Origin: Chiloscyllium plagiosum
Lineage: Eukaryota
DNA length: 64,000 nucleotides
Direction: 5' to 3'
Assembly: GCF_004010195.1 (NCBI RefSeq)
Contig: NC_057718.1
Location: forward strand, 47,683,556-47,747,555
In this document: positions 1 through 64,000 of the stretch, piece by piece
How positions within the stretch are numbered: position 1 is the first letter of the stretch
Layout: every line of letters begins with the position of its first letter
Position numbers and translations under genes: made by a program
The notes under the pieces: generated by a model
Told to the model about the DNA's origin: nothing
Database searches by the model: none
The model's input: the letters and a program-made list of their open reading frames with translations, nothing else

Positions 1-1338
1 AATGTAATTAACCTTTGCAGTTCATGAATGTTGCCTCAAATTCTGGGAGCAAAGTAACTGGTTTATATTATAACCAGTTGGAATGTATTATCTCCTTTGG
101 CAGTTCATCAAGGTCGAGGATGATTTACTTCCATTTTTTTTGTGGGGGGGGGGGGGGGGGGGGGAAGAGCTGGTTTCCTATGGTGGTTGAACAGTCTGAG
201 TGTATTGTAAGAGTATGAGAATTGAATATTTAGAAAGTAAATGGGAAAACTGGGCAGAGGTAACACAGATGAGAATTCACATTTAACAACTAGTTGGGAG
301 TTTCTTTTGTGGATGTTACTTGTAGCATCGACAAATGAGACCCAGTGGATATGGCGTATTTGGATTTTCAGGAGGCTTTTAAGAAGGTCCACCACACAGG
401 TTTGTAAATAAAATTCAAGCATGTGGAATTATCATATACAGGCATGGTGTGAGAATTGATCAACAGACAGAAATCAGAAAATTGGAAAAAACATTCTCGG
501 GATGGCTGGTTATTACTAGAGTGATATCGCAAGGGACACTTGTGGACAACAGATCACAATTTATGAATTGATATATCTCCAATTTTGCTGACAATACCAA
601 ACTGGGTAGAAGTATGGGTTGTAAGGATAATGCAATGAATTTTCAGGAGAACTTTGACAGGTTAAATGAATGTATTATATAGATGATGCAATATAAGGCG
701 ATAAGCATGAAGTTATTCAAGGCAGCATGTTTCTTAAAGGCTGAGAGATTGTGAAGTACAAATAGCCACAAGTCATGAAAAGCTAGCAACCAATTAAGAA
801 AAGGAAACATTTGTCAGGATTTATTTCAAAGGGGATGGGGCACAGAGGATGTCTGGTGCCTTGGTGCAATGCTTTTTGTCTCCTTATCCAAGGAAGGATA
901 TACTTGCCATAGAGGGTGTTCAGTGGAAGGTCACCAGATTAATCCCTGGAATGGTGAAGTTGTTTTATGTGGAAGCAGAGTTTGTATTCGCTAAAGATTA
1001 AAAAAACACAGGTGATCGCGTTAAAACTTATAAAATTCTTAAAGACATGACAAATTGGATATTGATAGGATGCCTCTCCAAGCTGGTGACTCTAGAACCA
1101 GGGTGTACAAATCTTTGAATAAGGGGGCACAATCTCTGAACAAGGGTACACACTTTAAGATGGAGATGAAGAATTTCTTAGCTTACAAGGGTGGTAAAGT
1201 TTTGGAAGTGCCTATCCCAGAGAACTGTGGAAGCTCAATAACTAAGCATATTTAAAATAGAAACTGATATGTGTCTGGAGACTAATGAGATTGAAAAAAA
1301 ATTGGGGAGAATTTGGGAAAGTGGCACTGAGGTAGAAG

Positions 1339-1569
1339 AGTCCAGATTAGAGAGGTGCTAGAAAAGCACAGCAGGTCAGGCAGCATCCAAGGAGCAGGAA
1401 AATCGACGTTTTGGGCAAAAGCCCTTCATCAGGGCTTTCCTGATGAAGGGCTTTTGCCCGAAACGTCGATTTTCCTGCTCCTCGGATGCTGCCTGACTTG
1501 CTGTGCTTTTCCAGCACCACTCTAACCTAGACTGATTTCCAGCATCTGCAGTCCTCACTTTTGACCACG
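1339..1569. mobile_element. Penelope-like terminal-repeat foldback insertion
   Basis: Inverted arms about 1345-1433 / 1439-1530 with a 5-nt loop. Flanked by direct repeat GAGGTAGAAG (1329-1338, 1570-1579). Arm sequence resembles the termini of the GIY-YIG-encoding elements at 38967 and 44282. Confidence 0.8.
1440..1467 (+). ncRNA. Minimal hammerhead ribozyme-like core
   Basis: CTGATGA-A-GGGC-TTTT-GCCC-GAAA-CGTC. The opposite-strand copy (1405-1432) has GAAA changed to AAAA. Confidence 0.7.
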
Positions 1570-2184
1570 GAGGTAGAAGGTCAACCATGTTCTGAATGAA
1601 TGGCAGGTCAATCTATGAACGGACTGGTATACCACTCCTGTGCCTATGGCAACCTATTTGATCATACATTTTAACACGATAATATAAGGAAGAACCATTT
1701 ATTTTAGAAGTGCTGATGTTTCTTTCTTGCTGTAGGCAAATAAAGATGATGGTCCAATAATGAGAACTTCTAACTGTAGCTTAATTATAATGACTAGATC
1801 TTTCCATACAATATTCATGACTTATAGATGCCTGAAGGGTAATCAACATCAATACCCTAGATTCCAGTTCACTCAGCTGCTAAGTTATGCCAGCATTTGA
1901 TAGCTCTAACGTGGAAAAAGTGGCCATCAGCTGAGGAATTATATACTCCATAACTATTGAGCCAGTGAAAGGTATCAAGCCATGCCCACTTTGGGCCATA
2001 AAGCTTTGACTTTATCAACTTGCTGTACTGCAATAAGAGTACAATTGTCAAGCTCTTATCACTTACTCAAATTACCAAAAGTTGCACTGTACAAACTGGC
2101 TTACACTTCTACAATACTCAGGAAAAAAAATGGCTTAACTATAGAGTGAAACAAAACTGAGCATTGATAAATGCAACAGTAGCA

Positions 2185-2326
2185 GACTCACCAACTTTAA
2201 GGGCATATAAATGGTTAGTAGATAAACATATGGATGAAAATGGAATAGTGCAGCATAGATAGGCTTCAGGTTGGTTCCACAGGCCGGCCAAAGGGCCTGT
2301 TCTGCACTGTAATGTTCTATGTTCTA
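2185..2326 (+). mobile_element. Short CR1/HER1-like 3' end
   Basis: Ends aagggcctgttctgcactgtaatgttctatgttcta, closely matching the tail at about 49727-49762. Confidence 0.7.
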
Positions 2327-2975
2327 ATACAGTAAGAAAAAAGTTAACAACAAAATTGTGGAACACAAATTCAATGGGTCTTATATATATAAACATAGGA
2401 TGTCAATAAGCCACAGGATGCACTGTGATGGCCAATATTAGTTATTCATTCACAGGTGCATTCTCCATCCTACTCTCCCTAATCCTGTCCACTGCCAGCA
2501 TTTAGTTTGCCCATACTATTGTTAACTGTGTTTATAGCCCTTTGCTTTGTTACCTTCCTTCTGTGAACTTTTAATTAAATAAAAGCATTTGTCAAACCAC
2601 ATTCCACAAAAATCCATCAAAAGGGTGGACTGAATCTTCGAACACTTGTTTGTTGTGACACAGGCACAGAAAATTATTACACCAGTGAGTTAGACTTCAA
2701 GTCAGTTATTTTATTCTGATCTGTTAATTTGGATGGAATTTGAAAAATTCTCAGATTCCTTACCCACTTTCTCCCCCTTACATATAAAATAAATGTGCAT
2801 TTATGTAATGCTTTTTACAACCAGATATCTGAACGCAGTTTGGGGAATTACATTTTTTCAGGGCAGATAAAAATTACATCAGAGCAGAAGAAATCGGAAC
2901 AGGAGTAGGCCAATCAGCTTTGAAGTAACCCCAATGCTTTAAAATATGCAGACCAAAACTGCATCCAGTACATAA

Positions 2976-3590
2976 TATTATGGACTAGGCCAAACTCCCT
3001 CAAAATATTTTAAGATGGTAACTTAGACCCTAACATTTCTTATTTTAAAGGCAAATGTAACATGTTGTGTCCCAGATGCAAACTGATTGGTCAATCTACT
3101 TGACATTACGCAAAACACCATCTATTCACTACTATAGTTAAAATACAACAAAAGAGGAGTTTAGAATAACCTAGCTCTATTGGAAAACTTAATAATAATA
3201 AATCCAGTAACTATTACTAATTACCTGCCCCAATATAGTAACATCCTATAAACACACCCTTTGGCAAAATGGCAGATTCAGAAATCCGATTTTCTCACAT
3301 GTAAGCCAGCAGAGTAAGTAAACAAAATATCTAGCAAAAACTCAGGAGTGGCAGCCAGGAAACCTTTACTGCAGCTTCCAGCAGGAACTGATACTGAATT
3401 TCAAAACTAAAGAAATAAAAACTAGAAATCCTGGTGTGTGAGAGCTGGCCACATCCATCCAGCTTGCTTCTGTTGTTTCAACTCCTAAAAAACCTCAAGG
3501 CCTCACAAACAGTATATGTTACCACAGACAGCTCTTCACTGCTCGTTCAATTTCTTTCTTAAAAGCAGCCAGGACAAAATAAATCGTTAC
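2976..3590. mobile_element. Solo-LTR-like insertion in an old CR1
   Basis: About 600 bp non-CR1 block with t(a/g)ttat...gttaca ends. It splits a minus-strand CR1 (ccaaaactgcatccagta | cctcaccaacagccctgta). Confidence 0.45.
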
Positions 3591-4860
3591 AACCTCACCA
3601 ACAGCCCTGTAAAGTTAGAACAAGACCTAGCAATAAAAGCCAAAATTTGCCATTTGCATGAATTACTTGCCACACCAACATGCTAACCTATTCGATCATG
3701 CAGAAGATGACCAAAATTTCTCTGGATTGCAATTATTTGGATTCTCTCTCCTTTTAAACAACCTCTCACTTTTCTACATTAACATCCACCTGCCAAGTTT
3801 TTGCCCACTCACTCAACGTATTTTCGCTTGCAGATTTCTTTTATCCTAATCACAACATGACCCCCACCTGTTTATCTATCATCAACAAATTTACGTACAT
3901 TCAACTCTGCCCCTCCACCAATCCTTAACATTGATAGCAAATAATTGAGGCCCCAGGACTGATCCTTGTGGCACTCACCATTAACATCCATTAATTCTAA
4001 CTCTCAACTAATCCTCAAACCATGCTCATATTATCCATAATACCACATGGTCTTATCTAGTGTAATAACTTTTTATGTGGCCTGTTAATTAATGGCTTTT
4101 GGAAATCCAAATGCATTACCTACTGGTTTCCCTTTACCAATTATATTTTCAACAAACTCCAGCAAATCTGTCAAACAGTACTTTTGTTTTACAAATCCAT
4201 GCTGATTCTATTTGAATGTTAAGTTTTTATAAAGTTTTTTTCCTTAATGGACTCTAGCAATTCCCAAAGAAAGGCATTAGACTAACTAGCCTATAGGTTC
4301 CTGCTTTTTCTCCATTCCCTCATGAGCACAGTATCACATTAGCAGGGTTCCAAGTCACTGGTACCTTCTTAGAATCCAGTCAGTTCTGGAATATTTTAAT
4401 TAATGCCTCCAATATCTCTGCAGCTACTTCCTTTAAAATCCTTAGATACAGACCATCAGGTCCTCGTAACCTGTCTGCCTTTAGTCCTATTAATTTGTTA
4501 AATACTTTGCCCATCATGAAGAGACTTGTAAAAGAGCTCACCTTTTATTAGCACGGTTGCTTTTCTGTTATCATTGTGATGTTCATAGTCCTCCATCGTG
4601 AATGCAAAATACTGGTTTAAATTATTTGCCAATTTCTTAATCCCCACTATCAATTCCCATATATTCTCTTTTATTATAGCCACAGAAGGTCTTGCTATTT
4701 GTTTTTATATACAACCTGCCAATTTACTTTCATCATCGCTTTCAGAATATTAGCTATTTTGTCATCTGTTTGTTCCTAAAAAAAAATTCTCAATCTTCTG
4801 GCCGACCACTAACTTTTACTGCTTTGTGTACCTTTGTTTTTAATGGATACTTTCCTTAAA
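3591..4860 (-). mobile_element. Old degraded CR1 LINE ORF2 fragment (further pieces near 5530-5830, 6560-7060, 8360-8810)
   Basis: Reverse complement shows decayed RT motifs (LDFQKA-like near 4095-4110). ORF 6627-6920 resembles an APE endonuclease (VESVWI...RGDFNLNINW). Confidence 0.7.
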
Positions 4861-5179
4861 GTATCCATTTTTGTTGCATTGTTAAAAGATTAAATGTTAA
4901 AAGATTAAATTATATCTCTCTGGACATTAACATAATGTTAAAGGGTTAAACTGTACTGTCTTTCTCCAGAAGCTGAAGTGGGTGGGGATGACATTCATGC
5001 AGCAATGTGGATGACTCACACTTCATTTGGGCGGCCATTTATTAGTATTCTACCGCTATCATCAAATTAAACTCTCATTCAGTCCCTTCCATTCAGAAAT
5101 GCTTTAATGGCTGTCCCTAGCCAATCAAATTCATTTGCGTGATCATTCCCCAATAGTGAAGTATAATACAACTACATTG

Positions 5180-5531
5180 TGTTAGGGAATCACCGAGGCA
5201 AGAAATCCTTTGCATAACGATTCCCCAGGATTAGGGTATTTACACTTACATTATCTCTGAGGATGACCTCATCCTACCATTGCACCTGGGGTAACACAGT
5301 GGTGGGTGTGGGGGGGGGGGGGGGGAATGGCCAGAGTCCCTGTAAACATTGACATCCCCACTTGGCCTGTATAAAGGGGATGGGTTTTCTTTGTTCAGGG
5401 TCTCTCTTTGACTCGACTTTGCACGCCTGCGAAGAGGTTCAGAGGGGGTCACCTAGCTTGTACAGGCTTTAATAAACTTTAACTGTTTGCAGAAGTTGGT
5501 GTGCGTGAAACCTCAGGAAAAGAATCTAACA
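5180..5531 (+). mobile_element. Solo LTR (about 350 bp)
   Basis: TGTTAG...CTAACA terminal inverted repeat. Internal TATAAA (about 5370) followed by AATAAA (5471). Confidence 0.6.
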
Positions 5532-7074
5532 TTGCTAATCATGGGGCTGTTCATCCGTCTCATCCAGTTCTTCTTTTTAACTGGAATAAATATTTGCTAA
5601 GCATTATAAAACATCTGGTTAATCAAATGTATTTGCTCACCTATGGACTTTCCCTTACTCTATCTTCCCAGCTCACCTTAAACAATTCTTCATTCATATT
5701 TCTCAAATTGCCCATATTTAAATGGAGGAGATTGCTTTGCGATCAGAATTGCTGTCCTTCAAACTGAAGTTAAAATTCTACCATGTTATGATTGGTAACC
5801 CCCTTTAGCAATGGTTCCCAACCTTGTCAGTAACACAGCACATTTCAAGAAGAAAAATAATTCAACGGCACACCCAGTTTTTTCAGCTGAACTGATGCTC
5901 ATAAATGTCACATTTACTTGCATTTATTTTAGTTATGGTCTCACCTGAGAGACTTGCAACATAGTGCTCACATCAAGCTAAACAAGGATCAAATGGATGA
6001 ATATTTTATATTTCATTATGGCACATTTTCAAAATCTGTTCAACTCAACAATTTCTGACTGCTCATTGCCTAGATCTGTTCCACACATTGCATGAAACAA
6101 TATATAATTGAAATTCAATGGATCAGAGCAAAATGCGAAGTAGAGTAAATTCCAGTTCACTGGGTTAGAAACCTGCACCTGCCTGTCCGCACAGCCTTTA
6201 GATCTGGGAAGGAATTGCTGAGAATGCCACGCACAAATCTTGCTCCACTAACAAGTGCTCCCTTCAATCATTAGCTTGTTTTGTCTCATTTCACTAGAAG
6301 AAAAGAACACGACTTAGTTGTATGGTCCTTAGTTTAAACCATCACAAGACCTCATTTGGCCCGTGCTTTCCTACATTTAGAATGTTTGCACATTTTAGAA
6401 TCAAGAGACCGATAACTTGTTTTTAATGTGATGATTAATATTCCCAAGTTTTAGTTTCATTTTGGCTCAAGTTCTTTAAGTTGATCCATAGAATTTCCTT
6501 ACTTTTGTACAAAACTGACAGCACACTTGGACAATTCATATTGAACATCATTTGAAAATCATGAGATCTCTTAATATTAACATATTGCTCCAAGAGGCTA
6601 TCCCCAATGCATTCTAGAAATTCACCTTACCCATTTGTCCAATTAATATTCAGATTAAAATCACCCCTGACAATTGAAGTGCCCTTCTTACATACCTCCA
6701 TTATTTTCCAACTTTTACTTACCCTGCAATGAAGCAACTCACTGGGACAATGGACCATCCCCACCAGACTCTCTACTTTGTCATTCCTTGTGTTGATCCA
6801 AACTGATTCCACATCCTGATTTATTGCACCTACATCACAATTCACCACAGCACTGACATCCTCCTTCATTAAGAAAGCTACTTCAGCTCCTTTACTTATT
6901 TGCCTATTTGCCTGGAACACGGACTATCCTTGTCACCCTGTTACCATGTCTCCATAAGAGCTGTCAAGTCACATTTGTTTATTTCTCTTTTTGTTAGTAA
7001 CTTAAGTCTCTTGTTACATGTGTAAAGCACTCAAATAAACAGTCTTAAACTCTGACATTTTACTATAAAACAAT

Positions 7075-8362
7075 AAGACTTCAGAGCAAAAATTAGGCGA
7101 TTCAGCCCATCAAGTCTGTGTCCTGGTTGGGCTGCAAGGCCTGTTCCCGCACTTTAGGGAATCTAATCTAAAAAAAGTCTGCTCTGCCGTTTAATCATGG
7201 CTGATACATTTCTCAACCCCATTCTCCCACTTTCTCCACATAAACTTCGATCCCCTGGATACTCAAGAACCCATCTATCTCGGTCTTAAATATACTCAAT
7301 GACCCGGCTGCCACAGCCTTCTGTGGCAACGATTCCATAGATTCACCACTCTCTGGCTGAAGTAGTTTCTCCTTATCTCCGTTGGAAAACATCTTCCCTT
7401 TACTCTTAAGGCTGTGCCCTCGGGTCAGAGTGTCTCCTATCAAAGGAGACATCTTCTGAACATCTACTCTGTCCAGGCTATTCAGTATGTTTCAATTAGA
7501 TCCTGCCTATCCTTTAAAACTGCATCAAATATAGACCCAGAGTCCTCAAACATTCCTAATACATTAAGCTTTTCATTCCTGGGACCATTGTTGTTAACCT
7601 CCTCTGAACACACTCCAGGGCCAGTCATGCTTCCTGAGATGTTGGGCATAACTGTACACAATACTCCAATTGGTCTGACCAGTGCCTTATGGAGCCTCAG
7701 AATACATTCCTGTCAAAATGAATGCCATAATTGCATTTGCCTTCCCAACTACTGACTCAACTTGCAAATTTACATTGACAGAATCCTGGACTAGAAGTCC
7801 CAAGTCTCGCTGCACTTCAGACTTGTGAATCTTTGCCCCATTTAGAAAATAGTCCATGTCTCTTCTTCCTATCAAGTATCATATTGTACACCATCTGCCA
7901 CTTCTGTGCCTACTCTCCTAACCTTTCCAAATCATTCTGCAGCCTCCCCACCGCCTCAATACCATCTGTCCCTCTACCTATTTTTGTATCGTCTGCAAAC
8001 ATAGCCAGAATGCCCTCGGTTCCTTCATCTAGGCCGTTAATCTATCAAGAGAAAAGTTGTGGTCCCTTACGGAACGCCACTTATCACCGGCTGCCATTGT
8101 GAGGATCCTTTTATCCCCACTCTCTGCTTTCTGCCAGACAGCCAAGCTTCTATCCATACTAGCACGTTGCCTTTAACACCTTAGAATCTTATCTTACTCC
8201 TATGTTGCACTTTGTCAAAGGCCTTCTTGAAGTCCAGGGAGATAACATCCATTGACTCACCTTGCTCATTGCTCATTACCTTCTCAAAGAATTCTAGCAG
8301 ATCTTTCAGGCATGACTGCTCCTTGATAAAACTATACTGACTTTGACCTATTTTACCATACA
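7075..8362 (-). mobile_element. CR1 LINE 3' portion (RT), frameshifted
   Basis: ORF pieces: IGQSQYSFIKEQSCLKDLLEFFE...ISLDFKKAFDKV, SEVQRDLGLLVQDS, TRGHSLK. Confidence 0.9.
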
Positions 8363-8999
8363 CATTATTTTACCATTATTACTTTCTCTGGTTCTAAATT
8401 TCTGCTGTGCTCTTCTACAAAGGTATTTATTTGTACACTTGGATTTGCCACTTCACTACTCTGCACCATCACTCTCTCATTTCTTTTTGACTTTTTAAAA
8501 ACTTCCCTCAATAGAACCTCACCACCTCCAAATAGCTTAAAGTTCCAGCCAAAACCCTAGTTATTTGATTTGCCAGGACACTGGTCCCAGCCTGGTTCAA
8601 ATGAAGGCTATCCTAACAGAACAGTTCTCATTTCCCAGTCCTACTTTCTAATTTAGTTCCGAGCTGCTCATATTACCTCAGCAGAATCTCTTTCCTAGTG
8701 CTACTTAATGTCATTGTTACCTAGATGGATCATATCAACTGGACCCTTTTCCTCCAGCCCAGAAGAGATGGAATTAGCACTGTATGCCAGTCTTACTAAG
8801 GTCACCCATACTTAAAAAATGTGTTAAGCAGTTTTAACTTCACCAAGTAACATTCACAGTGCAACATAGTCAAATTATCGCTAACAAAAATTATCTAACC
8901 AACTCCCAAATAAAATACCATCACTGAAATGCCAGCATTTATATCCTGAGGATCACCACTGACTAGAAAGTTATCTGAAACAGTTGTATAAATATTGTG

Positions 9000-9320
9000 G
9001 CTCGAAAAGCAGGTCAAAAGGAATAATTCACTTCCGGTCCACCCACCATTTACAAGTCAGAAGTGTAATGGGTTACTCTCGAGTTGCCTGAATGATATCA
9101 CAAGATGCTTGATACCCTCCAGGACAAAGAAACTGGCTTGACAGGCATTCTATTAACCAGTTAAACCATTCACCCTCTACACCATGTGTGACCATGGTAG
9201 TATGCACCATCTGCAAGATGCAAAACAACAACTAGCAAAGACTTCACAGATTACATTTTCTAGACCTACAAATTCTGGCTCGATGAACAAGGTAGCAGAT
9301 GCATGGCCACACAACAATTG
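9000..9320 (+). mobile_element. Ancient CR1-like 3' fragment
   Basis: Similar to 59660-59960 (cacccaccatttacaag...caagatgcttgataccctccaggacaaag). Confidence 0.55.
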
Positions 9321-9437
9321 CCAAATTAATTAACATTAATGAATTGAAGATTGCTAAAGGTAAACAAAATTAAATCTTATTTCAAAAGTACACTTATTTA
9401 TTCACTGTTTTCCTGTTAGTTGCAACAGATGCTATTT

Positions 9438-9472
9438 TCAATTTTGTAGATAAAGTTGTACTCTCACAAAGT
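9438..9472 (-). CDS. Candidate terminal coding exon of an unidentified gene (YFVRVQLYLQN*)
   Basis: Acceptor tttcctttgcag. In phase with candidate exon 10645-10763. Minus-strand AATAAA at 9397-9402. Confidence 0.35.
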
Positions 9473-9940
9473 CTGCAAAGGAAACAGTTATGAAAGTTCC
9501 TGCTTCATCATCTTGAAGAATGGAAATAACTCAGGCTTTACTTTTTCCATTTTGCGACTTATAACGGCTACCTTAATTAGCTTCTCATACTTGCATTCTA
9601 AAAAGTCTATTATTCATTTGTTTCAATAGTTTGCTTATTGTAATTTAAAGGGGCTGAGAGTAAGTAGGAGTGAGAAAATTCCACAAGGGTTGGCAAACAT
9701 CCTCTGCAATTCAATACGATCATGAATATGTAGTGAGAGGAACACAATTTTTAGGACAATCAGTACAATTTGCAATGTCCAAAGACCAATCCATCACATC
9801 CTGAATACTCTCCTGATAAAATGTCCACAGATCCCAGGTAATGAATTCTCAAGACTGCCAACATTCAAAATGCATCATGTTCTCTTCTTACCTCAGTCTC
9901 AATTGTCAACACTTTATTCTGAGACTACAATCTTTCCATA

Positions 9941-10460
9941 TAGATGTTTTCAAATATTTTTATCTGCAGACCACTTAGATGGATCAAAAGACCCTGCCTA
10001 ACAGTTAAAACATCTCATCTGCTTGCACTGTAGAAAAAATAATCATCATTAATGGGAAGAATGGCATTGTTTTCGATGTAACACCAAGTCTTTTTCCAAA
10101 CTGGAGAAAGACAGTCTCACTATGAGTTACATGTTTAACCATCTCTTTTTTCTTCTATCCACCTAACTATTGAAAATCCAAACTCTCAGTTATATATTGC
10201 GACAATAACAAAGTCTAAGTTATAAAACTAAATTGTTGGTTGCTCATGCTTATGACGACTAATGATGTGCAAGTGCAAGATGTGCAGTGAGATGTGTGAC
10301 ACCACAGAACAGTGGGAATGAGGAGTCTGGCTTACTCTCATATGTCCTTGATAGTGTTCATTGTATGTCAATGACTTGCACTCTGAACCAGCCAATGAAT
10401 GGACAGCCTAGAGAAACCATGACTACTAGTGATCCAAAGCCCACAATTTGAAAACCACTG
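9941..10460. mobile_element. Non-autonomous hAT-Charlie-like DNA element
   Basis: Right end tttgaaaaccactg (reverse complement CAGTGGTTTTCAAA) and degenerate left end tagatgttttcaaa. It interrupts a CR1 3' fragment; no clean TSD. Confidence 0.5.
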
Positions 10461-10644
10461 TTCAAAATTCTCTAGCAAGGGAAACAACCATTCACACTAA
10501 ACACGTTATCCGAATAAGAATTTTATATCTTTCAGAGAGATTCCTTATTAATATTGTGAATTCAAAAATAATATCAGCTCAATATCTTTCCTCATAGAAA
10601 AGCCCTCTCAAAACAGGAAACCAATCTCTTCTGACATTACTTAC

Positions 10645-10763
10645 AGCGAGTTAGGAGAGGGGCTGAAGAAGAGTGGAGTAAGTGTGCAATGGTGTAACAA
10701 GGTATCAAGATTATCAGCACTACAATTTGCATTAACTGCACAAATGAAATTCCATACTTTACC
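10645..10763 (-). CDS. Candidate exon, hydrophobic reading (VKYGISFVQLMQIVVLIILIPCYTIAHLLHSSSAPLLTR)
   Basis: ttccag acceptor and CT|GTAAGT donor in non-repeat sequence. Two frames are open; no homologue recognised. Confidence 0.4.
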
Positions 10764-11344
10764 CTGGAAGTTATTTTTTTAAACAAGTATACTGATATAG
10801 TGAAGGCCACATACAGTGACTGTTTATTATTGCATGGGAGTACAAGTAAATGTCTTTGATTATTACTTGCCTTCAATACAGAGGCAAGAGTACCAACAAG
10901 TAGCACAGTCCAGAGCTTCAGACTGCTATCAAATTGTCATAATCCCATTTCATGGTTAATACGTGATTTTGATAATGGAATATTAGTCAGTACATGTCTT
11001 AATTCAGTGTTCCATTTACCAATGACTACACAGTGGAATACTTTTCCCATTCAAAAGCTGAAGTGGACTGTATGACGAAGGTTATGCATGAAATTTGTAG
11101 TGGTAATAACTATAATCTTTTGGTCCTCCCACCTTCCCTAAACTCTCAGGAAATGCCATGTGTAGAGAATTGCAAACATCATGCCCTTGTGCAAAAATGT
11201 TTGCAAGGCTAAGATCAGCATGAAAGGCCAGTCAAGGGGCTGCTGTGAGAAAATAAATGCAACTGCCATTACTTGGAAAAGCATTAAGGAAACTAATGAG
11301 GCTGAAGGTCAATAAGTCCCTTTGTCCTGATGGGTCATCCTGGG

Positions 11345-11925
11345 AAACCTTATCTAGTCTCTCTTCATAGCTGTCAAGCTCAAACCCAGATAGCATTTTG
11401 GCTAATTTTGCACCTCTTCCAGTGCAATCACACCCTTTCTATCGTGAGGTGATCACAATAGCAGACAACAATCTAATTGTGGCCTGACCAAAGTAATGCA
11501 CAGCTCCAACATGACCTCCCTGCTCTTACAATCTATACCACGCTGATAAAGGCAAGCATCTCCTCTGCCACTTTTAACTTCTTCATTAATCTATCCTACC
11601 ACCATCAGTGAACCGTGGGTAAGCACCCCAAAGATCCCTTTGTTCTTCTGAGTTTCCTAGTGTCCTGCCATTCATTGTTGCATTTTAGAAAAAGCATAAT
11701 CTCACACTTTATCAGGGATTAACTGCATCTGCCACTAACCACACAATTGCTTTATAAACTCCTGTCATCTAACGTCTTCCTGCTCATTACCACAAATTTG
11801 CTTATTATCCCTCCTGCATTCTCAGGTATATTATTATGGGATCCAGCACTGATCCCTGTGGTATGCCAGTGCACACCAAGCTCCAAACAGCCTTGTACCA
11901 CCATCCTCTGTCCCCTAACACTGTA
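11345..11925 (-). mobile_element. CR1 LINE RT fragment (plus-strand CR1 piece adjacent at about 11130-11340)
   Basis: Decayed RT motifs: RGQRMVVQGC, GIISKFV. Confidence 0.7.
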
Positions 11926-12139
11926 GCAGAACAAAATTAGAAAAAAATAAATCAGTTATGACAAAAGGCAAGAAGAGAAACAGAGTGGGGCCAAAGAGTT
12001 AAACAGGCCAATTTTATCGGTTGTTCTTCAAAATTTTTGAGAGGCTCCTTTTTGATTTCAACTCATTTACGAGACGACGTTACTGATGTATGGGATATTT
12101 GGACTTGGAACAGAAACAGGATGTGAAAATAGTTATCAA

Positions 12140-13300
12140 TATCCTCAATAATTACAATTCTCCATAAATTTAAAGGTCCAACACACAAGAAAAGCACTAA
12201 TTTCCTAAAACCAACTTAGTAGAACTGAGTAATTACCTGGAAAGCCAAAACAGGCACCCACACAAGCAAAAGAGATGGAATTCCGAAGGAGAAGGGAGAA
12301 ATGAGAATGAAAGGAATGGAAATGAGAAAACTAAAATCAGAATTGCAAGAGGAGAGGGATAAAAGTGAGGCAATAAGAATACCAGCTTAGAGTGATGCAG
12401 TTGAAACAGGAGACATTAGAGAATGATGCAGGTCCTGGTGGTGATAATCTGAGTCGTAATTTGAAGTATAGTAAGAAAATGTTTAAGTGTATACAGATCC
12501 TACCAAAATTTGATGAAAAGCATGTGGAGGCAGTCTTAATATCATCTTAGAAAATGACAAATCATTTGAACAAAAGCACACGCAAATTAAATTGACATGT
12601 AGAGTACAGAAAAGTTATGCTTCAGCATCAGAGGAGATTCCTCGAGATTATGATACTGTAAAGACGAGTATATTGGCTGCATATAAATTAGTGCCTGAAG
12701 GATATAGGCATAGATTCTGGAATTTAAGGGAATAGCCAAGAAAAAATTATATTGAATTCAAAAGGGCTAAACAATGAAATTTTTACAGGTGGATACAAGT
12801 TTTACAAATTGCAATCACATATGAAGCTCTTCAGTCAGCTTCTTCTCTTAAGAGGAATTGAAAACGTCAATATCTGCCATCATAAGAACCCATCTTGAGG
12901 ATCCAAAAGTTGCAAGTGTTAGACAGGCAACAATAATCCATAAAATTAAATCCTTCATCTGTCACCCTCAAATTCAAAAGGGATAGAACATGGCAGAGTG
13001 AAAGGAAGGCATGCAGCTAGGGTAAACAATAGCTGGGAATATCCAAGCACTCCTCCTCCAATCAAAAGGGAGCGCACTGAGGGTGGAGATGAAAAGTGAA
13101 AGCAGAGGTGTTTGCTTTACAAGAATATCAGGCACATTTATTTAGAACGCTGGAATTTCAGTGGGAAACCCATAGGACTTATTGGAGCTTGGAAGAAAGG
13201 AGTCAGAAAACAAAAACCACAAGGAAAAGGGCACAACTGTTGCATCAAACACAACTAAGAAATGGGAGGTATGGGAGGTGAGCACTGCTGAGTATAGAAC
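12140..13300 (+). pseudogene. Relic Gypsy-type LTR retrotransposon gag (SCAN-like capsid region)
   Basis: Translates to ILPKFDEKHVEA and SYASASEEIPRDYDTVKTSILAAYKLVPEGYRHRFWNLRE*PRKNYIEFKRAKQ*NFYRWI, matching the YELVPEAYRQKFR motif of vertebrate Gypsy gag. Multiple stops. Confidence 0.75.
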
Positions 13301-13394
13301 AAGTACATAGGATAGATGACAAATATGAACAATCTAAACTCAGGTGAGAGTTCCTGGATTGTGACTCATGACACTGAGGAACAGAAATATATTT

Positions 13395-14050
13395 TCATTT
13401 TGGGGTCATGAGTGGCTTGGAGGAAAAATGGCAGGCGATGGTGTCCCCATGTCTGTTTCCCTGTTTTTTTAATATGGTAACAAGTGTAAATTTGGTAATT
13501 TTCTGCAGTACATCTTGTACACAGTACACACTACTGCTACTCTGACCAATGGTGTTGGGAGTGATTGTGGAGATGGCGTCAATCAAACTGGCTACCTTGT
13601 CTGTTGAAGCTGTGCTCATCAGGACAAATATGGTTTATTTCAGCAATCTTCCTAAGCATCCTCCACAAGACACAAGCCAAGAGAGTTAAGGAGTGCTTTA
13701 GTCACTGCAGGATTTCTAGCCTCCAATTTACTTTTACAGTTATAATAATTACATGGCTCGCCCAGTTTGGCTTCTTCCCAATGGTATCCCCCAGGATGTG
13801 GTTAATGAGGTACGTGATGGTAATACCAGTTAATTTCAAGGGATTAGATTCGCTATTGTTGGAGATAGTCAGTATCTGGCACTTGTGTGGAGGCAGTGTT
13901 ACTTCCACTGGTCAGTCCTCTGCATTGGAACACAGACTGCTTCAACATCTCATGAGCTGAGAATGGTACTGAACACTGCACAACAATCATAATAAAATTC
14001 CTTCCTCTGACCTTATGACAAAAGATCGGTCATTAATGAAGCAGTTAGTT
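13395..14050 (-). mobile_element. Ancient CR1-like LINE 3' fragment
   Basis: ORF 13702-13908 (VTLPPHKCQILTISN...ILGDTIGKKPNWASHV). Homologous in reverse to 59430-59960. Confidence 0.7.
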
Positions 14051-14439
14051 AGCAGAGCACTGCATTCCATCAGTAACAGGTTCAAAACAGTTCACACCCT
14101 TCTTGCAGCCACATCCCAATTCAGCAAGCACCAAAAGACTCTTTCTCTCCCACCACCACCCACCAGCATTCAGAATGCTCGAGTGTTGGCTCCTTGAACC
14201 CCTGGCCTCAGCAAAAGATTCCCCAAATCATCTACTTATTTTTTGTTATTACCCTGCTCCTCCAATCACAGGAGTTTCTCCCCACATTTATTGCTGATAG
14301 GTTCACAGTGAATTCACCGGCAACTCATGAGAGATCACCAGCCTACTATTGAAGGAGAAACTTCATTGTCTTTACGGGGGGTAACGTTTCTATGATTTGT
14401 CACCCTTATGATTGAATCTTCCTTGGCATTTTGGAGACA

Positions 14440-14640
14440 ACCCACTCAAGTCAAAGCAAAAATCCCACATCGGATTTAAAGGGAAAGAGGAGGGAAGCTC
14501 TCCTAGCATTGTGATAATAGTTAATTATCCCTCAATTGCCAACCTTGACAGATTTCTAGTCATCATCACATTGGTGTTTGTGGGATTTTGCAGTACAAAA
14601 GACAGCAAGTTTCCTGCCATTTTAGCAGTGACTTAAGTAT
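14440..14640 (+). mobile_element. Deu-domain SINE relic (SacSINE/AmnSINE-like core)
   Basis: ttatccctcaa...cagatttctagtcatcatcacattggtgtttgtgggattttgcagt...agcagtgact resembles the DeuSINE central domain as I recall it. Confidence 0.6.
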
Positions 14641-14854
14641 CAAGTACAGGTATGAATACATTGAGACTTAATACATGGTGTGTTTCGCTTGTCTGAGAGG
14701 AACAAAGTAACTTTTGAAATTGTTCAATAAATTCAAATGCTCCACTGCTGGGATACTTTCAATGTCATTTCTAGATCTGTTGTAAATTAATTGATACAAA
14801 TTGTTACCGAATCAAAGAAATCAAAGGTGGAGAATTCAGGTCACAACAACTCTC

Positions 14855-14960
14855 CTGACACGGTGATAGTGCTCCTGCCCCAAGGCCGGGAGGCCTTGGT
14901 TTCAGTTCCACCTGCTCCAGAGGTGTGTAATAACATCTTAAGATAGGTAGATTATAAAAT
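14855..14960 (+). mobile_element. Short degenerate tRNA-derived SINE
   Basis: Degenerate B-box-like ggtttcagttcc. Similar to the reverse complement of 34640-34730. Confidence 0.4.
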
Positions 14961-15609
14961 TAGGTTTCTTTGCTCCTTCACGGTCAAGTAATTGCTACAC
15001 TCATACAAATATGCAGTATTTATCTGACTTTCTCAAGAATACAATGGCTAGAGGAGTTAGGTATTTGCCACTTAAAAAAAGCAAAAGAAATATTTCATTT
15101 GTCACTATTTGTTTCCTTAATGAAGGAATGGTGCAGGGAAGAGACGAATCGAAGAGAGTTTTAAAAACAGGGCACAAAAGTTAAACCAAACTATTTTAAT
15201 CAATAAAGCCCCATCTTTCGATTTTTCTCACCATTGCTCTAACCCTTGAGCTCCTGAAAGCTACTAGGAATGTTCAAAGCAACAAAATGTTGTGCTGTCC
15301 AGAAGTCACTGGTCACAGTGCCATCATTGTAAGGAACATGGCAAATTACTATGCACACTTAAGTTGTGCATGAGGTATTTTAGTTACAACTTTTATGGAA
15401 TAAGACTGAATCTAGTAACTGAGAAAGAATTTATGGAAATATTTATGGCAGTCACACATTCATGATTGAGAGTGGCAACAAGTTTTTTTTGCAGGGTGGA
15501 GAAACAAAATGATAGGATACTGCAAGATGTTTGCAACTGGTCATTAAGCAAGCCGTCCAAATCTATATTGTATTGTTACAGTTACAGGCAATTTTTAAAC
15601 ACTTTCACA

Positions 15610-16560
15610 AGACTATTTATAAAATGGTAATGGTAGCAGTGATTCCTGCACTGATATGATTCAAAGAGTTAGACAACCTACAGCAGCCATCTCAAAGCAC
15701 TTGAGAAGTACTACAAACAGTGCCTTGAAAAGGTCCATAAAATCTTGTGATGGTTCAACAGCAGCATCCTCTCTCAAGACAACATGCCCAGCATCGAGAC
15801 TCAAAACCAGCTCCACTGGGCAGGACATATCGTTCAAATGCTCAACACCAGAAATCCAAAGCAACTGCTCTACTCAGAACCCAGTTGTTGCAGGAGACAC
15901 CCAGAAGGACAGGGAATGTATTTTAGGGATATACTCAAAGCATCCCTTAGGAAGTCAAACATTCCCATGCATTCAAGGGTACTTTGCTTCTGACAGACTG
16001 AAGTAGAAAAAGTTCATTCTGAAAGGCATGAAATACATTTGGAGACTTCTCCGGGGACAAGCAGAAGCCAAGTCACAGAGCAAACACAAACATTCCAATA
16101 ACTGGGGTCAGGGAGTCTAGAACTAGAAGGCATAGGTTTAAGGTGAGAAGGGAAAGATATCAAAGAGACCTACGGGGCAACTTTTTCCACACAGAGGGTG
16201 GTACGAGTATGGAATGAGCTGCAAGAAGAAGTGGTGGAGGCTGGTACAATTGCAACATTTAAGAGGCATTCGGATGGGTATATGAATAGGAAGAGTTTGG
16301 AGAGATATGGGCCGTGTGCTGGCAGGTGGGACTAGATTGGGCCAGGATCTCTGATCGGCATGGACGAGTTAGACTGAAGGGTCTGTTCCCATGTTGTACA
16401 TCTCTATGACTCTAACTCATCTACCCAACCTACCAAGCACCACCTGCTCTAGATGAGACAAAATCTGAAAATTGCATACTGGACCTAACGGCCACCTCCT
16501 AAAACATCAAACCAGAACGGAAAGTAATCATCCTCAATCCCGAAGGATTGTCTGAGATGA
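15610..16560 (+). mobile_element. RTE-clade LINE 3' relic, interrupted by HER1 at 16104-16413
   Basis: PSIETQNQLHWAGHIVQMLNTRNPKQLLYSE...FRDILKASLRKSNIP matches the RTE C-terminal QLRWAGHVVRM...PKQLLYGEL motif. Confidence 0.8.
16104..16413 (+). mobile_element. 5'-truncated HER1/CR1 3' end
   Basis: Near-identical to 40700-41008; ends ctctatgactcta. Confidence 0.9.
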
Positions 16561-17139
16561 ACGATGAATACTGTTAGAGTGTAGTAAGGCTAATGATCCA
16601 GTATAGAAAAACAAGATTTTACAATTTTTATGTTTACATGCCTAAAAGGAGAAAAGGCTTTGGGCCCAAGATATGCTTGACCATCAGATGCTTCATTTTG
16701 TCAATGTGCAACAGCAACATCCACCACAAGAAGATCTGCCCTAATCCACAAATACTTGGTTAAAAAGTATTATTTTCTTAGCCAATGAAAGGTGTGGTTG
16801 TTGGTTGAAACGGTCCTCCATTCACTTCAAAATAAAAAAAACAAAGTCACACCATTACATTTTGAACTCTACAGATATTAAATACTCAAAGTATGTATGC
16901 AAAAAAATGCACTTCACCCTTCAGAATATTAAGGTTATTAAGCATATATTGGGTTGAAAATGTCACATGAAATATTGTGACGATACAGCAGTAAATAGAA
17001 ACAGATATAGCCATTGTGACACTTGAGATTCTCAGAAAAGAGTGCAAATTACTAACCTTCAACTGACCTGTGTAACATTGGAAAAATGGGGTTTGCTGGC
17101 ACCAAGGAGTGTACATATTGTTAATGATATCTCACACAA

Positions 17140-20100
17140 TACAAACAGCAGAGCACAGGAACAGGTCTTTTGGCCAAGGAAGCCTCTGCCGATTCCCGGT
17201 CCTTATTTAGGCCTGCTACTTACTGCACATATGTGGTTTTATCAACAGGTGCCTTACTACAGCGCATGTAAAGAATGTCTATTGCCACTCCCTCATCAAT
17301 CATTCTTGTCACCTCCTCAAAAAACGCAATCAAGTTGGTGAGACATGATTTTCCCCCCACGAACCTATACTGTCTATCATTAACAAATGCATTCACTTAC
17401 AAATGTGGATATATCTGGAGTTCAGTATCTTCCACAACAATTTCCCCATCATTGACATCAGGCTCAGAAACCCGTAATTACCTGGATTATCTCTGTTTCC
17501 CTTTTTAGAGAAAAGTACAATATTGGCCACTCTCCAGTCCTCTGGAACCACACCTGAGGCCAAAGCGGATGCAAAGATATCAGGTAAGTCCCCACCTATT
17601 TCCTCCCTTGCCTCTCTCAGTATCCTGGATCAGAATCCATCTGGCCCTGTGAACTTGTCTACCTTAAGACATTTGAAGACACCCAAGACATCCTCCTTCG
17701 TTATGTTAACCTGCCCAAGAGTATTCACACACCTTTCAAAGAACAAAGAACACAAAATTCACAGCCCAAAAGCAGGGCCTTCGGCCCTCCAAGCCTATGC
17801 TGATCCAAATCCACTGTCTAAACCTATTACCCGATTCCTAAGGATCTGTATCCCTCTGCTCTCCACCTACTCATGCATCTGCCCAAACACACCTCAAAAT
17901 GAATCTACCATGCCTGCCTCTACTACCTCTGCTGGTAACGCGTTCCAAGCACCTACCACCCCTTGCCACATGTATCCCCCATAAACTTTCCTCCTCTCAC
18001 CTTGAACACATGACCTCTCGTTAGTGAATCCCTCAACTTAGGGGGAAAAAGCTAATCTTGATCCACCTTGTCAATCCCCTTCCTGATTTTATAGACCTCA
18101 ATCAGGACCCCCTCAATCTCCTTTTTTCTCATGAAAATAATCCTAATCTACTCAACCTCTCTTCATTGCTGGCACCTTCCATACCAGGCAACATCCTCGT
18201 AAACCTTCTCTGCACCTTCTCCAAAGCATCCACATCCTTTTGGTAATGTGGCAACCAGAACTGTACACTATGTTTTAAATACAGCCAAACTAAAGTCATG
18301 TACAATTTTAACATGACCTGCCAGCTCTTTTTTCAATACCATATGTCTTCTTGACCACTCTATCCATCTGTGCAGCCACCTTCAGGGTACAATGGACCTG
18401 AACTCCCAGATCTCTCTGTTCATCAACTTTTCCCAAGGCGCTTCCATTTACAGTACAGTTCACTCTAGAATGAGATCTTTCAAAATTTATCACCTCATAT
18501 TTTCCTGGACGGACGTTGCAATTCTGGACTCCTTCCTATTGGAAAGATGTTGTGAAACTTGAAAGGGTTTAGGAAATATTTACAAGGATACTGCCAGGGT
18601 TGGAGGCTGGGGTTATTTTTCCCTGGAGCGTCGGAGGCTGAGGGGTGACCTTATAGAGGTTTACAAAATCATGAGGGGCATGGATAGGATAAATAGACAA
18701 AGTATTTTCCCTGGGGTCAGGGAGTCCAGAACTAGAGGGCATAGGTTTAGGGTGAGAAGGGAAAGATATAAAAGAGACTTGGGGCAACTTTTTCACACAG
18801 AGGGTGGGACGGTTATGGAATGAGCTGTCAGAGGAAGTGGTGGAGGCTAGTACAACTGCAACATTTAAAAGGCATTTGGTTGGGTATATGAATAGGAAAG
18901 GTTTGAAGGGATATGGGCCGGGTACTGGTAGGTCGGACTAGATTGGTCGGGATATCTGGTTGGCATGGACGGGTTGGACCGAAGGGTCTGTTTCCATGCT
19001 GTACATCTCTATGAACTCTATCTGCTACTTCGCCGCCTAACTCTCCAGTCTATCTATATTCTCCTGTATTCTTTGACAGTTCACTTTGCGTTCTGCTCCC
19101 ACACCAATCTTCGTGTCATCTGCAAACTTATTGATCAGACCACCAATGCCCTCTTCCAGATCATTTATGTTGCCTTCTTCCACATCATTTATTCCCTAAC
19201 TTCAACATCCCTCATGACCCTCTATTTGGTAAATACTGAAGTAAGGTATCATTAAGGATCACATTCATTTCCTTTGGCTCCATGCAGAACCTCCCTCTTT
19301 TATCCTCGAGTAAGCCTACTCTTTCCTTAGCTACTAGCCTTTCCTTTCATCCTAATGGAATATACTGTCTCCAGACTCTGGTTATTTCATTTATGAAGGC
19401 TTACCATTTTCCATCCCTTTACCTGCAAATATCTGCCCCCAATCAGCTTTTAAAAGCTCTTGCCTAATAATGTCAAAATTAGCCTTTTTCCAATTTTAGA
19501 ACTTTAACTCTTGCTTCTAATGGGATTCTTTCTAACCCTGCTGGCCAAGAACATTTCATAGCCTCTTCCAGCCCTCCTAACTCCCTGTTTGCGCTCCTTC
19601 CTACTTATTCTATATTCTTCAAGGAGTTCTTCTGTTTTTAGTTGCCGAGACATTTGGTATGTTTTTTTTTGTGGACTAAGCTAGCCCCTTGCCATCCCAA
19701 GGTTCCTGAATCCTGCTATTCCTGTCCTTCATTTTCACATGAACATACTTGTCCTGCATGCTAATTAACTAGTCTTTAAAAGATTCCCATATGGCAGATA
19801 TGGATTCCCCTCAAATAGCCATTCCCAATCTAGACTCTCAAATTCTTGCCTAATTCAGTTATAGTTGCCCTTTCCCCAATTTAACAGTTCTATCTGAGGT
19901 CCATTCTTACCCTTGGCGATTAAATACCTGAACACTTATATAATTATGGTCACTCTTTCCAAATGATCCCCAATAAAACTTGCCAAGCTCATTTGCCAAT
20001 GTCAGGTAGAGTACGGACCCCTCCCTTGTTGGACTATTCACATATTGTTTCAGAAAACAGTCCTGGACACACCTAATAAATTACTCCCCATGCAAACCCC

Positions 20101-20255
20101 TGGCACGACGAGTGTCCCAGTCAGTATGGGTCAAGTTAAAATTACCCACCTCAATAACCTTGTTATTTTCACATCTTTACAGAATCTGACAATCTTTCAC
20201 TTCCTATATCTGGCAGGTGAGAGGTCTGTAGCTTTGGGGTCAGTGACCATAATTC
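17140..20255 (-). mobile_element. Nested minus-strand CR1 elements (older copy 17140-17735 and 19170-20255; younger copy 17741-18510 and 19017-19170)
   Basis: RT motifs VQFWLPHYQKDVDALEKVQRRFTRMLPGM and EQRDLGVQVH. Sequences continue across the insertion points. Confidence 0.8.
18511..19016 (+). mobile_element. 5'-truncated HER1 LINE
   Basis: High similarity to the other HER1 3' ends (gagtccagaactagagggcataggtttagg...ctctatga). Confidence 0.9.
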
Positions 20256-21997
20256 TATTAGTTTCAAAATAGTGATGGAAAAGGACAGTCCAGATCTAAA
20301 AGTTGAAGTTCTAAAATTGGAAAAAGGCTAATTTTGACATTATTAGGCAAGAGCTTTTAAAACCTGATTGGAGGCAGATATTTGCAGGTAAAGGGATGGA
20401 AAATGGTAAGCCTCCATAAATGAAATAACCAGAGTCCGGAGACAGTAAATTCCGTTAGGGTGAAAGGAAAAGCTAGTAGGCATAGGGAATGCTGGATGAC
20501 TAAAGAAATTGAGGGGTCAGTTAAGAAAAAGGAGGAAGCATATGTCAGATAGACAAGATAGATCAAATGAATCCTAAGAAGAGTATAAAGGCAGCAGGAG
20601 TACACTTAAGAGGGAAATCAGGAGGACATAGGAAACATGAGATAGCTTTGGCAAATAGAATTAAGAAGAATCCAAAGGGTTTTTACAAATACATTAAGGA
20701 CAAAAGGGTAACGAGGGAGAGAATAGGGCCCCGCAAAGATCAACAAGGCACCTTTGTGTGGAGCCGCAGGAAATGGGGAAGATACTCCACGAGTATTTTC
20801 CATCAGTGCTTACTGTGGAAAAGAACATGGAAGAAATAGAATGTAGGGAAATAGATGGTGACATCTTGAAAAGTGTCCATATTACAGAGGAGGAAGTGCT
20901 GGATGTCTTGCAAGGAATTAAAAGTGGATAAATCCCAGACCTTATCAGCGTACCCTAGAACTCTACGGGAAGCTCGGGAAGTGATTGCTGATTCCTTGCT
21001 GAGATATTCGCATCACTGATAGTCACAGATGAGGTGTCAGAAGACTGGAGCTTGGCTAATGTGGTGCCACTATTTAAGAAAAGTGGTAAGGAAAAGCCAG
21101 GGAACTATAGACCAGTGAGCCTGACTTGAGTGGTGGGCAAGTTGCTGGAGGGAATCTTGAGGGACAAGATTTAAACATATTTGCAAAGGTAAGGACTGAT
21201 TGGCTTTGAGTGTGGAAAATCATGTCTCAAAAACTTGATTGAGATTTTTTGAAGAGGTAACAAAGAGGGCTGATGATTGTAGAGTGGTGATGGACACGAT
21301 CTATATGGACACCAGTAAGATGTTCCACAAGGGTCCCCACGGGACACTGCTTAGCAAGGTTAGATCTCACGGAATACAGGGAGAACTATCCATTTGGATA
21401 CAAAACTGGCTCAAAAGGTAGAAGACGGAGGGTGGTTTTTCAGACTGGAGGCCTGTGAACAAAGGAGTCCCACAAGGATTGGTGCTAGGTCCACTACTTT
21501 TTGTCATTTTCCAAATGATTTGGATGTGAGCATAGGAGGTATATATAGTCAGTTTGCAGTCGACACCAAAATTGGGGTGTAGTGGTCAGCGAAGGAGGTT
21601 ACCTCAAAGTACAATGGGATTTTGATCAGATGGGCCAATGGGCTAAGGATTGTCACATGGAGTTTAATTCAGATAAATGTGAGGTACTGCATTTTGGGAA
21701 AGCAAATTTTAGCAGGACTTATACACTTAATGGTAAGATCCTAGGGAGTGTTGCTGAACAAAGAGACCTTGGAGTGCAGGTTCATAGCTCCTTGAAAGTA
21801 GACTCGCATGTAGATAGGATAGTGAAGAAGGCATTTGGTATGCTTTTCTTTATTGGTCAGAGTATTGAGTTGAGAGGTCACTTGGCGGCTGTACAGGACA
21901 TTGGTTAGACCACTTTTGGAATACTGCGTGCAATTCTGGACTCCTTCCTCTCGGAAGGGTGTTGTGAAACTTCAGTGTTGCCAGGATTGGAGGGTTT

Positions 21998-22185
21998 GAT
22001 TAGATTACTTAGTGTGGAAACAGGCCCTTCAGCCCAACAAGCCTACACCAACCTCTGAACAGCAACCCACCCAGACCCATTCCCCTACATTTACCCCTTC
22101 ACCTTACATTACGGGCAATTTAGCATGGCCAATTCACCTAACCTGCACACCTTTGTGACTGTGGGAGGAAACTGGAGCACGCAGA
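21998..22185 (-). mobile_element. HE1-like SINE 3' part
   Basis: ttagattac tail and body matching 34960-35140. Confidence 0.75.
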
Positions 22186-22499
22186 CATGGGGGTTGGGGG
22201 AGGTTGTGGTGGTGCAACTCCATGTAGAGAGTTGCCTGAGGCGGTTTTCCCTGGAGTGTCAGAGGCTGAGGGGTGAACTTACAGAGGTTTGTAAAATCAT
22301 GAGGGGCACGGATCAGGTAAATAGGCAAGGTCTTTTTCATGGGGTGGGGGGGGGGGGGGGGGGGTGGGGGGAGTCCAGAACTAAATGTCAGAGTTAATAG
22401 AATACCACAAATATAAAGGTAGGGGAATGGGTCTGGGTGGATTACTCTTCAGATGGTCAGTGTGGATTTGTTGGACTGACAGCCTGTTTTCACACTGGC

Positions 22500-22760
22500 C
22501 CTGTGAAGAATAGCCCACCCAGACCCATTCCCCTACCCGATATTTACCAGTGATTAATTCAGCTAACCTATACATCCCTGAACACAATGGCAACTTAGCA
22601 TAGCCAATTCATCTAAGCTGCACATCTTTGGATTGTGGCAGGAAACCAGAGCACCTGGAGGAAATCCATGCAGCTATAGGGAGAATGTGCAAAGTCCACA
22701 CAAACAAACAGTCACCAGCCCAGGTCCTTGATACTTCAAGGCAGCAGTGCGAGGCCACTG
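22500..22760 (-). mobile_element. HE1-like V-SINE, diverged
   Basis: ggaaaccagagcacctggaggaaatcc V-domain (reverse) and tRNA-like head ending about 22760. Confidence 0.75.
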
Positions 22761-23633
22761 TTCATTTAGGGTGATAGCAGAAAGATATAAAAAGGACCCA
22801 AGGGCAACGTTTTCATGCAGAGGGTGGCGCGTGTATGGAACGAGCTACCAGAGGAAGTGGTGGAGGCTAGAATAATTCCAACATTTAAAAGGCATTTGGA
22901 TGTATATATGAATAGGAAGGATTCAGAGAGATATGGGCCAAGTGCTGGCAAATGGGACCAGATTAGTTTTGAAAATCTGGATGGCATGGCTGAAATGGAC
23001 CAAAGGGTCTGTTTCCATGCTGTATATCTCAATGGCTCTATGAAAAATGGTACTGCAGCTTTGTTAGAAATGCTGCAGTGGTCAAAGTCCAGTCACGCAC
23101 TCAGACCATATTAAGGGTATTAATTATATTAGAGAAATTATTTATGCACATGGAGACATACAGGCTGCACAGAAATACCTGTACTTAAATATTATTTTTA
23201 GTACAGATAATCTCAGATTTATGTCCCAATTTACTATATGAATTCTACCACAACTATCAACAAGTCAATCAGATATAGCTGCTCAAATTAAGGAACACAA
23301 ACAGAAGGTGTTTCTGGAATTGTTCACAGAAAATACAACCACCTGTCCCTTAGGTTGACAACTTGCTGACAAACCTTTCACTCCCAAGTTAACTGTTTGG
23401 TCTCAAGTTTAAATATTTATTTTCTTCATATCCATTTATCATAATCAGACTTCTAATTTGACATTATTAATAACTACTTTAAAAATATTTTTTCAAATTA
23501 CTGAAATAGTATTCCACAAATTCCTTTAATTGCACCGCCACATACGTTTTGAGAGACAAGTCTCTTATAAACAGCTATATTGTCATTTTCCTGTTCACAA
23601 AGCTTCATTCCTTTTGTATTCAAGACTTTTTAC

Positions 23634-23708
23634 CAGAGTCAGCATCAGTATCTCTATCTGGCTGTAATTCACCCCACTGTATCTGATTTCTGGTATGCAA
23701 ATTAAGAT
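23634..23708 (-). CDS. Candidate 75-nt exon (ILICIPEIRYSGVNYSQIEILMLTL or DLNLHTRNQIQWGELQPDRDTDADS)
   Basis: Acceptor atttttcttcag, donor CTG|GTAAAA. Unique sequence; two frames open. Confidence 0.4.
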
Positions 23709-23994
23709 CTGAAGAAAAATTAAATCTTGCAATTCACAATAACTTATTTAATAAAATCACCTCAGTGAGAAAAAAAAATCCTTTACATCCTTTTTTCAGC
23801 ATTCTTCATTACAGATGTTTCCAACACTCCGAGATCCTAAGACCCTCCATCCTAATACTCCAAAATTCCAGGACATTTCTTCCAGTGACCTTGGATCTCA
23901 GGGTTTATTATTGCTTACCTAAAATCTCTGCCTGGTATTTTTGAATTCCAAGACCCATCTTAAAGTATTATACTCAAAGATCAAGCTGAAGTAC

Positions 23995-24593
23995 TGTTGG
24001 ACACCTTCCCACTGGTTTCAATGAGAATGTGTACATGGTATGAGCAGGTCAATAAAGAGTTAAGTTTTGAGTCTTGTTAAACAAAAGGTTCAGCTCGCAT
24101 GACTTGGATCAGCTAAGTACTTGTATTAAACAATAGGATGCTGGAGGCAAGAGTAGTGGGTTGACAAGGTGAAAAAGCATTCATTACATAAAGCCATTTA
24201 ACAAGATGAAGTAGCATTCAATATGTAAAGTCAGTTAACAAGGTAAAAAGTATTCGTTATGTGAAGCCAGTTAACAAAGTTCATTGTGTAACAGCAGTTG
24301 ACTTAGTCTTTATTATTGACACTCACTGATTGTAACGGTCATCCAATCAATATGCATGTTGCCTTAACTGGATGTTCCTCCCTGCAAATGACTATATAAT
24401 TCATTAAAAAACTGCTGTTCAAGAGAAGACCGACAACTCATGCCTCTGCACACAAGGGCGATCGTTCTCTCTCCCTCAAGGGCCCGGATTAAAGATGGAG
24501 GAGGTAAAACTATCCTGTGTCTTTGACTGAGGCAGAAACAGGACGCCGTCTTCAGTGTGGCTAAGTTAATGCGCCTAGTAATATTTTTCAATA
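23995..24593 (+). mobile_element. Solo-LTR-like element with internal tandem repeats
   Basis: tgttgga...ttcaata ends. Three 36-37 bp repeats (24161-24279), TATATAA (about 24393) and ATTAAA (about 24488). Confidence 0.5.
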
Positions 24594-24605
24594 CGACCAC
24601 TACTG

Positions 24606-26245
24606 TCACAGAGTCCTACAGCATGTAGATAGGCTCTTCAGCCCAAACTGATCCATGTCAACCAAACTGTCCATCAACGCTAACCCTATTTCCCTGCACT
24701 TCGCCCATATCCTTCTAAAGGTTTTCCATCCATGAATTTATTCAAATGCCTTTTAAAAGTTCATGTACTCACCTCAACCACTTTCACTGGCAGCTCATTC
24801 CATTTGTGTACCATCCTCGGTGCAAAAATGTTGCCCCTCAGATTCCCTTTTACTCTTTCCCCTCTCGCTTTACAGTGATGCCCGCTCATCCTTGATGTCC
24901 CAACCATGGGAAAAAGACATTCACCCTATCCACACCTCTCATAATCTTACATACTTCTGTAAGATTCCTTCTCAGTTTCCTACACTTCTAAAGAAAAAAT
25001 TCCTAACTTGTCCAATCTCTCCCTATATCTTAGACCATTGAGTCCTGGCAACATCCTTGTAAATTTCTTCTACACTCTTTCCAGTTTAATAGCATTGTTC
25101 CTCTAGCAAGGTAACCAAAACTGAACACAACACTCTATGTACAGCCTCACCAATGTCCTTCCCAAACTTTTATGCTCCATGTCCTGACTGATGAAGGCCA
25201 GTGTGCCAAAAGCCTTCTTCATTGCCCTGTCCACATGTGACTCAATTTACAGAGAACTGTGCACCTCAACTCAAAAGGTTCCTTTGCACCACTACACCCC
25301 TTAAGGCCCAATCATTCACCATAAAAGCCTACCTTGATTTGACTTTCCAAAACACAAGACCTCACACATCTATATTAAACTCCATTCGCCATTTCCTGGC
25401 TCACTTCCCCAGCTCATCAAGATCCTTCTGCAATTTATGATTACATTCCTCACTGTCCACAATACCGCCTACTTTAGAATCATCTACAGACTTTCTAATC
25501 ATGCCTTGTACAGCCTCATCCAAATCATTGATATTGATAACAAGCAGTAATGGACTCAGCACCAATCCCTAAGGCACTCCACTAGTCACAGGCCTCCAGT
25601 CCAACAAGCATTCTTCCACTATTACCCTCTGCTTCCTACCATCCAGCCAATTGTGTATCCAATTTGCTAGTTCCCCCTGGATTCCATGCAATCTAACTTT
25701 CCAGAATAGCCTACCGAGCGAAGTCTTATCAAAGGCCTTAATGAAATCCATATAGACTACATCTACCGCCCTGTTCTTGTCAACCTTCTTGGTTACTTCA
25801 TCAAAAAACTCTAACAAATTTGTGAGGTACGATCTCCCATACACAAAGCCGTGCTGACTGCTCCTAATCAAACCATCTTTCCAAATTCATGCACGTCTTA
25901 TTTCTCATAATCTTCTCAAGTAACTTATCCATCACAGATGCTAGGCTTACTGGTCTATAGTATTCTGCTTTCTCTTTGCAGCCCTTCTTGATTAAGGACA
26001 CAACATTCATTATCCTCCAGTCTTCCAGGATCTCACTCGTGGTTAAGATGATGCAAACAATTTCAGCTAGAGCCCCCGCATTTTATTGTCTAGCCTCTTG
26101 CAGTGCTCTTGGACATATCTGAACAGGACCAGGAGATTTGTCCACCTTCATACATTCTCATAAATCCAACATCTCCTTAACTGTGACATGGACTGTCCCC
26201 AAGATACAACCACTAACCTTCCCAAGTTCCAAGGTCTTCATGTCG
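24606..26245 (-). mobile_element. CR1/HER1-like LINE ORF2 3' part
   Basis: IRSSQHGFVYGRSYLTNLLEFFDEVTKKVDKNRAVDVVYMDFIKAFDK...WRPVTSGVP. Confidence 0.9.
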
Positions 26246-27029
26246 TCATAAAAGTCTCCACTTCACAAATCAGCCATTTGATGAGACAGTAGTAACATGT
26301 ATTGTCTGAAAAATATGACTTGTGTATAATTTGTTTTATAAATTCCTATTCTCACACAATGGAAAGTTGCCTCACATTGACAGTACACCCTCACTTAGAA
26401 TGTTGCTGTAGTATATCAGTTTTGCATGGTCCAACTCGATCCATATGAATTCTAAAGATAAACTCAAATGCACCAACAACACTACATCACAAATAGCTAG
26501 AAGACAGACAGAAAGAGGCACAATACACAAATCAATATGGAGCTTTGTTCAATATGCATAACTATACAAGAAATAAACAGCGATGTGTCCATTTTCATCA
26601 AGCAAGTTTCAACTGTTACTATGGTGGCCCATGAACTAACAATAAACATTTAGAATTCATAAGCAGATAGACAACATATGTTTGACATTGCTTATGTGCA
26701 GCTGATTGAAAATATAGCAGTATGAACATTTTTCAAATAAACATGAAATTTCCCATAAGATCAACCTTTCATTCATCAGTATGTGCACACACACACACAC
26801 ACTGCTACGTCATGTTCAAAAAGCCAGGTCTTTATAGGCTTTTTTCTTGGAGGCTTCCTGTCTATATTTTATAAATCCCACAAACTCCTATAATGACAAA
26901 TAATTTCCTTTATTAAAATTAATTATTCAATTACACTCTTTTTTTTGGCTTTATTTAACATTTATACTGGTTGCAAAAGCAGCATTATGGTCCTTAACAA
27001 GCACAAAATAAATTTGTTGGATCAGAGTT

Positions 27030-27370
27030 CACGAAGTCATAGACATCTACAGCACAGAAAAAGGTCTTTTCGTCCATTGAGTTCTAGCTGGTCAAAAACA
27101 AGCATCCTACTGTTCTAATTGCAATTTTGCAGCACTTGGCTCATAGCCTTATAAACCTCAGCATTCAAGTGCACACCTAAAATATTTCTTCAAATGTCAG
27201 GAGGGTTTCTGGACTTACCATACTCATGGGCAGCAAGTTCCAGTTTCCCACTACCCTTTGGATGAAAATCTTTCCTCATGGCCTCTCCAAATCTCCTGCG
27301 TCTTATCTTAAATCTATTTTCCCAGTCATTGATCCCTCTACCAAGAGAAAAAGTTCCTTCCTGTTTAACC
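27030..27370 (-). mobile_element. CR1 3' end fragment
   Basis: catagacatctacagcacagaaaaagg tail; KELFLLVEGSMT-like reading. Confidence 0.65.
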
Positions 27371-28007
27371 TCTGTGCGCATTCTGTAAACAGACATGCCC
27401 CATGCACAGAGTGTTTCTGACAACACCTGTAACAACCTGTTGTTGCCTTGTCCTTGTAAGACAACATGGAAGGATTGTATGAAGCTCCAGTATGGCCAAT
27501 GTTTAACATACCTGAGACAAATCATGCAGTGTATCATGTGCTAAGTCCTCATTTGCTCTCAAAATTCTTCTGTAAAGTAATACGCTTTCTGATGAGCCAA
27601 TGTTACTGTGGATCAAAGGGAAAGTTGGATTTCAGACCAACCCTTCGCTTTTCCAACTGGGTTCCTGTTCACTTCGGACCTATCCATATCATGTCTGTAG
27701 TGAGTGAAAGAGGGAGGGAGAGAACGAGCGAGCAAGGTGCAGACGAGGCCGGACTCCAAAAGCAGTGTACCTCTGGAACTACTTCATTCACTGTTAAAGT
27801 CACAGGTAGAATTTTAGTACAGTTCTGATCATTACCTTACAGGAATGGCATAATTGTTGCAAAGTCAGTACAGAGAATATGTACAAGAATGTTGCCAGGA
27901 CTTGGAAATTTCAGTTGCGAGGTAAGAGTAGATAGGCTGGGATTATTTTCTACCAGAGAAGGCTGAGGGGTGACTAAATTGAGGTGAACAAAAATAATGA
28001 GAAGTTA

Positions 28008-28886
28008 GCGTCACAAAGGAGAAGAGGTCGAACCCTCTGCCAATTAAACCAAAACAGCAGCCCCAATCTTTATTGGCAGGGGTAGAGGTTCTCTTCTAAT
28101 GATTAAATACAAAACACCCAGAGAAGCTCGGCATGCCCCTCACAATCTGTTAAAAGAGTAGTCAAATGAAAGGAATCCCTGATACTCACTTTATAAGTAT
28201 CAAGTAGCAGTTTATTTATTTAACCATAACAGTGAACAAATTAACCAAATTACTAACAAACCAAACAATTCCCCTCTAACTACTATTTCTTAATAGAACA
28301 AGATTCTAATCGTATGCTGTTCCAATAAACACAGGTCGGACATACAAACAATAAGAAAACAATAAACTAAAACTTTGAGAGACTAAGTTCACACAGAATG
28401 AGTCTTCCTGAATGCTGTGCCTTCTCCACTGCCTCTTCGGCCTTTCTTCTGCTGATCTTATCACAAACACCTTTCTTCCGTTGAACCTGCTGTCAGGGAT
28501 GTTTTCTCTAATTTCTTCTGTGAGGACTCTTAGCTAGAAACATCATTGTACTTTTTATTGTGCTTTTTTTTTTAAGGCAGCTTAGTGATTTTGAGAGAGG
28601 GGAAGGTATTTATTCCTCAGATGGCAAGTTTGCTCTCACTTGAGCTGGCAGTTGGTTTTAACCTCTGTGCAATTGACCCCTTCTTTATACCAGTGATGAC
28701 ATAACAATTTCCTTACAATAACATTGGTCCAAGGTTGTCAAAACCATCATATTTAAATTCAGTTCGTTTACAGTTTCTAAGTGCTTGGTTTAAATTAGTT
28801 GGCTGATTTCAAGCTAGTTGTCAAAACACAGCCAATTGATACACGTTTCAATTTCAGAACTCTCGGTACAGTTTTCAGCTACTTAC
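28008..28886. mobile_element. LTR-like or unclassified interspersed insertion next to a CR1 fragment (27810-28005)
   Basis: Abrupt break from CR1 sequence. Composition and layout resemble 2976-3590 (tttattta tract, ends ttaca). Confidence 0.35.
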
Positions 28887-28894
28887 AGACACAA

Positions 28895-29095
28895 TTTGGT
28901 TCTTTATGGTAATGGAGGAGGCCAAGGATAGTAATGTCGGAAAAGGACCGAGAAGGAGAATTAAAATGGGCGGTGACAGGGACATCTGGTTGGCCCTTGC
29001 AGGCCCAGCTGAAATGCTCGGCGAACTGTTCCGTACGTTTACGTTTGGTCTCCCTGACATAGGGAAGACAACATCAGGAGCACCTCATGGCAGAC
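28895..29095 (-). mobile_element. Old Penelope-like GIY-YIG endonuclease relic
   Basis: MRCS*CCLPYVRETKRKRTEQFAEHFSWACKGQPDVPVTAHFNSPS, homologous to YCIRCTRCGLLYVGETGR...AEHFNSPSH at about 39440-39580. Confidence 0.75.
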
Positions 29096-29934
29096 CCGAG
29101 TACTCTACATTCCCACAAACCAATAATAACTTTACACACCCTTGCACATCAAGCATCTATTCACATCTGCCTTAAAAAATAATCAACAAAATTAAAACGT
29201 GCTAGAGAAACTCGGATAACGTGGTAGCAGCTGTGATGAGAAACTGGAGTCAATATCCAGTGGTCCTTATTTTGGGATTAAATTTTCATTGTAACATTCT
29301 ACAAGCTTTTCTAATTACTTGCTGTACCCATACACTAACCTAATACTAATGCAATCTCTTACCATTTACATAATATGCAGTTTTATTCTATCTGCCAAAA
29401 ATGGACAATTTCACACTTATCTACATTATATTCCGTTTGCCTGATATTTTCCCAACCACTCAACCTATTTATGTTTTTGTAGCCCCACGAACACTGCATT
29501 GCTTACTTTCCCCCCTAACTTTGTCTCATCAGCAGCATTAGCGGATGAAGTTACCAAGGTATGGCCAAGTTATTTACATAAAACCAACAAGTTGAAAGCT
29601 CAGAAGTGACACAAGTCACTCAGAAGCACACAACTCACTGCATCTGGCCAGCCAAAAAATTACCCATATACCATTATTTTGAGTTTCATGTAAGCTAGCC
29701 AGACCTCTACCCATGTTACCTCCGACACCATGAACTTTTATTTTTTGCAATAAACCTTGATCTAACACCTGATCAAAATCACCTTGGACAACGTACAACC
29801 ACATTACTTTTTCAATGAACTCCATTAAATTCGTTAAATGTGACCTTCCTTTCACAAAAACATGTCAGGCCTGCCAGATTACCCTGAACTTCTTGAAATG
29901 ACCTGCTCTACACATTTTGCAATAGCTTATAACT

Positions 29935-30600
29935 CAGTCATAGAGATGTACAGCATGGAAACAGACCCTTCAGTCCAACCTGTCCATACCGACCAGATAT
30001 CCCAACACAATCTAGTCCCACCTGCCAGCACCCGGCTCATATCCCTCCAAACCCTTCCTATTCATATACCCATCCAAATGTCTCTTAAATGGTGAAATTG
30101 TACCAGCCTCCACCACATCCTCTGGCAGCTCATTCCATACATGCACCACCCTGTGTGAGAAACAGTTGCCCCGTTGGTCTCTTTTATATCTTTCCCCTCT
30201 CACCCTAAACCTATGCCCTCTAGTTCTGGTCTCCCCGACCCCAGGGAAAAGACTTTGCCTATTTACCCTATCTATGCCCCTCATTATTTTGTAAACCTCT
30301 AAGGTCACTCCTCAGCCTCTGACGCTCCAGAGAAAACAGCCCCAGCCTGTTCAGCCTCTCCCTATAGCTCAAATCCTCCAACCCTGGCAACATCCTTGTA
30401 GATCTTTTCTGAACCTTTTCAAGTTTCACAACATCTTTCCTAAAGGAAGGAGTCCAGAATTGCACACAATATTCCAACAGTGGCCTAACCAATGTCCTGT
30501 ACAGCTGCAACATGACCTCCCAACTCCTGTACTCAATACTCTGACCAATAAAGGAAAGCATACCAAACACCTTCACTATCCTGTCTACCTGCGACTCCAC
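29935..30600 (-). mobile_element. 5'-truncated young HER1 LINE
   Basis: LVRPLLEYCVQFWTP...RMLPGLEDLSYRERLNRLGLFSLE; TRTRGHRFRVRG. Confidence 0.92.
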
Positions 30601-31875
30601 CCAGTCCCTATTTGTTGAATAAAGTTATGAAACCCGCAGTTTTTCAGTTCAAGGGAACCTTTACCACGTCTAGGAAATGTTGGAAAATGAAAACCAATAC
30701 ATCAGCTATCTCTCTAACCACTTCTTTTAAGTTTCTACGATGGAAACTATCAGGCTCTAGGGACTTGTCAGCCCACAGTTCCAACAATTTTCTCAGAACC
30801 ACTACTCTATGCTTACAACTTTCTTGAACTCCTCACTCCCTCCCACTGATGAGCAACTATTTCTAGTATTTTATTTGTATCCTCTACAGTGAAGATCGAT
30901 GTACAATTACTTTTCAATTTATCTACCATCTCCTTGATTTTTCATTACTATTCCCTCAGATTCACTTTCTATAGAACCAACAACTGCTTGGTTAACTGCA
31001 TTCTTTTTAAAACATCATAAGACTTTACACAGATATTTATGTTTCTAGCTAATCTTCTCTCATTCTAAACATTCCCTCCTTATTGTGACATATTTTGCAG
31101 TTTCTTATATTTAGTCCAATCTTCCAACCCGCCACACAATGTGGCATAATTATGTTATTTTCCATTAAGTTTGATAACACTTAACATTTTTTTTTATAAA
31201 TTAATGAAGAACATTAGGGTTTTTGGGATTTTTTCCATCTCATTGAAATAAAGAAGTTCTGTGTATCCTGAAATATTCCCTTAACTATTTACTTGTTAAT
31301 ACAGCGCTATTGATTTTCACCTGAAATTATGAGGGTATGGCAAATCAGTTAAGGTTAAAATCACAGCCTTAGATCCTTCACTCAGTCCTTGCTTCTACTG
31401 GTAACTTGGACGCTTTCCTCTTGGACCTGTTATTTTTCACTTCATACTGAATGCAAAGTTCAATCCTATTATATTCGCTTCTACCTCGGGAAACCTTGAC
31501 TATGAAGTCATTCATTAATAGCGTCCTGCTGCACAACATCAGGTTCAGTTTGGTTTGCAGTTGGGTTGGTTCCAAAACGTGATGTTCAAAGAAACAATTC
31601 TAAAACCTTCAATGAATGCCTCAGCTAGGCTACTACTGCCCATCTGATTTTCCAGCAAATATTTTGACTAAAATCCCGTAAGATTATGACTGTTTGTTTC
31701 AAACAAAATCTCATCATTTCTTCCAACGACGTGATTTCTGCCAGTGGTCTGTACATCACTCATATAAGTGACTCCTCGTCTTTTGTTTCTCATCTCAACC
31801 CAAACCATATCTATACCCTTGATTCATCAACTTAGGGCATCCCTCTTCATTGTGCTAATCCAATATTAAGCAATA

Positions 31876-32880
31876 CAGGTCATGGTCCTATAATGCGTAT
31901 TTCGTTACCGCGATTTGGCTGTAATGCAATTTGTGAATTTATTAGATTAGATTACTTAGAGTGTGGAATGTGGAATTTTTTTTAAATAAAGTGAACACCC
32001 ATTCGCTGTGACATGATTCCATCCCCTGTTATACCAGCCAGCTGTGATTTATTCTACTGGCACATCCATTGCGACAGGTTGTCGCCTGCGTCTGATTTTT
32101 TTTGCTTCTATCTGCAACTAAGGTAAAGGAAGCAAACATTGGAATATTTTGCTGGAATGCTTCGTGGGATCATGCACAAAGTTGGAGCCAAGGAGCAGCA
32201 AGAGAGAGGCATAGGGAGTGGAAGAAGGTGCAAATACAGCGATGTCCAGCGTGTGTTGAAGAGTAAGCAAGGCCTTTTGTTGAGCAGTGGCTCAGATGCT
32301 GGCTATCTGAAGCTTCAACACATGGCAACTTTACAAGAGAGAGTGCGTGTGCATAGAAGGAGGGAGGTGTGAAACTAAGGAAAAACCACTGGCAACTCTT
32401 ATCTCTCCCCACCCACGTATCTGCTAAGTTATGCCTGATCCAAATTCACCCAGTCTCTGTTTGAAAAGAAGAGGGGGAGGAGAGCAGGGGAGAGTGGATC
32501 AGAGGGTCCTGCCCCTTATTCTCTCCGAAACCCATGAAGCATCAAAACCTTCAGCTGTTCAGAGCATCCCAGCCCTTTAGCCACCACTTCAAATTAAAAA
32601 TTTTACTCGTCATAAAAAAAACTTCTGGAAGTTTCACAAAAATTGAATGGCAGAGAATGAATCCAGTTCTGGATAAATTCCACTCCACAAGAAGCCGGGA
32701 ATATAATACGTTGAGAAATTTCACATGTAACAACTTAACATTTGTGTAATTGACCAGAAATGGGCAGGTTCGATAAACTGGAATTCCCTAACCCTGTTGT
32801 TCCCATAGGCCCAATTACCTCTATTGCATGATTTTCTACAATAAGACATCGCACAGGAACACAGCTACCAGTAGATACCT
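31876..32880. mobile_element. TcMar/Tigger-like non-autonomous DNA element
   Basis: Begins TA|CAGGTC...tataatgcg...cgcgatttggctgtaatgc. Interrupts a CR1; right end degenerate. Confidence 0.4.
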
Positions 32881-33692
32881 TTCTGTCCTTCTGCCTTATG
32901 TTACAATCCAGGGATTAACAACTCTGAATTTTGGTTGGTCAATTTTGTGTCATGCTGACTAAGCATATACAATGTATGTTATTGGTACTTATACCAATAA
33001 GTCACAGTCACACACTCTTCTTTCTGATCAGTGACTGCCCCCTGGAATAAAGGGTCCAGGTAACCTTTCCCCCTTTCTGATCTGTTGCATTATACGTAAA
33101 TCAATGTTCGGGTCATAAACAAGTTGCTCAAGCTACAAACACGAATGCACATTTGCCCTGATTACAGTGGAATTGAGGAGCTCCCACATTCTACAATCAC
33201 AAGACAATAATTGTCCGGCCACCTTTTCGTCTTAATTAATTATCTTGAATAATTATTAAATTATCATCGCTAACGAGCACTTACTATACTTACTTGAACC
33301 TTACAATCCAATCTGTTACATTGAAAATTACATGAAAGTGCACAGTCAATATTCTAAACTATTGCTTTTTCCAAGCGTCATCAAGGAAAATAAACGTTGC
33401 ATGCCCACCTTTGGTAGAGATAGCTGAAAAGAACACTAATATCAATGAGATGCTAGCTGTAGGCTTGAAATGGCTGAAAATAATTCAAAATACCAAAGAA
33501 AGGGAAGGAATTCTGCAAGACAAAGAACTGACTGCCATTGGGTATATTCACCTGCATTGCTTCAGATGGAGACAACCAAAGCAGACCATGGAAGCCCTCA
33601 ACTTGTACGAAGATTTCCAAAAGCATGTGACAGAATTCCACATGAGGGATTGACAGTTAAACTCAATGCAAAATGGATTCAGGAAAAGCTCA

Positions 33693-33895
33693 AAAATGTG
33701 TTGCTGGAAAAGCGCAGCAGGTCAGGCAGCATCAAAGGAACAGGAGAATCGACGTTTTGGGCATAAGCCCTTCTTCATTCCTGAAGAAGGGCTTATGCCC
33801 GAAACGTCGATTCTCCTGTTCCTTTGAATGCTGCGCATTTCCAGCAACACATTTTTAAGCTCTGATCTCCAGCATCTGCAGTCCTCACTTTCTCC
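33693..33895. mobile_element. Penelope-like terminal-repeat foldback insertion
   Basis: Arms about 33693-33777 / 33782-33856. 14-bp direct repeat TCAGGAAAAGCTCA at 33679-33692 and 33896-33909. Confidence 0.8.
33781..33808 (+). ncRNA. Minimal hammerhead ribozyme-like core
   Basis: CTGAAGA-A-GGGC-TTAT-GCCC-GAAA-CGTC. Confidence 0.7.
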
Positions 33896-34237
33896 TCAGG
33901 AAAAGCTCAGAAAAGAAATAACATTGCTCTCTGTCCATCAGCTAAATCAGTATTAATAAAAGGAGTTACTATCAGTGAGTGGAAGAAGCAAAGTGTGAAA
34001 TGACCCAGGAATCAGCTGTTCCTAATTTGCACAGATATTTTGAATTCAGAGAATAGAAAATGAAATTTGGTTTAATCTAGAAAGACATGAATGTACAAAA
34101 AGCAGTTGCATTTTTTTTAAGGAAAGACCTCAGAACATAACTATGAGAGGTACTGCTTGGTTCTTGACCTCTTATGACTTCAATAGAAAATGTCCTGGTG
34201 ATCTTGATTAGGAAAAAACTTAGAAGAATGCGCTTAC

Positions 34238-34286
34238 TTTAGCCAAAATAAAGATGTAATAGGATGATTGACTCATTTTACTTATG
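34238..34286 (-). CDS. Candidate 49-nt exon (ISKMSQSSYYIFILAK)
   Basis: Acceptor tgttctgttag, donor AAA|GTAAGC. Phase-compatible with 34788-34837 and 23634-23708. Confidence 0.3.
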
Positions 34287-34492
34287 CTAACAGAACAATT
34301 GTTAATTATAAACAGATTATCTACTGAAGTTTAAAAAAAAGTAGTTACAAGTTTATAACACTATTAGTTCATATAGTTCATATAGGATGCCTAAAAGGAA
34401 ATTTTGATTATGTTTTTAAACTCTGAGCTGTAAATCAAATATGAATTTGCAGTTAGAAATAAAATTGTAATATGCAAAGAAAACAAAACTTA

Positions 34493-34813
34493 AGGGCAAA
34501 AAAATTATTTGCTCACAGGTAAGATTCCTGCTACGAGTCTTCTACAAGCCTTTCAATATTTGTGTCTTATCAGAAGATAAAATTACAATGAGTAAATTAA
34601 AGTCATTACGTTTATACTAAAATAGACTGTCAAGATAAGATGTAACACATTCTCAAAAAACCTATTTGGGACTTGAACCTAAGCCTCTTGACTCAGGCAG
34701 GAACACTACTACTGCACTACAGTGGTCCCCAGCTAACCTGCAGGAAATATTGAAAGGCTTGTAGAAGACTCGTAGCAGGAATCTTACCTGTGAGCAAATA
34801 ATTTTTTTGCCCT
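34493..34813. repeat. Perfect 69-bp inverted repeat with 183-bp spacer
   Basis: 34493-34561 is the exact reverse complement of 34745-34813. It extends to 75 bp with one mismatch. Confidence 0.95.
34640..34730 (-). mobile_element. tRNA-derived SINE head inside the inverted-repeat spacer
   Basis: A-box-like TAGTGCAGTAG and B-box GGTTCAAGTCC on the minus strand. Confidence 0.55.
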
Positions 34814-34837
34814 AAAGTTGGATTTTTCCAAAACATC
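34788..34837 (-). CDS. Candidate 50-nt exon (DVLEKSNFRAKKLFAH or MFWKNPTLGQKNYLLT)
   Basis: Acceptor tttcaatcatag, strong donor CAG|GTAAGA. Confidence 0.4.
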
Positions 34838-34937
34838 CTATGATTGAAATACCCGAACTCCAACGTCTAGATTAACACAAGCTAGGGATTGAGTTCAAAT
34901 TATTTGAGGAATCTGGGGTTGTTCTTTTTTTTTTACA

Positions 34938-35262
34938 TTAGATTACATTAGATTAGATTAGATTAATTACATTACAGTGTGGAAACAGGCCCTTCGGCCC
35001 AACAAGTCCACACCGACCCACCGAAGCGTAACTCACCCATACCCCTACATTTACCCCTTACCTAACACTAGGGGCAATTTAGCATGGCCAATTTACCTGA
35101 CCTGCACATCTTTGGACTGTGGGAGGAAACCGGAGCACCCGGAGGAAACCCACGCAGACACGGGGAGAACATGCAAACTCCACACAGTCAGTCGCCTGAG
35201 GCAGGAATTGAACCCGGGTCTCTGGCGCTGTGAGGCAGCAGTGCTAACCACTGTGCCACCGT
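34938..35262 (-). mobile_element. HE1-like V-SINE, full length, young
   Basis: tRNA-like head (ggcacagtggttagcactgctgcctcac...ggttcaattcc), V-domain (ctgcgtgggtttcctccgggtgctccggtttcctcccaca) and (TCTAA)n tail. Confidence 0.92.
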
Positions 35263-35696
35263 GGTTCTCTTTGGAGTAAATGGGATTGTGGGGAGATTTT
35301 GGCTGTTCAGATAAGGAAGACAAGTAAAGCTGTATCTATCAGCTGACTACACAAGAACTGGGTGATGTAGAAGCAAGGTTTAAGATAGCAGATATAAGGA
35401 ATGCGAGGAAGAACTTTTTTTAATGCACTGAGTGATAATGATCTGAAGTGCGCAGCTACCAAGCGTGGTGGAAAAACATTTGATCAATGATTTCAAAAGA
35501 AAATTGGACTGGCTTTAAGAAAATACAATTACAAGGCTATAGGAACCAAGTGGGGAAACGTGACCAACAGGATTTCTCTCCAGACAGCCAGAATAAACCA
35601 AATGGCCTCCTCAAAATGATTAAAAGTGCTGTAATGACATTCTAGGTTGAAGTATTAGCTTATCGAGGCAAGTGGCATGGAATTTCACATCATCAG

Positions 35697-36030
35697 TCAG
35701 GTGGCTCAGTGGTTAACACTGCTCCCTCACAGCACCAGGGACCCAGGTTCAATTCCAATCTTGGGCGACTGTCTGAAAGGAGGTTACATGTTCTCCTCGT
35801 GTCTGCGTTGGTTTCCTCCGGGTGCTCTGGTTCCCCCCACAATCCAAAGATGTGCCAGTTAGGTGAGCTGGTCATGCTAAATTGCGCATTGTGTTCAGGG
35901 ATGTGTAGGTTAGGTGCATTGGTCAGGGGTAAATATAGGATAGTAGGGTAGGGAATGGGTCTGGGTGGGTAACTCAGAGGTTTGGTGATGATTTGTTGGT
36001 TTCCACACTCTAGGGATTTTATGAACTCTA
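35697..36030 (+). mobile_element. HE1-like V-SINE
   Basis: A box tggctcagtgg, B box ggttcaattcc, V-domain. Confidence 0.88.
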
Positions 36031-38966
36031 CCAGTTAGGATACCGACTCTCACCACCAACCTTCAGTCCATTTTTCAAGCAGCAAGCAGACAAATGAGCT
36101 GCTTAAGGGCCTATTAAGGTCCACGGTTAGAAGCAGATTGTTTTTCAGTTGCCTCCTTACAGTATGCCATCTCAAAATTTCTCACAGGGGAGGTAGAGCA
36201 GAATCAGGCATAGCTTCCTTGAAGTGAGCACTTCAGGTTTTCTGAGGCCTTCTCTACCTGCCTGAGCCAAAGAGCAACAGTAGACAATCCTGTGGATGAA
36301 ATCTCCCGCAACAGTAGAGGATTGACTATGAAAGTTTTTTTTTAAATTATATTTTAACAAGTTAGCCAGAGTGCACTTCTATTTGGGGGACCCTCTCCCA
36401 TTCTTTTCTGCAACAATATACAGTTGCTCCTTTCAAGCTGGAGGACCACTTATTAACACTTCAACTTTAAGTGGTTACCTGACCACCATCCTGAACTGCA
36501 GTGAGCCCATCCTCTAGTTATTTACTGGCCAGGTCAGTTACTGTTCCTCCTACAGAACAAGCTTCTAAACCAGATTCAAGCCCAACAAAAGGTAGTAACC
36601 TAAAATGGAGAGAAGAAACTTTGCCCGTGGTAAAGGTTTTCTGCCTTTGTTGATAGATAAATAAATAAAACTATCTTGGATTACCCAGATGACGACATAA
36701 GTTGCAAGAAACTTCAATTTGTTGCACAGTTGCAAGCTCCTCAGTTGCTTCCTTGTAAACCCATATCCATCTCACTGGTCATTGTACTCCTATTCTTGAT
36801 CATGAACCAGATCTGAAATATCCAGCCTCATGGGTGTTATTGGCTCTTGGAATAAATGTCCAAGTAACTTTAACCCTCCCATCACTGTGTTTGAAGTTCA
36901 GACTCCAACTCGCCAAAAGTCAGAACTCAACTTCTCAGAGTTACAAAGGACCACACTTGCCAATATATATTTTTTAGTCCCCTTCTGTTATGAAGGAGAG
37001 TCTTGAACTTGAAATGTTAACGCTTATTTCTCTCTTAGGATATGCTGTTGAACGTCTTCACTTCTAGTTCACATTTCTGGCATCAGCAATACTTCGTTTT
37101 TATTTGAGTACTGGACAGGGTAAACCTTGTGGTGTTGTGGGCATTTACTCCTGACTGACCCACTCCACCTATTTGATTAATTATTTGTGTTTGCTCCCAA
37201 GCAAATTTGGTCCCTAACTGATGTGTTGTTGTTATGTTACTGTAACCACAGTGATTTTGATCTCATACCTGGCCCTGTGTCATTTTGCCACAGTATTTAA
37301 TTTAAGCACATCGATACTTGAGCAGTCAGTTTATTCTCAGAACAAAAACTCTGATCTCTAAGGTGATCAGCAACAGCAAACAGGATTATTGCTCTATGGG
37401 ATATTTAATTCCAACACAGTGTATTAGTATTTGAGGTATTTAATCCCTCTCCTCTTGACTCCATTTTGAAGACAAGTGGAGAGGATGAGAAGGATCAACT
37501 TAATGACAATAATTATTGGATTGTGAAGTGAATAAACTTGGCATTTTCATTTGAAATTATATTTTATGCTTGAAAAAAGATTGTTTCAAATTAGGGATCT
37601 GCAGTCAAGTGATCCACTTCTGGAAAATATTTCAGAGGTGACAGTGGGACGCTAATGTAATTTGTCATCTGTATAACATACTGCCTAAGCAACAAAGCTT
37701 CAGATGTGATCACTTTTTTTCTTTGCTGCTTATTTTTAAAGCTATTAGGGTTTGTAATGTTGCCTTCGTAGAATGTGAGGTGATCCTATTAAATCATATA
37801 AAATTCTTGCAGTGGAGGAGGGAATGGATCAAGACAGGATGTTTCCCCTGGTTTGGTAATTCTAGAACCAGGGACACTTCAGACAGAGATGAGGAATTTC
37901 TTTGTTCAAAGGATGATGAGTCTTTTAAATTCTCTCTCACAGAAGGAAGTTCAATTATTCAGAATGTTCAAGACAGAAATCAGCAAGTTGATAAAACAGG
38001 TTCACCTCAAAGACAAGTGGACTGTTAGACCAGATTCAAAAGTTGGAGTTCTAAATTGGAGTAAGGCCAATTTTGATGGTATTAGGCAAGAACTTTTAAA
38101 AAGCAGATTGGGGACAAATGTTCGCAGGTAAAAGGACGGCTGGAAAATGGGAAGCCTTCAGAAATGAGATAAAGGGGGTCCAGAGAAAGCATATTCCTGT
38201 TATGGTGAAAGGAAAGGCTGGTAGGTATGGGGAATGCTGGATGACTAAAGAAATTGAAGGTTTGGTTAAGAAAAAGAAGGAAGCATATGTCTGCTATAGA
38301 CAGGACAGATCGAGTGAATCCTTAGAAGAGTATGAAGGCAGTATGAGTATACTTAAGAAGGAAATTAGGAGGGGAAGAAAGGGGAGATAAGATGGCCTTG
38401 GCAAATAGAATTAAGGAGAATCAAAAGGCTTTTTCCAAATACATTAAAGGACAAAAGGGTGACAAGGGAGCAAATAGGGCCCCTCAAAGATCAGCAAGGC
38501 AGCCTTTGTGTGGAGCTGCGGGAAATGGGGAAGATACAAAATGAGTATTTTGCATCAGTGTTTTCTGTAGACAAGGACATGGAAGATATAGAATGTGGGA
38601 AAGAGATGGTGACATCTTGAAAAATGTCCACAGTACAGAGGAGGAAATGCTGGATATCTTGAAACGCATAAAAGGTGATAAAAGCCCAGGACCTGATCAG
38701 GTGTACCCTAGAACTCGGTGGGAAGCTAGGGAAGTGATTGTTGGACCCCTTGCAGAGATACTTGTATCATCGATAGTCGCAGGTGAGGTGCTAGAAGACT
38801 GGAAGTTGGCTAACACGGTACCATTATTTAACAAAGGTGGTAAGGACAAGCAAGGGAACTATAGACCAGTGAGCCTGACGTTGGTGGTGGGCAAGTTGTT
38901 GGAGGGAATCCTGAGGGACAGCATGCAAGGACTGATAAGGGATAGTCAACATGGCTTTGTGCATGG

Positions 38967-40152
38967 ACAAAGTGAGGATTGCAGATGCTGAAGTATCAGA
39001 GTTGAAAAATGTGGTGCTTGCAAAACACAACAGGCCAGGCAGCATCCGAGTATCAAGAGAATTGACGTTTCGGGCATAAAGCCTTCTTCAGGAATGAGGC
39101 TGGTGTGCCAAGTGGGCTGAGATAAAAAGGTAGTGAGGAGGGGCGCTGGGAATACGATAGGGGGAAGGAGGTGAGGGTGAGGGTAATAGGCCGGAGAGGG
39201 AGTGGGCGCGGAGAGGTCAGGAAGAAGATTGCAGGTCAAGAGGGCAGTGCTGAATCCGAGGGTTGGGACTGAGATAAGGTGGGGGGAGGGGAAATGAGGA
39301 AGCTGAAGAAATCTCCATTCATCCCTTGTGGTTGGAGGGTTCCTAGGTGGAAGATGAGGCGCTCTTCCTCCAGGCGTCGTGTGGCCAGGGTCTGGCGATG
39401 GAGGAGGCCAAGGACCTGCATGTACTTGGAGGAGTGGGAGGGGGAGTTAAAGTGTTCAGCCATTGGACAGTTGGGTTGGTTGGTGCGGGTGTCCCAGAGG
39501 TGCTCCATGAAACGTTCCGCAAGTAGGCGGCCTGTCTCCCCAACGTAGAGGAGACCACATCGGGTGCAGCGGATACAGTAAATGTGTGTGTGTGTGTGGA
39601 GGTGCTGGTGAATTTGCGACGGATATAGAAGGATCCATTGGGGGCTTGTAGGGAGGTGAGGGGTGGGGAGGTGTGGGCGCAAGTTTTGCACTTCTTGCAA
39701 TTGCAGGGGAAGATGCCGGGAGTGGAGGTTGGGTTGATGGGGGGTGTGGACCTGACGAGAGAGTCGCGGAGGGAGTGGTCTCTCCTGAATGCCGATAGGG
39801 TTGGAGAGGGAAATAAAACCCTGGTGGTGGGGTCTGGAGGTGGCGGAAATGATGGAGGATGATACCATGTATCTGGAGGTTGGTGGGGTGGAAGGTGAGG
39901 GTCAGTGGGGTTCTGTCCTGGTGGCGACGGAGGGGCGGGGTTCAAGGGTGGAGGTGCGGGAAGTAGAGGAGATGCGGTGGAGAGCGTAGTCGACCACGTC
40001 GGAGGGGAAATTGCGGTCTTTGAAGAAGGAGGCCATTTGAGTTGTTCAGTAGTGGAATTGGTCCTCCTGGGAGCAGATGCGGCGGAGGCGAAGGAATTGG
40101 GAATATGGGATAGTGTTTTTACAGGGAGCAGGGTGGGAGGTGGTATATGGGT
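38967..40152 (-). mobile_element. Penelope-like element, 5'-truncated (RT thumb, GIY-YIG endonuclease, terminal repeat)
   Basis: SHPAPCKNTIPYSQFLRLRRICS; IYCIRCTRCGLLYVGETGRLLAERFMEH...RRLEEERLIFHLGTLQPQGMN. 13-bp TSD GCTTTGTGCATGG (38954-38966, 40153-40165). Confidence 0.92.
39064..39091 (-). ncRNA. Minimal hammerhead ribozyme-like core in PLE terminal repeat
   Basis: Reverse complement CTGAAGA-AGGCTTTATGCCC-GAAA-CGTC, in the same sense as the PLE ORF. Confidence 0.6.
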
Positions 40153-41659
40153 GCTTTGTGCATGGGAAATCATGTCTCACAAACTTGACTGAGTTTTTTG
40201 AAGAAGTAACAAAGAGGATTGATGAGGGCAGAGCAGTAGTTGTGATCCAAATGGACTTCAGTAAGGTCTTCGACAAGGTTCCCTTTGAGAGACTGGTTAG
40301 CAAGGTTCGATCTTACAGAATACAGGGAGAACTAGCCATTTGGATACAAAACTGGCTCAAAGGTAGAAGAGGGTGGTGGTGGAGGGTTGTTTTTCCAGAC
40401 TGGAGGCCTGTGACCAGTGGAGTGCCACAAGGATCGGTGCTGGGCCTCTACTTTGTGTAATTTACACAAATGATTTGGATGCAAGCATGAGGTACAGTTA
40501 GTAAGTTTGCAGATGACACCAAAATTGGAGGTGTAGTGGACAGCGAAGAGGGTCACCTCAGATTACAACAGGGTCTTGACCAGATGGAGCAATGGTCTGA
40601 GAAGTGGCAGATGGAGTTTAATTTAGATAAGGGTAACCTTATAGAGGTTTACAAAATTATGAGGGGCATGGATAGGATACATAGACAAAGTCTTTTCCCT
40701 GGGGTCGGGGAGTCCAGAACTAGAGGGCATAGCTTTAGGCTGAGAGGCGAAAGATATAAAAGGGACCTACGGGGCAACGTTTTCACACATAGTGGTACGT
40801 GTATGGAATGAGCTGCCAGAGGAAGTGGTGGAGGCTGGTACAATTGCAACATTTAAAAGGCATTTGGATGGATATATGAATAGGAAGGGTTTGGAGGGTT
40901 ATGGGCCGGATGCTGACAGGTGGGACTAGATTGGGCTGGGATATATGGTCGGCATGGACAGGTTGGACCGAAGGGTCTGTTTCCGTGCTGTACATCTCTA
41001 TGACTCTAAGTGCAAGAACTGAAGGAAGGATAAACAAATTTGAGCATGCATGCTACCACACTACAGGATGTAACAATCACCAAGCTCTCTCATCTCTTCT
41101 CCATAACATTCACCTTTTACACTGGCCCCTTACAATCTTATCCATTTCCACCTTTTTCCCCCCATCACAATTTGTCAACTTTCTACATCCTTGACTCTGA
41201 TCAATCACCTGTACATTCCTGCTGCAAAGTCCACAATCATTCCCTCAGTCAGAGTCTTAAATGTGAATATACTTGGTGCATGCAGTCATCGACCACTACC
41301 AGATTTTGCCTAACCACAAATATTGAGCGTCTCTCTCCACAACCAAACCTTCAGCATCTCCTTGCCACAACTAACTTGAATTTGCCCATCAATCTTAATC
41401 TCCACCACCAAGAGGGATTCATGAATTTTAATAACTCATAAATCCATGCTTTGACTGCAAAGCATTACAAAACTATACATTACATTAGTATTAAAAGCCA
41501 AATGACAGTAATGCAAAATCAATACACACTTTTAAATTGCAAAATGTTTAACTTGCACCTCGTCAGGTACCAAAATAATGAAAGTGGAACCACTCCCGAA
41601 ATTAATTACTAATAACATATCTGGATGACCATCTATAATCCAAAATTTTATCCAAGGCT

Positions 41660-41805
41660 TTCCAGGTTAAAGAATTTCAGGACATTGAGAAAACACTCAC
41701 CCAGGATCTATATACTCTGAAAGCCTATTTCAGAAAATAGAGACATTAACCAAACACGAACAAGGTTGTTACTTCAGCCTTCTACTCAAACAACGTAGAA
41801 GTCGT
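41660..41805 (+). mobile_element. Non-CR1 LINE RT relic (clade uncertain)
   Basis: QVKEFQDIEKTLTQDLYTLKAYFRK*RH*PNTNKVVTSAFYSNNVE resembles the segment after YADD (DL..L..Y...WRL..N..KT....FHLNN) of non-LTR RTs. Confidence 0.55.
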
Positions 41806-42514
41806 TGAAGAAGTTGATTTTTCAACACAGAATTAATAAGGCCACGTATACAGTTGCCTAATAAACAGACTTAAACCCTTTCCTTAGGTCTTTTAATCTA
41901 CACCAAGGGGAATGCTAAATTGTGGGATACCATATATACCAGGACTCTTGATGAGATGAATAATAACTACTTACTAGCTCCATCTCTAAATAAACCATAT
42001 TCTTGTATTTGGTTACCTATTCTAATTAATCAGAAAACACAGATTAAGTAATGTTTTATGACAAAATAATCATCTGTCCTTGAAGAGATATGCTGTATCG
42101 CAAACAGCAAAGGCCTTTCAACAGACAGAAAGCAAACTAACAGATACACGCTGACCAACAGAAATCTGAAGATTCTCATTCAGTGGCAACAATTATTTAA
42201 AAAGTAAGATTTTAAGAAGCAGATTTTCCTGTCTAATTCTCTTTCTTCAGGAGAATTGATGCATCTATGCCATATAGATTCAATGGCTCGAAAACGTAGC
42301 TTACCACAAACTTCCCAAGGGCAATTACACATGGGCAACCACTGCCAGCGAAACTCACATCTCATGAATGAATAATAACTTCATTAGAATCAATGCGCTT
42401 TAAGGCAGCTAATCTTCTACTCAACATAAAATGGTATCTACAAGTCATATTATTATGCAATTATCTTGTCCTCTAAGTATAGAGCTACAAATAAAATTAC
42501 ACAAATGGACTCAC

Positions 42515-42688
42515 CATGCTAAAGTGCCCATATCTAGGGATTTGCGGGCTAGATGGATTACCCATGGGAAATGCAGGTTTATGTGGATTGGGTAGAGGGG
42601 TGGCTCTGGGTGGGATGCTCTGCGGAAGGTCAGTGTGGACTTGATGAGCCGAATGGCCTGTTTCCACACTGCAGGGATTCTATGATTC
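42515..42688 (+). mobile_element. HE1-like SINE 3' half
   Basis: ccatgctaaagtgccc...ggcctgtttccacactgcagggattctatgattc. Confidence 0.75.
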
Positions 42689-42865
42689 CAAGGTTGCAGA
42701 CAAAAATAACTATCTGGTTGTTCTTTTTTTTCTAAGTTTAAGGAACAAAACTCAGCACAATAACAAATATTAATCAAAAAAACTTGTTTCCAAATTATGT
42801 TCCAAATATCACATCAGGCCATCCAAAAAGGAGTGGTGTATTATTAGAAAGAAAAAAAACTGTAC

Positions 42866-42971
42866 CTCCTCTTGAAACCACCAAAAATATGTCCCCAGCT
42901 CTGCTCGACAGCAAAAATCAATAGAACTGACATTCAGAGCCAACAGGTGGCAAGACAAGGTAATGAACAGC
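42866..42971 (-). CDS. Candidate 106-nt exon (LFITLSCHLLALNVSSIDFCCRAELGTYFWWFQEE; alternatively an ATG at about 42932 gives MSVLLIFAVEQSWGHIFGGFKR)
   Basis: Acceptor ccttttcatttgttag, donor GAG|GTACAG. Unique sequence; both readings continue open into 34788-34837. Confidence 0.4.
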
Positions 42972-44378
42972 CTAACAAATGAAAAGGACTGCAGAACCCA
43001 ATTCCTAAATATTCACAATATGGCACCATACATTTCTGCCTTTAAATTCTACATAGTGGATTCATGATCCGAGTTGTCTGGAATCAAATACATTAAGAGA
43101 CATTACCTAAAAACACTGGTACTGAGTAGATGCACATGTTTGCCAAAAAAAAAAAACAAGAACAGCTATGCCAATTTAACTAGGAACTTTAAAGCAGCAG
43201 ATAAGCCATTCACTGAGGTTTAAGCATCTTTTAAGATTGTTGTTGAGGGTAAATGGCTTTAACCTTCACTGCTGATATCTCTAACAGATGGTTTCAAATC
43301 ATTCTTACATCATGTCAAAGAGCAGGCATATAATAAACTTGGATTCTTTTTTTGTTAAAAAGTTCTTTGGCAGCCTCATGTGGCACTTCCTTTGGCAGCT
43401 CATTCCATTCAAATGCCAAAGACGACAGAACAGTGTACGTTGCCTAAATCGACTTCAACTAGGCATTGACAAGGTTCTGCATGGTCGACTGGATAGCAAA
43501 GTTAGATCACAGAATCCAGAAAGAGCTAGCCATTTGGATAGAAAATTGACTTCTAGGTAAGAGACAGAGGGCTGTTTTCAGACTGGAAGCCTGTGACCAA
43601 CAGTGTGCCACAAGGTCAATGCTGAGCCACTGCTTTTTGTCATTTATGTAACTGATTTGGATTTGAATAAAGAAGAAATGGTTAGTAATTGTGCAAAATT
43701 GGTCACGTAGTTGACAGCGAAGGAGGTTATTGTAGAATACAACAGGACCTTGCTCAGATGGGCCAACAGACCACGGAGTCTCAGATGGTGTTTAATTTAG
43801 ATAAACGTGACGTGCTGTATTTTGGTAAGGCAAATCAGGCAGGACTTGTATACTTCATGCTATGGTCCTGAAGTGTTTTGCTGAACAAAGAGACCTTGGA
43901 GTGCAGGTTCATAGTTCCTTGAAAGTGGAGTTGCAGGTAGACAGGGTACTGAAAGCAGTATTCGGTACACTTGCCTTTATTGGTCAATGCATTGAATTTC
44001 AGAGTTGGGATGTCATGCTACTGCTGTACCAGAACATTGGTTCGGCCACTTTTTTTGAATACTGCATTCAATTCTGGTCTGCCTGCTATCAGAAAGATAT
44101 TGTGAAACTTGAAAGGATTCAAAAGAGATTTACATGCATGTTGCCGGAGTTGGAGGGTTTACGCTATTGGGAAAGGCTGAATAGGCTGGAGCTATTTTCC
44201 CTGGAGAGTCAGAGGCTGAGGCCAATCTTATAGATGTTTATAAAATTATGGGTCACATGGATAGGGTGAATAGCCATATAGGTAAAAACAATGACTGCAG
44301 ATGCTGGAAACCAGATTCTGGATCAGTGGTGCTGGAAGAGCACAGCAATTCAGGCAGCATTTGAGGACAGGCAAAATC

Positions 44379-44406
44379 AATGTTTCGGGCAAAAGCCCTT
44401 CATCAG
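44379..44406 (-). ncRNA. Hammerhead-like core, cleavage-site region mutated
   Basis: Reverse complement CTGATGA-A-GGGC-TTTT-GCCC-GAAA-CATT. Confidence 0.5.
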
Positions 44407-44733
44407 GAATAAAGGCAGAGAGCCTGAAGCGTGGAGAGATAAGCTAGAGGAGGGTGGGGTGGGGAGAGAGTGGCATAGAGTACAATAGGTCAGTGGGGAA
44501 GGAGATGAAGGTGATAGGTCAGGGAGGAGAGGGTGGAGTGGATAGGTGGAAAAGGAGCTGGGCAGATCGGACAAGTCCGGACAGGTCAGGGGAGCGAGTT
44601 TCTGGAGGTTAGAAGCTAGGATGAGGTGGGGGAACGGGAAATGAGGAAACTGTTGAAATCCACACTGATGCCCTGGGGTTGAAGTGTTCCGAGGCAGAAG
44701 ATGAGGCGTTCTTCCTCCAGGCATCTGGTGGTG

Positions 44734-45365
44734 NNNNNNNNNNNNNNNNNNNNNNNNNNNNNNNNNNNNNNNNNNNNNNNNNNNNNNNNNNNNNNNNNNN
44801 NNNNNNNNNNNNNNNNNNNNNNNNNNNNNNNNNNNNNNNNNNNNNNNNNNNNNNNNNNNNNNNNNNNNNNNNNNNNNNNNNNNNNNNNNNNNNNNNNNNN
44901 NNNNNNNNNNNNNNNNNNNNNNNNNNNNNNNNNNNNNNNNNNNNNNNNNNNNNNNNNNNNNNNNNNNNNNNNNNNNNNNNNNNNNNNNNNNNNNNNNNNN
45001 NNNNNNNNNNNNNNNNNNNNNNNNNNNNNNNNNNNNNNNNNNNNNNNNNNNNNNNNNNNNNNNNNNNNNNNNNNNNNNNNNNNNNNNNNNNNNNNNNNNN
45101 NNNNNNNNNNNNNNNNNNNNNNNNNNNNNNNNNNNNNNNNNNNNNNNNNNNNNNNNNNNNNNNNNNNNNNNNNNNNNNNNNNNNNNNNNNNNNNNNNNNN
45201 NNNNNNNNNNNNNNNNNNNNNNNNNNNNNNNNNNNNNNNNNNNNNNNNNNNNNNNNNNNNNNNNNNNNNNNNNNNNNNNNNNNNNNNNNNNNNNNNNNNN
45301 NNNNNNNNNNNNNNNNNNNNNNNNNNNNNNNNNNNNNNNNNNNNNNNNNNNNNNNNNNNNNNNNN
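44734..45365. other. Assembly gap (632 N)
   Basis: Run of N. Confidence 1.
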
Positions 45366-45917
45366 GGACAAGTCATGGGGACAGTGCTGAGCTGGAAGTT
45401 TGGAATTAGGTTGAGGTGGGGGAAGGGGAAATGAGGAAGCTGTTGAAATCCACATTGATGCCCTGTGGTTGAAGTGTTCCGAGGCGGAAGATGAGGCGTT
45501 CTTCCTCCAGGCGTCTGGTGGTGAGGGAGCGGCGGTGGAGGAGGCCCAGCACCTCCATATCCTCGGCAGAGTGGGAGGGGGAGTTGAAATGTTGAGCCAC
45601 TGGGCGATTTGGTTGATTGATGCGGGTGTCTCTGAGATGTTCCCTAAAGCGCTCTGCTAGGCGGCGCCCAATTTCCCCAATGTAGAGGAGGCCGCATCGG
45701 GAGCAACGGATACAATAGATGATATTAGTGGATGTGCTGGTAAAACTTTGATGGATGTGGAAGGCTCCTTTAGGTCCTTGGATGGAGGTGAGGGAGGAGG
45801 TGTGGGCGCTGGTTTTACAGTTCCTGCGGTGGCAGGGGAAAGTGCCAGGATGGGGGGGTGGGTCGTAGGGGGGCGTGGACCTGACCAGGTAGTCACGGGG
45901 GGAACGGTCTTTGCGGA

Positions 45918-46235
45918 AGGCGGAGAGGGGTGGGGAGGGAAATATATCCCTGGTGGTGGGGTCTGTTTGGAGGCGGAGAGGGGTGGGGAGGGAAATATAT
46001 CCCTGGTGGTGGGGTCTGTTTGGAGGCGGAGAGGGGTGGGGAGGGAAATATATCCCTGGTGGTGGGGTCTGTTTGGAGGCGGAGAGGGGTGGGGAGGGAA
46101 ATATATCCCTGGTGGTGGGGTCTGTTTGGAGGCGGAGAGGGGTGGGGAGGGAAATATATCCCTGGTGGTGGGGTCTGTTTGGAGGCGGAGAGGGGTGGGG
46201 AGGGAAATATATCCCTGGTGGTGGGGTCTGTTTGG
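45918..46235. repeat. Six tandem copies of a 53-bp G-rich unit
   Basis: Unit AGGCGGAGAGGGGTGGGGAGGGAAATATATCCCTGGTGGTGGGGTCTGTTTGG starting at 45918, 45971, 46024, 46077, 46130 and 46183. Confidence 0.95.
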
Positions 46236-46578
46236 AGGTGGCGGAAATGTCGGCGGATGATTTGGTTTATGCGAACGCCTCATCTTCCGCCTTGGAACAC
46301 TTCAACCCCAGGGCATCAATGTGGATTTTAACAGTTTCCTCATTTCCCCTTCCCCCACCTCATCCTAGCTTCTAACCTCCAGAAACTCGGTCCCCTGACC
46401 TGTCCGGACTTGTCCGATCTGCCCAGCTCCTTTTCCACCTATCCACTCCCCCCTCTCCTCCCTAACTTATCACCTTCATCTCCTTCCCCACTGACCTATT
46501 GTACTCTATGCCACTCTCTCCCCACCCCCACCCTCCTCTAGCTTATCTCTCCACGCTTCAGGCTCTCTGCCTTTATTC

Positions 46579-46606
46579 CTGATGAAGGGCTTTTGCCCGA
46601 AACGTC
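46579..46606 (+). ncRNA. Minimal hammerhead ribozyme-like core
   Basis: CTGATGA-A-GGGC-TTTT-GCCC-GAAA-CGTC. Confidence 0.7.
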
Positions 46607-47079
46607 GATTTTGCCTGTCCTCGGATGCTGCCTGAATTGCTGTGCTCTTCCAGCACCACTGATCCTGAATAGCCATATAGTCTTCTTCCTAGGGTACAGG
46701 AGTCCAAAACTAGAGGGCATAGGTTTAAGGTGAGAGGGTAAACATTTGAAAGGGACCGAAGGGGCAACCTTTTCACGTAGAGTGTGGTGTGTGCAAGGAA
46801 TGAACTGCCAGAGGAAGCAGTGGAGGCTGGTACAATTACAACATTCAAAAGGCATCTGGATGGGTACATTATTAGGAAGGGTTTAGAGGAATATGGGCCA
46901 AGTCTTGACAAATGGGACTAGACTAATTTATGATATCTGGTTGGCATGGACGAGTTGGACCAAAGGGTCTGTTTTCGTGCTGTACATCTCTATGACTCTA
47001 AGTTTAACAATATCTTTCTTTTATGAAATATATTTTTGTATGAGCTTATCTAATTTATCTTGAGTGCAAGGTTTTTCTT

Positions 47080-47410
47080 TAACTGGGACAAGATGCACAT
47101 CCTCGGACAGGCAAAACGAAGACACACGAGACATGGCAGTCTAACCAGAATTCCATCAATAAACCTATCAATTTAAACCCGGTCTACCTTCCCTTGAAAA
47201 AAAGAACCAAAAATGATATCACCCACCTTAAGAATCCAAGACCTATAAATAGAGAAGCAGGACATACCACCAGCGCTTCACTCAAGACTCTCACTGATTA
47301 TGTCACCTAGTATGGCGACAAAACATCTGAAAACAAACCTTCAAGCTCAGCTGAACTAACTTACGCACTTACCATCAACCTGAGCTACAAATCTTCTCAA
47401 AAACTGCTAA
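47080..47410 (+). mobile_element. 3' end of a second Penelope-like family with a degenerate hammerhead motif (47294-47327)
   Basis: WDKMHILGQAKRRHTR...WQSNQNSINKPINLNPVYLPL (GIY-YIG C-terminal tail); CTGATTA-TGTCACC-TAGTAT-GGCGACA-AAACATC. Confidence 0.7.
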
Positions 47411-47459
47411 ATGAATTCAATAACTTTAGAACTTGATTCCATCCTTCTATGCTTTTCAG

Positions 47460-47880
47460 CCAAACCGACACCCAGGTCTGGTCATGACATAGGTTGCTTC
47501 CAACACAGCCAATCCATTCTCATTCCTATCACATGGCATGAGTTGCTTCCAGCAAAGCAAATCCATTGTCTCCTACTCAGATCTCATTATGACTTATTCA
47601 GCTTCTCTTGTCCAGGCCAATCAATAATCCCCTCGTACGCTTACCCCTTTCACATCTCTCTCTCTCTGGAATTCGTCTCCAACGAAGGCTCACCTCTTCT
47701 CCCATCCCACCAGTCTTCAGCACAAATACTACTTTTTCCTACCCACTATGACGACTGGTGAAAACAGCCGACTCAAAACATTAAGTTTGCTTTCTCCCCA
47801 CAAATGCTGCCAGAACGGAGTTTCACCAGCAATTTTTGTTTTTGTTTCATATGTCCAGCATCCACAGTTCTTTGTTGCAT
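47460..47880 (+). mobile_element. Old Penelope-like 3' end relic (similar piece at about 36980-37100)
   Basis: Ends aaatgctgccag...ccagcaatttttgtttttgtttcatatgtccagcatccacag, paralleling the gatgctgcc...ccagcatctgcag termini of the young PLEs. Confidence 0.5.
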
Positions 47881-48149
47881 TAGATATACGAGGATGTATG
47901 GTCAGTGCAGCTTGTGATTTTGGATCTGAAGTAAATTAACAGTGATGAAAGTCATTGCACGTTTGTAGAGTGCAGCCGGTCAGGCCCAAGGCACCACATT
48001 TGATTCAGCTGTACATAGAATCACAACATAGATTGAATGAGCAATTCTAATGGGAGATTTGGCTTTTAGGCTAACAAGTGTTTCACTGACCACAATCCAA
48101 AAGTCAATGTAATATATTACCACCCTGCTGTCAGGAGTAAAGGAATACT

Positions 48150-49762
48150 GAGATACAGGCTACTCGACTAGGCGGGATTGAGGTTCACAAGGAAGCGGTA
48201 TTAGAAATCCTGCAGAGTGTGGAAATAGATAAGTCCCTGGGCTGGATGGGATTTATCCTAGGATCCTCTGGGAAACCAGGGAAGAGATTGCCGAGCCTTT
48301 GGCATTGATCTTTAAATCGTCATTGTCTACAGGAATAGTGCCAGAAGATTGGAGGATAGCAAATGTGGTTCCCATGTTCAAGAAGGGGAGCAGAGACAAT
48401 CCTGGTAATTATAGACCAGTGAGCCTTACTTCAGTTGTTGGTAAAGTGTTGGAAAAGGTTGTAAGAAATAGGATTATAATCATCTAGAAAAAGAATCATT
48501 TGATTAGGGATAGTCAGCACGGTTTTTGAAGGGTAGGTAGTGCCTCACAAACCTTAATGAGTTCTTTGAGAAGGTGACCAAACAGGTAGATGAGAGTAAA
48601 CCGGTTGACGTGGTGTATATGGATTTCAGCAAGGAGTTCAATAAGGTTCCACATAGTAAGTTATTGTACAAAATGCGGAGTATTGTGGGAGATATAGCAG
48701 TTTGGATCAAATATTGGCTTGCTGAAAGAAGACAGAGGGTGGTGGGTTGAAGGGAAATGTTCATCCTGGAGTCCAGTTACTCGTGGTGTGCCACAAGGGT
48801 CAGTGTTGTGTCCACGGCTGTTCGTCATTTTTATAAACGACCTGGATGAGGGCTTAGAAGGGTGGGTTTGTAAATTTGCAGACGACACCAAGATCGGTGG
48901 AGTTGTGGATAGTGACAAGGATGTTGTAGGTTACAAAGAGACACAGATAAGTTGCAGAGCTGGGCTGAGAGTTGGCAAATGGAGTTTAATGCGGACAAGT
49001 GTGAGGTGATTCACTTTGGTCGGAGTAACCGGAATGCAAAGTACTGGGCGAATGGTAGGATTCTTGGTCATGTAGATGAGCAGGGAGATGTCTGTGTCCA
49101 TGTACACAGATCCTTGAAAGTTGCCACCCAGGTTGACAGGGTTGTTAAGGCGGCATACAGTGTTTTAGCTTTTATTAATAGGGGGATCGAGTTCCGGAAC
49201 CATGAGGTTATGTGGCAGATGCACAAAACTCTGGTGCAGCCGCACTTGGAGTATTGTGTACAGTTCTGGTCACCGCATTATAAAGAGGATGTGGAAGCTT
49301 TGGAAAGGGTGCAGAGGAGATTTACTAGGATGTTGCCTGGTATGGAGGGACCTTACGAGGAAAGGCTGAGGGACTTGAGGCTATTTTTGTTAGAAAGAAG
49401 GTTGAGAGGTGACTTAATAGAGACATATAAGATAATCAGAGGGTTAGATAGCGTGGACAGGGAGAGCCTTTTTCCAAGTATGGTGACAGCGAGCACGAGG
49501 GGGCATAGCTTTAAATTGAGGGGTGATAGATAGAGGACAGATGTCAGAAGTAGTTTCTTTCCTCAGAGTAGTAAGGGTATGGAATGCTTTGCCTGCAACA
49601 GTCATCGATTCGCCAACTTTAAGCACATTTAAGTCATCATTGGACAAGCATATGGACATGCATGGAATAGTGTAGGTTAGATGGGCTTCAGATTGGTATG
49701 ACAGGTCGGCGCAACATCAAGGGCCGAAGGGCCTATACTGCGCTGTAATGTTCTATGTTCTA
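48150..49762 (+). mobile_element. Young 5'-truncated CR1/HER1-like LINE (RT), a few frameshifts
   Basis: [61 protein letters not shown]...[10 protein letters not shown]; 193-aa ORF 48952-49533. Confidence 0.95.
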
Positions 49763-51294
49763 AATGAATGGCTGCAAGCATCCCAAGGAGAGAGGGCAAA
49801 CAACTAGCAGTAATGGTCCACGGTGCTATCAACAGCATGGGTTATGTGGAAGGGATATGGTCCAGAAGTCAGAATTTATGGAGCTTAGTAGCAAATTAAT
49901 CAATAGACCTTAACAAGGAGCAACTCCGAATTATTTCTGGTGCCACTTGCAAGTATAGAAACAGGAGAATAATGCAGATGAATACATGGCTACAAAGATG
50001 GTGTAGCATGGTGAGCTTCCTGGGACAAGCTCTAGGACCAATGACTAATTTCCTCTTGGGTGATTTGCTAGCAATATTTGGGAGTGTTTAAACTAAATTG
50101 GCAAGAATGTGGGAACTAGGAAGCAATATTGAAGAAGAATATCAAAGTGCACAGACTACCTGGGTAAATATACAGTGTTAGAACAGGAAATACTAATCTA
50201 TTAAGTGGGTTCTGAGTAAGAGCAAAAATAGTGGTCTAAATCAGCTTGACTGTGCATATACGTGAATGCATGGAGTGTGTTACATGAGACTGTTGAGTTG
50301 CAGACCAATATAGCTACATGGAATGATATTATGGTAGCTGTAATGGAGATCTGGTTCAAAGAAGGGTAGAATTAGATGTTACATTTTCTTGGATGTGAGG
50401 TATTCAAGAAAGGTCAGCAAGGAAAGAGAGAGGGGTGTCAGTATGAATGAGGAGAACACTGGAGAGCGAGAATGTCCAAAAAAAGTCAAGGACATGATCT
50501 ACTTTGCTGTAACTAAGGAACAAAAAGGTGCAATTGCATTGCTTGGTATAGTGTACAGACTACCAACTAATAGGAAAATCCGAGCAGAAAACATTGGCAA
50601 GATAATTATACAGAAGAAGTGCAAGAATTAAATACTTACAATAGCAGAGTTGAATTACACAAATATAAACTGGAATAGTAGAGAGAGAGCAAAGAGTTTC
50701 TACAGTATTTTCAGAAGAATTTTTGATCAGAGAATGCTCCCAGTCCAACAGGAAAGGAGGCTTTGCTACACCTCTTTCTTCAAAATGAGAATAGCATTAC
50801 ATACTATGATCACTGTATCAACTACATCATAACATTAGATTGACTATGGAAAAGTCAAGGGAGAATCTAGGGCAAAAATAATTAACTTGGAAAAGCTAAC
50901 TTAATTAGGTAAAAAATACACCTGATTCAGATAAATTGGAATCAAAGCTGCCAAATAAATGCACGAAACAATGAGCTGCTTTTGAAGAGGAGATAGTTTG
51001 AGCACACTTGAAATACATTCCAGCAATGCATTTCAGGAATATTCCAGGAATAAAGACAAAGAAATCCAGAGCTCCCCGGATGGCAAAAGAAAAAAAGTGA
51101 TTCAGATGAATCAGGATAAGCATACTTCTGACCAATGTCAAGTTGATAAAGAGTACAGGTACTAGGCTGAACATAGAAGGTACAGAGGGGAACTGTAAAG
51201 TAAAAGCAGCTAACAAACAGAGCATCCAAAATCTACTGTATGCACTTAAGTAGTAAAAGAGTGATAAAAGCATAAGCTGTAAAGAGAAATGTGG

Positions 51295-51890
51295 GGCGAA
51301 GGTACATAGTTCCTTGAAAGGGGAATTGCAGGTAGACAGGATGATGAAGGCAGTGTTTGGCAGTCAGAGCATTGCGTACAGCAGTTGGTATATCATTTGG
51401 AGTACTGCTACAGGAAGGATGTTCTTAAAGTGGAAAGGGTACAAAAAAGATTTACAAAGATGTTACAGAGACTGGGAAGTTTGAATGAAAAGGAGAGGCT
51501 GGATCGGCTGGGACACTTTTTTTCCTGGAGTGTTGAGGACTGAGGGGTGACCTTATAAAGATGTATAAAATCATGAGGAGCATGGATAGGATGAAGAGCC
51601 AATGTCTTTTCCCAAGGGTAAGGGAGTCCAAACCTAGACAGCATATGTTTTAAGCTGAGAGTGGAGAAATTTAAAAGGAACCCGAGAGGCAGGTTTTTCC
51701 ACACAGGGTGGTGTGCATATGGAATGAGCTGCCAGTGAAAGTGGATTTTCAATTACATCATTGAAAAGACATTTGGACAGTTACATGGATACATGGGCCA
51801 AACACAGGCAAATGGGATTAGTTCATTTCGGAAAGCTGGTCAGCATGCACAAGTTGGACTGAAGGGCCTGTTTCTGTGCTGTATGACTCT
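51295..51890 (+). mobile_element. HER1-like 3' fragment
   Basis: Homologous to the other HER1 3' ends. Confidence 0.8.
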
Positions 51891-52599
51891 GTTAGTCTAA
51901 CAAAGAACCAAAAAGAATATTTACACATGTAGCGTGTTTGAGAAATTAAAGAGATTTGAAATATACTTAGCACTTGCCTTCACAAGGAAGAATACGCTGT
52001 CTAGGTCACAGGCAGAGGAGGTAGTTCACACGCTTCAGTGGTTTAAACCTGATAGTCTAAGACAAGGAGTGATATTAGGTACAATATTAACATGACACCA
52101 GGACTGGGTGTAATGCATTCAACAACATGGAGGAAGGTTAGAGTGAAAATTATGGTAGTATTGAACATGATTTTCCAATCTTTCATAAACTCGCTGGAGA
52201 GGTTACATACAATAGGATTGGAGAATTGCAAATATTGCAACCTTTTCTGAACAAGGGTGTAAATACAAGACCAGCAATTACAGGCTACACAATTTAACCT
52301 CAGTGGTGGGGTACAAGGCTCAAAATAGACAAGTGCATGCTCATAATCTTCTAAAGCTCCCAAATGCCCTGGAAAATATCATTACGGGTGCAACCATGGC
52401 TGTGGGGAAGATGGAGATGGCAGCAAAAAGGGAAGGGAAAAGAGCAAACTGCAAGGCAGAGAGCAGCAGCAGGACTCTAGCTGAAGACGACAAATGTTCA
52501 GGAGTTAGAACATGACAAAAAATGCAGTGAGCGCGACTGTAATGAAGAGTGTGTTTCTCGAATTACATTGAGGTTGAGGTCTTAAATGCAGTAATAATC

Positions 52600-52870
52600 G
52601 TGGTTAAAAATCTTCCAGCTTTGCACATAGGCAACAGAATTGCATTTGTATGACCTCATTAGTGTGCAGAAGTTATGTTTAGGATGCTGGTTGTGTGTGT
52701 AGAAGTAGGTGCTTATTTCTTAGAAAAAAATCATTTGTTGTTCACTTACATTTGTGGTCTTGTGTCAATTTAAGTACAGTGGTGTCCAGGAAATTAATGC
52801 ATTCCACAACTGCTGTGGTTTTAGGTCAAATGAACTGTTGATAATTGTTGAGATTATTGATGAACATTGA
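52600..52870 (-). mobile_element. Degenerate Penelope-like RT C-terminal relic
   Basis: FINNLNNYQQFI*PKTTAVVECINFLDTTVLK...(frameshift)HPKHNFCTLMRS resembles the PLE RT FLD motif and the S.HP thumb motif. Confidence 0.6.
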
Positions 52871-54084
52871 TTGAACAGTCTGTGAACTGACCCATTGATT
52901 GTCTGCCTGATCAAAGGCTGCATAAAATTCAGCATAACTGTGCATAATAGATTTAATCTGCATTGCTTTGAAACCCATTGAGTTTATAACAAAATAATTT
53001 AAATACTCTTATTCCCATTCATTCCACAACATTATGTTTTCATTACTTAGCTGTGATAACAAGACGATTCTTCAACATCACTAAAACTAAATCAGAATTT
53101 TTTAAAAATTCTGTTATGATTAGTTCATTTGAGCAGAAAATGAAATCTAACTATAGGCAGTCTTGGGGACACTCTAATACAGGTTTTTCAGTAGGCAGCT
53201 TGCAAGCCAGGATATGGGCATCTAAAGGGTCCTGTGCAGCATGCCAGGCCATTGTTTGACATAAATCTTAGTAGGTTTTGTAAGGAACTCACCAGTGAAC
53301 CCCCAAATGCAACAGAGAAAGTGTGTTTCATTGGAACAACAGCAAACAAAGGATGGAATTGGTTTAATGGAGCCTGAGGTCTGAAGCCAAATCAATGAGT
53401 GAGTGAGAGGGTTTCAATTATACATTGTCTTGAAGAGGAGACTGAGAGTTGGCTTGAATGGGGGGAGCACATTGAGTAAGCACTAGAACACGGGGGAGTG
53501 AGTCAGGCAATGGTGGGGAAGGTAACAGGTTAACAGTCACCTGTGATTGAGGGCGAAAAAATCAGGTTGTCAACGGTAGGAGAAGGGTTAGCTTCAGGCC
53601 TTTGATTAGGAGTGGCCATGCAGTGAATGAATACCGGTCTGTAGGAGAAAGAATGCAATTTCCTTTTCCAGAAATTGTTTTACTTCCCCAAATACTTTTA
53701 GGACTGAACATCTTTTCATGACCACATTCAGTTTGCCTGCAGCATTGGTGATTAGCTGATTGGAAGGTCCTGAATAAATTGCCAATCAAATTCCAGGGAC
53801 ATCTCCCTTCATAACCATTGATCTTTCTCCTCGAAGATATTAATTAACAAACCTCTCAAAGCTGGAAAGTAACTAGAGTGGTGGGTGAGGGAAGTGGATT
53901 GGGCTGAACACATCAAACCAACCCCACCTCCACCTTTATTAAAATTTTGAGAGTACCCAGAGGTGAACAGAGATCAGTGTCAGTTAAACTCAACTCCTTT
54001 GACGGATTCCTCCTGCTTTCTAGTGACTAGGACTTGGGAATCAGTCATTTTCCCTATCTAGCTTTGCTTATAAAACTAAAAGGG

Positions 54085-54358
54085 AAGACCACCTGATGAA
54101 GGAGCAGTGCTTCCAATTAAATCTGTTGGACTGTTGGACTATAACTGGAGTTGTATGCTTTTTAAACTTTGTACACCCCAGGTAAAAACAATGACTGCAG
54201 ATGCTGGAAACCAGATTCTGGATCAGTGGTGCTGGAAGGGCACAGCAGTTCAGGCAGCATCCGAGGAGCAGTAAAATCGACGTTTCGGGCAAAAGCCCTC
54301 TTTATTCCTGATGAAGGGTTTTTGCCCGAAACGTCGATTTTACTGGCATCTCCAAATC
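54085..54358. mobile_element. Nested PLE terminal repeats: foldback (54181-54345) inside a different CTGATGA-bearing repeat
   Basis: 54181-54299 is nearly identical to 44281-44399. The inverted partial copy holds a hammerhead core at 54308-54335. The host repeat begins ccacCTGATGAaggagc. Confidence 0.7.
54308..54335 (+). ncRNA. Minimal hammerhead ribozyme-like core
   Basis: CTGATGA-A-GGGT-TTTT-GCCC-GAAA-CGTC (U-G pair in stem II). Confidence 0.65.
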
Positions 54359-57300
54359 AAAAAGGGAAGAAATAGTCTTTATTAGTTAGATCTGCAACTT
54401 GGCACTTCTGAATAGCCATTTTTATGCAATACTCATTTAAATGATCAACATATTTGAATTATTTTTCCCCCTCCTGAAATATTCACTGGTGTGGCAAAGC
54501 TCAACTTTGTAAAATTTGCTCATGGTCCACAGAATGAGAGAAACAATTTAACTAAAGTAGGAAAGTGAAGGTGATTGCCCTTGACATCACGAGAGCATCT
54601 GACTCAATATGGCATCATGGAGCCCTAACAAAACTGGAGTCAATGGGAACCTGGGTAAAACCTTCCACTGGCTGCAGTCATACCCAGTACAAAGGAAGAG
54701 GAGTGTGAGTGGGAGGTCAATTGTCTCAGCCACAGAACATTTCTGCAAAGGTTCCTATTACAAAGGTAGCTATTCTTAAATCAACCTGTGCAGAGCATGT
54801 GGAACTTGAACCAAGGCTCAAAGATAGGTGCCATAAGAGTCCCTAGTTCCTCATGGAAGTGTCCTAGCTCCAATCAGCTTTAATTGCTTCATTAATTCCT
54901 TTCCCTCCATTACAAGGTCTGAAGCAGGAATGGACACTGATGACTGCACAATGTCCAACACCACTTTAATTTCTCAGATATTTAAGCAGTTCAACAGCAG
55001 GAATACCTGGACAAATTCTGGCTTAGGCTTCTAAGAACATAAGAACAAGGAGCAAGAGTAGGCCGTCCAGCACTACGAGCCTGCTCTGCCACTCAATAAG
55101 ACTCATCTCCGGTTACCCATGTTTTCACTATAACCCTTAATTCCTTTATTTTTCAAAAAAGTGTCTACCTTAGCTTTAAGAGCGATTACTGAAGTAGCAT
55201 CAACTAATTCCCTGGGCAAGGAATTCCACAGATTAACAAACCGCGCGGGGGGGGGGGGGAGAATTTCCTTCTCAGTTCAGTTCTAAACCTGCTTCCTCTC
55301 ATCTGGAGGTATGCCCTCTTGACCTGGTTTCACCTACCAGTGGAAACATCCTATTCATTTCTATTTTATCAATTCCCTTTGTAATTTTCTATGTTTCTAT
55401 AAGATCCCCCTGTCATTCTGAATTCCAATGAATATAATCCCAATCTACTCAGCCTCTCCTCATAAACCAACCCCCTCAACTCTGGAATCAACGTAGTGAA
55501 CCTCCTCTATACCCCGTCCAGTGCCAGTACATCCTTTCTTAAGTCAGGAGATCAAATCTGCACACAGCACTCCATGTGTGGCCCCACCAGCACTTTGTAC
55601 AGCTGTAATATTACCTCTCTCTTTTAAAATTCAACTCCTTTAGCAATGAGGGACAAAATTCCATTTGCTTCCTAATTGCTTGTTGCACCTGTAGACCAAC
55701 CTTCTGCAATTCTGCACAAGGACAGCTAGATCATCAGCATGCTGCAACCTTTTAATCATTCAAGTACCAATCTATTTTGCTGTTACACCTATCAAGATGT
55801 ATGACTTCACGTTTACTACCATTGTATTCCATCTGCCAGACCTATGCCCACGCACTCAATGTATCTATTTCCCACGGCAAAGTTTCAGTCCTCTGCACAC
55901 TTTGCTCTGCTACTCAACTTAGTGTCATCGGCAGATTTTGACACAATACACGTGGTCCCCAACTCCAAATCATCTGTATAAGTAATTGTGGTCACAACGC
56001 CGATCCCTAAGGCACACCAGTCACTGACTGCCCGCCAGAATAGCACTCATTTATCCCCAGTCTTCACTTCATGACAGTCAACCAATCATCTATCCACACT
56101 AATACTCGACCCCTAAAACCATGCATCCTTATCTTATGTAGCAGCTTCATGTGCAGCACTTTGTCAAAGGCCTTTTGGAAATCTAGGCACACAACATCCA
56201 TTGGGTCCCCATTGTCCACCTTGCTTTAAATGTCTTCATAGAATTTCAAAAAGATTTGTGAAGCATGACCTGCTCTTCATGTCCCACTATATAGTCGCAG
56301 TATGGGTTCAATTTCTTTCAAGATGCCCCGCTATTTCTTCTTTGATAATAGACTCAAGCATCTTCCCCACTGCAGAGGTTAAGCTCACTGGTCTATAATT
56401 CCCCATCTTTTGTCTACTTCACTTTTTAAATGGTGGTGCCAAATTTGCTATTTTTAATCTGCTGGGACTGCCCCGGAGTCCAGTGGATTTTGGAAAATTA
56501 CTGTTAGTCCACCTGCTATTTCTCCTGCCATCTCTTTTAGTACAGTGGGATGCATTCCATCAGGGCCAGAAGACTTATTTATCCTTAGCTCCATGAGCTT
56601 ACCCAACACTAGCTCTTCTATAATAATAATTGTTTCCAGGTCCTCACCTACCTTCATCTCTTCGTAACTTACTGGGATATTATCATCCTCCGCTGTGGAG
56701 ACTGATGCAAAGTACCTGTTCAATGCCTCAGCCATTTCATCATACCCCATCACTAACTTGCCCCTTCTCATCCTCTAAAGAATGAACATTTAATTTAGCC
56801 ACTCTTCTTCATTTTATATATTTATAGAAACTTTTGCTATCTGTCTTTATATTCCCAACGTTCTAGATTCCTGCTGTTTTTGGCCACTTTGTATGCCTTC
56901 TCTTTCACTTTGATAGCCTGCCTTATTTCCTTCGGCACTCGTGGCAGATTACTCCTCCTCCTCCTCACTGGAAGGTACTTGTGCTGAGCACTTTGAAAAA
57001 TTTCTTTGAAGGTCCTCCACTGCTCATCAACCGTCACATCATAAAGTCTCTGTTTCCAGTCTACTTTAGCCAGGTCCCCCCTCATTCTATCATAGTCCCC
57101 TTTATTCAAGCACAGGACCCTGGTATTGGATTTTATCTCCACACTACCCAGCTGATTTTAAATTCAACCATACTGTGATCACTCCTTCCAAGAGGATCCC
57201 CGACTATGAAGTCATTAATTATTCCAGTCTCATTACATAGGAGCAGATCTAGGATAGCTTGCTTCCTCATTGGTTCCATTACATGCTATTCAAGAAAACT

Positions 57301-58624
57301 ACTACAGATACACTCAACAAACTCTTCCTCAAGGATACCCTAACCAAGCTGGTGCGACCAAGCTACATGCAGATTAAAATCCCTCATGATAATAGCCATA
57401 CCATTTTTGCAAGCATTAGTTATTTCCTTATTTATTGCCCAGCCCAATGTGATGTTATTATTTGGTGACTTATAGACTAAGCATATCAATGACTTTTTCT
57501 TCTTGGAATTCCTAATTTCCATCCAAATGGATTCAACCTCATGCTCCATAGAACGTATACCATCTCTCAGCACCGCTCTGAATATCAGAGCTACACCACC
57601 TCCCTTGCAGTCCTGTCTGTCCTTCCGAATAATCTGATACCTCTAGATATTTAATTCCCAGTCATGACCATTCTGCAACCATTTTTCCATGAAGGCTACA
57701 AAATCATATTCGTTCAAGATGCTTTGTGCTGTTTACTCATCAACCTTGTTAAGAATGCATTCAGGTAAAATACCTTTCGGCTAGCCTTCTTACCATATGA
57801 TTCATAACATCTAATATCTCCTAAGTTATCCTTCATTTTTGCTTCTTTCACAGTTTGCCTTGAACTTAAACCCTCCTGCATACAAGCTAACCTGCTGGTT
57901 ACCTTTTCATTTATCACCACACTTCCTGTTGCTTTCCCTTTCCCTTTGCCCCGACTCGTTTAAAGTCCTAATGACCACCCTATTTATCCTTTTCGTGAGA
58001 ACACTGGTTCCAGATTGGTTCAGGTAGATACTGTCCCATCAGTACAGATTCCCCCTAGCTGCAAAACTGATGCCAATGCCCCATGAAATGGAAACTCTTT
58101 TTCTCACACCATTCCCTTTGCCATGTATTTACTTCCCTAATTTTCTTGTTCCTAAGACAATTTGCATGTGGCTCGGGCAGTAATCCAGATATTATGATTA
58201 TTGAGGACCTGTTCCTTAATTTCATTCCTCGTGCTTGATAATACCCAAACAGGTCCTCCATCCTACCCTTGCCTATGTTGTGAGTCGACCACAACAACTA
58301 GCTCCTCCCCCACCCGCTCCAGTATCCTTTCAAGCAGGTCAGAGATGTCCTGCATCCTGGCACCGGACAGGCAACATACTATGCGGGACTCCCTACCTGG
58401 ATTGCAAATGATACTATCTGTTCCCCTTATTATAGAATCCCCTATAACTCCCACTTGTCTTTTTGCTCCCCCTGTCTTGAATCGCCTTCTGCACTATGGT
58501 GTCATGGTTAGTTGGCTCATCCTCCTCACAGGAGAAAGTGAGGTCTGCAGATGCTGGAGATCAGAGATGGAAATGTGTTGCTGGAAAAGCGCAGGTCAGG
58601 CGGCATCTAGGGAACAGGAGAATC

Positions 58625-58652
58625 GACGTTTCGGGCATTAGCCCTTCTTCAG
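58625..58652 (-). ncRNA. Minimal hammerhead ribozyme-like core
   Basis: Reverse complement CTGAAGA-A-GGGC-TAAT-GCCC-GAAA-CGTC. Confidence 0.7.
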
Positions 58653-58656
58653 GAAT

Positions 58657-58684
58657 CTGAAGAAGGGCTAATGCCCGAAACGTC
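58657..58684 (+). ncRNA. Minimal hammerhead ribozyme-like core
   Basis: CTGAAGA-A-GGGC-TAAT-GCCC-GAAA-CGTC. Confidence 0.7.
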
Positions 58685-60890
58685 GATTCTCCTGTTCTCT
58701 AGATGCTGCCTGACCTGCTGCGCTTTTCCAGCAACACATTTCCAGCTCATCCTCCTCACAGCCCTTTTCCTAATCCATAAAGGGAGCAAGAATCTCATAC
58801 CTGTTGGATAAAGGTCAAAAGCTGAGGCTCTTGTACTCCTGAACTCAGGATCCCCCTACCCACCTCACTTACAATCACACCCTGTTGTCCCTCATCACTA
58901 ACTGAATTTGAATTACTTAATCTACCAGGTGGGACTGCCTCCTGAAACAAAGCGTCCAGGTAACTCTCCCTCTACTAGATGTGCCAGTATTTGAAGCTCA
59001 GATTCCAGATCATCAACTCTCAGTCGGAGTTCTTCCAGCAACCAACGCTTGCTGCAGATGCAATCACTGCCATTCACAATGGGATCAGCAGCCCCCACAC
59101 ATACAGCTACAGCACGTCACCGACCAGCCATCTCCACCTAGTTAATTAATACATACAAATTTGAGTTTAATAATTTCTAGTACTTTGCTATGGTCTTATT
59201 CAATTAACCAATTAACAGAAGATTAAACAAAGTAAATTTTTAACCAACCAACTTACCTTATCAACCCACCACAGAGTCCTTTCTTTGTGGTTAGAGGAGG
59301 GCAGGTGGGAGACACGACACGTCTCGGGTTCAGCCGCTGCCCAAATATATTGCCAGCAGCCCTCGCCCCCCTCCGGTGTTCACCTCTGCCTCTGCTCCTG
59401 TAAAATGGTAGGTCCCAATGCTAGAGATAACCATCAAGTAACATTCATACCATACAAGTGCCAGGCAAAGACAAAGACAAAGATAATCTCTAACAAGACA
59501 ATTTAACTATGGCCCTGTTATTCAATAGCATTTCAATTGCTGAATTCACTCCCACTACCAACTCCTACAATTTACCATCAACTAGAAACTAAATTGGACC
59601 AGCCATATAAATACAGTGGCTGGAAGTACAGGTCAGAGGTTGAGAATTCTGGACTTTTCAAATCCAGTCCACCATTTACAAGGCATACGTCAGGAGTGAG
59701 ATGCAGTACTTTTCACTTGCCTGAAACAGATTGAATTCCAACAACACATAAGGTACTAAACACTATCTACAACAAAGCAACCCACTTGACTGGCACTCCA
59801 TTTAACATCTTCAACATTTACTCTTTTCACCAGACTCCATAACAACCGTGTGCAATACTCTGCAACAACTCTCAAACATTCCTGAGACCTTCCAAATGTA
59901 TAATCTCAAAGAAAATGGCAGCAGATGCATGGGATCACCACAAACTGCAAGTAACCCTTTATGCCACACACCATCCTGACTTGAAACTATATCACTGTTG
60001 TGACTATAACTGCTCAAGGCAGCAGCTGACCACCACCTTCTGAAGGGCAATTAGGGACGAACAATCAATGCTAGCCCAACTAGTGATGCCCACTTTTGCG
60101 ATTTTTTTTTAAAAAATCCTCTTGAAAACTTCACCACAGCATCTGCCAATCCATTTTTGTACATTTGAACGAAGTTGTGTGTTAATTATGACAAGAACAG
60201 GAAGAACAAATTCCAACACCCATTCAATGTTTTACAGCAAAACTATTTAAGGCAGTGCTGGATTAAATTTTCAAACTTTGCATAATAGCAATCATGAATT
60301 ATACTGATCTCTTCCATCTTCCCTTATGAATAATCCAAAAAAAAAGCATAATCCTCTGAAAAATGACAATTCTCATTACACTTGTAAGAATATCTGAACA
60401 CAAGTCTACTTAAAAATTAATAATTATGTGCTGCTAAGAGTCAACCAGCTAGTGAGGACTTCATTAAGAACTCCGTAGACTTTGAAAGACATTTTACTTG
60501 GAGAATTTACTGCCTGCGTACCCCCCTTAAGATTGTCTTCAACAAAATAATAAAATTTTAGGCAAAGTTGACAAAACTAACTGGTCAGCATGGACAAGTT
60601 GAACTGAAGAATCAGTTTCCAGCATTCTGAACTTATATTGCAGCAAAACTGTGGTTACTGCAAATAAACTAAATTGCTTTTATGCTGACAGTCACTACGT
60701 CATGCATGCTACTAGACTATAAAATTAACCCACAACTACTTGCATTGGCAATCTCACAACCTGCCCACCACATTAGGGTTAAAGTTGAGTCCATTTTAAT
60801 TAGTAAGATATACATAGAAACTGTGAAACACTGCAAGCTGTCAGTAAATTGTGACAGAATTCTGTCAGTTGCAGATTTTTTCAGATTGTA

Positions 60891-61812
60891 CCATGTATAA
60901 TAGTGTATAGGTCGAATTTTGAAGACTTTTTTAAAGCTAAAATTAGGGGGTCGACTAATTTAAGGGTATTGTTTTCAAGGGGATGAAATTCACGCTTGGT
61001 AGGAGTCAAAAAAATGGACAAACGAGTCAGATCTCCTTATAAAATAATAAACAACAAAAGGAAAAAGCATTATGGCCATTATTGACTATTTATCTGCCCA
61101 CTATGGTAGAATGGGAAGTTTACATTCCCGGCAGTCCCCTGGTCCTGGAACATTGCCTGTAATATATTCGGGCCATGTTAAACCGCAAGTGACTGGGGCA
61201 GCACGATGGCTCAGTGGTTAGCACTGCTGCCTCACAGCACCAGGGTCCCAGGTTCGACTCCAGCCTCGGGCGACCGTCTGTGTGGAGTTTGCACATTCTC
61301 CCAGTGTCTGCGTGGGTTTCCTCCGGATTCTCCAGTTTCCAACCACAGTCACAAAAATGTGCAGGTCAGGTGAATTGGCCGTGCTAAATTGTCCATAGTG
61401 TGAGGTGCATTAGTCAGAGGGAAATGGGTCTGGATGGGTTACTCTACGGAGGGTCGGTGTGGACTTGTTGGGCCGAAGGGCCTGTTTCCACACTGTAGGG
61501 AATCTAATCTAATCTTAAAAAAAACTGAAACCGCACAAATCGCCTTATGCTGTCGTACCATTACAGTAATTTTGAAAACCTGGAGCGCCGCATGATGGCT
61601 GGAGGACTGGAAGACCTGGAACAGAGTGCTACAGCCAGCAGACTGGAAAGCCGGAGCAGAGCGCAATGGGCAGGCACACTGACTCATAAATATTGATCTC
61701 TAACCTGTGAAGAACTAGGGTTGACTTATACATGAGATGTATGGAAAATACAAGATTTTTGGCCAAAATAAGGGGCAAACCTATACATGAGATCGACCTA
61801 TACATGAGTTTT
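60891..61812. mobile_element. TcMar-Tc2/pogo-like non-autonomous element with SINE insertion
   Basis: Left end TA|ccatgtataatagtgtataggtcga; right end has repeated tcgac(c/t)tatacatgag motifs in inverted relation to it. Confidence 0.6.
61195..61515 (+). mobile_element. HE1-like V-SINE, full length
   Basis: A box tggctcagtgg, B box ggttcgactcc, V-domain and (AATCT)n tail. Confidence 0.92.
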
Positions 61813-62514
61813 TGCATTTGTTTTTGGCATATCTTACCATACCATCAGCTTGCTAATTAATTAAAATTGTTTTATGTCACAGCAGATTTGACTTCATTAG
61901 GTCTCGAGAAAAAAGTGTACATTCCTGGCTGGTATGTAAATAGAAAATCAAAGAGAATTGTCCAACCTGTTTACATGGATGACTTAACCAGCACAAAACT
62001 ATTTCACACAGGGGAAAAAATGCTTATCCACAATGCACCATGTTAGTTCGATCTAGGTGTATGAAAGATTTAAACTAGTAAATCTATATGAAAGCCCTTC
62101 TGCCCTTGAATTTCACTTTGACTGAAGGAAAACAAATTGACCTTCCTTTGCATTAATTTTTCATTTTCCTTCTCACCAAATTGCTACACAATCAAAGACC
62201 AACAAAGGGCTGTGTGGGGTTAATTTCTAACATAGAAGACCATATGTTCATTATCAAAAGCTATTATTCCAAAAAGGTGAAGACTTCATGCTTTTATTGC
62301 TTTGAATGTAAAACTAAGTTACTAGAATATTTTGCTTATTTTACTCACAATTTGTTAAACTCACTTCTTAATAAAGTGAGTTGGTTTTCAGTTTAAATAT
62401 GAAAATTGTCATTGTGTATTCAGTAAAAAAAAACTTAGAGTCAGAGTCTCTCAAGTCCCAATCCATTGCTATGAATGGAGGCTGCACAAAAGACAAAATT
62501 TCTGAATGGGTAGT

Positions 62515-63930
62515 GTCAGACCATATAGCACAGGAGTCAACCAATCAGCCTGTCAAGTTTTCACCAGCTCTCAGCAACAGTGACACAAATCGTCCCACTC
62601 CTCTGCTTCATCCATAACCCTGCATGATGAATTTACCTCCACTAGCTTCTCAGAAATTTTAAATCCTAAGCACTCCAGGCAAAAAACATTTTTTGCATTT
62701 TTGGTTCTTCTGCAACTTATCAATCTGCATTATTCTGCAAAACAATTCTTCTGTCAATTTTGTCTTAATTCCTTCAAACAATTTGTCTTCAACAAATATT
62801 TGTTGACTTTCCACAACTAGCTCACCCTTGTCCAAATGACTATTAGTTTTGTCCAGGCTTCTCTTTCATAAAGATTTACACACCTCCGAGTTAAATTGAT
62901 CAGCCCATGTTCCTGTGTTTTATCCTTACATCCCTTTTTGATCAAAAGTGAAAAAATTGCAATGGCCAGTATCTCCACAATTTCCATCCACACTTCCTTC
63001 GGCTTCCTTAACAGCATCTCAATTGCTGTTATTATATTTAATTGCTGCCAGCTTTTCCAACACCACCTCTATTAATTATTTGCCTGTACACATGTCAATC
63101 ACCACTTCCTTCACTAGAACTTTGGCAGTATCTCCTTTCTTGGTAAACACAGCAACAAAATAACATTTTAGTACTTCGCCATGCTTTCTGTCTCCTAAAA
63201 GCAACAACATTTCGGCCCTAATCAGCTTCACACTCCAAAAGAAACATTTAAGATTCCCCTTCATGTTAACTGGTAGTTTCTTCTCAATCTCTCTTTGCCT
63301 CACTTACTCCTTTACTCATTACTCAGATGAACCTCAGTCAGCTGGTTCTTATTTGTATTGTCAACTTGACATCTATCACAAGCTCCTTTTTTCTGCACAT
63401 CTTATTCTCATAGCTTTTTCATCATCCAGACCCACAATTGCCCCACGTGTACCTCTACTGCACTTGAATGTTCTCATTTCTAATAGCAATACTTGTCCAA
63501 AAAATAGGTTTGGCAGGTGAAACTTCGACCCCATTTGCTCACTAAAGGCCTATTATTACTGCACTGAGTTTGGCCCTTCTCCAGTCATGTATTTTTACTC
63601 CATTTGGTTCCTTGCTTTTTTTCATAGTTAATCTAAATGTTATAATAGTATGATCATTACTTTCTAAGTATCCCCCTATTAACACTTAAATAATTTCAGC
63701 ACCTCATTCTCTCAAACCAGACCCCAAGATAATGGTCGGAATGAGACCAATTCTAAAAATTCTCAACATACTTCAGAAAGAGACTTCCCTCTCGGTCTTG
63801 CACATCAATTATTCAAACAGAAACTGGGACATGAATAAAATCGTCCATGACTGTTATTTGATCAGTCTTGCATGTCTATAACTTCCCTAAAAACGTTCTC
63901 CACAAGACCTTCCCAAATAAATAGGGGCCA
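62515..63930 (-). mobile_element. Old degraded CR1 ORF2 fragment
   Basis: MKGNLKCFFWSVK...EVLKCYFVAVFTK; KKGCKDKTQEHGLINLT. Confidence 0.7.
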
Positions 63931-64000
63931 ATAGAATGTATGAAGTAGATTACAAAAGGATCTTGAACAGATAGGCCAATGGGCTGAGAAGTGGCAGGTG

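Follow-up and report, generated by a model that had tools for sequence, protein, structure and literature searches.

The window analysed here, 64 kb of Chiloscyllium plagiosum DNA, contains four short insertions (A–D). In each, the end of a Penelope-like element (PLE) is present twice, head to head, with a tail of 30–40 bp on one arm (Table 1). A sequence-only reading had described them as fold-back insertions of PLE origin. Both points are borne out: the insertions are real, and the repeat is the end of a PLE open reading frame (ORF) 82% identical to a Chiloscyllium protein. All relative positions below take C3 of CUGANGA as zero. The arm that the reading called complete is the tail-bearing one, and the arm it called truncated ends more precisely at about +85 to +93 in A, B and D. 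Its flanking direct repeats of 10–17 bp in three copies were also recovered; by chance, a shared word of at least 10 letters occurs in 15 of 2959 random flank pairs. In the left duplication of B, five of the six final letters also match the short end of the element. The tail-bearing arm of B carries an internal deletion of 11 bp.

Table 1. Fold-back insertions and related copies in the window (element positions relative to C3 of CUGANGA)
Feature	Position	Strand	Remarks
A, left target-site duplication	1329–1338		10 bp; right copy 1570–1579
A, tail-less arm	1339–1433	−	+93 to −1; core G12 changed
A, centre	1434–1436		three extra letters
A, tail-bearing arm	1437–1569	+	−3 to +129; intact motif 1440–1467
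B, left target-site duplication	33679–33692		14 bp; right copy 33896–33909
B, tail-less arm	33693–33777	−	+85 to +1; core G12 changed
B, tail-bearing arm	33775–33895	+	from −6, 3-letter overlap with tail-less arm; intact motif 33781–33808
C, tail-bearing arm	54180–54299	−	tail to +7; without CUGANGA
C, short arm	54300–54345	+	−8 to about +37; motif 54308–54335, G-U pair in stem II
D, left target-site duplication	58515–58531		17 bp; right copy 58745–58761
D, tail-bearing arm	58531–58656	−	tail to −4; intact motif 58625–58652
D, tail-less arm	58657–58744	+	0 to +87; intact motif 58657–58684
E, inverted unit of the same element	44280–46670		2.4 kb; minus tail-bearing arm and plus tail-less arm
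F, single-arm 5′-truncated copy	38965–40152	−	5′ end at −1061; linker and GIY-YIG remnants
Host of C, different short insert	54089–54359	+	11-bp duplication 54078–54088 / 54360–54370

Parent element and other copies

The ORF is 48–82% identical to 10 proteins, three of which are 816–902 amino acids long and contain a reverse transcriptase (RT) domain. Full-length relatives carry both RT and GIY-YIG. The end of the GIY-YIG endonuclease sits just upstream of the terminal repeat, and two of three frames tested gave weak matches to Pfam PF01541, under the cut-off (E 0.0066 and 0.0013). Copies in the window end before the RT core, and RT is found only in relatives. The cysteines of a CxxxxCxxC linker align with those of the relatives, the last Cys being changed in E, and the frame at 39346–40176 has a three-Cys linker. 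These comparisons support a putative endonuclease-encoding (EN+) PLE as the parent, with the zinc-finger-like Cys linker of the Neptune/Nematis clade as judged by linker alignment rather than RT phylogeny. A frame running from +46 through the tail is fully open in only two of six tail-bearing arms and gave no protein match at E ≤ 1 among 8 candidates; it might be the start of the ORF.

Two longer copies, E and F, were absent from the list of the sequence-only reading, and their 5′ ends lie far from the ribozyme. In E, the minus-strand tail-bearing arm includes the ORF's GIY-YIG end as well as a gap of 632 N, the plus-strand tail-less arm (46273–46670) starts at −306, and a 15-bp duplication flanks the unit (44267–44281 / 46666–46680). 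Turning at −306 in the same window, E is a counter-example for the turn position of A–D. F is flanked by a 13-bp duplication (38954–38966 / 40153–40165). The inverted, 5′-truncated head-to-head layout is thus seen at five of six loci of the repeat family (A–E), and a target-site duplication of 10–17 bp also at five of six; at C, one was looked for at the flanks and is absent. The insert that hosts C has CTGATGA at 54093, four bases after its 5′ edge, and begins at −4 of that motif; the remainder of the hammerhead core is not recognisable in it, and it has no YYANWYY match at −4. An old copy of the repeat lies at 47774–47872. Pattern scans for further copies yielded no locus in either metagenome or viral contigs.

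A candidate hammerhead ribozyme

With up to three mismatches allowed, the hammerhead motif occurs 10 times in the window versus 0 times in 100 shuffles, and six of the 10 matches are exact (core boxes CUGANGA, GAAA and UH, helix II and a palindromic helix III). It is intact in five of the eight arms of A–D, core G12 being altered in the short arms of A and B. Judged by these features, the motif is supported as a minimal type I hammerhead, a candidate ribozyme with a predicted cut after +27, so that cleaved RNA would begin at +28. Stem II, from which a structured RNA had been argued, is indeed conserved (paired in 97% of cells among nine related arms), but two-sided changes number 0 in the nine arms, a sample too small and too similar to argue against structure. 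Helix I has three of four pairs, with a U-U inside; 69% of its cells are paired, and its pair probability is below 0.02 in the predicted monomer fold. An Rfam search yielded 10 matches at E ≤ 1, with no hammerhead among them. We rejected the miRNA-type matches, whose scores are under the gathering thresholds, as a reflection of the hairpins.

As here, the minimal type I hammerheads of metazoan PLEs (PMC4209133) have these core boxes, an extra base before G10.1-C11.1 and a palindromic 15.2-16.2 with no loop 3. Unlike them, the present motif has a helix II of 4 bp and a weak helix I. They are mostly single and at times occur as two on opposite strands, 100–700 bp apart (PMC4209133), whereas the opposite-strand motifs abut here. 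Pair probability for stem II is 0.96–1.0 in single arms begun at −4, compared to 0.0 in all four hairpins, where the predicted penalty for the ribozyme fold is 21.5–35.5 kcal/mol. These models predict that the fold-back hairpin blocks ribozyme folding and abolishes stem II.

Arms, centres and ends

In the five inverted units (A–E), the best match of each arm is its own partner, at 93–97% identity, versus 70–95% between units; the between-unit values of 92–95% come from comparisons with the 46-nt arm of C or with E, which is of the same subfamily as C. Three subfamilies are represented among the fold-backs. The centres of A–D all differ: one has a 3-letter insert, one a 3-letter overlap, and two are blunt.

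These data bear on the suggestion that the hairpins form a non-autonomous, retrozyme-like family, transcribed and copied as units from master copies. Non-LTR retrozymes (bioRxiv 10.64898/2026.07.22.740005) are, like A–D, short, non-coding, pLTR-derived and equipped with a type I hammerhead. Size and layout are similar, the target duplications would fit, and such PLE-derived non-autonomous hammerhead elements exist in vertebrates, including a cartilaginous fish. However, retrozymes are head-to-tail tandems with at least two same-strand ribozymes, while A–D are all head-to-head, without a shared master. All four centres are unique among the four copies examined, which span three subfamilies; the antisense arm would be transcribed first from either direction; and stem II is predicted to be lost in every hairpin. 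With different centres, arms that match within elements and a hairpin predicted to abolish stem II, the ribozyme-bearing family of their own that the sequence-only reading offered as one of two options is unlikely for A–D, and copying of the hairpins as units from masters very unlikely.

All eight inner arm ends of A–D lie between −8 and +7, in keeping with the earlier observation that the turn falls at or just 5′ of CUGANGA; a non-random turn position is supported. Helix I has its 5′ edge at −4, and in both subfamily references this base is also the initiator-like A of a match to YYANWYY, a frequent motif (4 matches in 398 bases and 9 in 476); a YAG lies shortly upstream in both references (next base −17 and −8). 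The turn is marked by this edge of helix I rather than by the cut site. The idea that the ribozyme determines the fold-back point of reverse transcription holds for position only. Within the window, the clustering is weak under tight nulls (P = 0.03–0.075, counted per element, in a simulation of the six loci A–F, with the host of C and the old copy set aside), and C, which reaches −8, and possibly B, at −6, extend past a sharp start at −4. Outer ends are bimodal, at +85 to +93 or about +125. The tail ends at +121 to +129 in the four arms measured, and the short end falls at +85 to +93 in four of five tail-less arms (A, B, D and E), that of C stopping earlier.

Self-priming would also yield such units: a cDNA begun at the tail end would fold back near the ribozyme 5′ edge and copy itself, and the endonuclease would resolve the hairpin, leaving the tail one-sided. 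This route was put forward for PLE palindromic junctions in a section of PMC3846280, and a passage in PMC8557442 ascribes the tail to endonuclease resolution. It explains arm identity equally well and is consistent with the nesting of the short arm within the long arm in A, B and D and with the centre of B, a 3-bp stem with a 4-base loop. But that hairpin is of marginal stability (whole fold, −2.7 kcal/mol), the other subfamily has no predicted counterpart, and the centres of A and D have no overlap. Moreover, the tail-less arm of C holds −8 to +6, missing from its tail-bearing arm, and copies with unrelated flanks that end at −4 (see below) are left unexplained. We consider self-priming unlikely.

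Copies in public shark sequencing runs

Four of 24 public shark runs were aligned to 44280–44730; of the resulting rows, 24 of 1341 loose ends and 15 of 98 joints were listed. Loose ends with long, dissimilar flanks (flank agreement 0.30–0.34) pile up at −4 in 601 contigs of run X1 and 598 of run X3 (plus 199 at −3), counts that subfamily divergence at −5 inflates and in which inflation and true ends are inseparable here; the consensus of the pile opens with letters of the second subfamily, which diverges from the reference copy at −5. The true 3′ end accounts for 168 (X1) and 273 (X3) loose ends. Raw-read depth in run X21 drops from 549 to 219, 116 and 81 in the three 16-base bins that follow. 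Others, among the rows listed, fall at +125 (X1, X3 and X15) and +91 (X15). Piles at +31 and +33, short and alike (agreement 0.70–0.81), were taken to be subfamily breaks. In one raw-read RNA run neither starts nor ends piled up, its library being of a type not made to show such. Since copies with unrelated upstream flanks also end at −4, the edge marks the end of copying rather than a fold point.

An edge of this kind could arise on a longer template, if the polymerase stalled on an upstream pyrimidine-rich, splice-acceptor-like tract or if the RNA were trimmed 5′-to-3′ to a protein-bound ribozyme. The upstream YAG points this way, and the −8 to −3 spread and the host of C, which lacks an initiator match, suit a structural edge. 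In addition, the intron of Drosophila virilis Penelope ends at helix I (PMC4209133), and the anole ribozyme requires the element's protein (PMC11167929, main text). On the other hand, upstream exon sequence is found at 0 of 4 centres, skip joints from −4, among those listed, are without splice ends, and many copies extend through the tract, among them E, F and those behind the read depth upstream. Stalling or trimming is improbable on this evidence.

Could ribozyme cleavage itself produce the template end where copying halts or turns round? Cutting would fix the 5′ end of the RNA, and the motif is intact in most arms. Yet none of the eight arms starts at +28, as a cut after +27 would require, and no loose end at +28 occurs among the 24 of 1341 rows listed. 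In the anole system, cleavage mutants insert normally and cleavage is not needed (PMC11167929, main text). These data make a role for the cut extremely unlikely.

Chimeric or mis-collapsed inverted reads might in principle have generated the units during assembly. Such units do cause assembly trouble (noted in part of PMC8557442), E contains a gap of 632 bases, and no strand-switch joint is present among the 15 of 98 joints listed, although this absence says nothing against fold-backs because contigs collapse palindromes. Arms that are 3–7% apart, with private indels, and duplications of 10–17 bp in three of four cases make an artefact barely credible.

Discussion

The fold-back layout has already been published, and A–D are of a known kind rather than a new ribozyme family. 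As described in parts of PMC3846280 and PMC8557442, the canonical EN+ PLE insertion unit has an inverted 5′-truncated copy with a head-to-head palindromic junction, a one-sided tail of 30–40 bp and a short target duplication, all as in A–D. Unlike that unit, A–D are only about 200 bp long, lack an ORF body and have both inner ends inside a 16-base stretch at the ribozyme 5′ edge. Accumulation of 5′ ends at helix I was not found described in the literature searched, mainly papers outside subscription and without their supplements. We regard the fold-backs, with high confidence, as independent PLE insertion products.

In L1 twin priming, both target nicks prime and the resulting inversion is sealed by microhomology. 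Where the second primer of L1 lands inside the element varies, and the two parts are non-overlapping. In A–D, by contrast, both arms span the same sequence from two fixed starts.

We propose that the fold-backs are made anew at each insertion from the hammerhead-bearing PLE end. The element's protein likely cuts both target strands, 10–17 bp apart, and reverse transcription is likely primed from each nick, at about +125 or about +90, two internal sites. The RNA template would start at the 5′ edge of the ribozyme (about −4); both cDNAs would run off it there, and their ends would be sealed by end-joining. E and F, the long copies, would stem from the same reaction begun on the downstream repeat of the RNA. 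The ribozyme, predicted to be unfolded in these hairpins, would be a passenger. The layout, the duplications, both outer ends, the four distinct centres and the clustered inner ends are observed, whereas priming from two nicks, the start of the RNA and the sealing are what we infer; we give the complete scheme, from double nick to end-joining, an even chance of being right.

Two-strand cutting and extension, internal starts and the use of uncleaved RNA are taken from in vitro work on a lizard PLE, Poseidon PAc of Anolis carolinensis, and would apply here by analogy. As given in the main text of PMC11167929, PAc cuts and extends both strands using uncleaved RNA, as in the mechanism proposed here, and has two internal start sites, which bracket and so define the tail, as here; 5′-truncated RNA gives shorter products. 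The PAc ORF begins at stem II, and the main start is 111–118 bases into it, near the +125 end in the shark. PAc belongs to another clade, the present element having the Neptune/Nematis Cys linker, and that main text leaves fold-back centres and 5′-end clustering untreated. In Penelope of D. virilis, the start site precedes a 75-base intron by 46 bases (PMC2377424), and this intron runs up to helix I (PMC4209133), so the RNA of that element starts elsewhere than at the ribozyme. That RNAs of shark Neptune-type PLEs begin at the hammerhead 5′ edge, with the very numerous 130–230 bp stubs and fold-backs being run-off copies of the initial portion of the RNA, primed from two nicks at two sites, is a tentative proposal, which we rate somewhat below an even chance.

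The origin of inverted ends and one-sided tails in PLEs and the role of the hammerhead are posed as open questions in parts of PMC8557442 and PMC11167929. The elements described here are ordinary PLE debris and should be annotated neither as miRNA hairpins nor as a new family of ribozymes. As abundant, young, minimal insertions with fixed ends, they are a natural test bed for double priming versus self-priming. If our proposal is true, the genome would preserve, for several families together, a record of where the RNA starts and of integration in vivo from two primers, and the ribozyme would be the first structure of the RNA, with its cleavage playing no role.

Fold-back inserts and their outer ends

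The four fold-back inserts (A–D) reported by the sequence-only reading are all present, each made of two arms of one repeat, first the antisense and then the sense arm, with both 3′ ends facing outward. The 10–17 bp flanking repeats described for three copies correspond to duplications of 10 bp (A), 14 bp (B) and 17 bp (D); among 2959 random pairs of flanks, 15 had a word of at least 10 letters in common. Comparison of its flanks revealed no target-site duplication for C, which is nested in another short insert.

Features of the window (inner ends of antisense / sense arms counted from C3 of CUGANGA)
Feature	Coordinates	Inner ends	Centre or description
A, fold-back insert	1339–1569	−1 / −3	3-letter insert
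B, fold-back insert	33693–33895	+1 / −6	3-letter overlap
C, fold-back insert	54180–54345	+7 / −8	blunt
D, fold-back insert	58531–58744	−4 / 0	blunt
E, inverted unit	44280–46670		2.4 kb
Gap in E	44734–45365		632 N
Tandem repeat in E	45865–46288		53 bp, six overlapping matches
F, 5′-truncated copy	38965–40152		single arm
Host of C	54089–54359		short insert
Old repeat copy	47774–47872 (+)		nhmmer E 4e-5
Fold-back of different repeat	22418–22537		120 bp; 47-nt arms, 87%, 26-nt spacer
Young inverted pair	19331–19512 / 20298–20479		182 nt, 95%
Young inverted pair	34480–34561 / 34745–34826		82 nt, 95%
Inverted pair, short repeat	35064–35260 / 35700–35895		82–84% complementary, 439 nt apart

One arm of each insert had been called complete and the other truncated. 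One arm does carry a tail, to +121 to +129, and the other ends within +85 to +93 in A, B, D and also E. Ends at +125 and +91 were seen in public runs. The outer ends of A, B, D and E follow the layout of Penelope-like elements (PLEs) in the available text of two reports: an inverted 5′-truncated copy, palindromic junction, one-sided 30–40 bp tail and target duplication (PMC3846280, PMC8557442). For an anole PLE in vitro, the accessible part of PMC11167929 describes cutting and extension of both strands, two internal start sites that define the tail, shorter products from 5′-shortened RNA, and dispensable ribozyme cleavage. In B, D and E (three of the four duplicated inverted units; not A), the target duplication shares 4–5 matching letters with the short end, which suggests base pairing at the short start site; overlap with the tail end is only 1–2 letters in these units.

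The window holds other inverted repeats. The repeat folded back at 22418 is presumably a CR1/SINE-type 3′ end, and short fold-backs are not confined to PLEs. Both young inverted pairs are unlike terminal repeats of one element, and are possibly inverted LINE pieces.

Parent element

The terminal repeat of A–D also ends the longer copies E and F. GIY-YIG matches are weak in the frames of E and F (two of three frames). The E frame shares 82% identity with a protein of Chiloscyllium punctatum and 64% with one of the whale shark, and an RT domain is present in three relatives of 816–902 aa. When the E frame is aligned with relatives, a Cys linker precedes the nuclease. Because this linker marks Neptune and Nematis in the available text of PMC8557442, the parent of A–F is probably a Neptune-like PLE, in a genome of shark type. 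Its repeat is very abundant: 60,747 and 72,117 contigs from two DNA-type runs match one 451-base copy, and six loci lie within the 64-kb window.

The tandem repeat in E lies in its PLE ORF remnant. Two copies of part of the element lie beside the gap, which may mean a partial tandem in E or a local mis-assembly. In the arms of A–F, an ATG at +46 starts a frame (MLP-D/E-LL...) through the tail, with similar residues kept across subfamilies; the PLE ORF may begin here, but a protein search with this frame gave no match. In a polyA single-cell RNA run (X21), 44280–44730 was read from both strands at similar depth, as expected if many copies are passively read through. The old copy is a diverged relative of the terminal repeat, in which neither an intact core nor a duplication was found; its upstream sequence stays pyrimidine-rich.

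Hammerhead motif and probable separate origins

The hammerhead motif has 10 matches in the window at up to three mismatches, versus none in 100 shuffles, and in A–D it fits the minimal hammerhead of PMC4209133, whose available text mentions opposite-strand pairs and weak activity, in multimers only. Across nine arms, helix I has three of four pairs. Stem II, proposed to be a structured RNA, is conserved but showed no two-sided changes in these arms, and an Rfam scan returned no hammerhead. The cut site (+28) is the start point of no arm at loci A–F.

A non-autonomous ribozyme family, the other earlier proposal, is not supported: arms match their own partners best, the four centres differ and the fold is predicted to be blocked. 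In all five inverted units (A–E), the best match of each arm is its partner (93–97%). Between-unit identity is 70–95%, with the top values involving the 46-nt arm of C or its subfamily mate E. There are three subfamilies (A; C/E; B/D/F), and loop 2 is unlike between B and D on both arms. Partner matches, subfamilies and centres therefore point to separate construction of A–D from separate templates, and gene conversion between arms could add to within-unit similarity. For whole inserts, the predicted pair probability of stem II is 0.0 in all four, and a hammerhead-like fold is predicted to cost 21.5–35.5 kcal/mol; for three single arms begun at −4, the probability is 0.96–1.0. Non-LTR retrozymes were also considered and rejected: these are head-to-tail tandems (bioRxiv 10.64898/2026.07.22.740005, available part), which A–D do not fit.

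Clustering of 5′ ends at helix I

At loci A–F, 8 of 11 5′ ends fall in one 16-base window. With ends as the unit, P ≤ 0.0003 for each of four nulls; with elements as the unit (4/6), P rises as the null is made tighter, from 0.00004 through 0.0015 and 0.03 to 0.075. The simulation covered A–F, but neither the insert around C nor the diverged copy at 47774–47872. Since E has its turn at −306 and the end of F lies at −1061, the ribozyme does not fix the position of the turn.

We compared one tail-bearing arm (44280–44730) with four of 24 public shark sequencing runs. For long, dissimilar flanks, the largest row was at −4 (among the 24 of 1341 loose-end rows listed). This pile comprised 601 contigs in X1, 598 plus 199 at −3 in X3, 33 plus 19 in X15, and 164 reads (agreement 0.54) in X21; loose ends at the true 3′ end numbered 168, 273 and 15 in X1, X3 and X15. 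As these flanks find no match within the repeat, it appears that many copies with no inverted arm beside them also end at −4. One caveat is a second subfamily that departs from the reference copy at −5 and supplies the first letters of the pile's consensus. No strand-switch joint was found among the 15 of 98 joints listed, and no pile of RNA 5′ starts was seen in a raw-read RNA run, a library type ill-suited to show starts. Stalling or trimming at the inner edge is a less likely, but live, alternative.

In both references, helix I has its 5′ edge at −4, and the base there is also the A of a YYANWYY word that resembles the initiator consensus. This motif is common by itself (4 in 398 bases, 9 in 476 bases). 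The host of C, which we take to be another shark PLE family, likewise starts at −4, with no YYANWYY match there. It begins four bases ahead of CTGATGA, lacks the second half of the core and is framed by a separate 11-bp duplication; the window yielded no second copy of it. In D. virilis, what adjoins helix I is the end of an intron rather than the start site, according to the available text of PMC4209133 and PMC2377424.

Mechanism and relation to published work

As the simplest account of these observations, we tentatively favor, at somewhat less than even probability, an RNA start combined with double priming. PLE RNA would contain two sets of the internal start sites, one close to the 5′ end and one at the 3′ end. 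Primed at the first set, reverse transcription would yield short cDNA running off at the RNA's first base; primed at the second, it would yield long copies with random truncation, like E and F. Should both nicks prime, one per start site, the two antisense cDNAs would meet and be sealed by end-joining into a fold-back with a one-sided tail. The use of both nicks as primers, the RNA start and the joining of the cDNAs are inferred steps. Self-priming, in which one cDNA snaps back, is a less likely, but live, alternative: A, B and D fit it as well as two cDNAs, but in C the tail-less arm extends further 5′ than the tail arm, which two cDNAs fit better.

The insert layout and the ribozyme motif are already published. 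The available part of a review (PMC6765202) contains nothing on inverted stubs, and our search, with subscription papers mostly outside it, gave no earlier account of a 5′-end pile at helix I.

Follow-up and report, generated by a model that had tools for sequence, protein, structure and literature searches.

The window analysed here, a stretch of 64,000 nucleotides from the reference genome of Chiloscyllium plagiosum (organism A), lies entirely within the first intron of PPP2R5A, a minus-strand gene with exon 1 ending at window-equivalent position 69114 and exon 2 starting at -15498 (Table 1), which bears out the minus-strand orientation proposed in an earlier note on this DNA. Exon-like frames over 200 kb on each side gave eight peptides, all eight with Pfam matches, to the families B56, TMEM206, INTS7_N and Acyltransf_C and, weakly, to WD40 and Cyt-b5. 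The B56 family was found on two later exons of PPP2R5A, one B56 exon having the B56 alpha isoform as its best match among solved structures (E 8e-18), and the neighbouring genes, named from the human gene order, are presumably LPGAT1, DTL and NENF. The actual donor of PPP2R5A exon 1 (AAG/GTACCT at 69114/69113; L016:5113-5114), which precedes the 84.6-kb intron, is weak, with a score of 1.7; this and all splice-site scores below come from our own rough PWM and are not MaxEntScan values.

In the middle of this intron, 34493-34561 and 34745-34813 are reverse complements of each other without a mismatch (69/69), with the arms 183 nt apart, as had been described in the earlier note; beyond a mismatch at 34492/34814, five further pairs extend the unit to 34487-34561 and 34745-34819 (74/75), and an alternative inverted-repeat call at the same pair gives 82 nt at 95%. 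At 34492 the reference reads A, as opposed to T in the sequencing runs X9, X10 and X17 (the last from a related species, organism B), and as the right arm pairs with T, the arm pairing is raised to 75/75 with this allele; the reference A is either a change post-dating the copying of the arm or a segregating allele. Neither arm has another match in the window, in agreement with the earlier observation, and the left arm produced two matches in the whole genome at E<=10, both at its own locus, a search-tool result that does not amount to proof of rarity. The surrounding 464 kb contain 23 inverted pairs no more than 5 kb apart, four of which are locally unique, and the pair described here is the sole one among these four that is at least 50 nt long and more than 95% identical.

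The minus-strand RNA is predicted to fold into one long stem (-171.4 kcal/mol, z -14.65). When 34400-34900 was compared with the genome, 30 matches were obtained, three of them the locus itself and 27 the SINE fragment in the loop, so that the SINE part of the tRNA-SINE head previously placed in the loop is supported; a tRNA type is suggested by a reading of A and B boxes, and an Rfam search of 34200-35000 at E<=1 gave no match. A pre-miRNA born by template switch was rejected, as the stem of 75 bp and the loop of 183 nt are not miRNA-shaped when set against the stem of 30-55 nt and the short apical loop required of template-switch pre-miRNAs in the accessible text of Monttinen et al. (2023; 10.1101/2023.04.19.537475).

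Table 1. Features of the inverted repeat and its host intron, in window coordinates (A, reference genome; B, related species; slash in motifs, cut site).
Feature	Position	Strand	Remarks
Intron 1 (84,611 nt) of PPP2R5A (PP2A B56-alpha)	contains window 1-64000	-	exons 1 and 2 join in frame
Left arm	34487-34561	.	ancestral template; present in B (contig 34420-34572, 7 differences)
Loop	34562-34744	.	183 nt; collinear in B contigs
Old short-SINE fragment in loop	~34664-34736	-	genome matches 79-88% identical; same family as the element after 34751 in B
Right arm	34745-34819	.	derived inverted copy; new letters 34752-34819; replaces at least 623 nt held by B
7-nt microhomology AAATATT	34745-34751	+	complementary to 34555-34561; common to A and B; likely priming or joining site
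Right junction	34820-34821	.	no clear microhomology; base 34820 matches neither template nor B
Strong donor motif CAG/GTAAGA	34782-34790, cut 34788/34787	-	AG/GT recursive-splice-like; pairs with 34516-34524
Candidate exon, a chimeric pseudoexon	34788-34837	-	34788-34819 new copy, 34821-34837 old flank
Hypothetical RS-exon-like segment	34738-34787	-	50 nt; ends at weak donor CAG/GTTAGC; sequence shape only
Likely A-to-I edited sites	34505, 34510, 34520, 34532, 34540	-	T>C on +; 5/5 in X9

The relation between the arms was read from organism B, which served as outgroup with contigs of one run (X17, 85% of which was read) and differs from A at 13 of 387 aligned bases (3.4%). The left arm is unbroken in one B contig (Table 1), the contig with the loop matches up to 34751 and then continues in unlike letters, and a second contig matches 34821-34880 with 623 unlike letters ahead of 34821, as read from the record coordinates; the B contigs thus depart from the window sequence within 7 and 2 nt of the two ends of the right arm. 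Since the left arm and the loop occur in B, whose contigs break off from the window sequence on either side of the right arm, it is this donor-bearing arm that is the new copy. The alignment of orthologous loci that the earlier note had suggested for dating the second arm accordingly finds B without 34752-34819 and with the left arm in place, and the divergence at both ends of the right arm lends support to its side remark on a recent replication template switch. The length of the replaced segment, at least 623 nt, is a lower bound because no B contig bridges it, the two unlike ends of B being located on separate contigs the join of which is assumed.

Beyond 34751, B continues with the terminal part of a short SINE, of which 25 nt are visible and whose family has 1,890 matches in the A genome; the B letters ahead of 34821, with one genome match at one mismatch versus nine for a control, look like unique DNA. 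Twenty sampled copies of the SINE family are at most 76% alike, with a mean of 61% (190 pairs) that is somewhat lowered by flanks; compared with the difference of 3.4% between A and B, these values indicate that the element is probably older than the split, so that, judged from the sequences, the SINE after 34751 in B would already have been present in the common ancestor, with the B state probably ancestral. Two 20-nt probes from the segment missing in A had no match in the window at 3 mismatches, and a translocation or inversion of the segment within the window was rejected. B also carries an insertion at 34577/34578, missing from A, which ends in a (TAATC)n tail resembling the tail of a window SINE at 34940-34975.

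An old inverted duplication, kept identical in A by gene conversion and lost in B, is scarcely credible as an alternative origin of the repeat, as it presupposes that an old SINE and unique DNA took the place of B sequence precisely at the two arm boundaries. Concerted change could nevertheless explain that at 34520 and 34540 both A arms are in the T state while B has C, and the identity of the arms is compatible with an age equal to the A-B split, the chance of zero mismatches in 75 at 3.4% divergence being 0.08; arm identity alone therefore dates little. Either changes in the B lineage or C-to-T damage on an exposed single-stranded template prior to copying would both fit the difference at 34520 and 34540.

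With respect to an assembly artefact, such as a fold-back read, a word share of 0.96 in runs X1 and X2 discriminates little, with both junctions making up about 6% of the words and X1 and X2 being perhaps the source of the assembly themselves. The pairing of the right arm with T at 34492, the base of X9, X10 and B, and not with the reference A, however, counts against an artefact, as do the presence in B of a stretch missing from A and the T>C clusters described below, which imply a partner strand in other animals. The arms have equally been considered as TIRs of a multicopy MITE, the condition under which the earlier note would have abandoned its reading; this was rejected, as the arms are single-copy genome-wide, with the two matches of the left arm both at the locus, and B retains orthologues of the left arm and the loop in place of a site from which the whole element is missing. 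An artefact or a MITE is extremely improbable.

The inverted repeat shares with insertions of the fold-back or microhomology-mediated (MMBIR) type a nearby reverse-complement template (183 nt away), a copy absent from B where the template is present and a 7-nt microhomology at the switch point. In the 1 kb upstream, the only complementary 7-mer partner of 34745-34751 is 34555-34561; the last 4-5 nt of the former also look like the terminus of the SINE found next to it in B. Under the proposed mechanism, a break or stalled fork would leave a 3' end at 34751, the last 7 nt of which would pair with 34555-34561 at a distance of 183 nt, further back on either the same strand or the sister, upon which a polymerase would copy 68 nt backwards from 34554 to 34487. 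The new end would then be joined to 34820/34821 with little or no microhomology, the total loss, the short old SINE included, amounting to 623 nt or more. In the mirror order, with minus-strand synthesis and the microhomology used at the final join, the product would be identical, and the product is the same under Pol theta, Pol delta with end joining and fork switch; the polarity of the event and the enzymes named are what we infer. In the predicted DNA fold of 34540-34751, the 7-bp primer pairing is not part of the minimum-energy structure (duplex -4.4 kcal/mol), which suggests that priming would have been transient or would have occurred between strands.

As far as the accessible text of the respective reports goes, the right arm is an ordinary member of a known mutation class. 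Fold-back inversions after induced breaks in yeast (41-nt loop, mostly 5-34 bp, with 10 to >150 bp reported) are primed at short inverted microhomology, with the other end joined by 0-5 bp of microhomology (Yu et al., 2024; PMC11724301). As in these, nearby DNA has been copied in inverted orientation, and microhomology marks one end, the other being nearly devoid of it, although the event described here is a germline event in a vertebrate, the loop measuring 183 nt, the copied stretch 68 nt and the deletion at least 623 nt. MMBIR templated insertions (MMB-TI), germline insertions of at least 25 bp counted at 10-11 classical cases in each human genome (Osia et al., 2021; PMC8421209), likewise combine a nearby inverted template with junction microhomology, which is found at one junction only in the present case. 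In the four-point template-switch model, with a median of 12, a maximum of 128 and a deletion limit of 50 nt, a perfect inverted repeat is made in one step, and intronic hairpins are co-transcribed with the host gene (Walker et al., 2021; PMC7954356; Monttinen et al., 2023; 10.1101/2023.04.19.537475). Point 2 lies before point 1, as is compatible with an intra-strand switch, and 68-75 nt fall in the range of this model; the jump from point 1 to point 4 of at least 623 nt, however, exceeds the limit of 50 nt and is the point in which the event departs from an otherwise fitting model.

The motif CAG/GTAAGA at 34788/34787, which had been pointed out in the earlier note, is present; before the inversion it lay antisense to PPP2R5A, and it now stands on the sense strand. 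The exon which it was thought to terminate, 34788-34837, is at best a pseudoexon in the 84.6-kb intron. As the whole window is located inside intron 1, the segment is no coding exon; in addition, it straddles the copy junction (Table 1), and its acceptor score of 0.6, equalled by 669 of 5,480 intron AG sites, compares with 3.2-5.2 for three real acceptors on the same rough scale. Splicing-in of the segment into PPP2R5A would lead to a stop at codon 62. The idea that the donor of a real exon became masked by a downstream complement gained later has to be reversed in its direction, the donor arm being the new copy that is absent from B. A pair of exons formed by 34788-34837 and 27512-27605, at first phase-compatible, was rejected, as PPP2R5A exons 1 and 2 join without either. 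The latter, a 94-nt exon-like open segment on the minus strand inside intron 1 with fair splice motifs, is probably a pseudoexon; searches with its peptide against Pfam, PDB and a large protein set gave no match. A plus-strand exon ending at 34519 was equally rejected, with stops in 3/3 frames, GC in B at the position of its GT, and the host gene on the minus strand.

Could the scar nevertheless be functional, the inversion having created the donor of a poison pseudoexon or a recursive splice site (RS site), the use of which is gated by the template stem and by editing? With a score of 7.4 versus 1.7 for the real exon-1 donor, the 34788/34787 donor is among the top 3 of ~4,890 sense GT sites in the intron (top 0.1%), and as an acceptor the site has the best score of 16 AG/GTRAG sites, with a second donor 50 nt on. 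The donor is also predicted to stay clear of the long stem until ~271 nt more have been transcribed and to be fully paired thereafter (pairing probability 1.0), and a random 75-nt inverted copy would bring along such a donor in ~0.3% of cases (three antisense sites in 84.6 kb). This last figure, however, is post hoc, such cases being the ones that readers select, the scores derive from a rough PWM, and the upstream acceptor is weak, as outlined above. Vertebrate RS sites and RS-exons, as far as can be judged from the accessible text, show YAG/GT within a long intron and another donor shortly downstream (PMC5126111; Sibley et al., 2015 therein), and the present site resembles them in these two respects, a resemblance of sequence shape only. 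RS sites are reported to be conserved in the same source, whereas 34788/34787 is absent from B, where the template reads GC and not GT, and is buried in a perfect stem.

Four runs examined over 27400-34930, an interval swamped by repeats, gave zero depth at 34708-34930, X21 being almost without reads outside repeats and X22 giving no contig, and the X9 and X10 contigs end short of the right arm and the candidate exon; such gaps have no bearing on splicing. A functional scar is considered very unlikely, neutrality being taken as a default. Just as small is the chance that a single repair event gave rise to a splice site together with an ADAR substrate and an antisense mask that acts with delay, and thereby to a newborn, kinetically gated switch on PP2A-B56-alpha output.

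Transcript-like contigs provide a view of the hairpin beyond its origin as a fold-back insertion. The X9 contig 34231-34574 contains nine substitutions, all in 34420-34574, six of which could be located, namely one A>T (34492) and five T>C (the sites listed in Table 1); the other three are each at most 30 nt from a piece end. The X10 contig, which stems from a different study and reaches to 34523, thus not covering 34532 and 34540, repeats the A>T change at 34492 and two of the T>C changes (34505 and 34520), with T at 34510, and one of its four differences is unlocated. T>C on the plus strand corresponds to A>G on the sense strand of PPP2R5A. In X9, 5/15 T were changed in the arm versus 0/78 in the flank (p 6e-5), and 5/52 positions versus 1/232 when all bases are counted (p 9e-4); in the worst case, with all unlocated changes placed in the flank, p is 0.04. 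ADAR disfavours a G 5' of the edited A, and such a G precedes 0/5 changed sites versus 4/15 available sites, numbers that are too few to be informative.

The types of the two runs are guesses (X9 recorded as 'RNA?' and X10 as '?'), and the contig depth is 3-4, unstranded and perhaps from one or two molecules. Outside the search stretch, 41% of the non-repeat intron is covered by the listed unique contigs of X9 (n=8) versus at most 8% genome-wide, which fits intronic RNA; the corresponding values for X11 are 18% versus 7%. Elsewhere in the window, contigs of X9 differ from the reference by T>C at 31205 and by A>G at 32126 (23/39 depth), which are either alleles or isolated edits.

A long intramolecular duplex in the predicted fold and sense A>G changes clustered in the arm make it probable that the T>C clusters represent ADAR editing of the arm duplex. 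An editing-complementary sequence had been proposed in the earlier note; the left-arm A>G clusters probably support its double-stranded RNA and editing part, while a recoded coding exon as the partner was rejected, both arms being located in intron 1. Alternatively, with the origin as a fold-back insertion unchanged, the T>C differences may be genomic alleles of other haplotypes, possibly without the right arm. This is suggested by C at 34520 and 34540 in B DNA, a coincidence with a chance of ~0.10 under editing, and by the guessed run types. It is, however, contradicted by T at 34505, 34510 and 34532 in both the reference and B, by the difference between X9 and X10 at 34510, and by the confinement to the arm of 5/5 changes of one type with none at 231 located positions in the flank of the X9 contig; on balance, genomic alleles are an unlikely explanation of the clusters.

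In the accessible text of Porath et al. (2017; PMC5625713), ADAR hyper-editing of long duplexes is general in animals, the elephant shark included. The hairpin described here is like such hyper-edited double-stranded RNA in its long near-perfect duplex within a transcript and in its clustered sense A>G changes, but unlike the usual substrate, in which two copies of a repeat pair up or one element is palindromic, in that the duplex is single-copy and seen in two low-depth contigs.

Cumulatively, these observations make it fairly probable that the single-copy 75-bp inverted repeat in PPP2R5A intron 1, with its right arm absent from B, most likely arose by a recent fold-back templated insertion during DNA repair, and that its hairpin is likely A-to-I edited and likely without a regulatory role. 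A repair scar that has likely become a single-copy ADAR substrate would make templated inversions a source of edited double-stranded RNA that does not need a pair of repeats. Any splice motif that an inverted copy moves onto the sense strand arrives together with its own mask, and if 34788/34787 were used in splicing, this would represent a dated and testable regulatory birth in one step. Among the titles and beginnings of abstracts searched, with subscription papers outside the scope, no paper was found on a link from templated inversion to ADAR substrate or on PPP2R5A intron 1.

Several other inverted structures are present in the window and its surroundings. A palindromic element of very high copy number occurs at 1339-1533, 33687-33861, 54269-54345 and 58564-58748, each copy being a ready intronic hairpin, and reaches a contig depth of ~2e5 over 33700-33951. 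At 19331-19512 and 20298-20479, an inverted pair of 182 nt (95% identical, 785 nt apart) is a candidate for intronic double-stranded RNA. The region 44315-46670 consists of an inverted pair of 150 and 256 nt at 95-96%, which flanks a tandem array and a gap of 632 N (44734-45365); its frames resemble what we take to be the end of a Penelope-type endonuclease. The three other locally unique inverted pairs (L017-L019; window-equivalent 77604-81195, 84636-84837 and 93467-95728), with 32 nt at 97%, 52 nt at 90% and 94 nt at 90%, are either older scars or rarer repeats.
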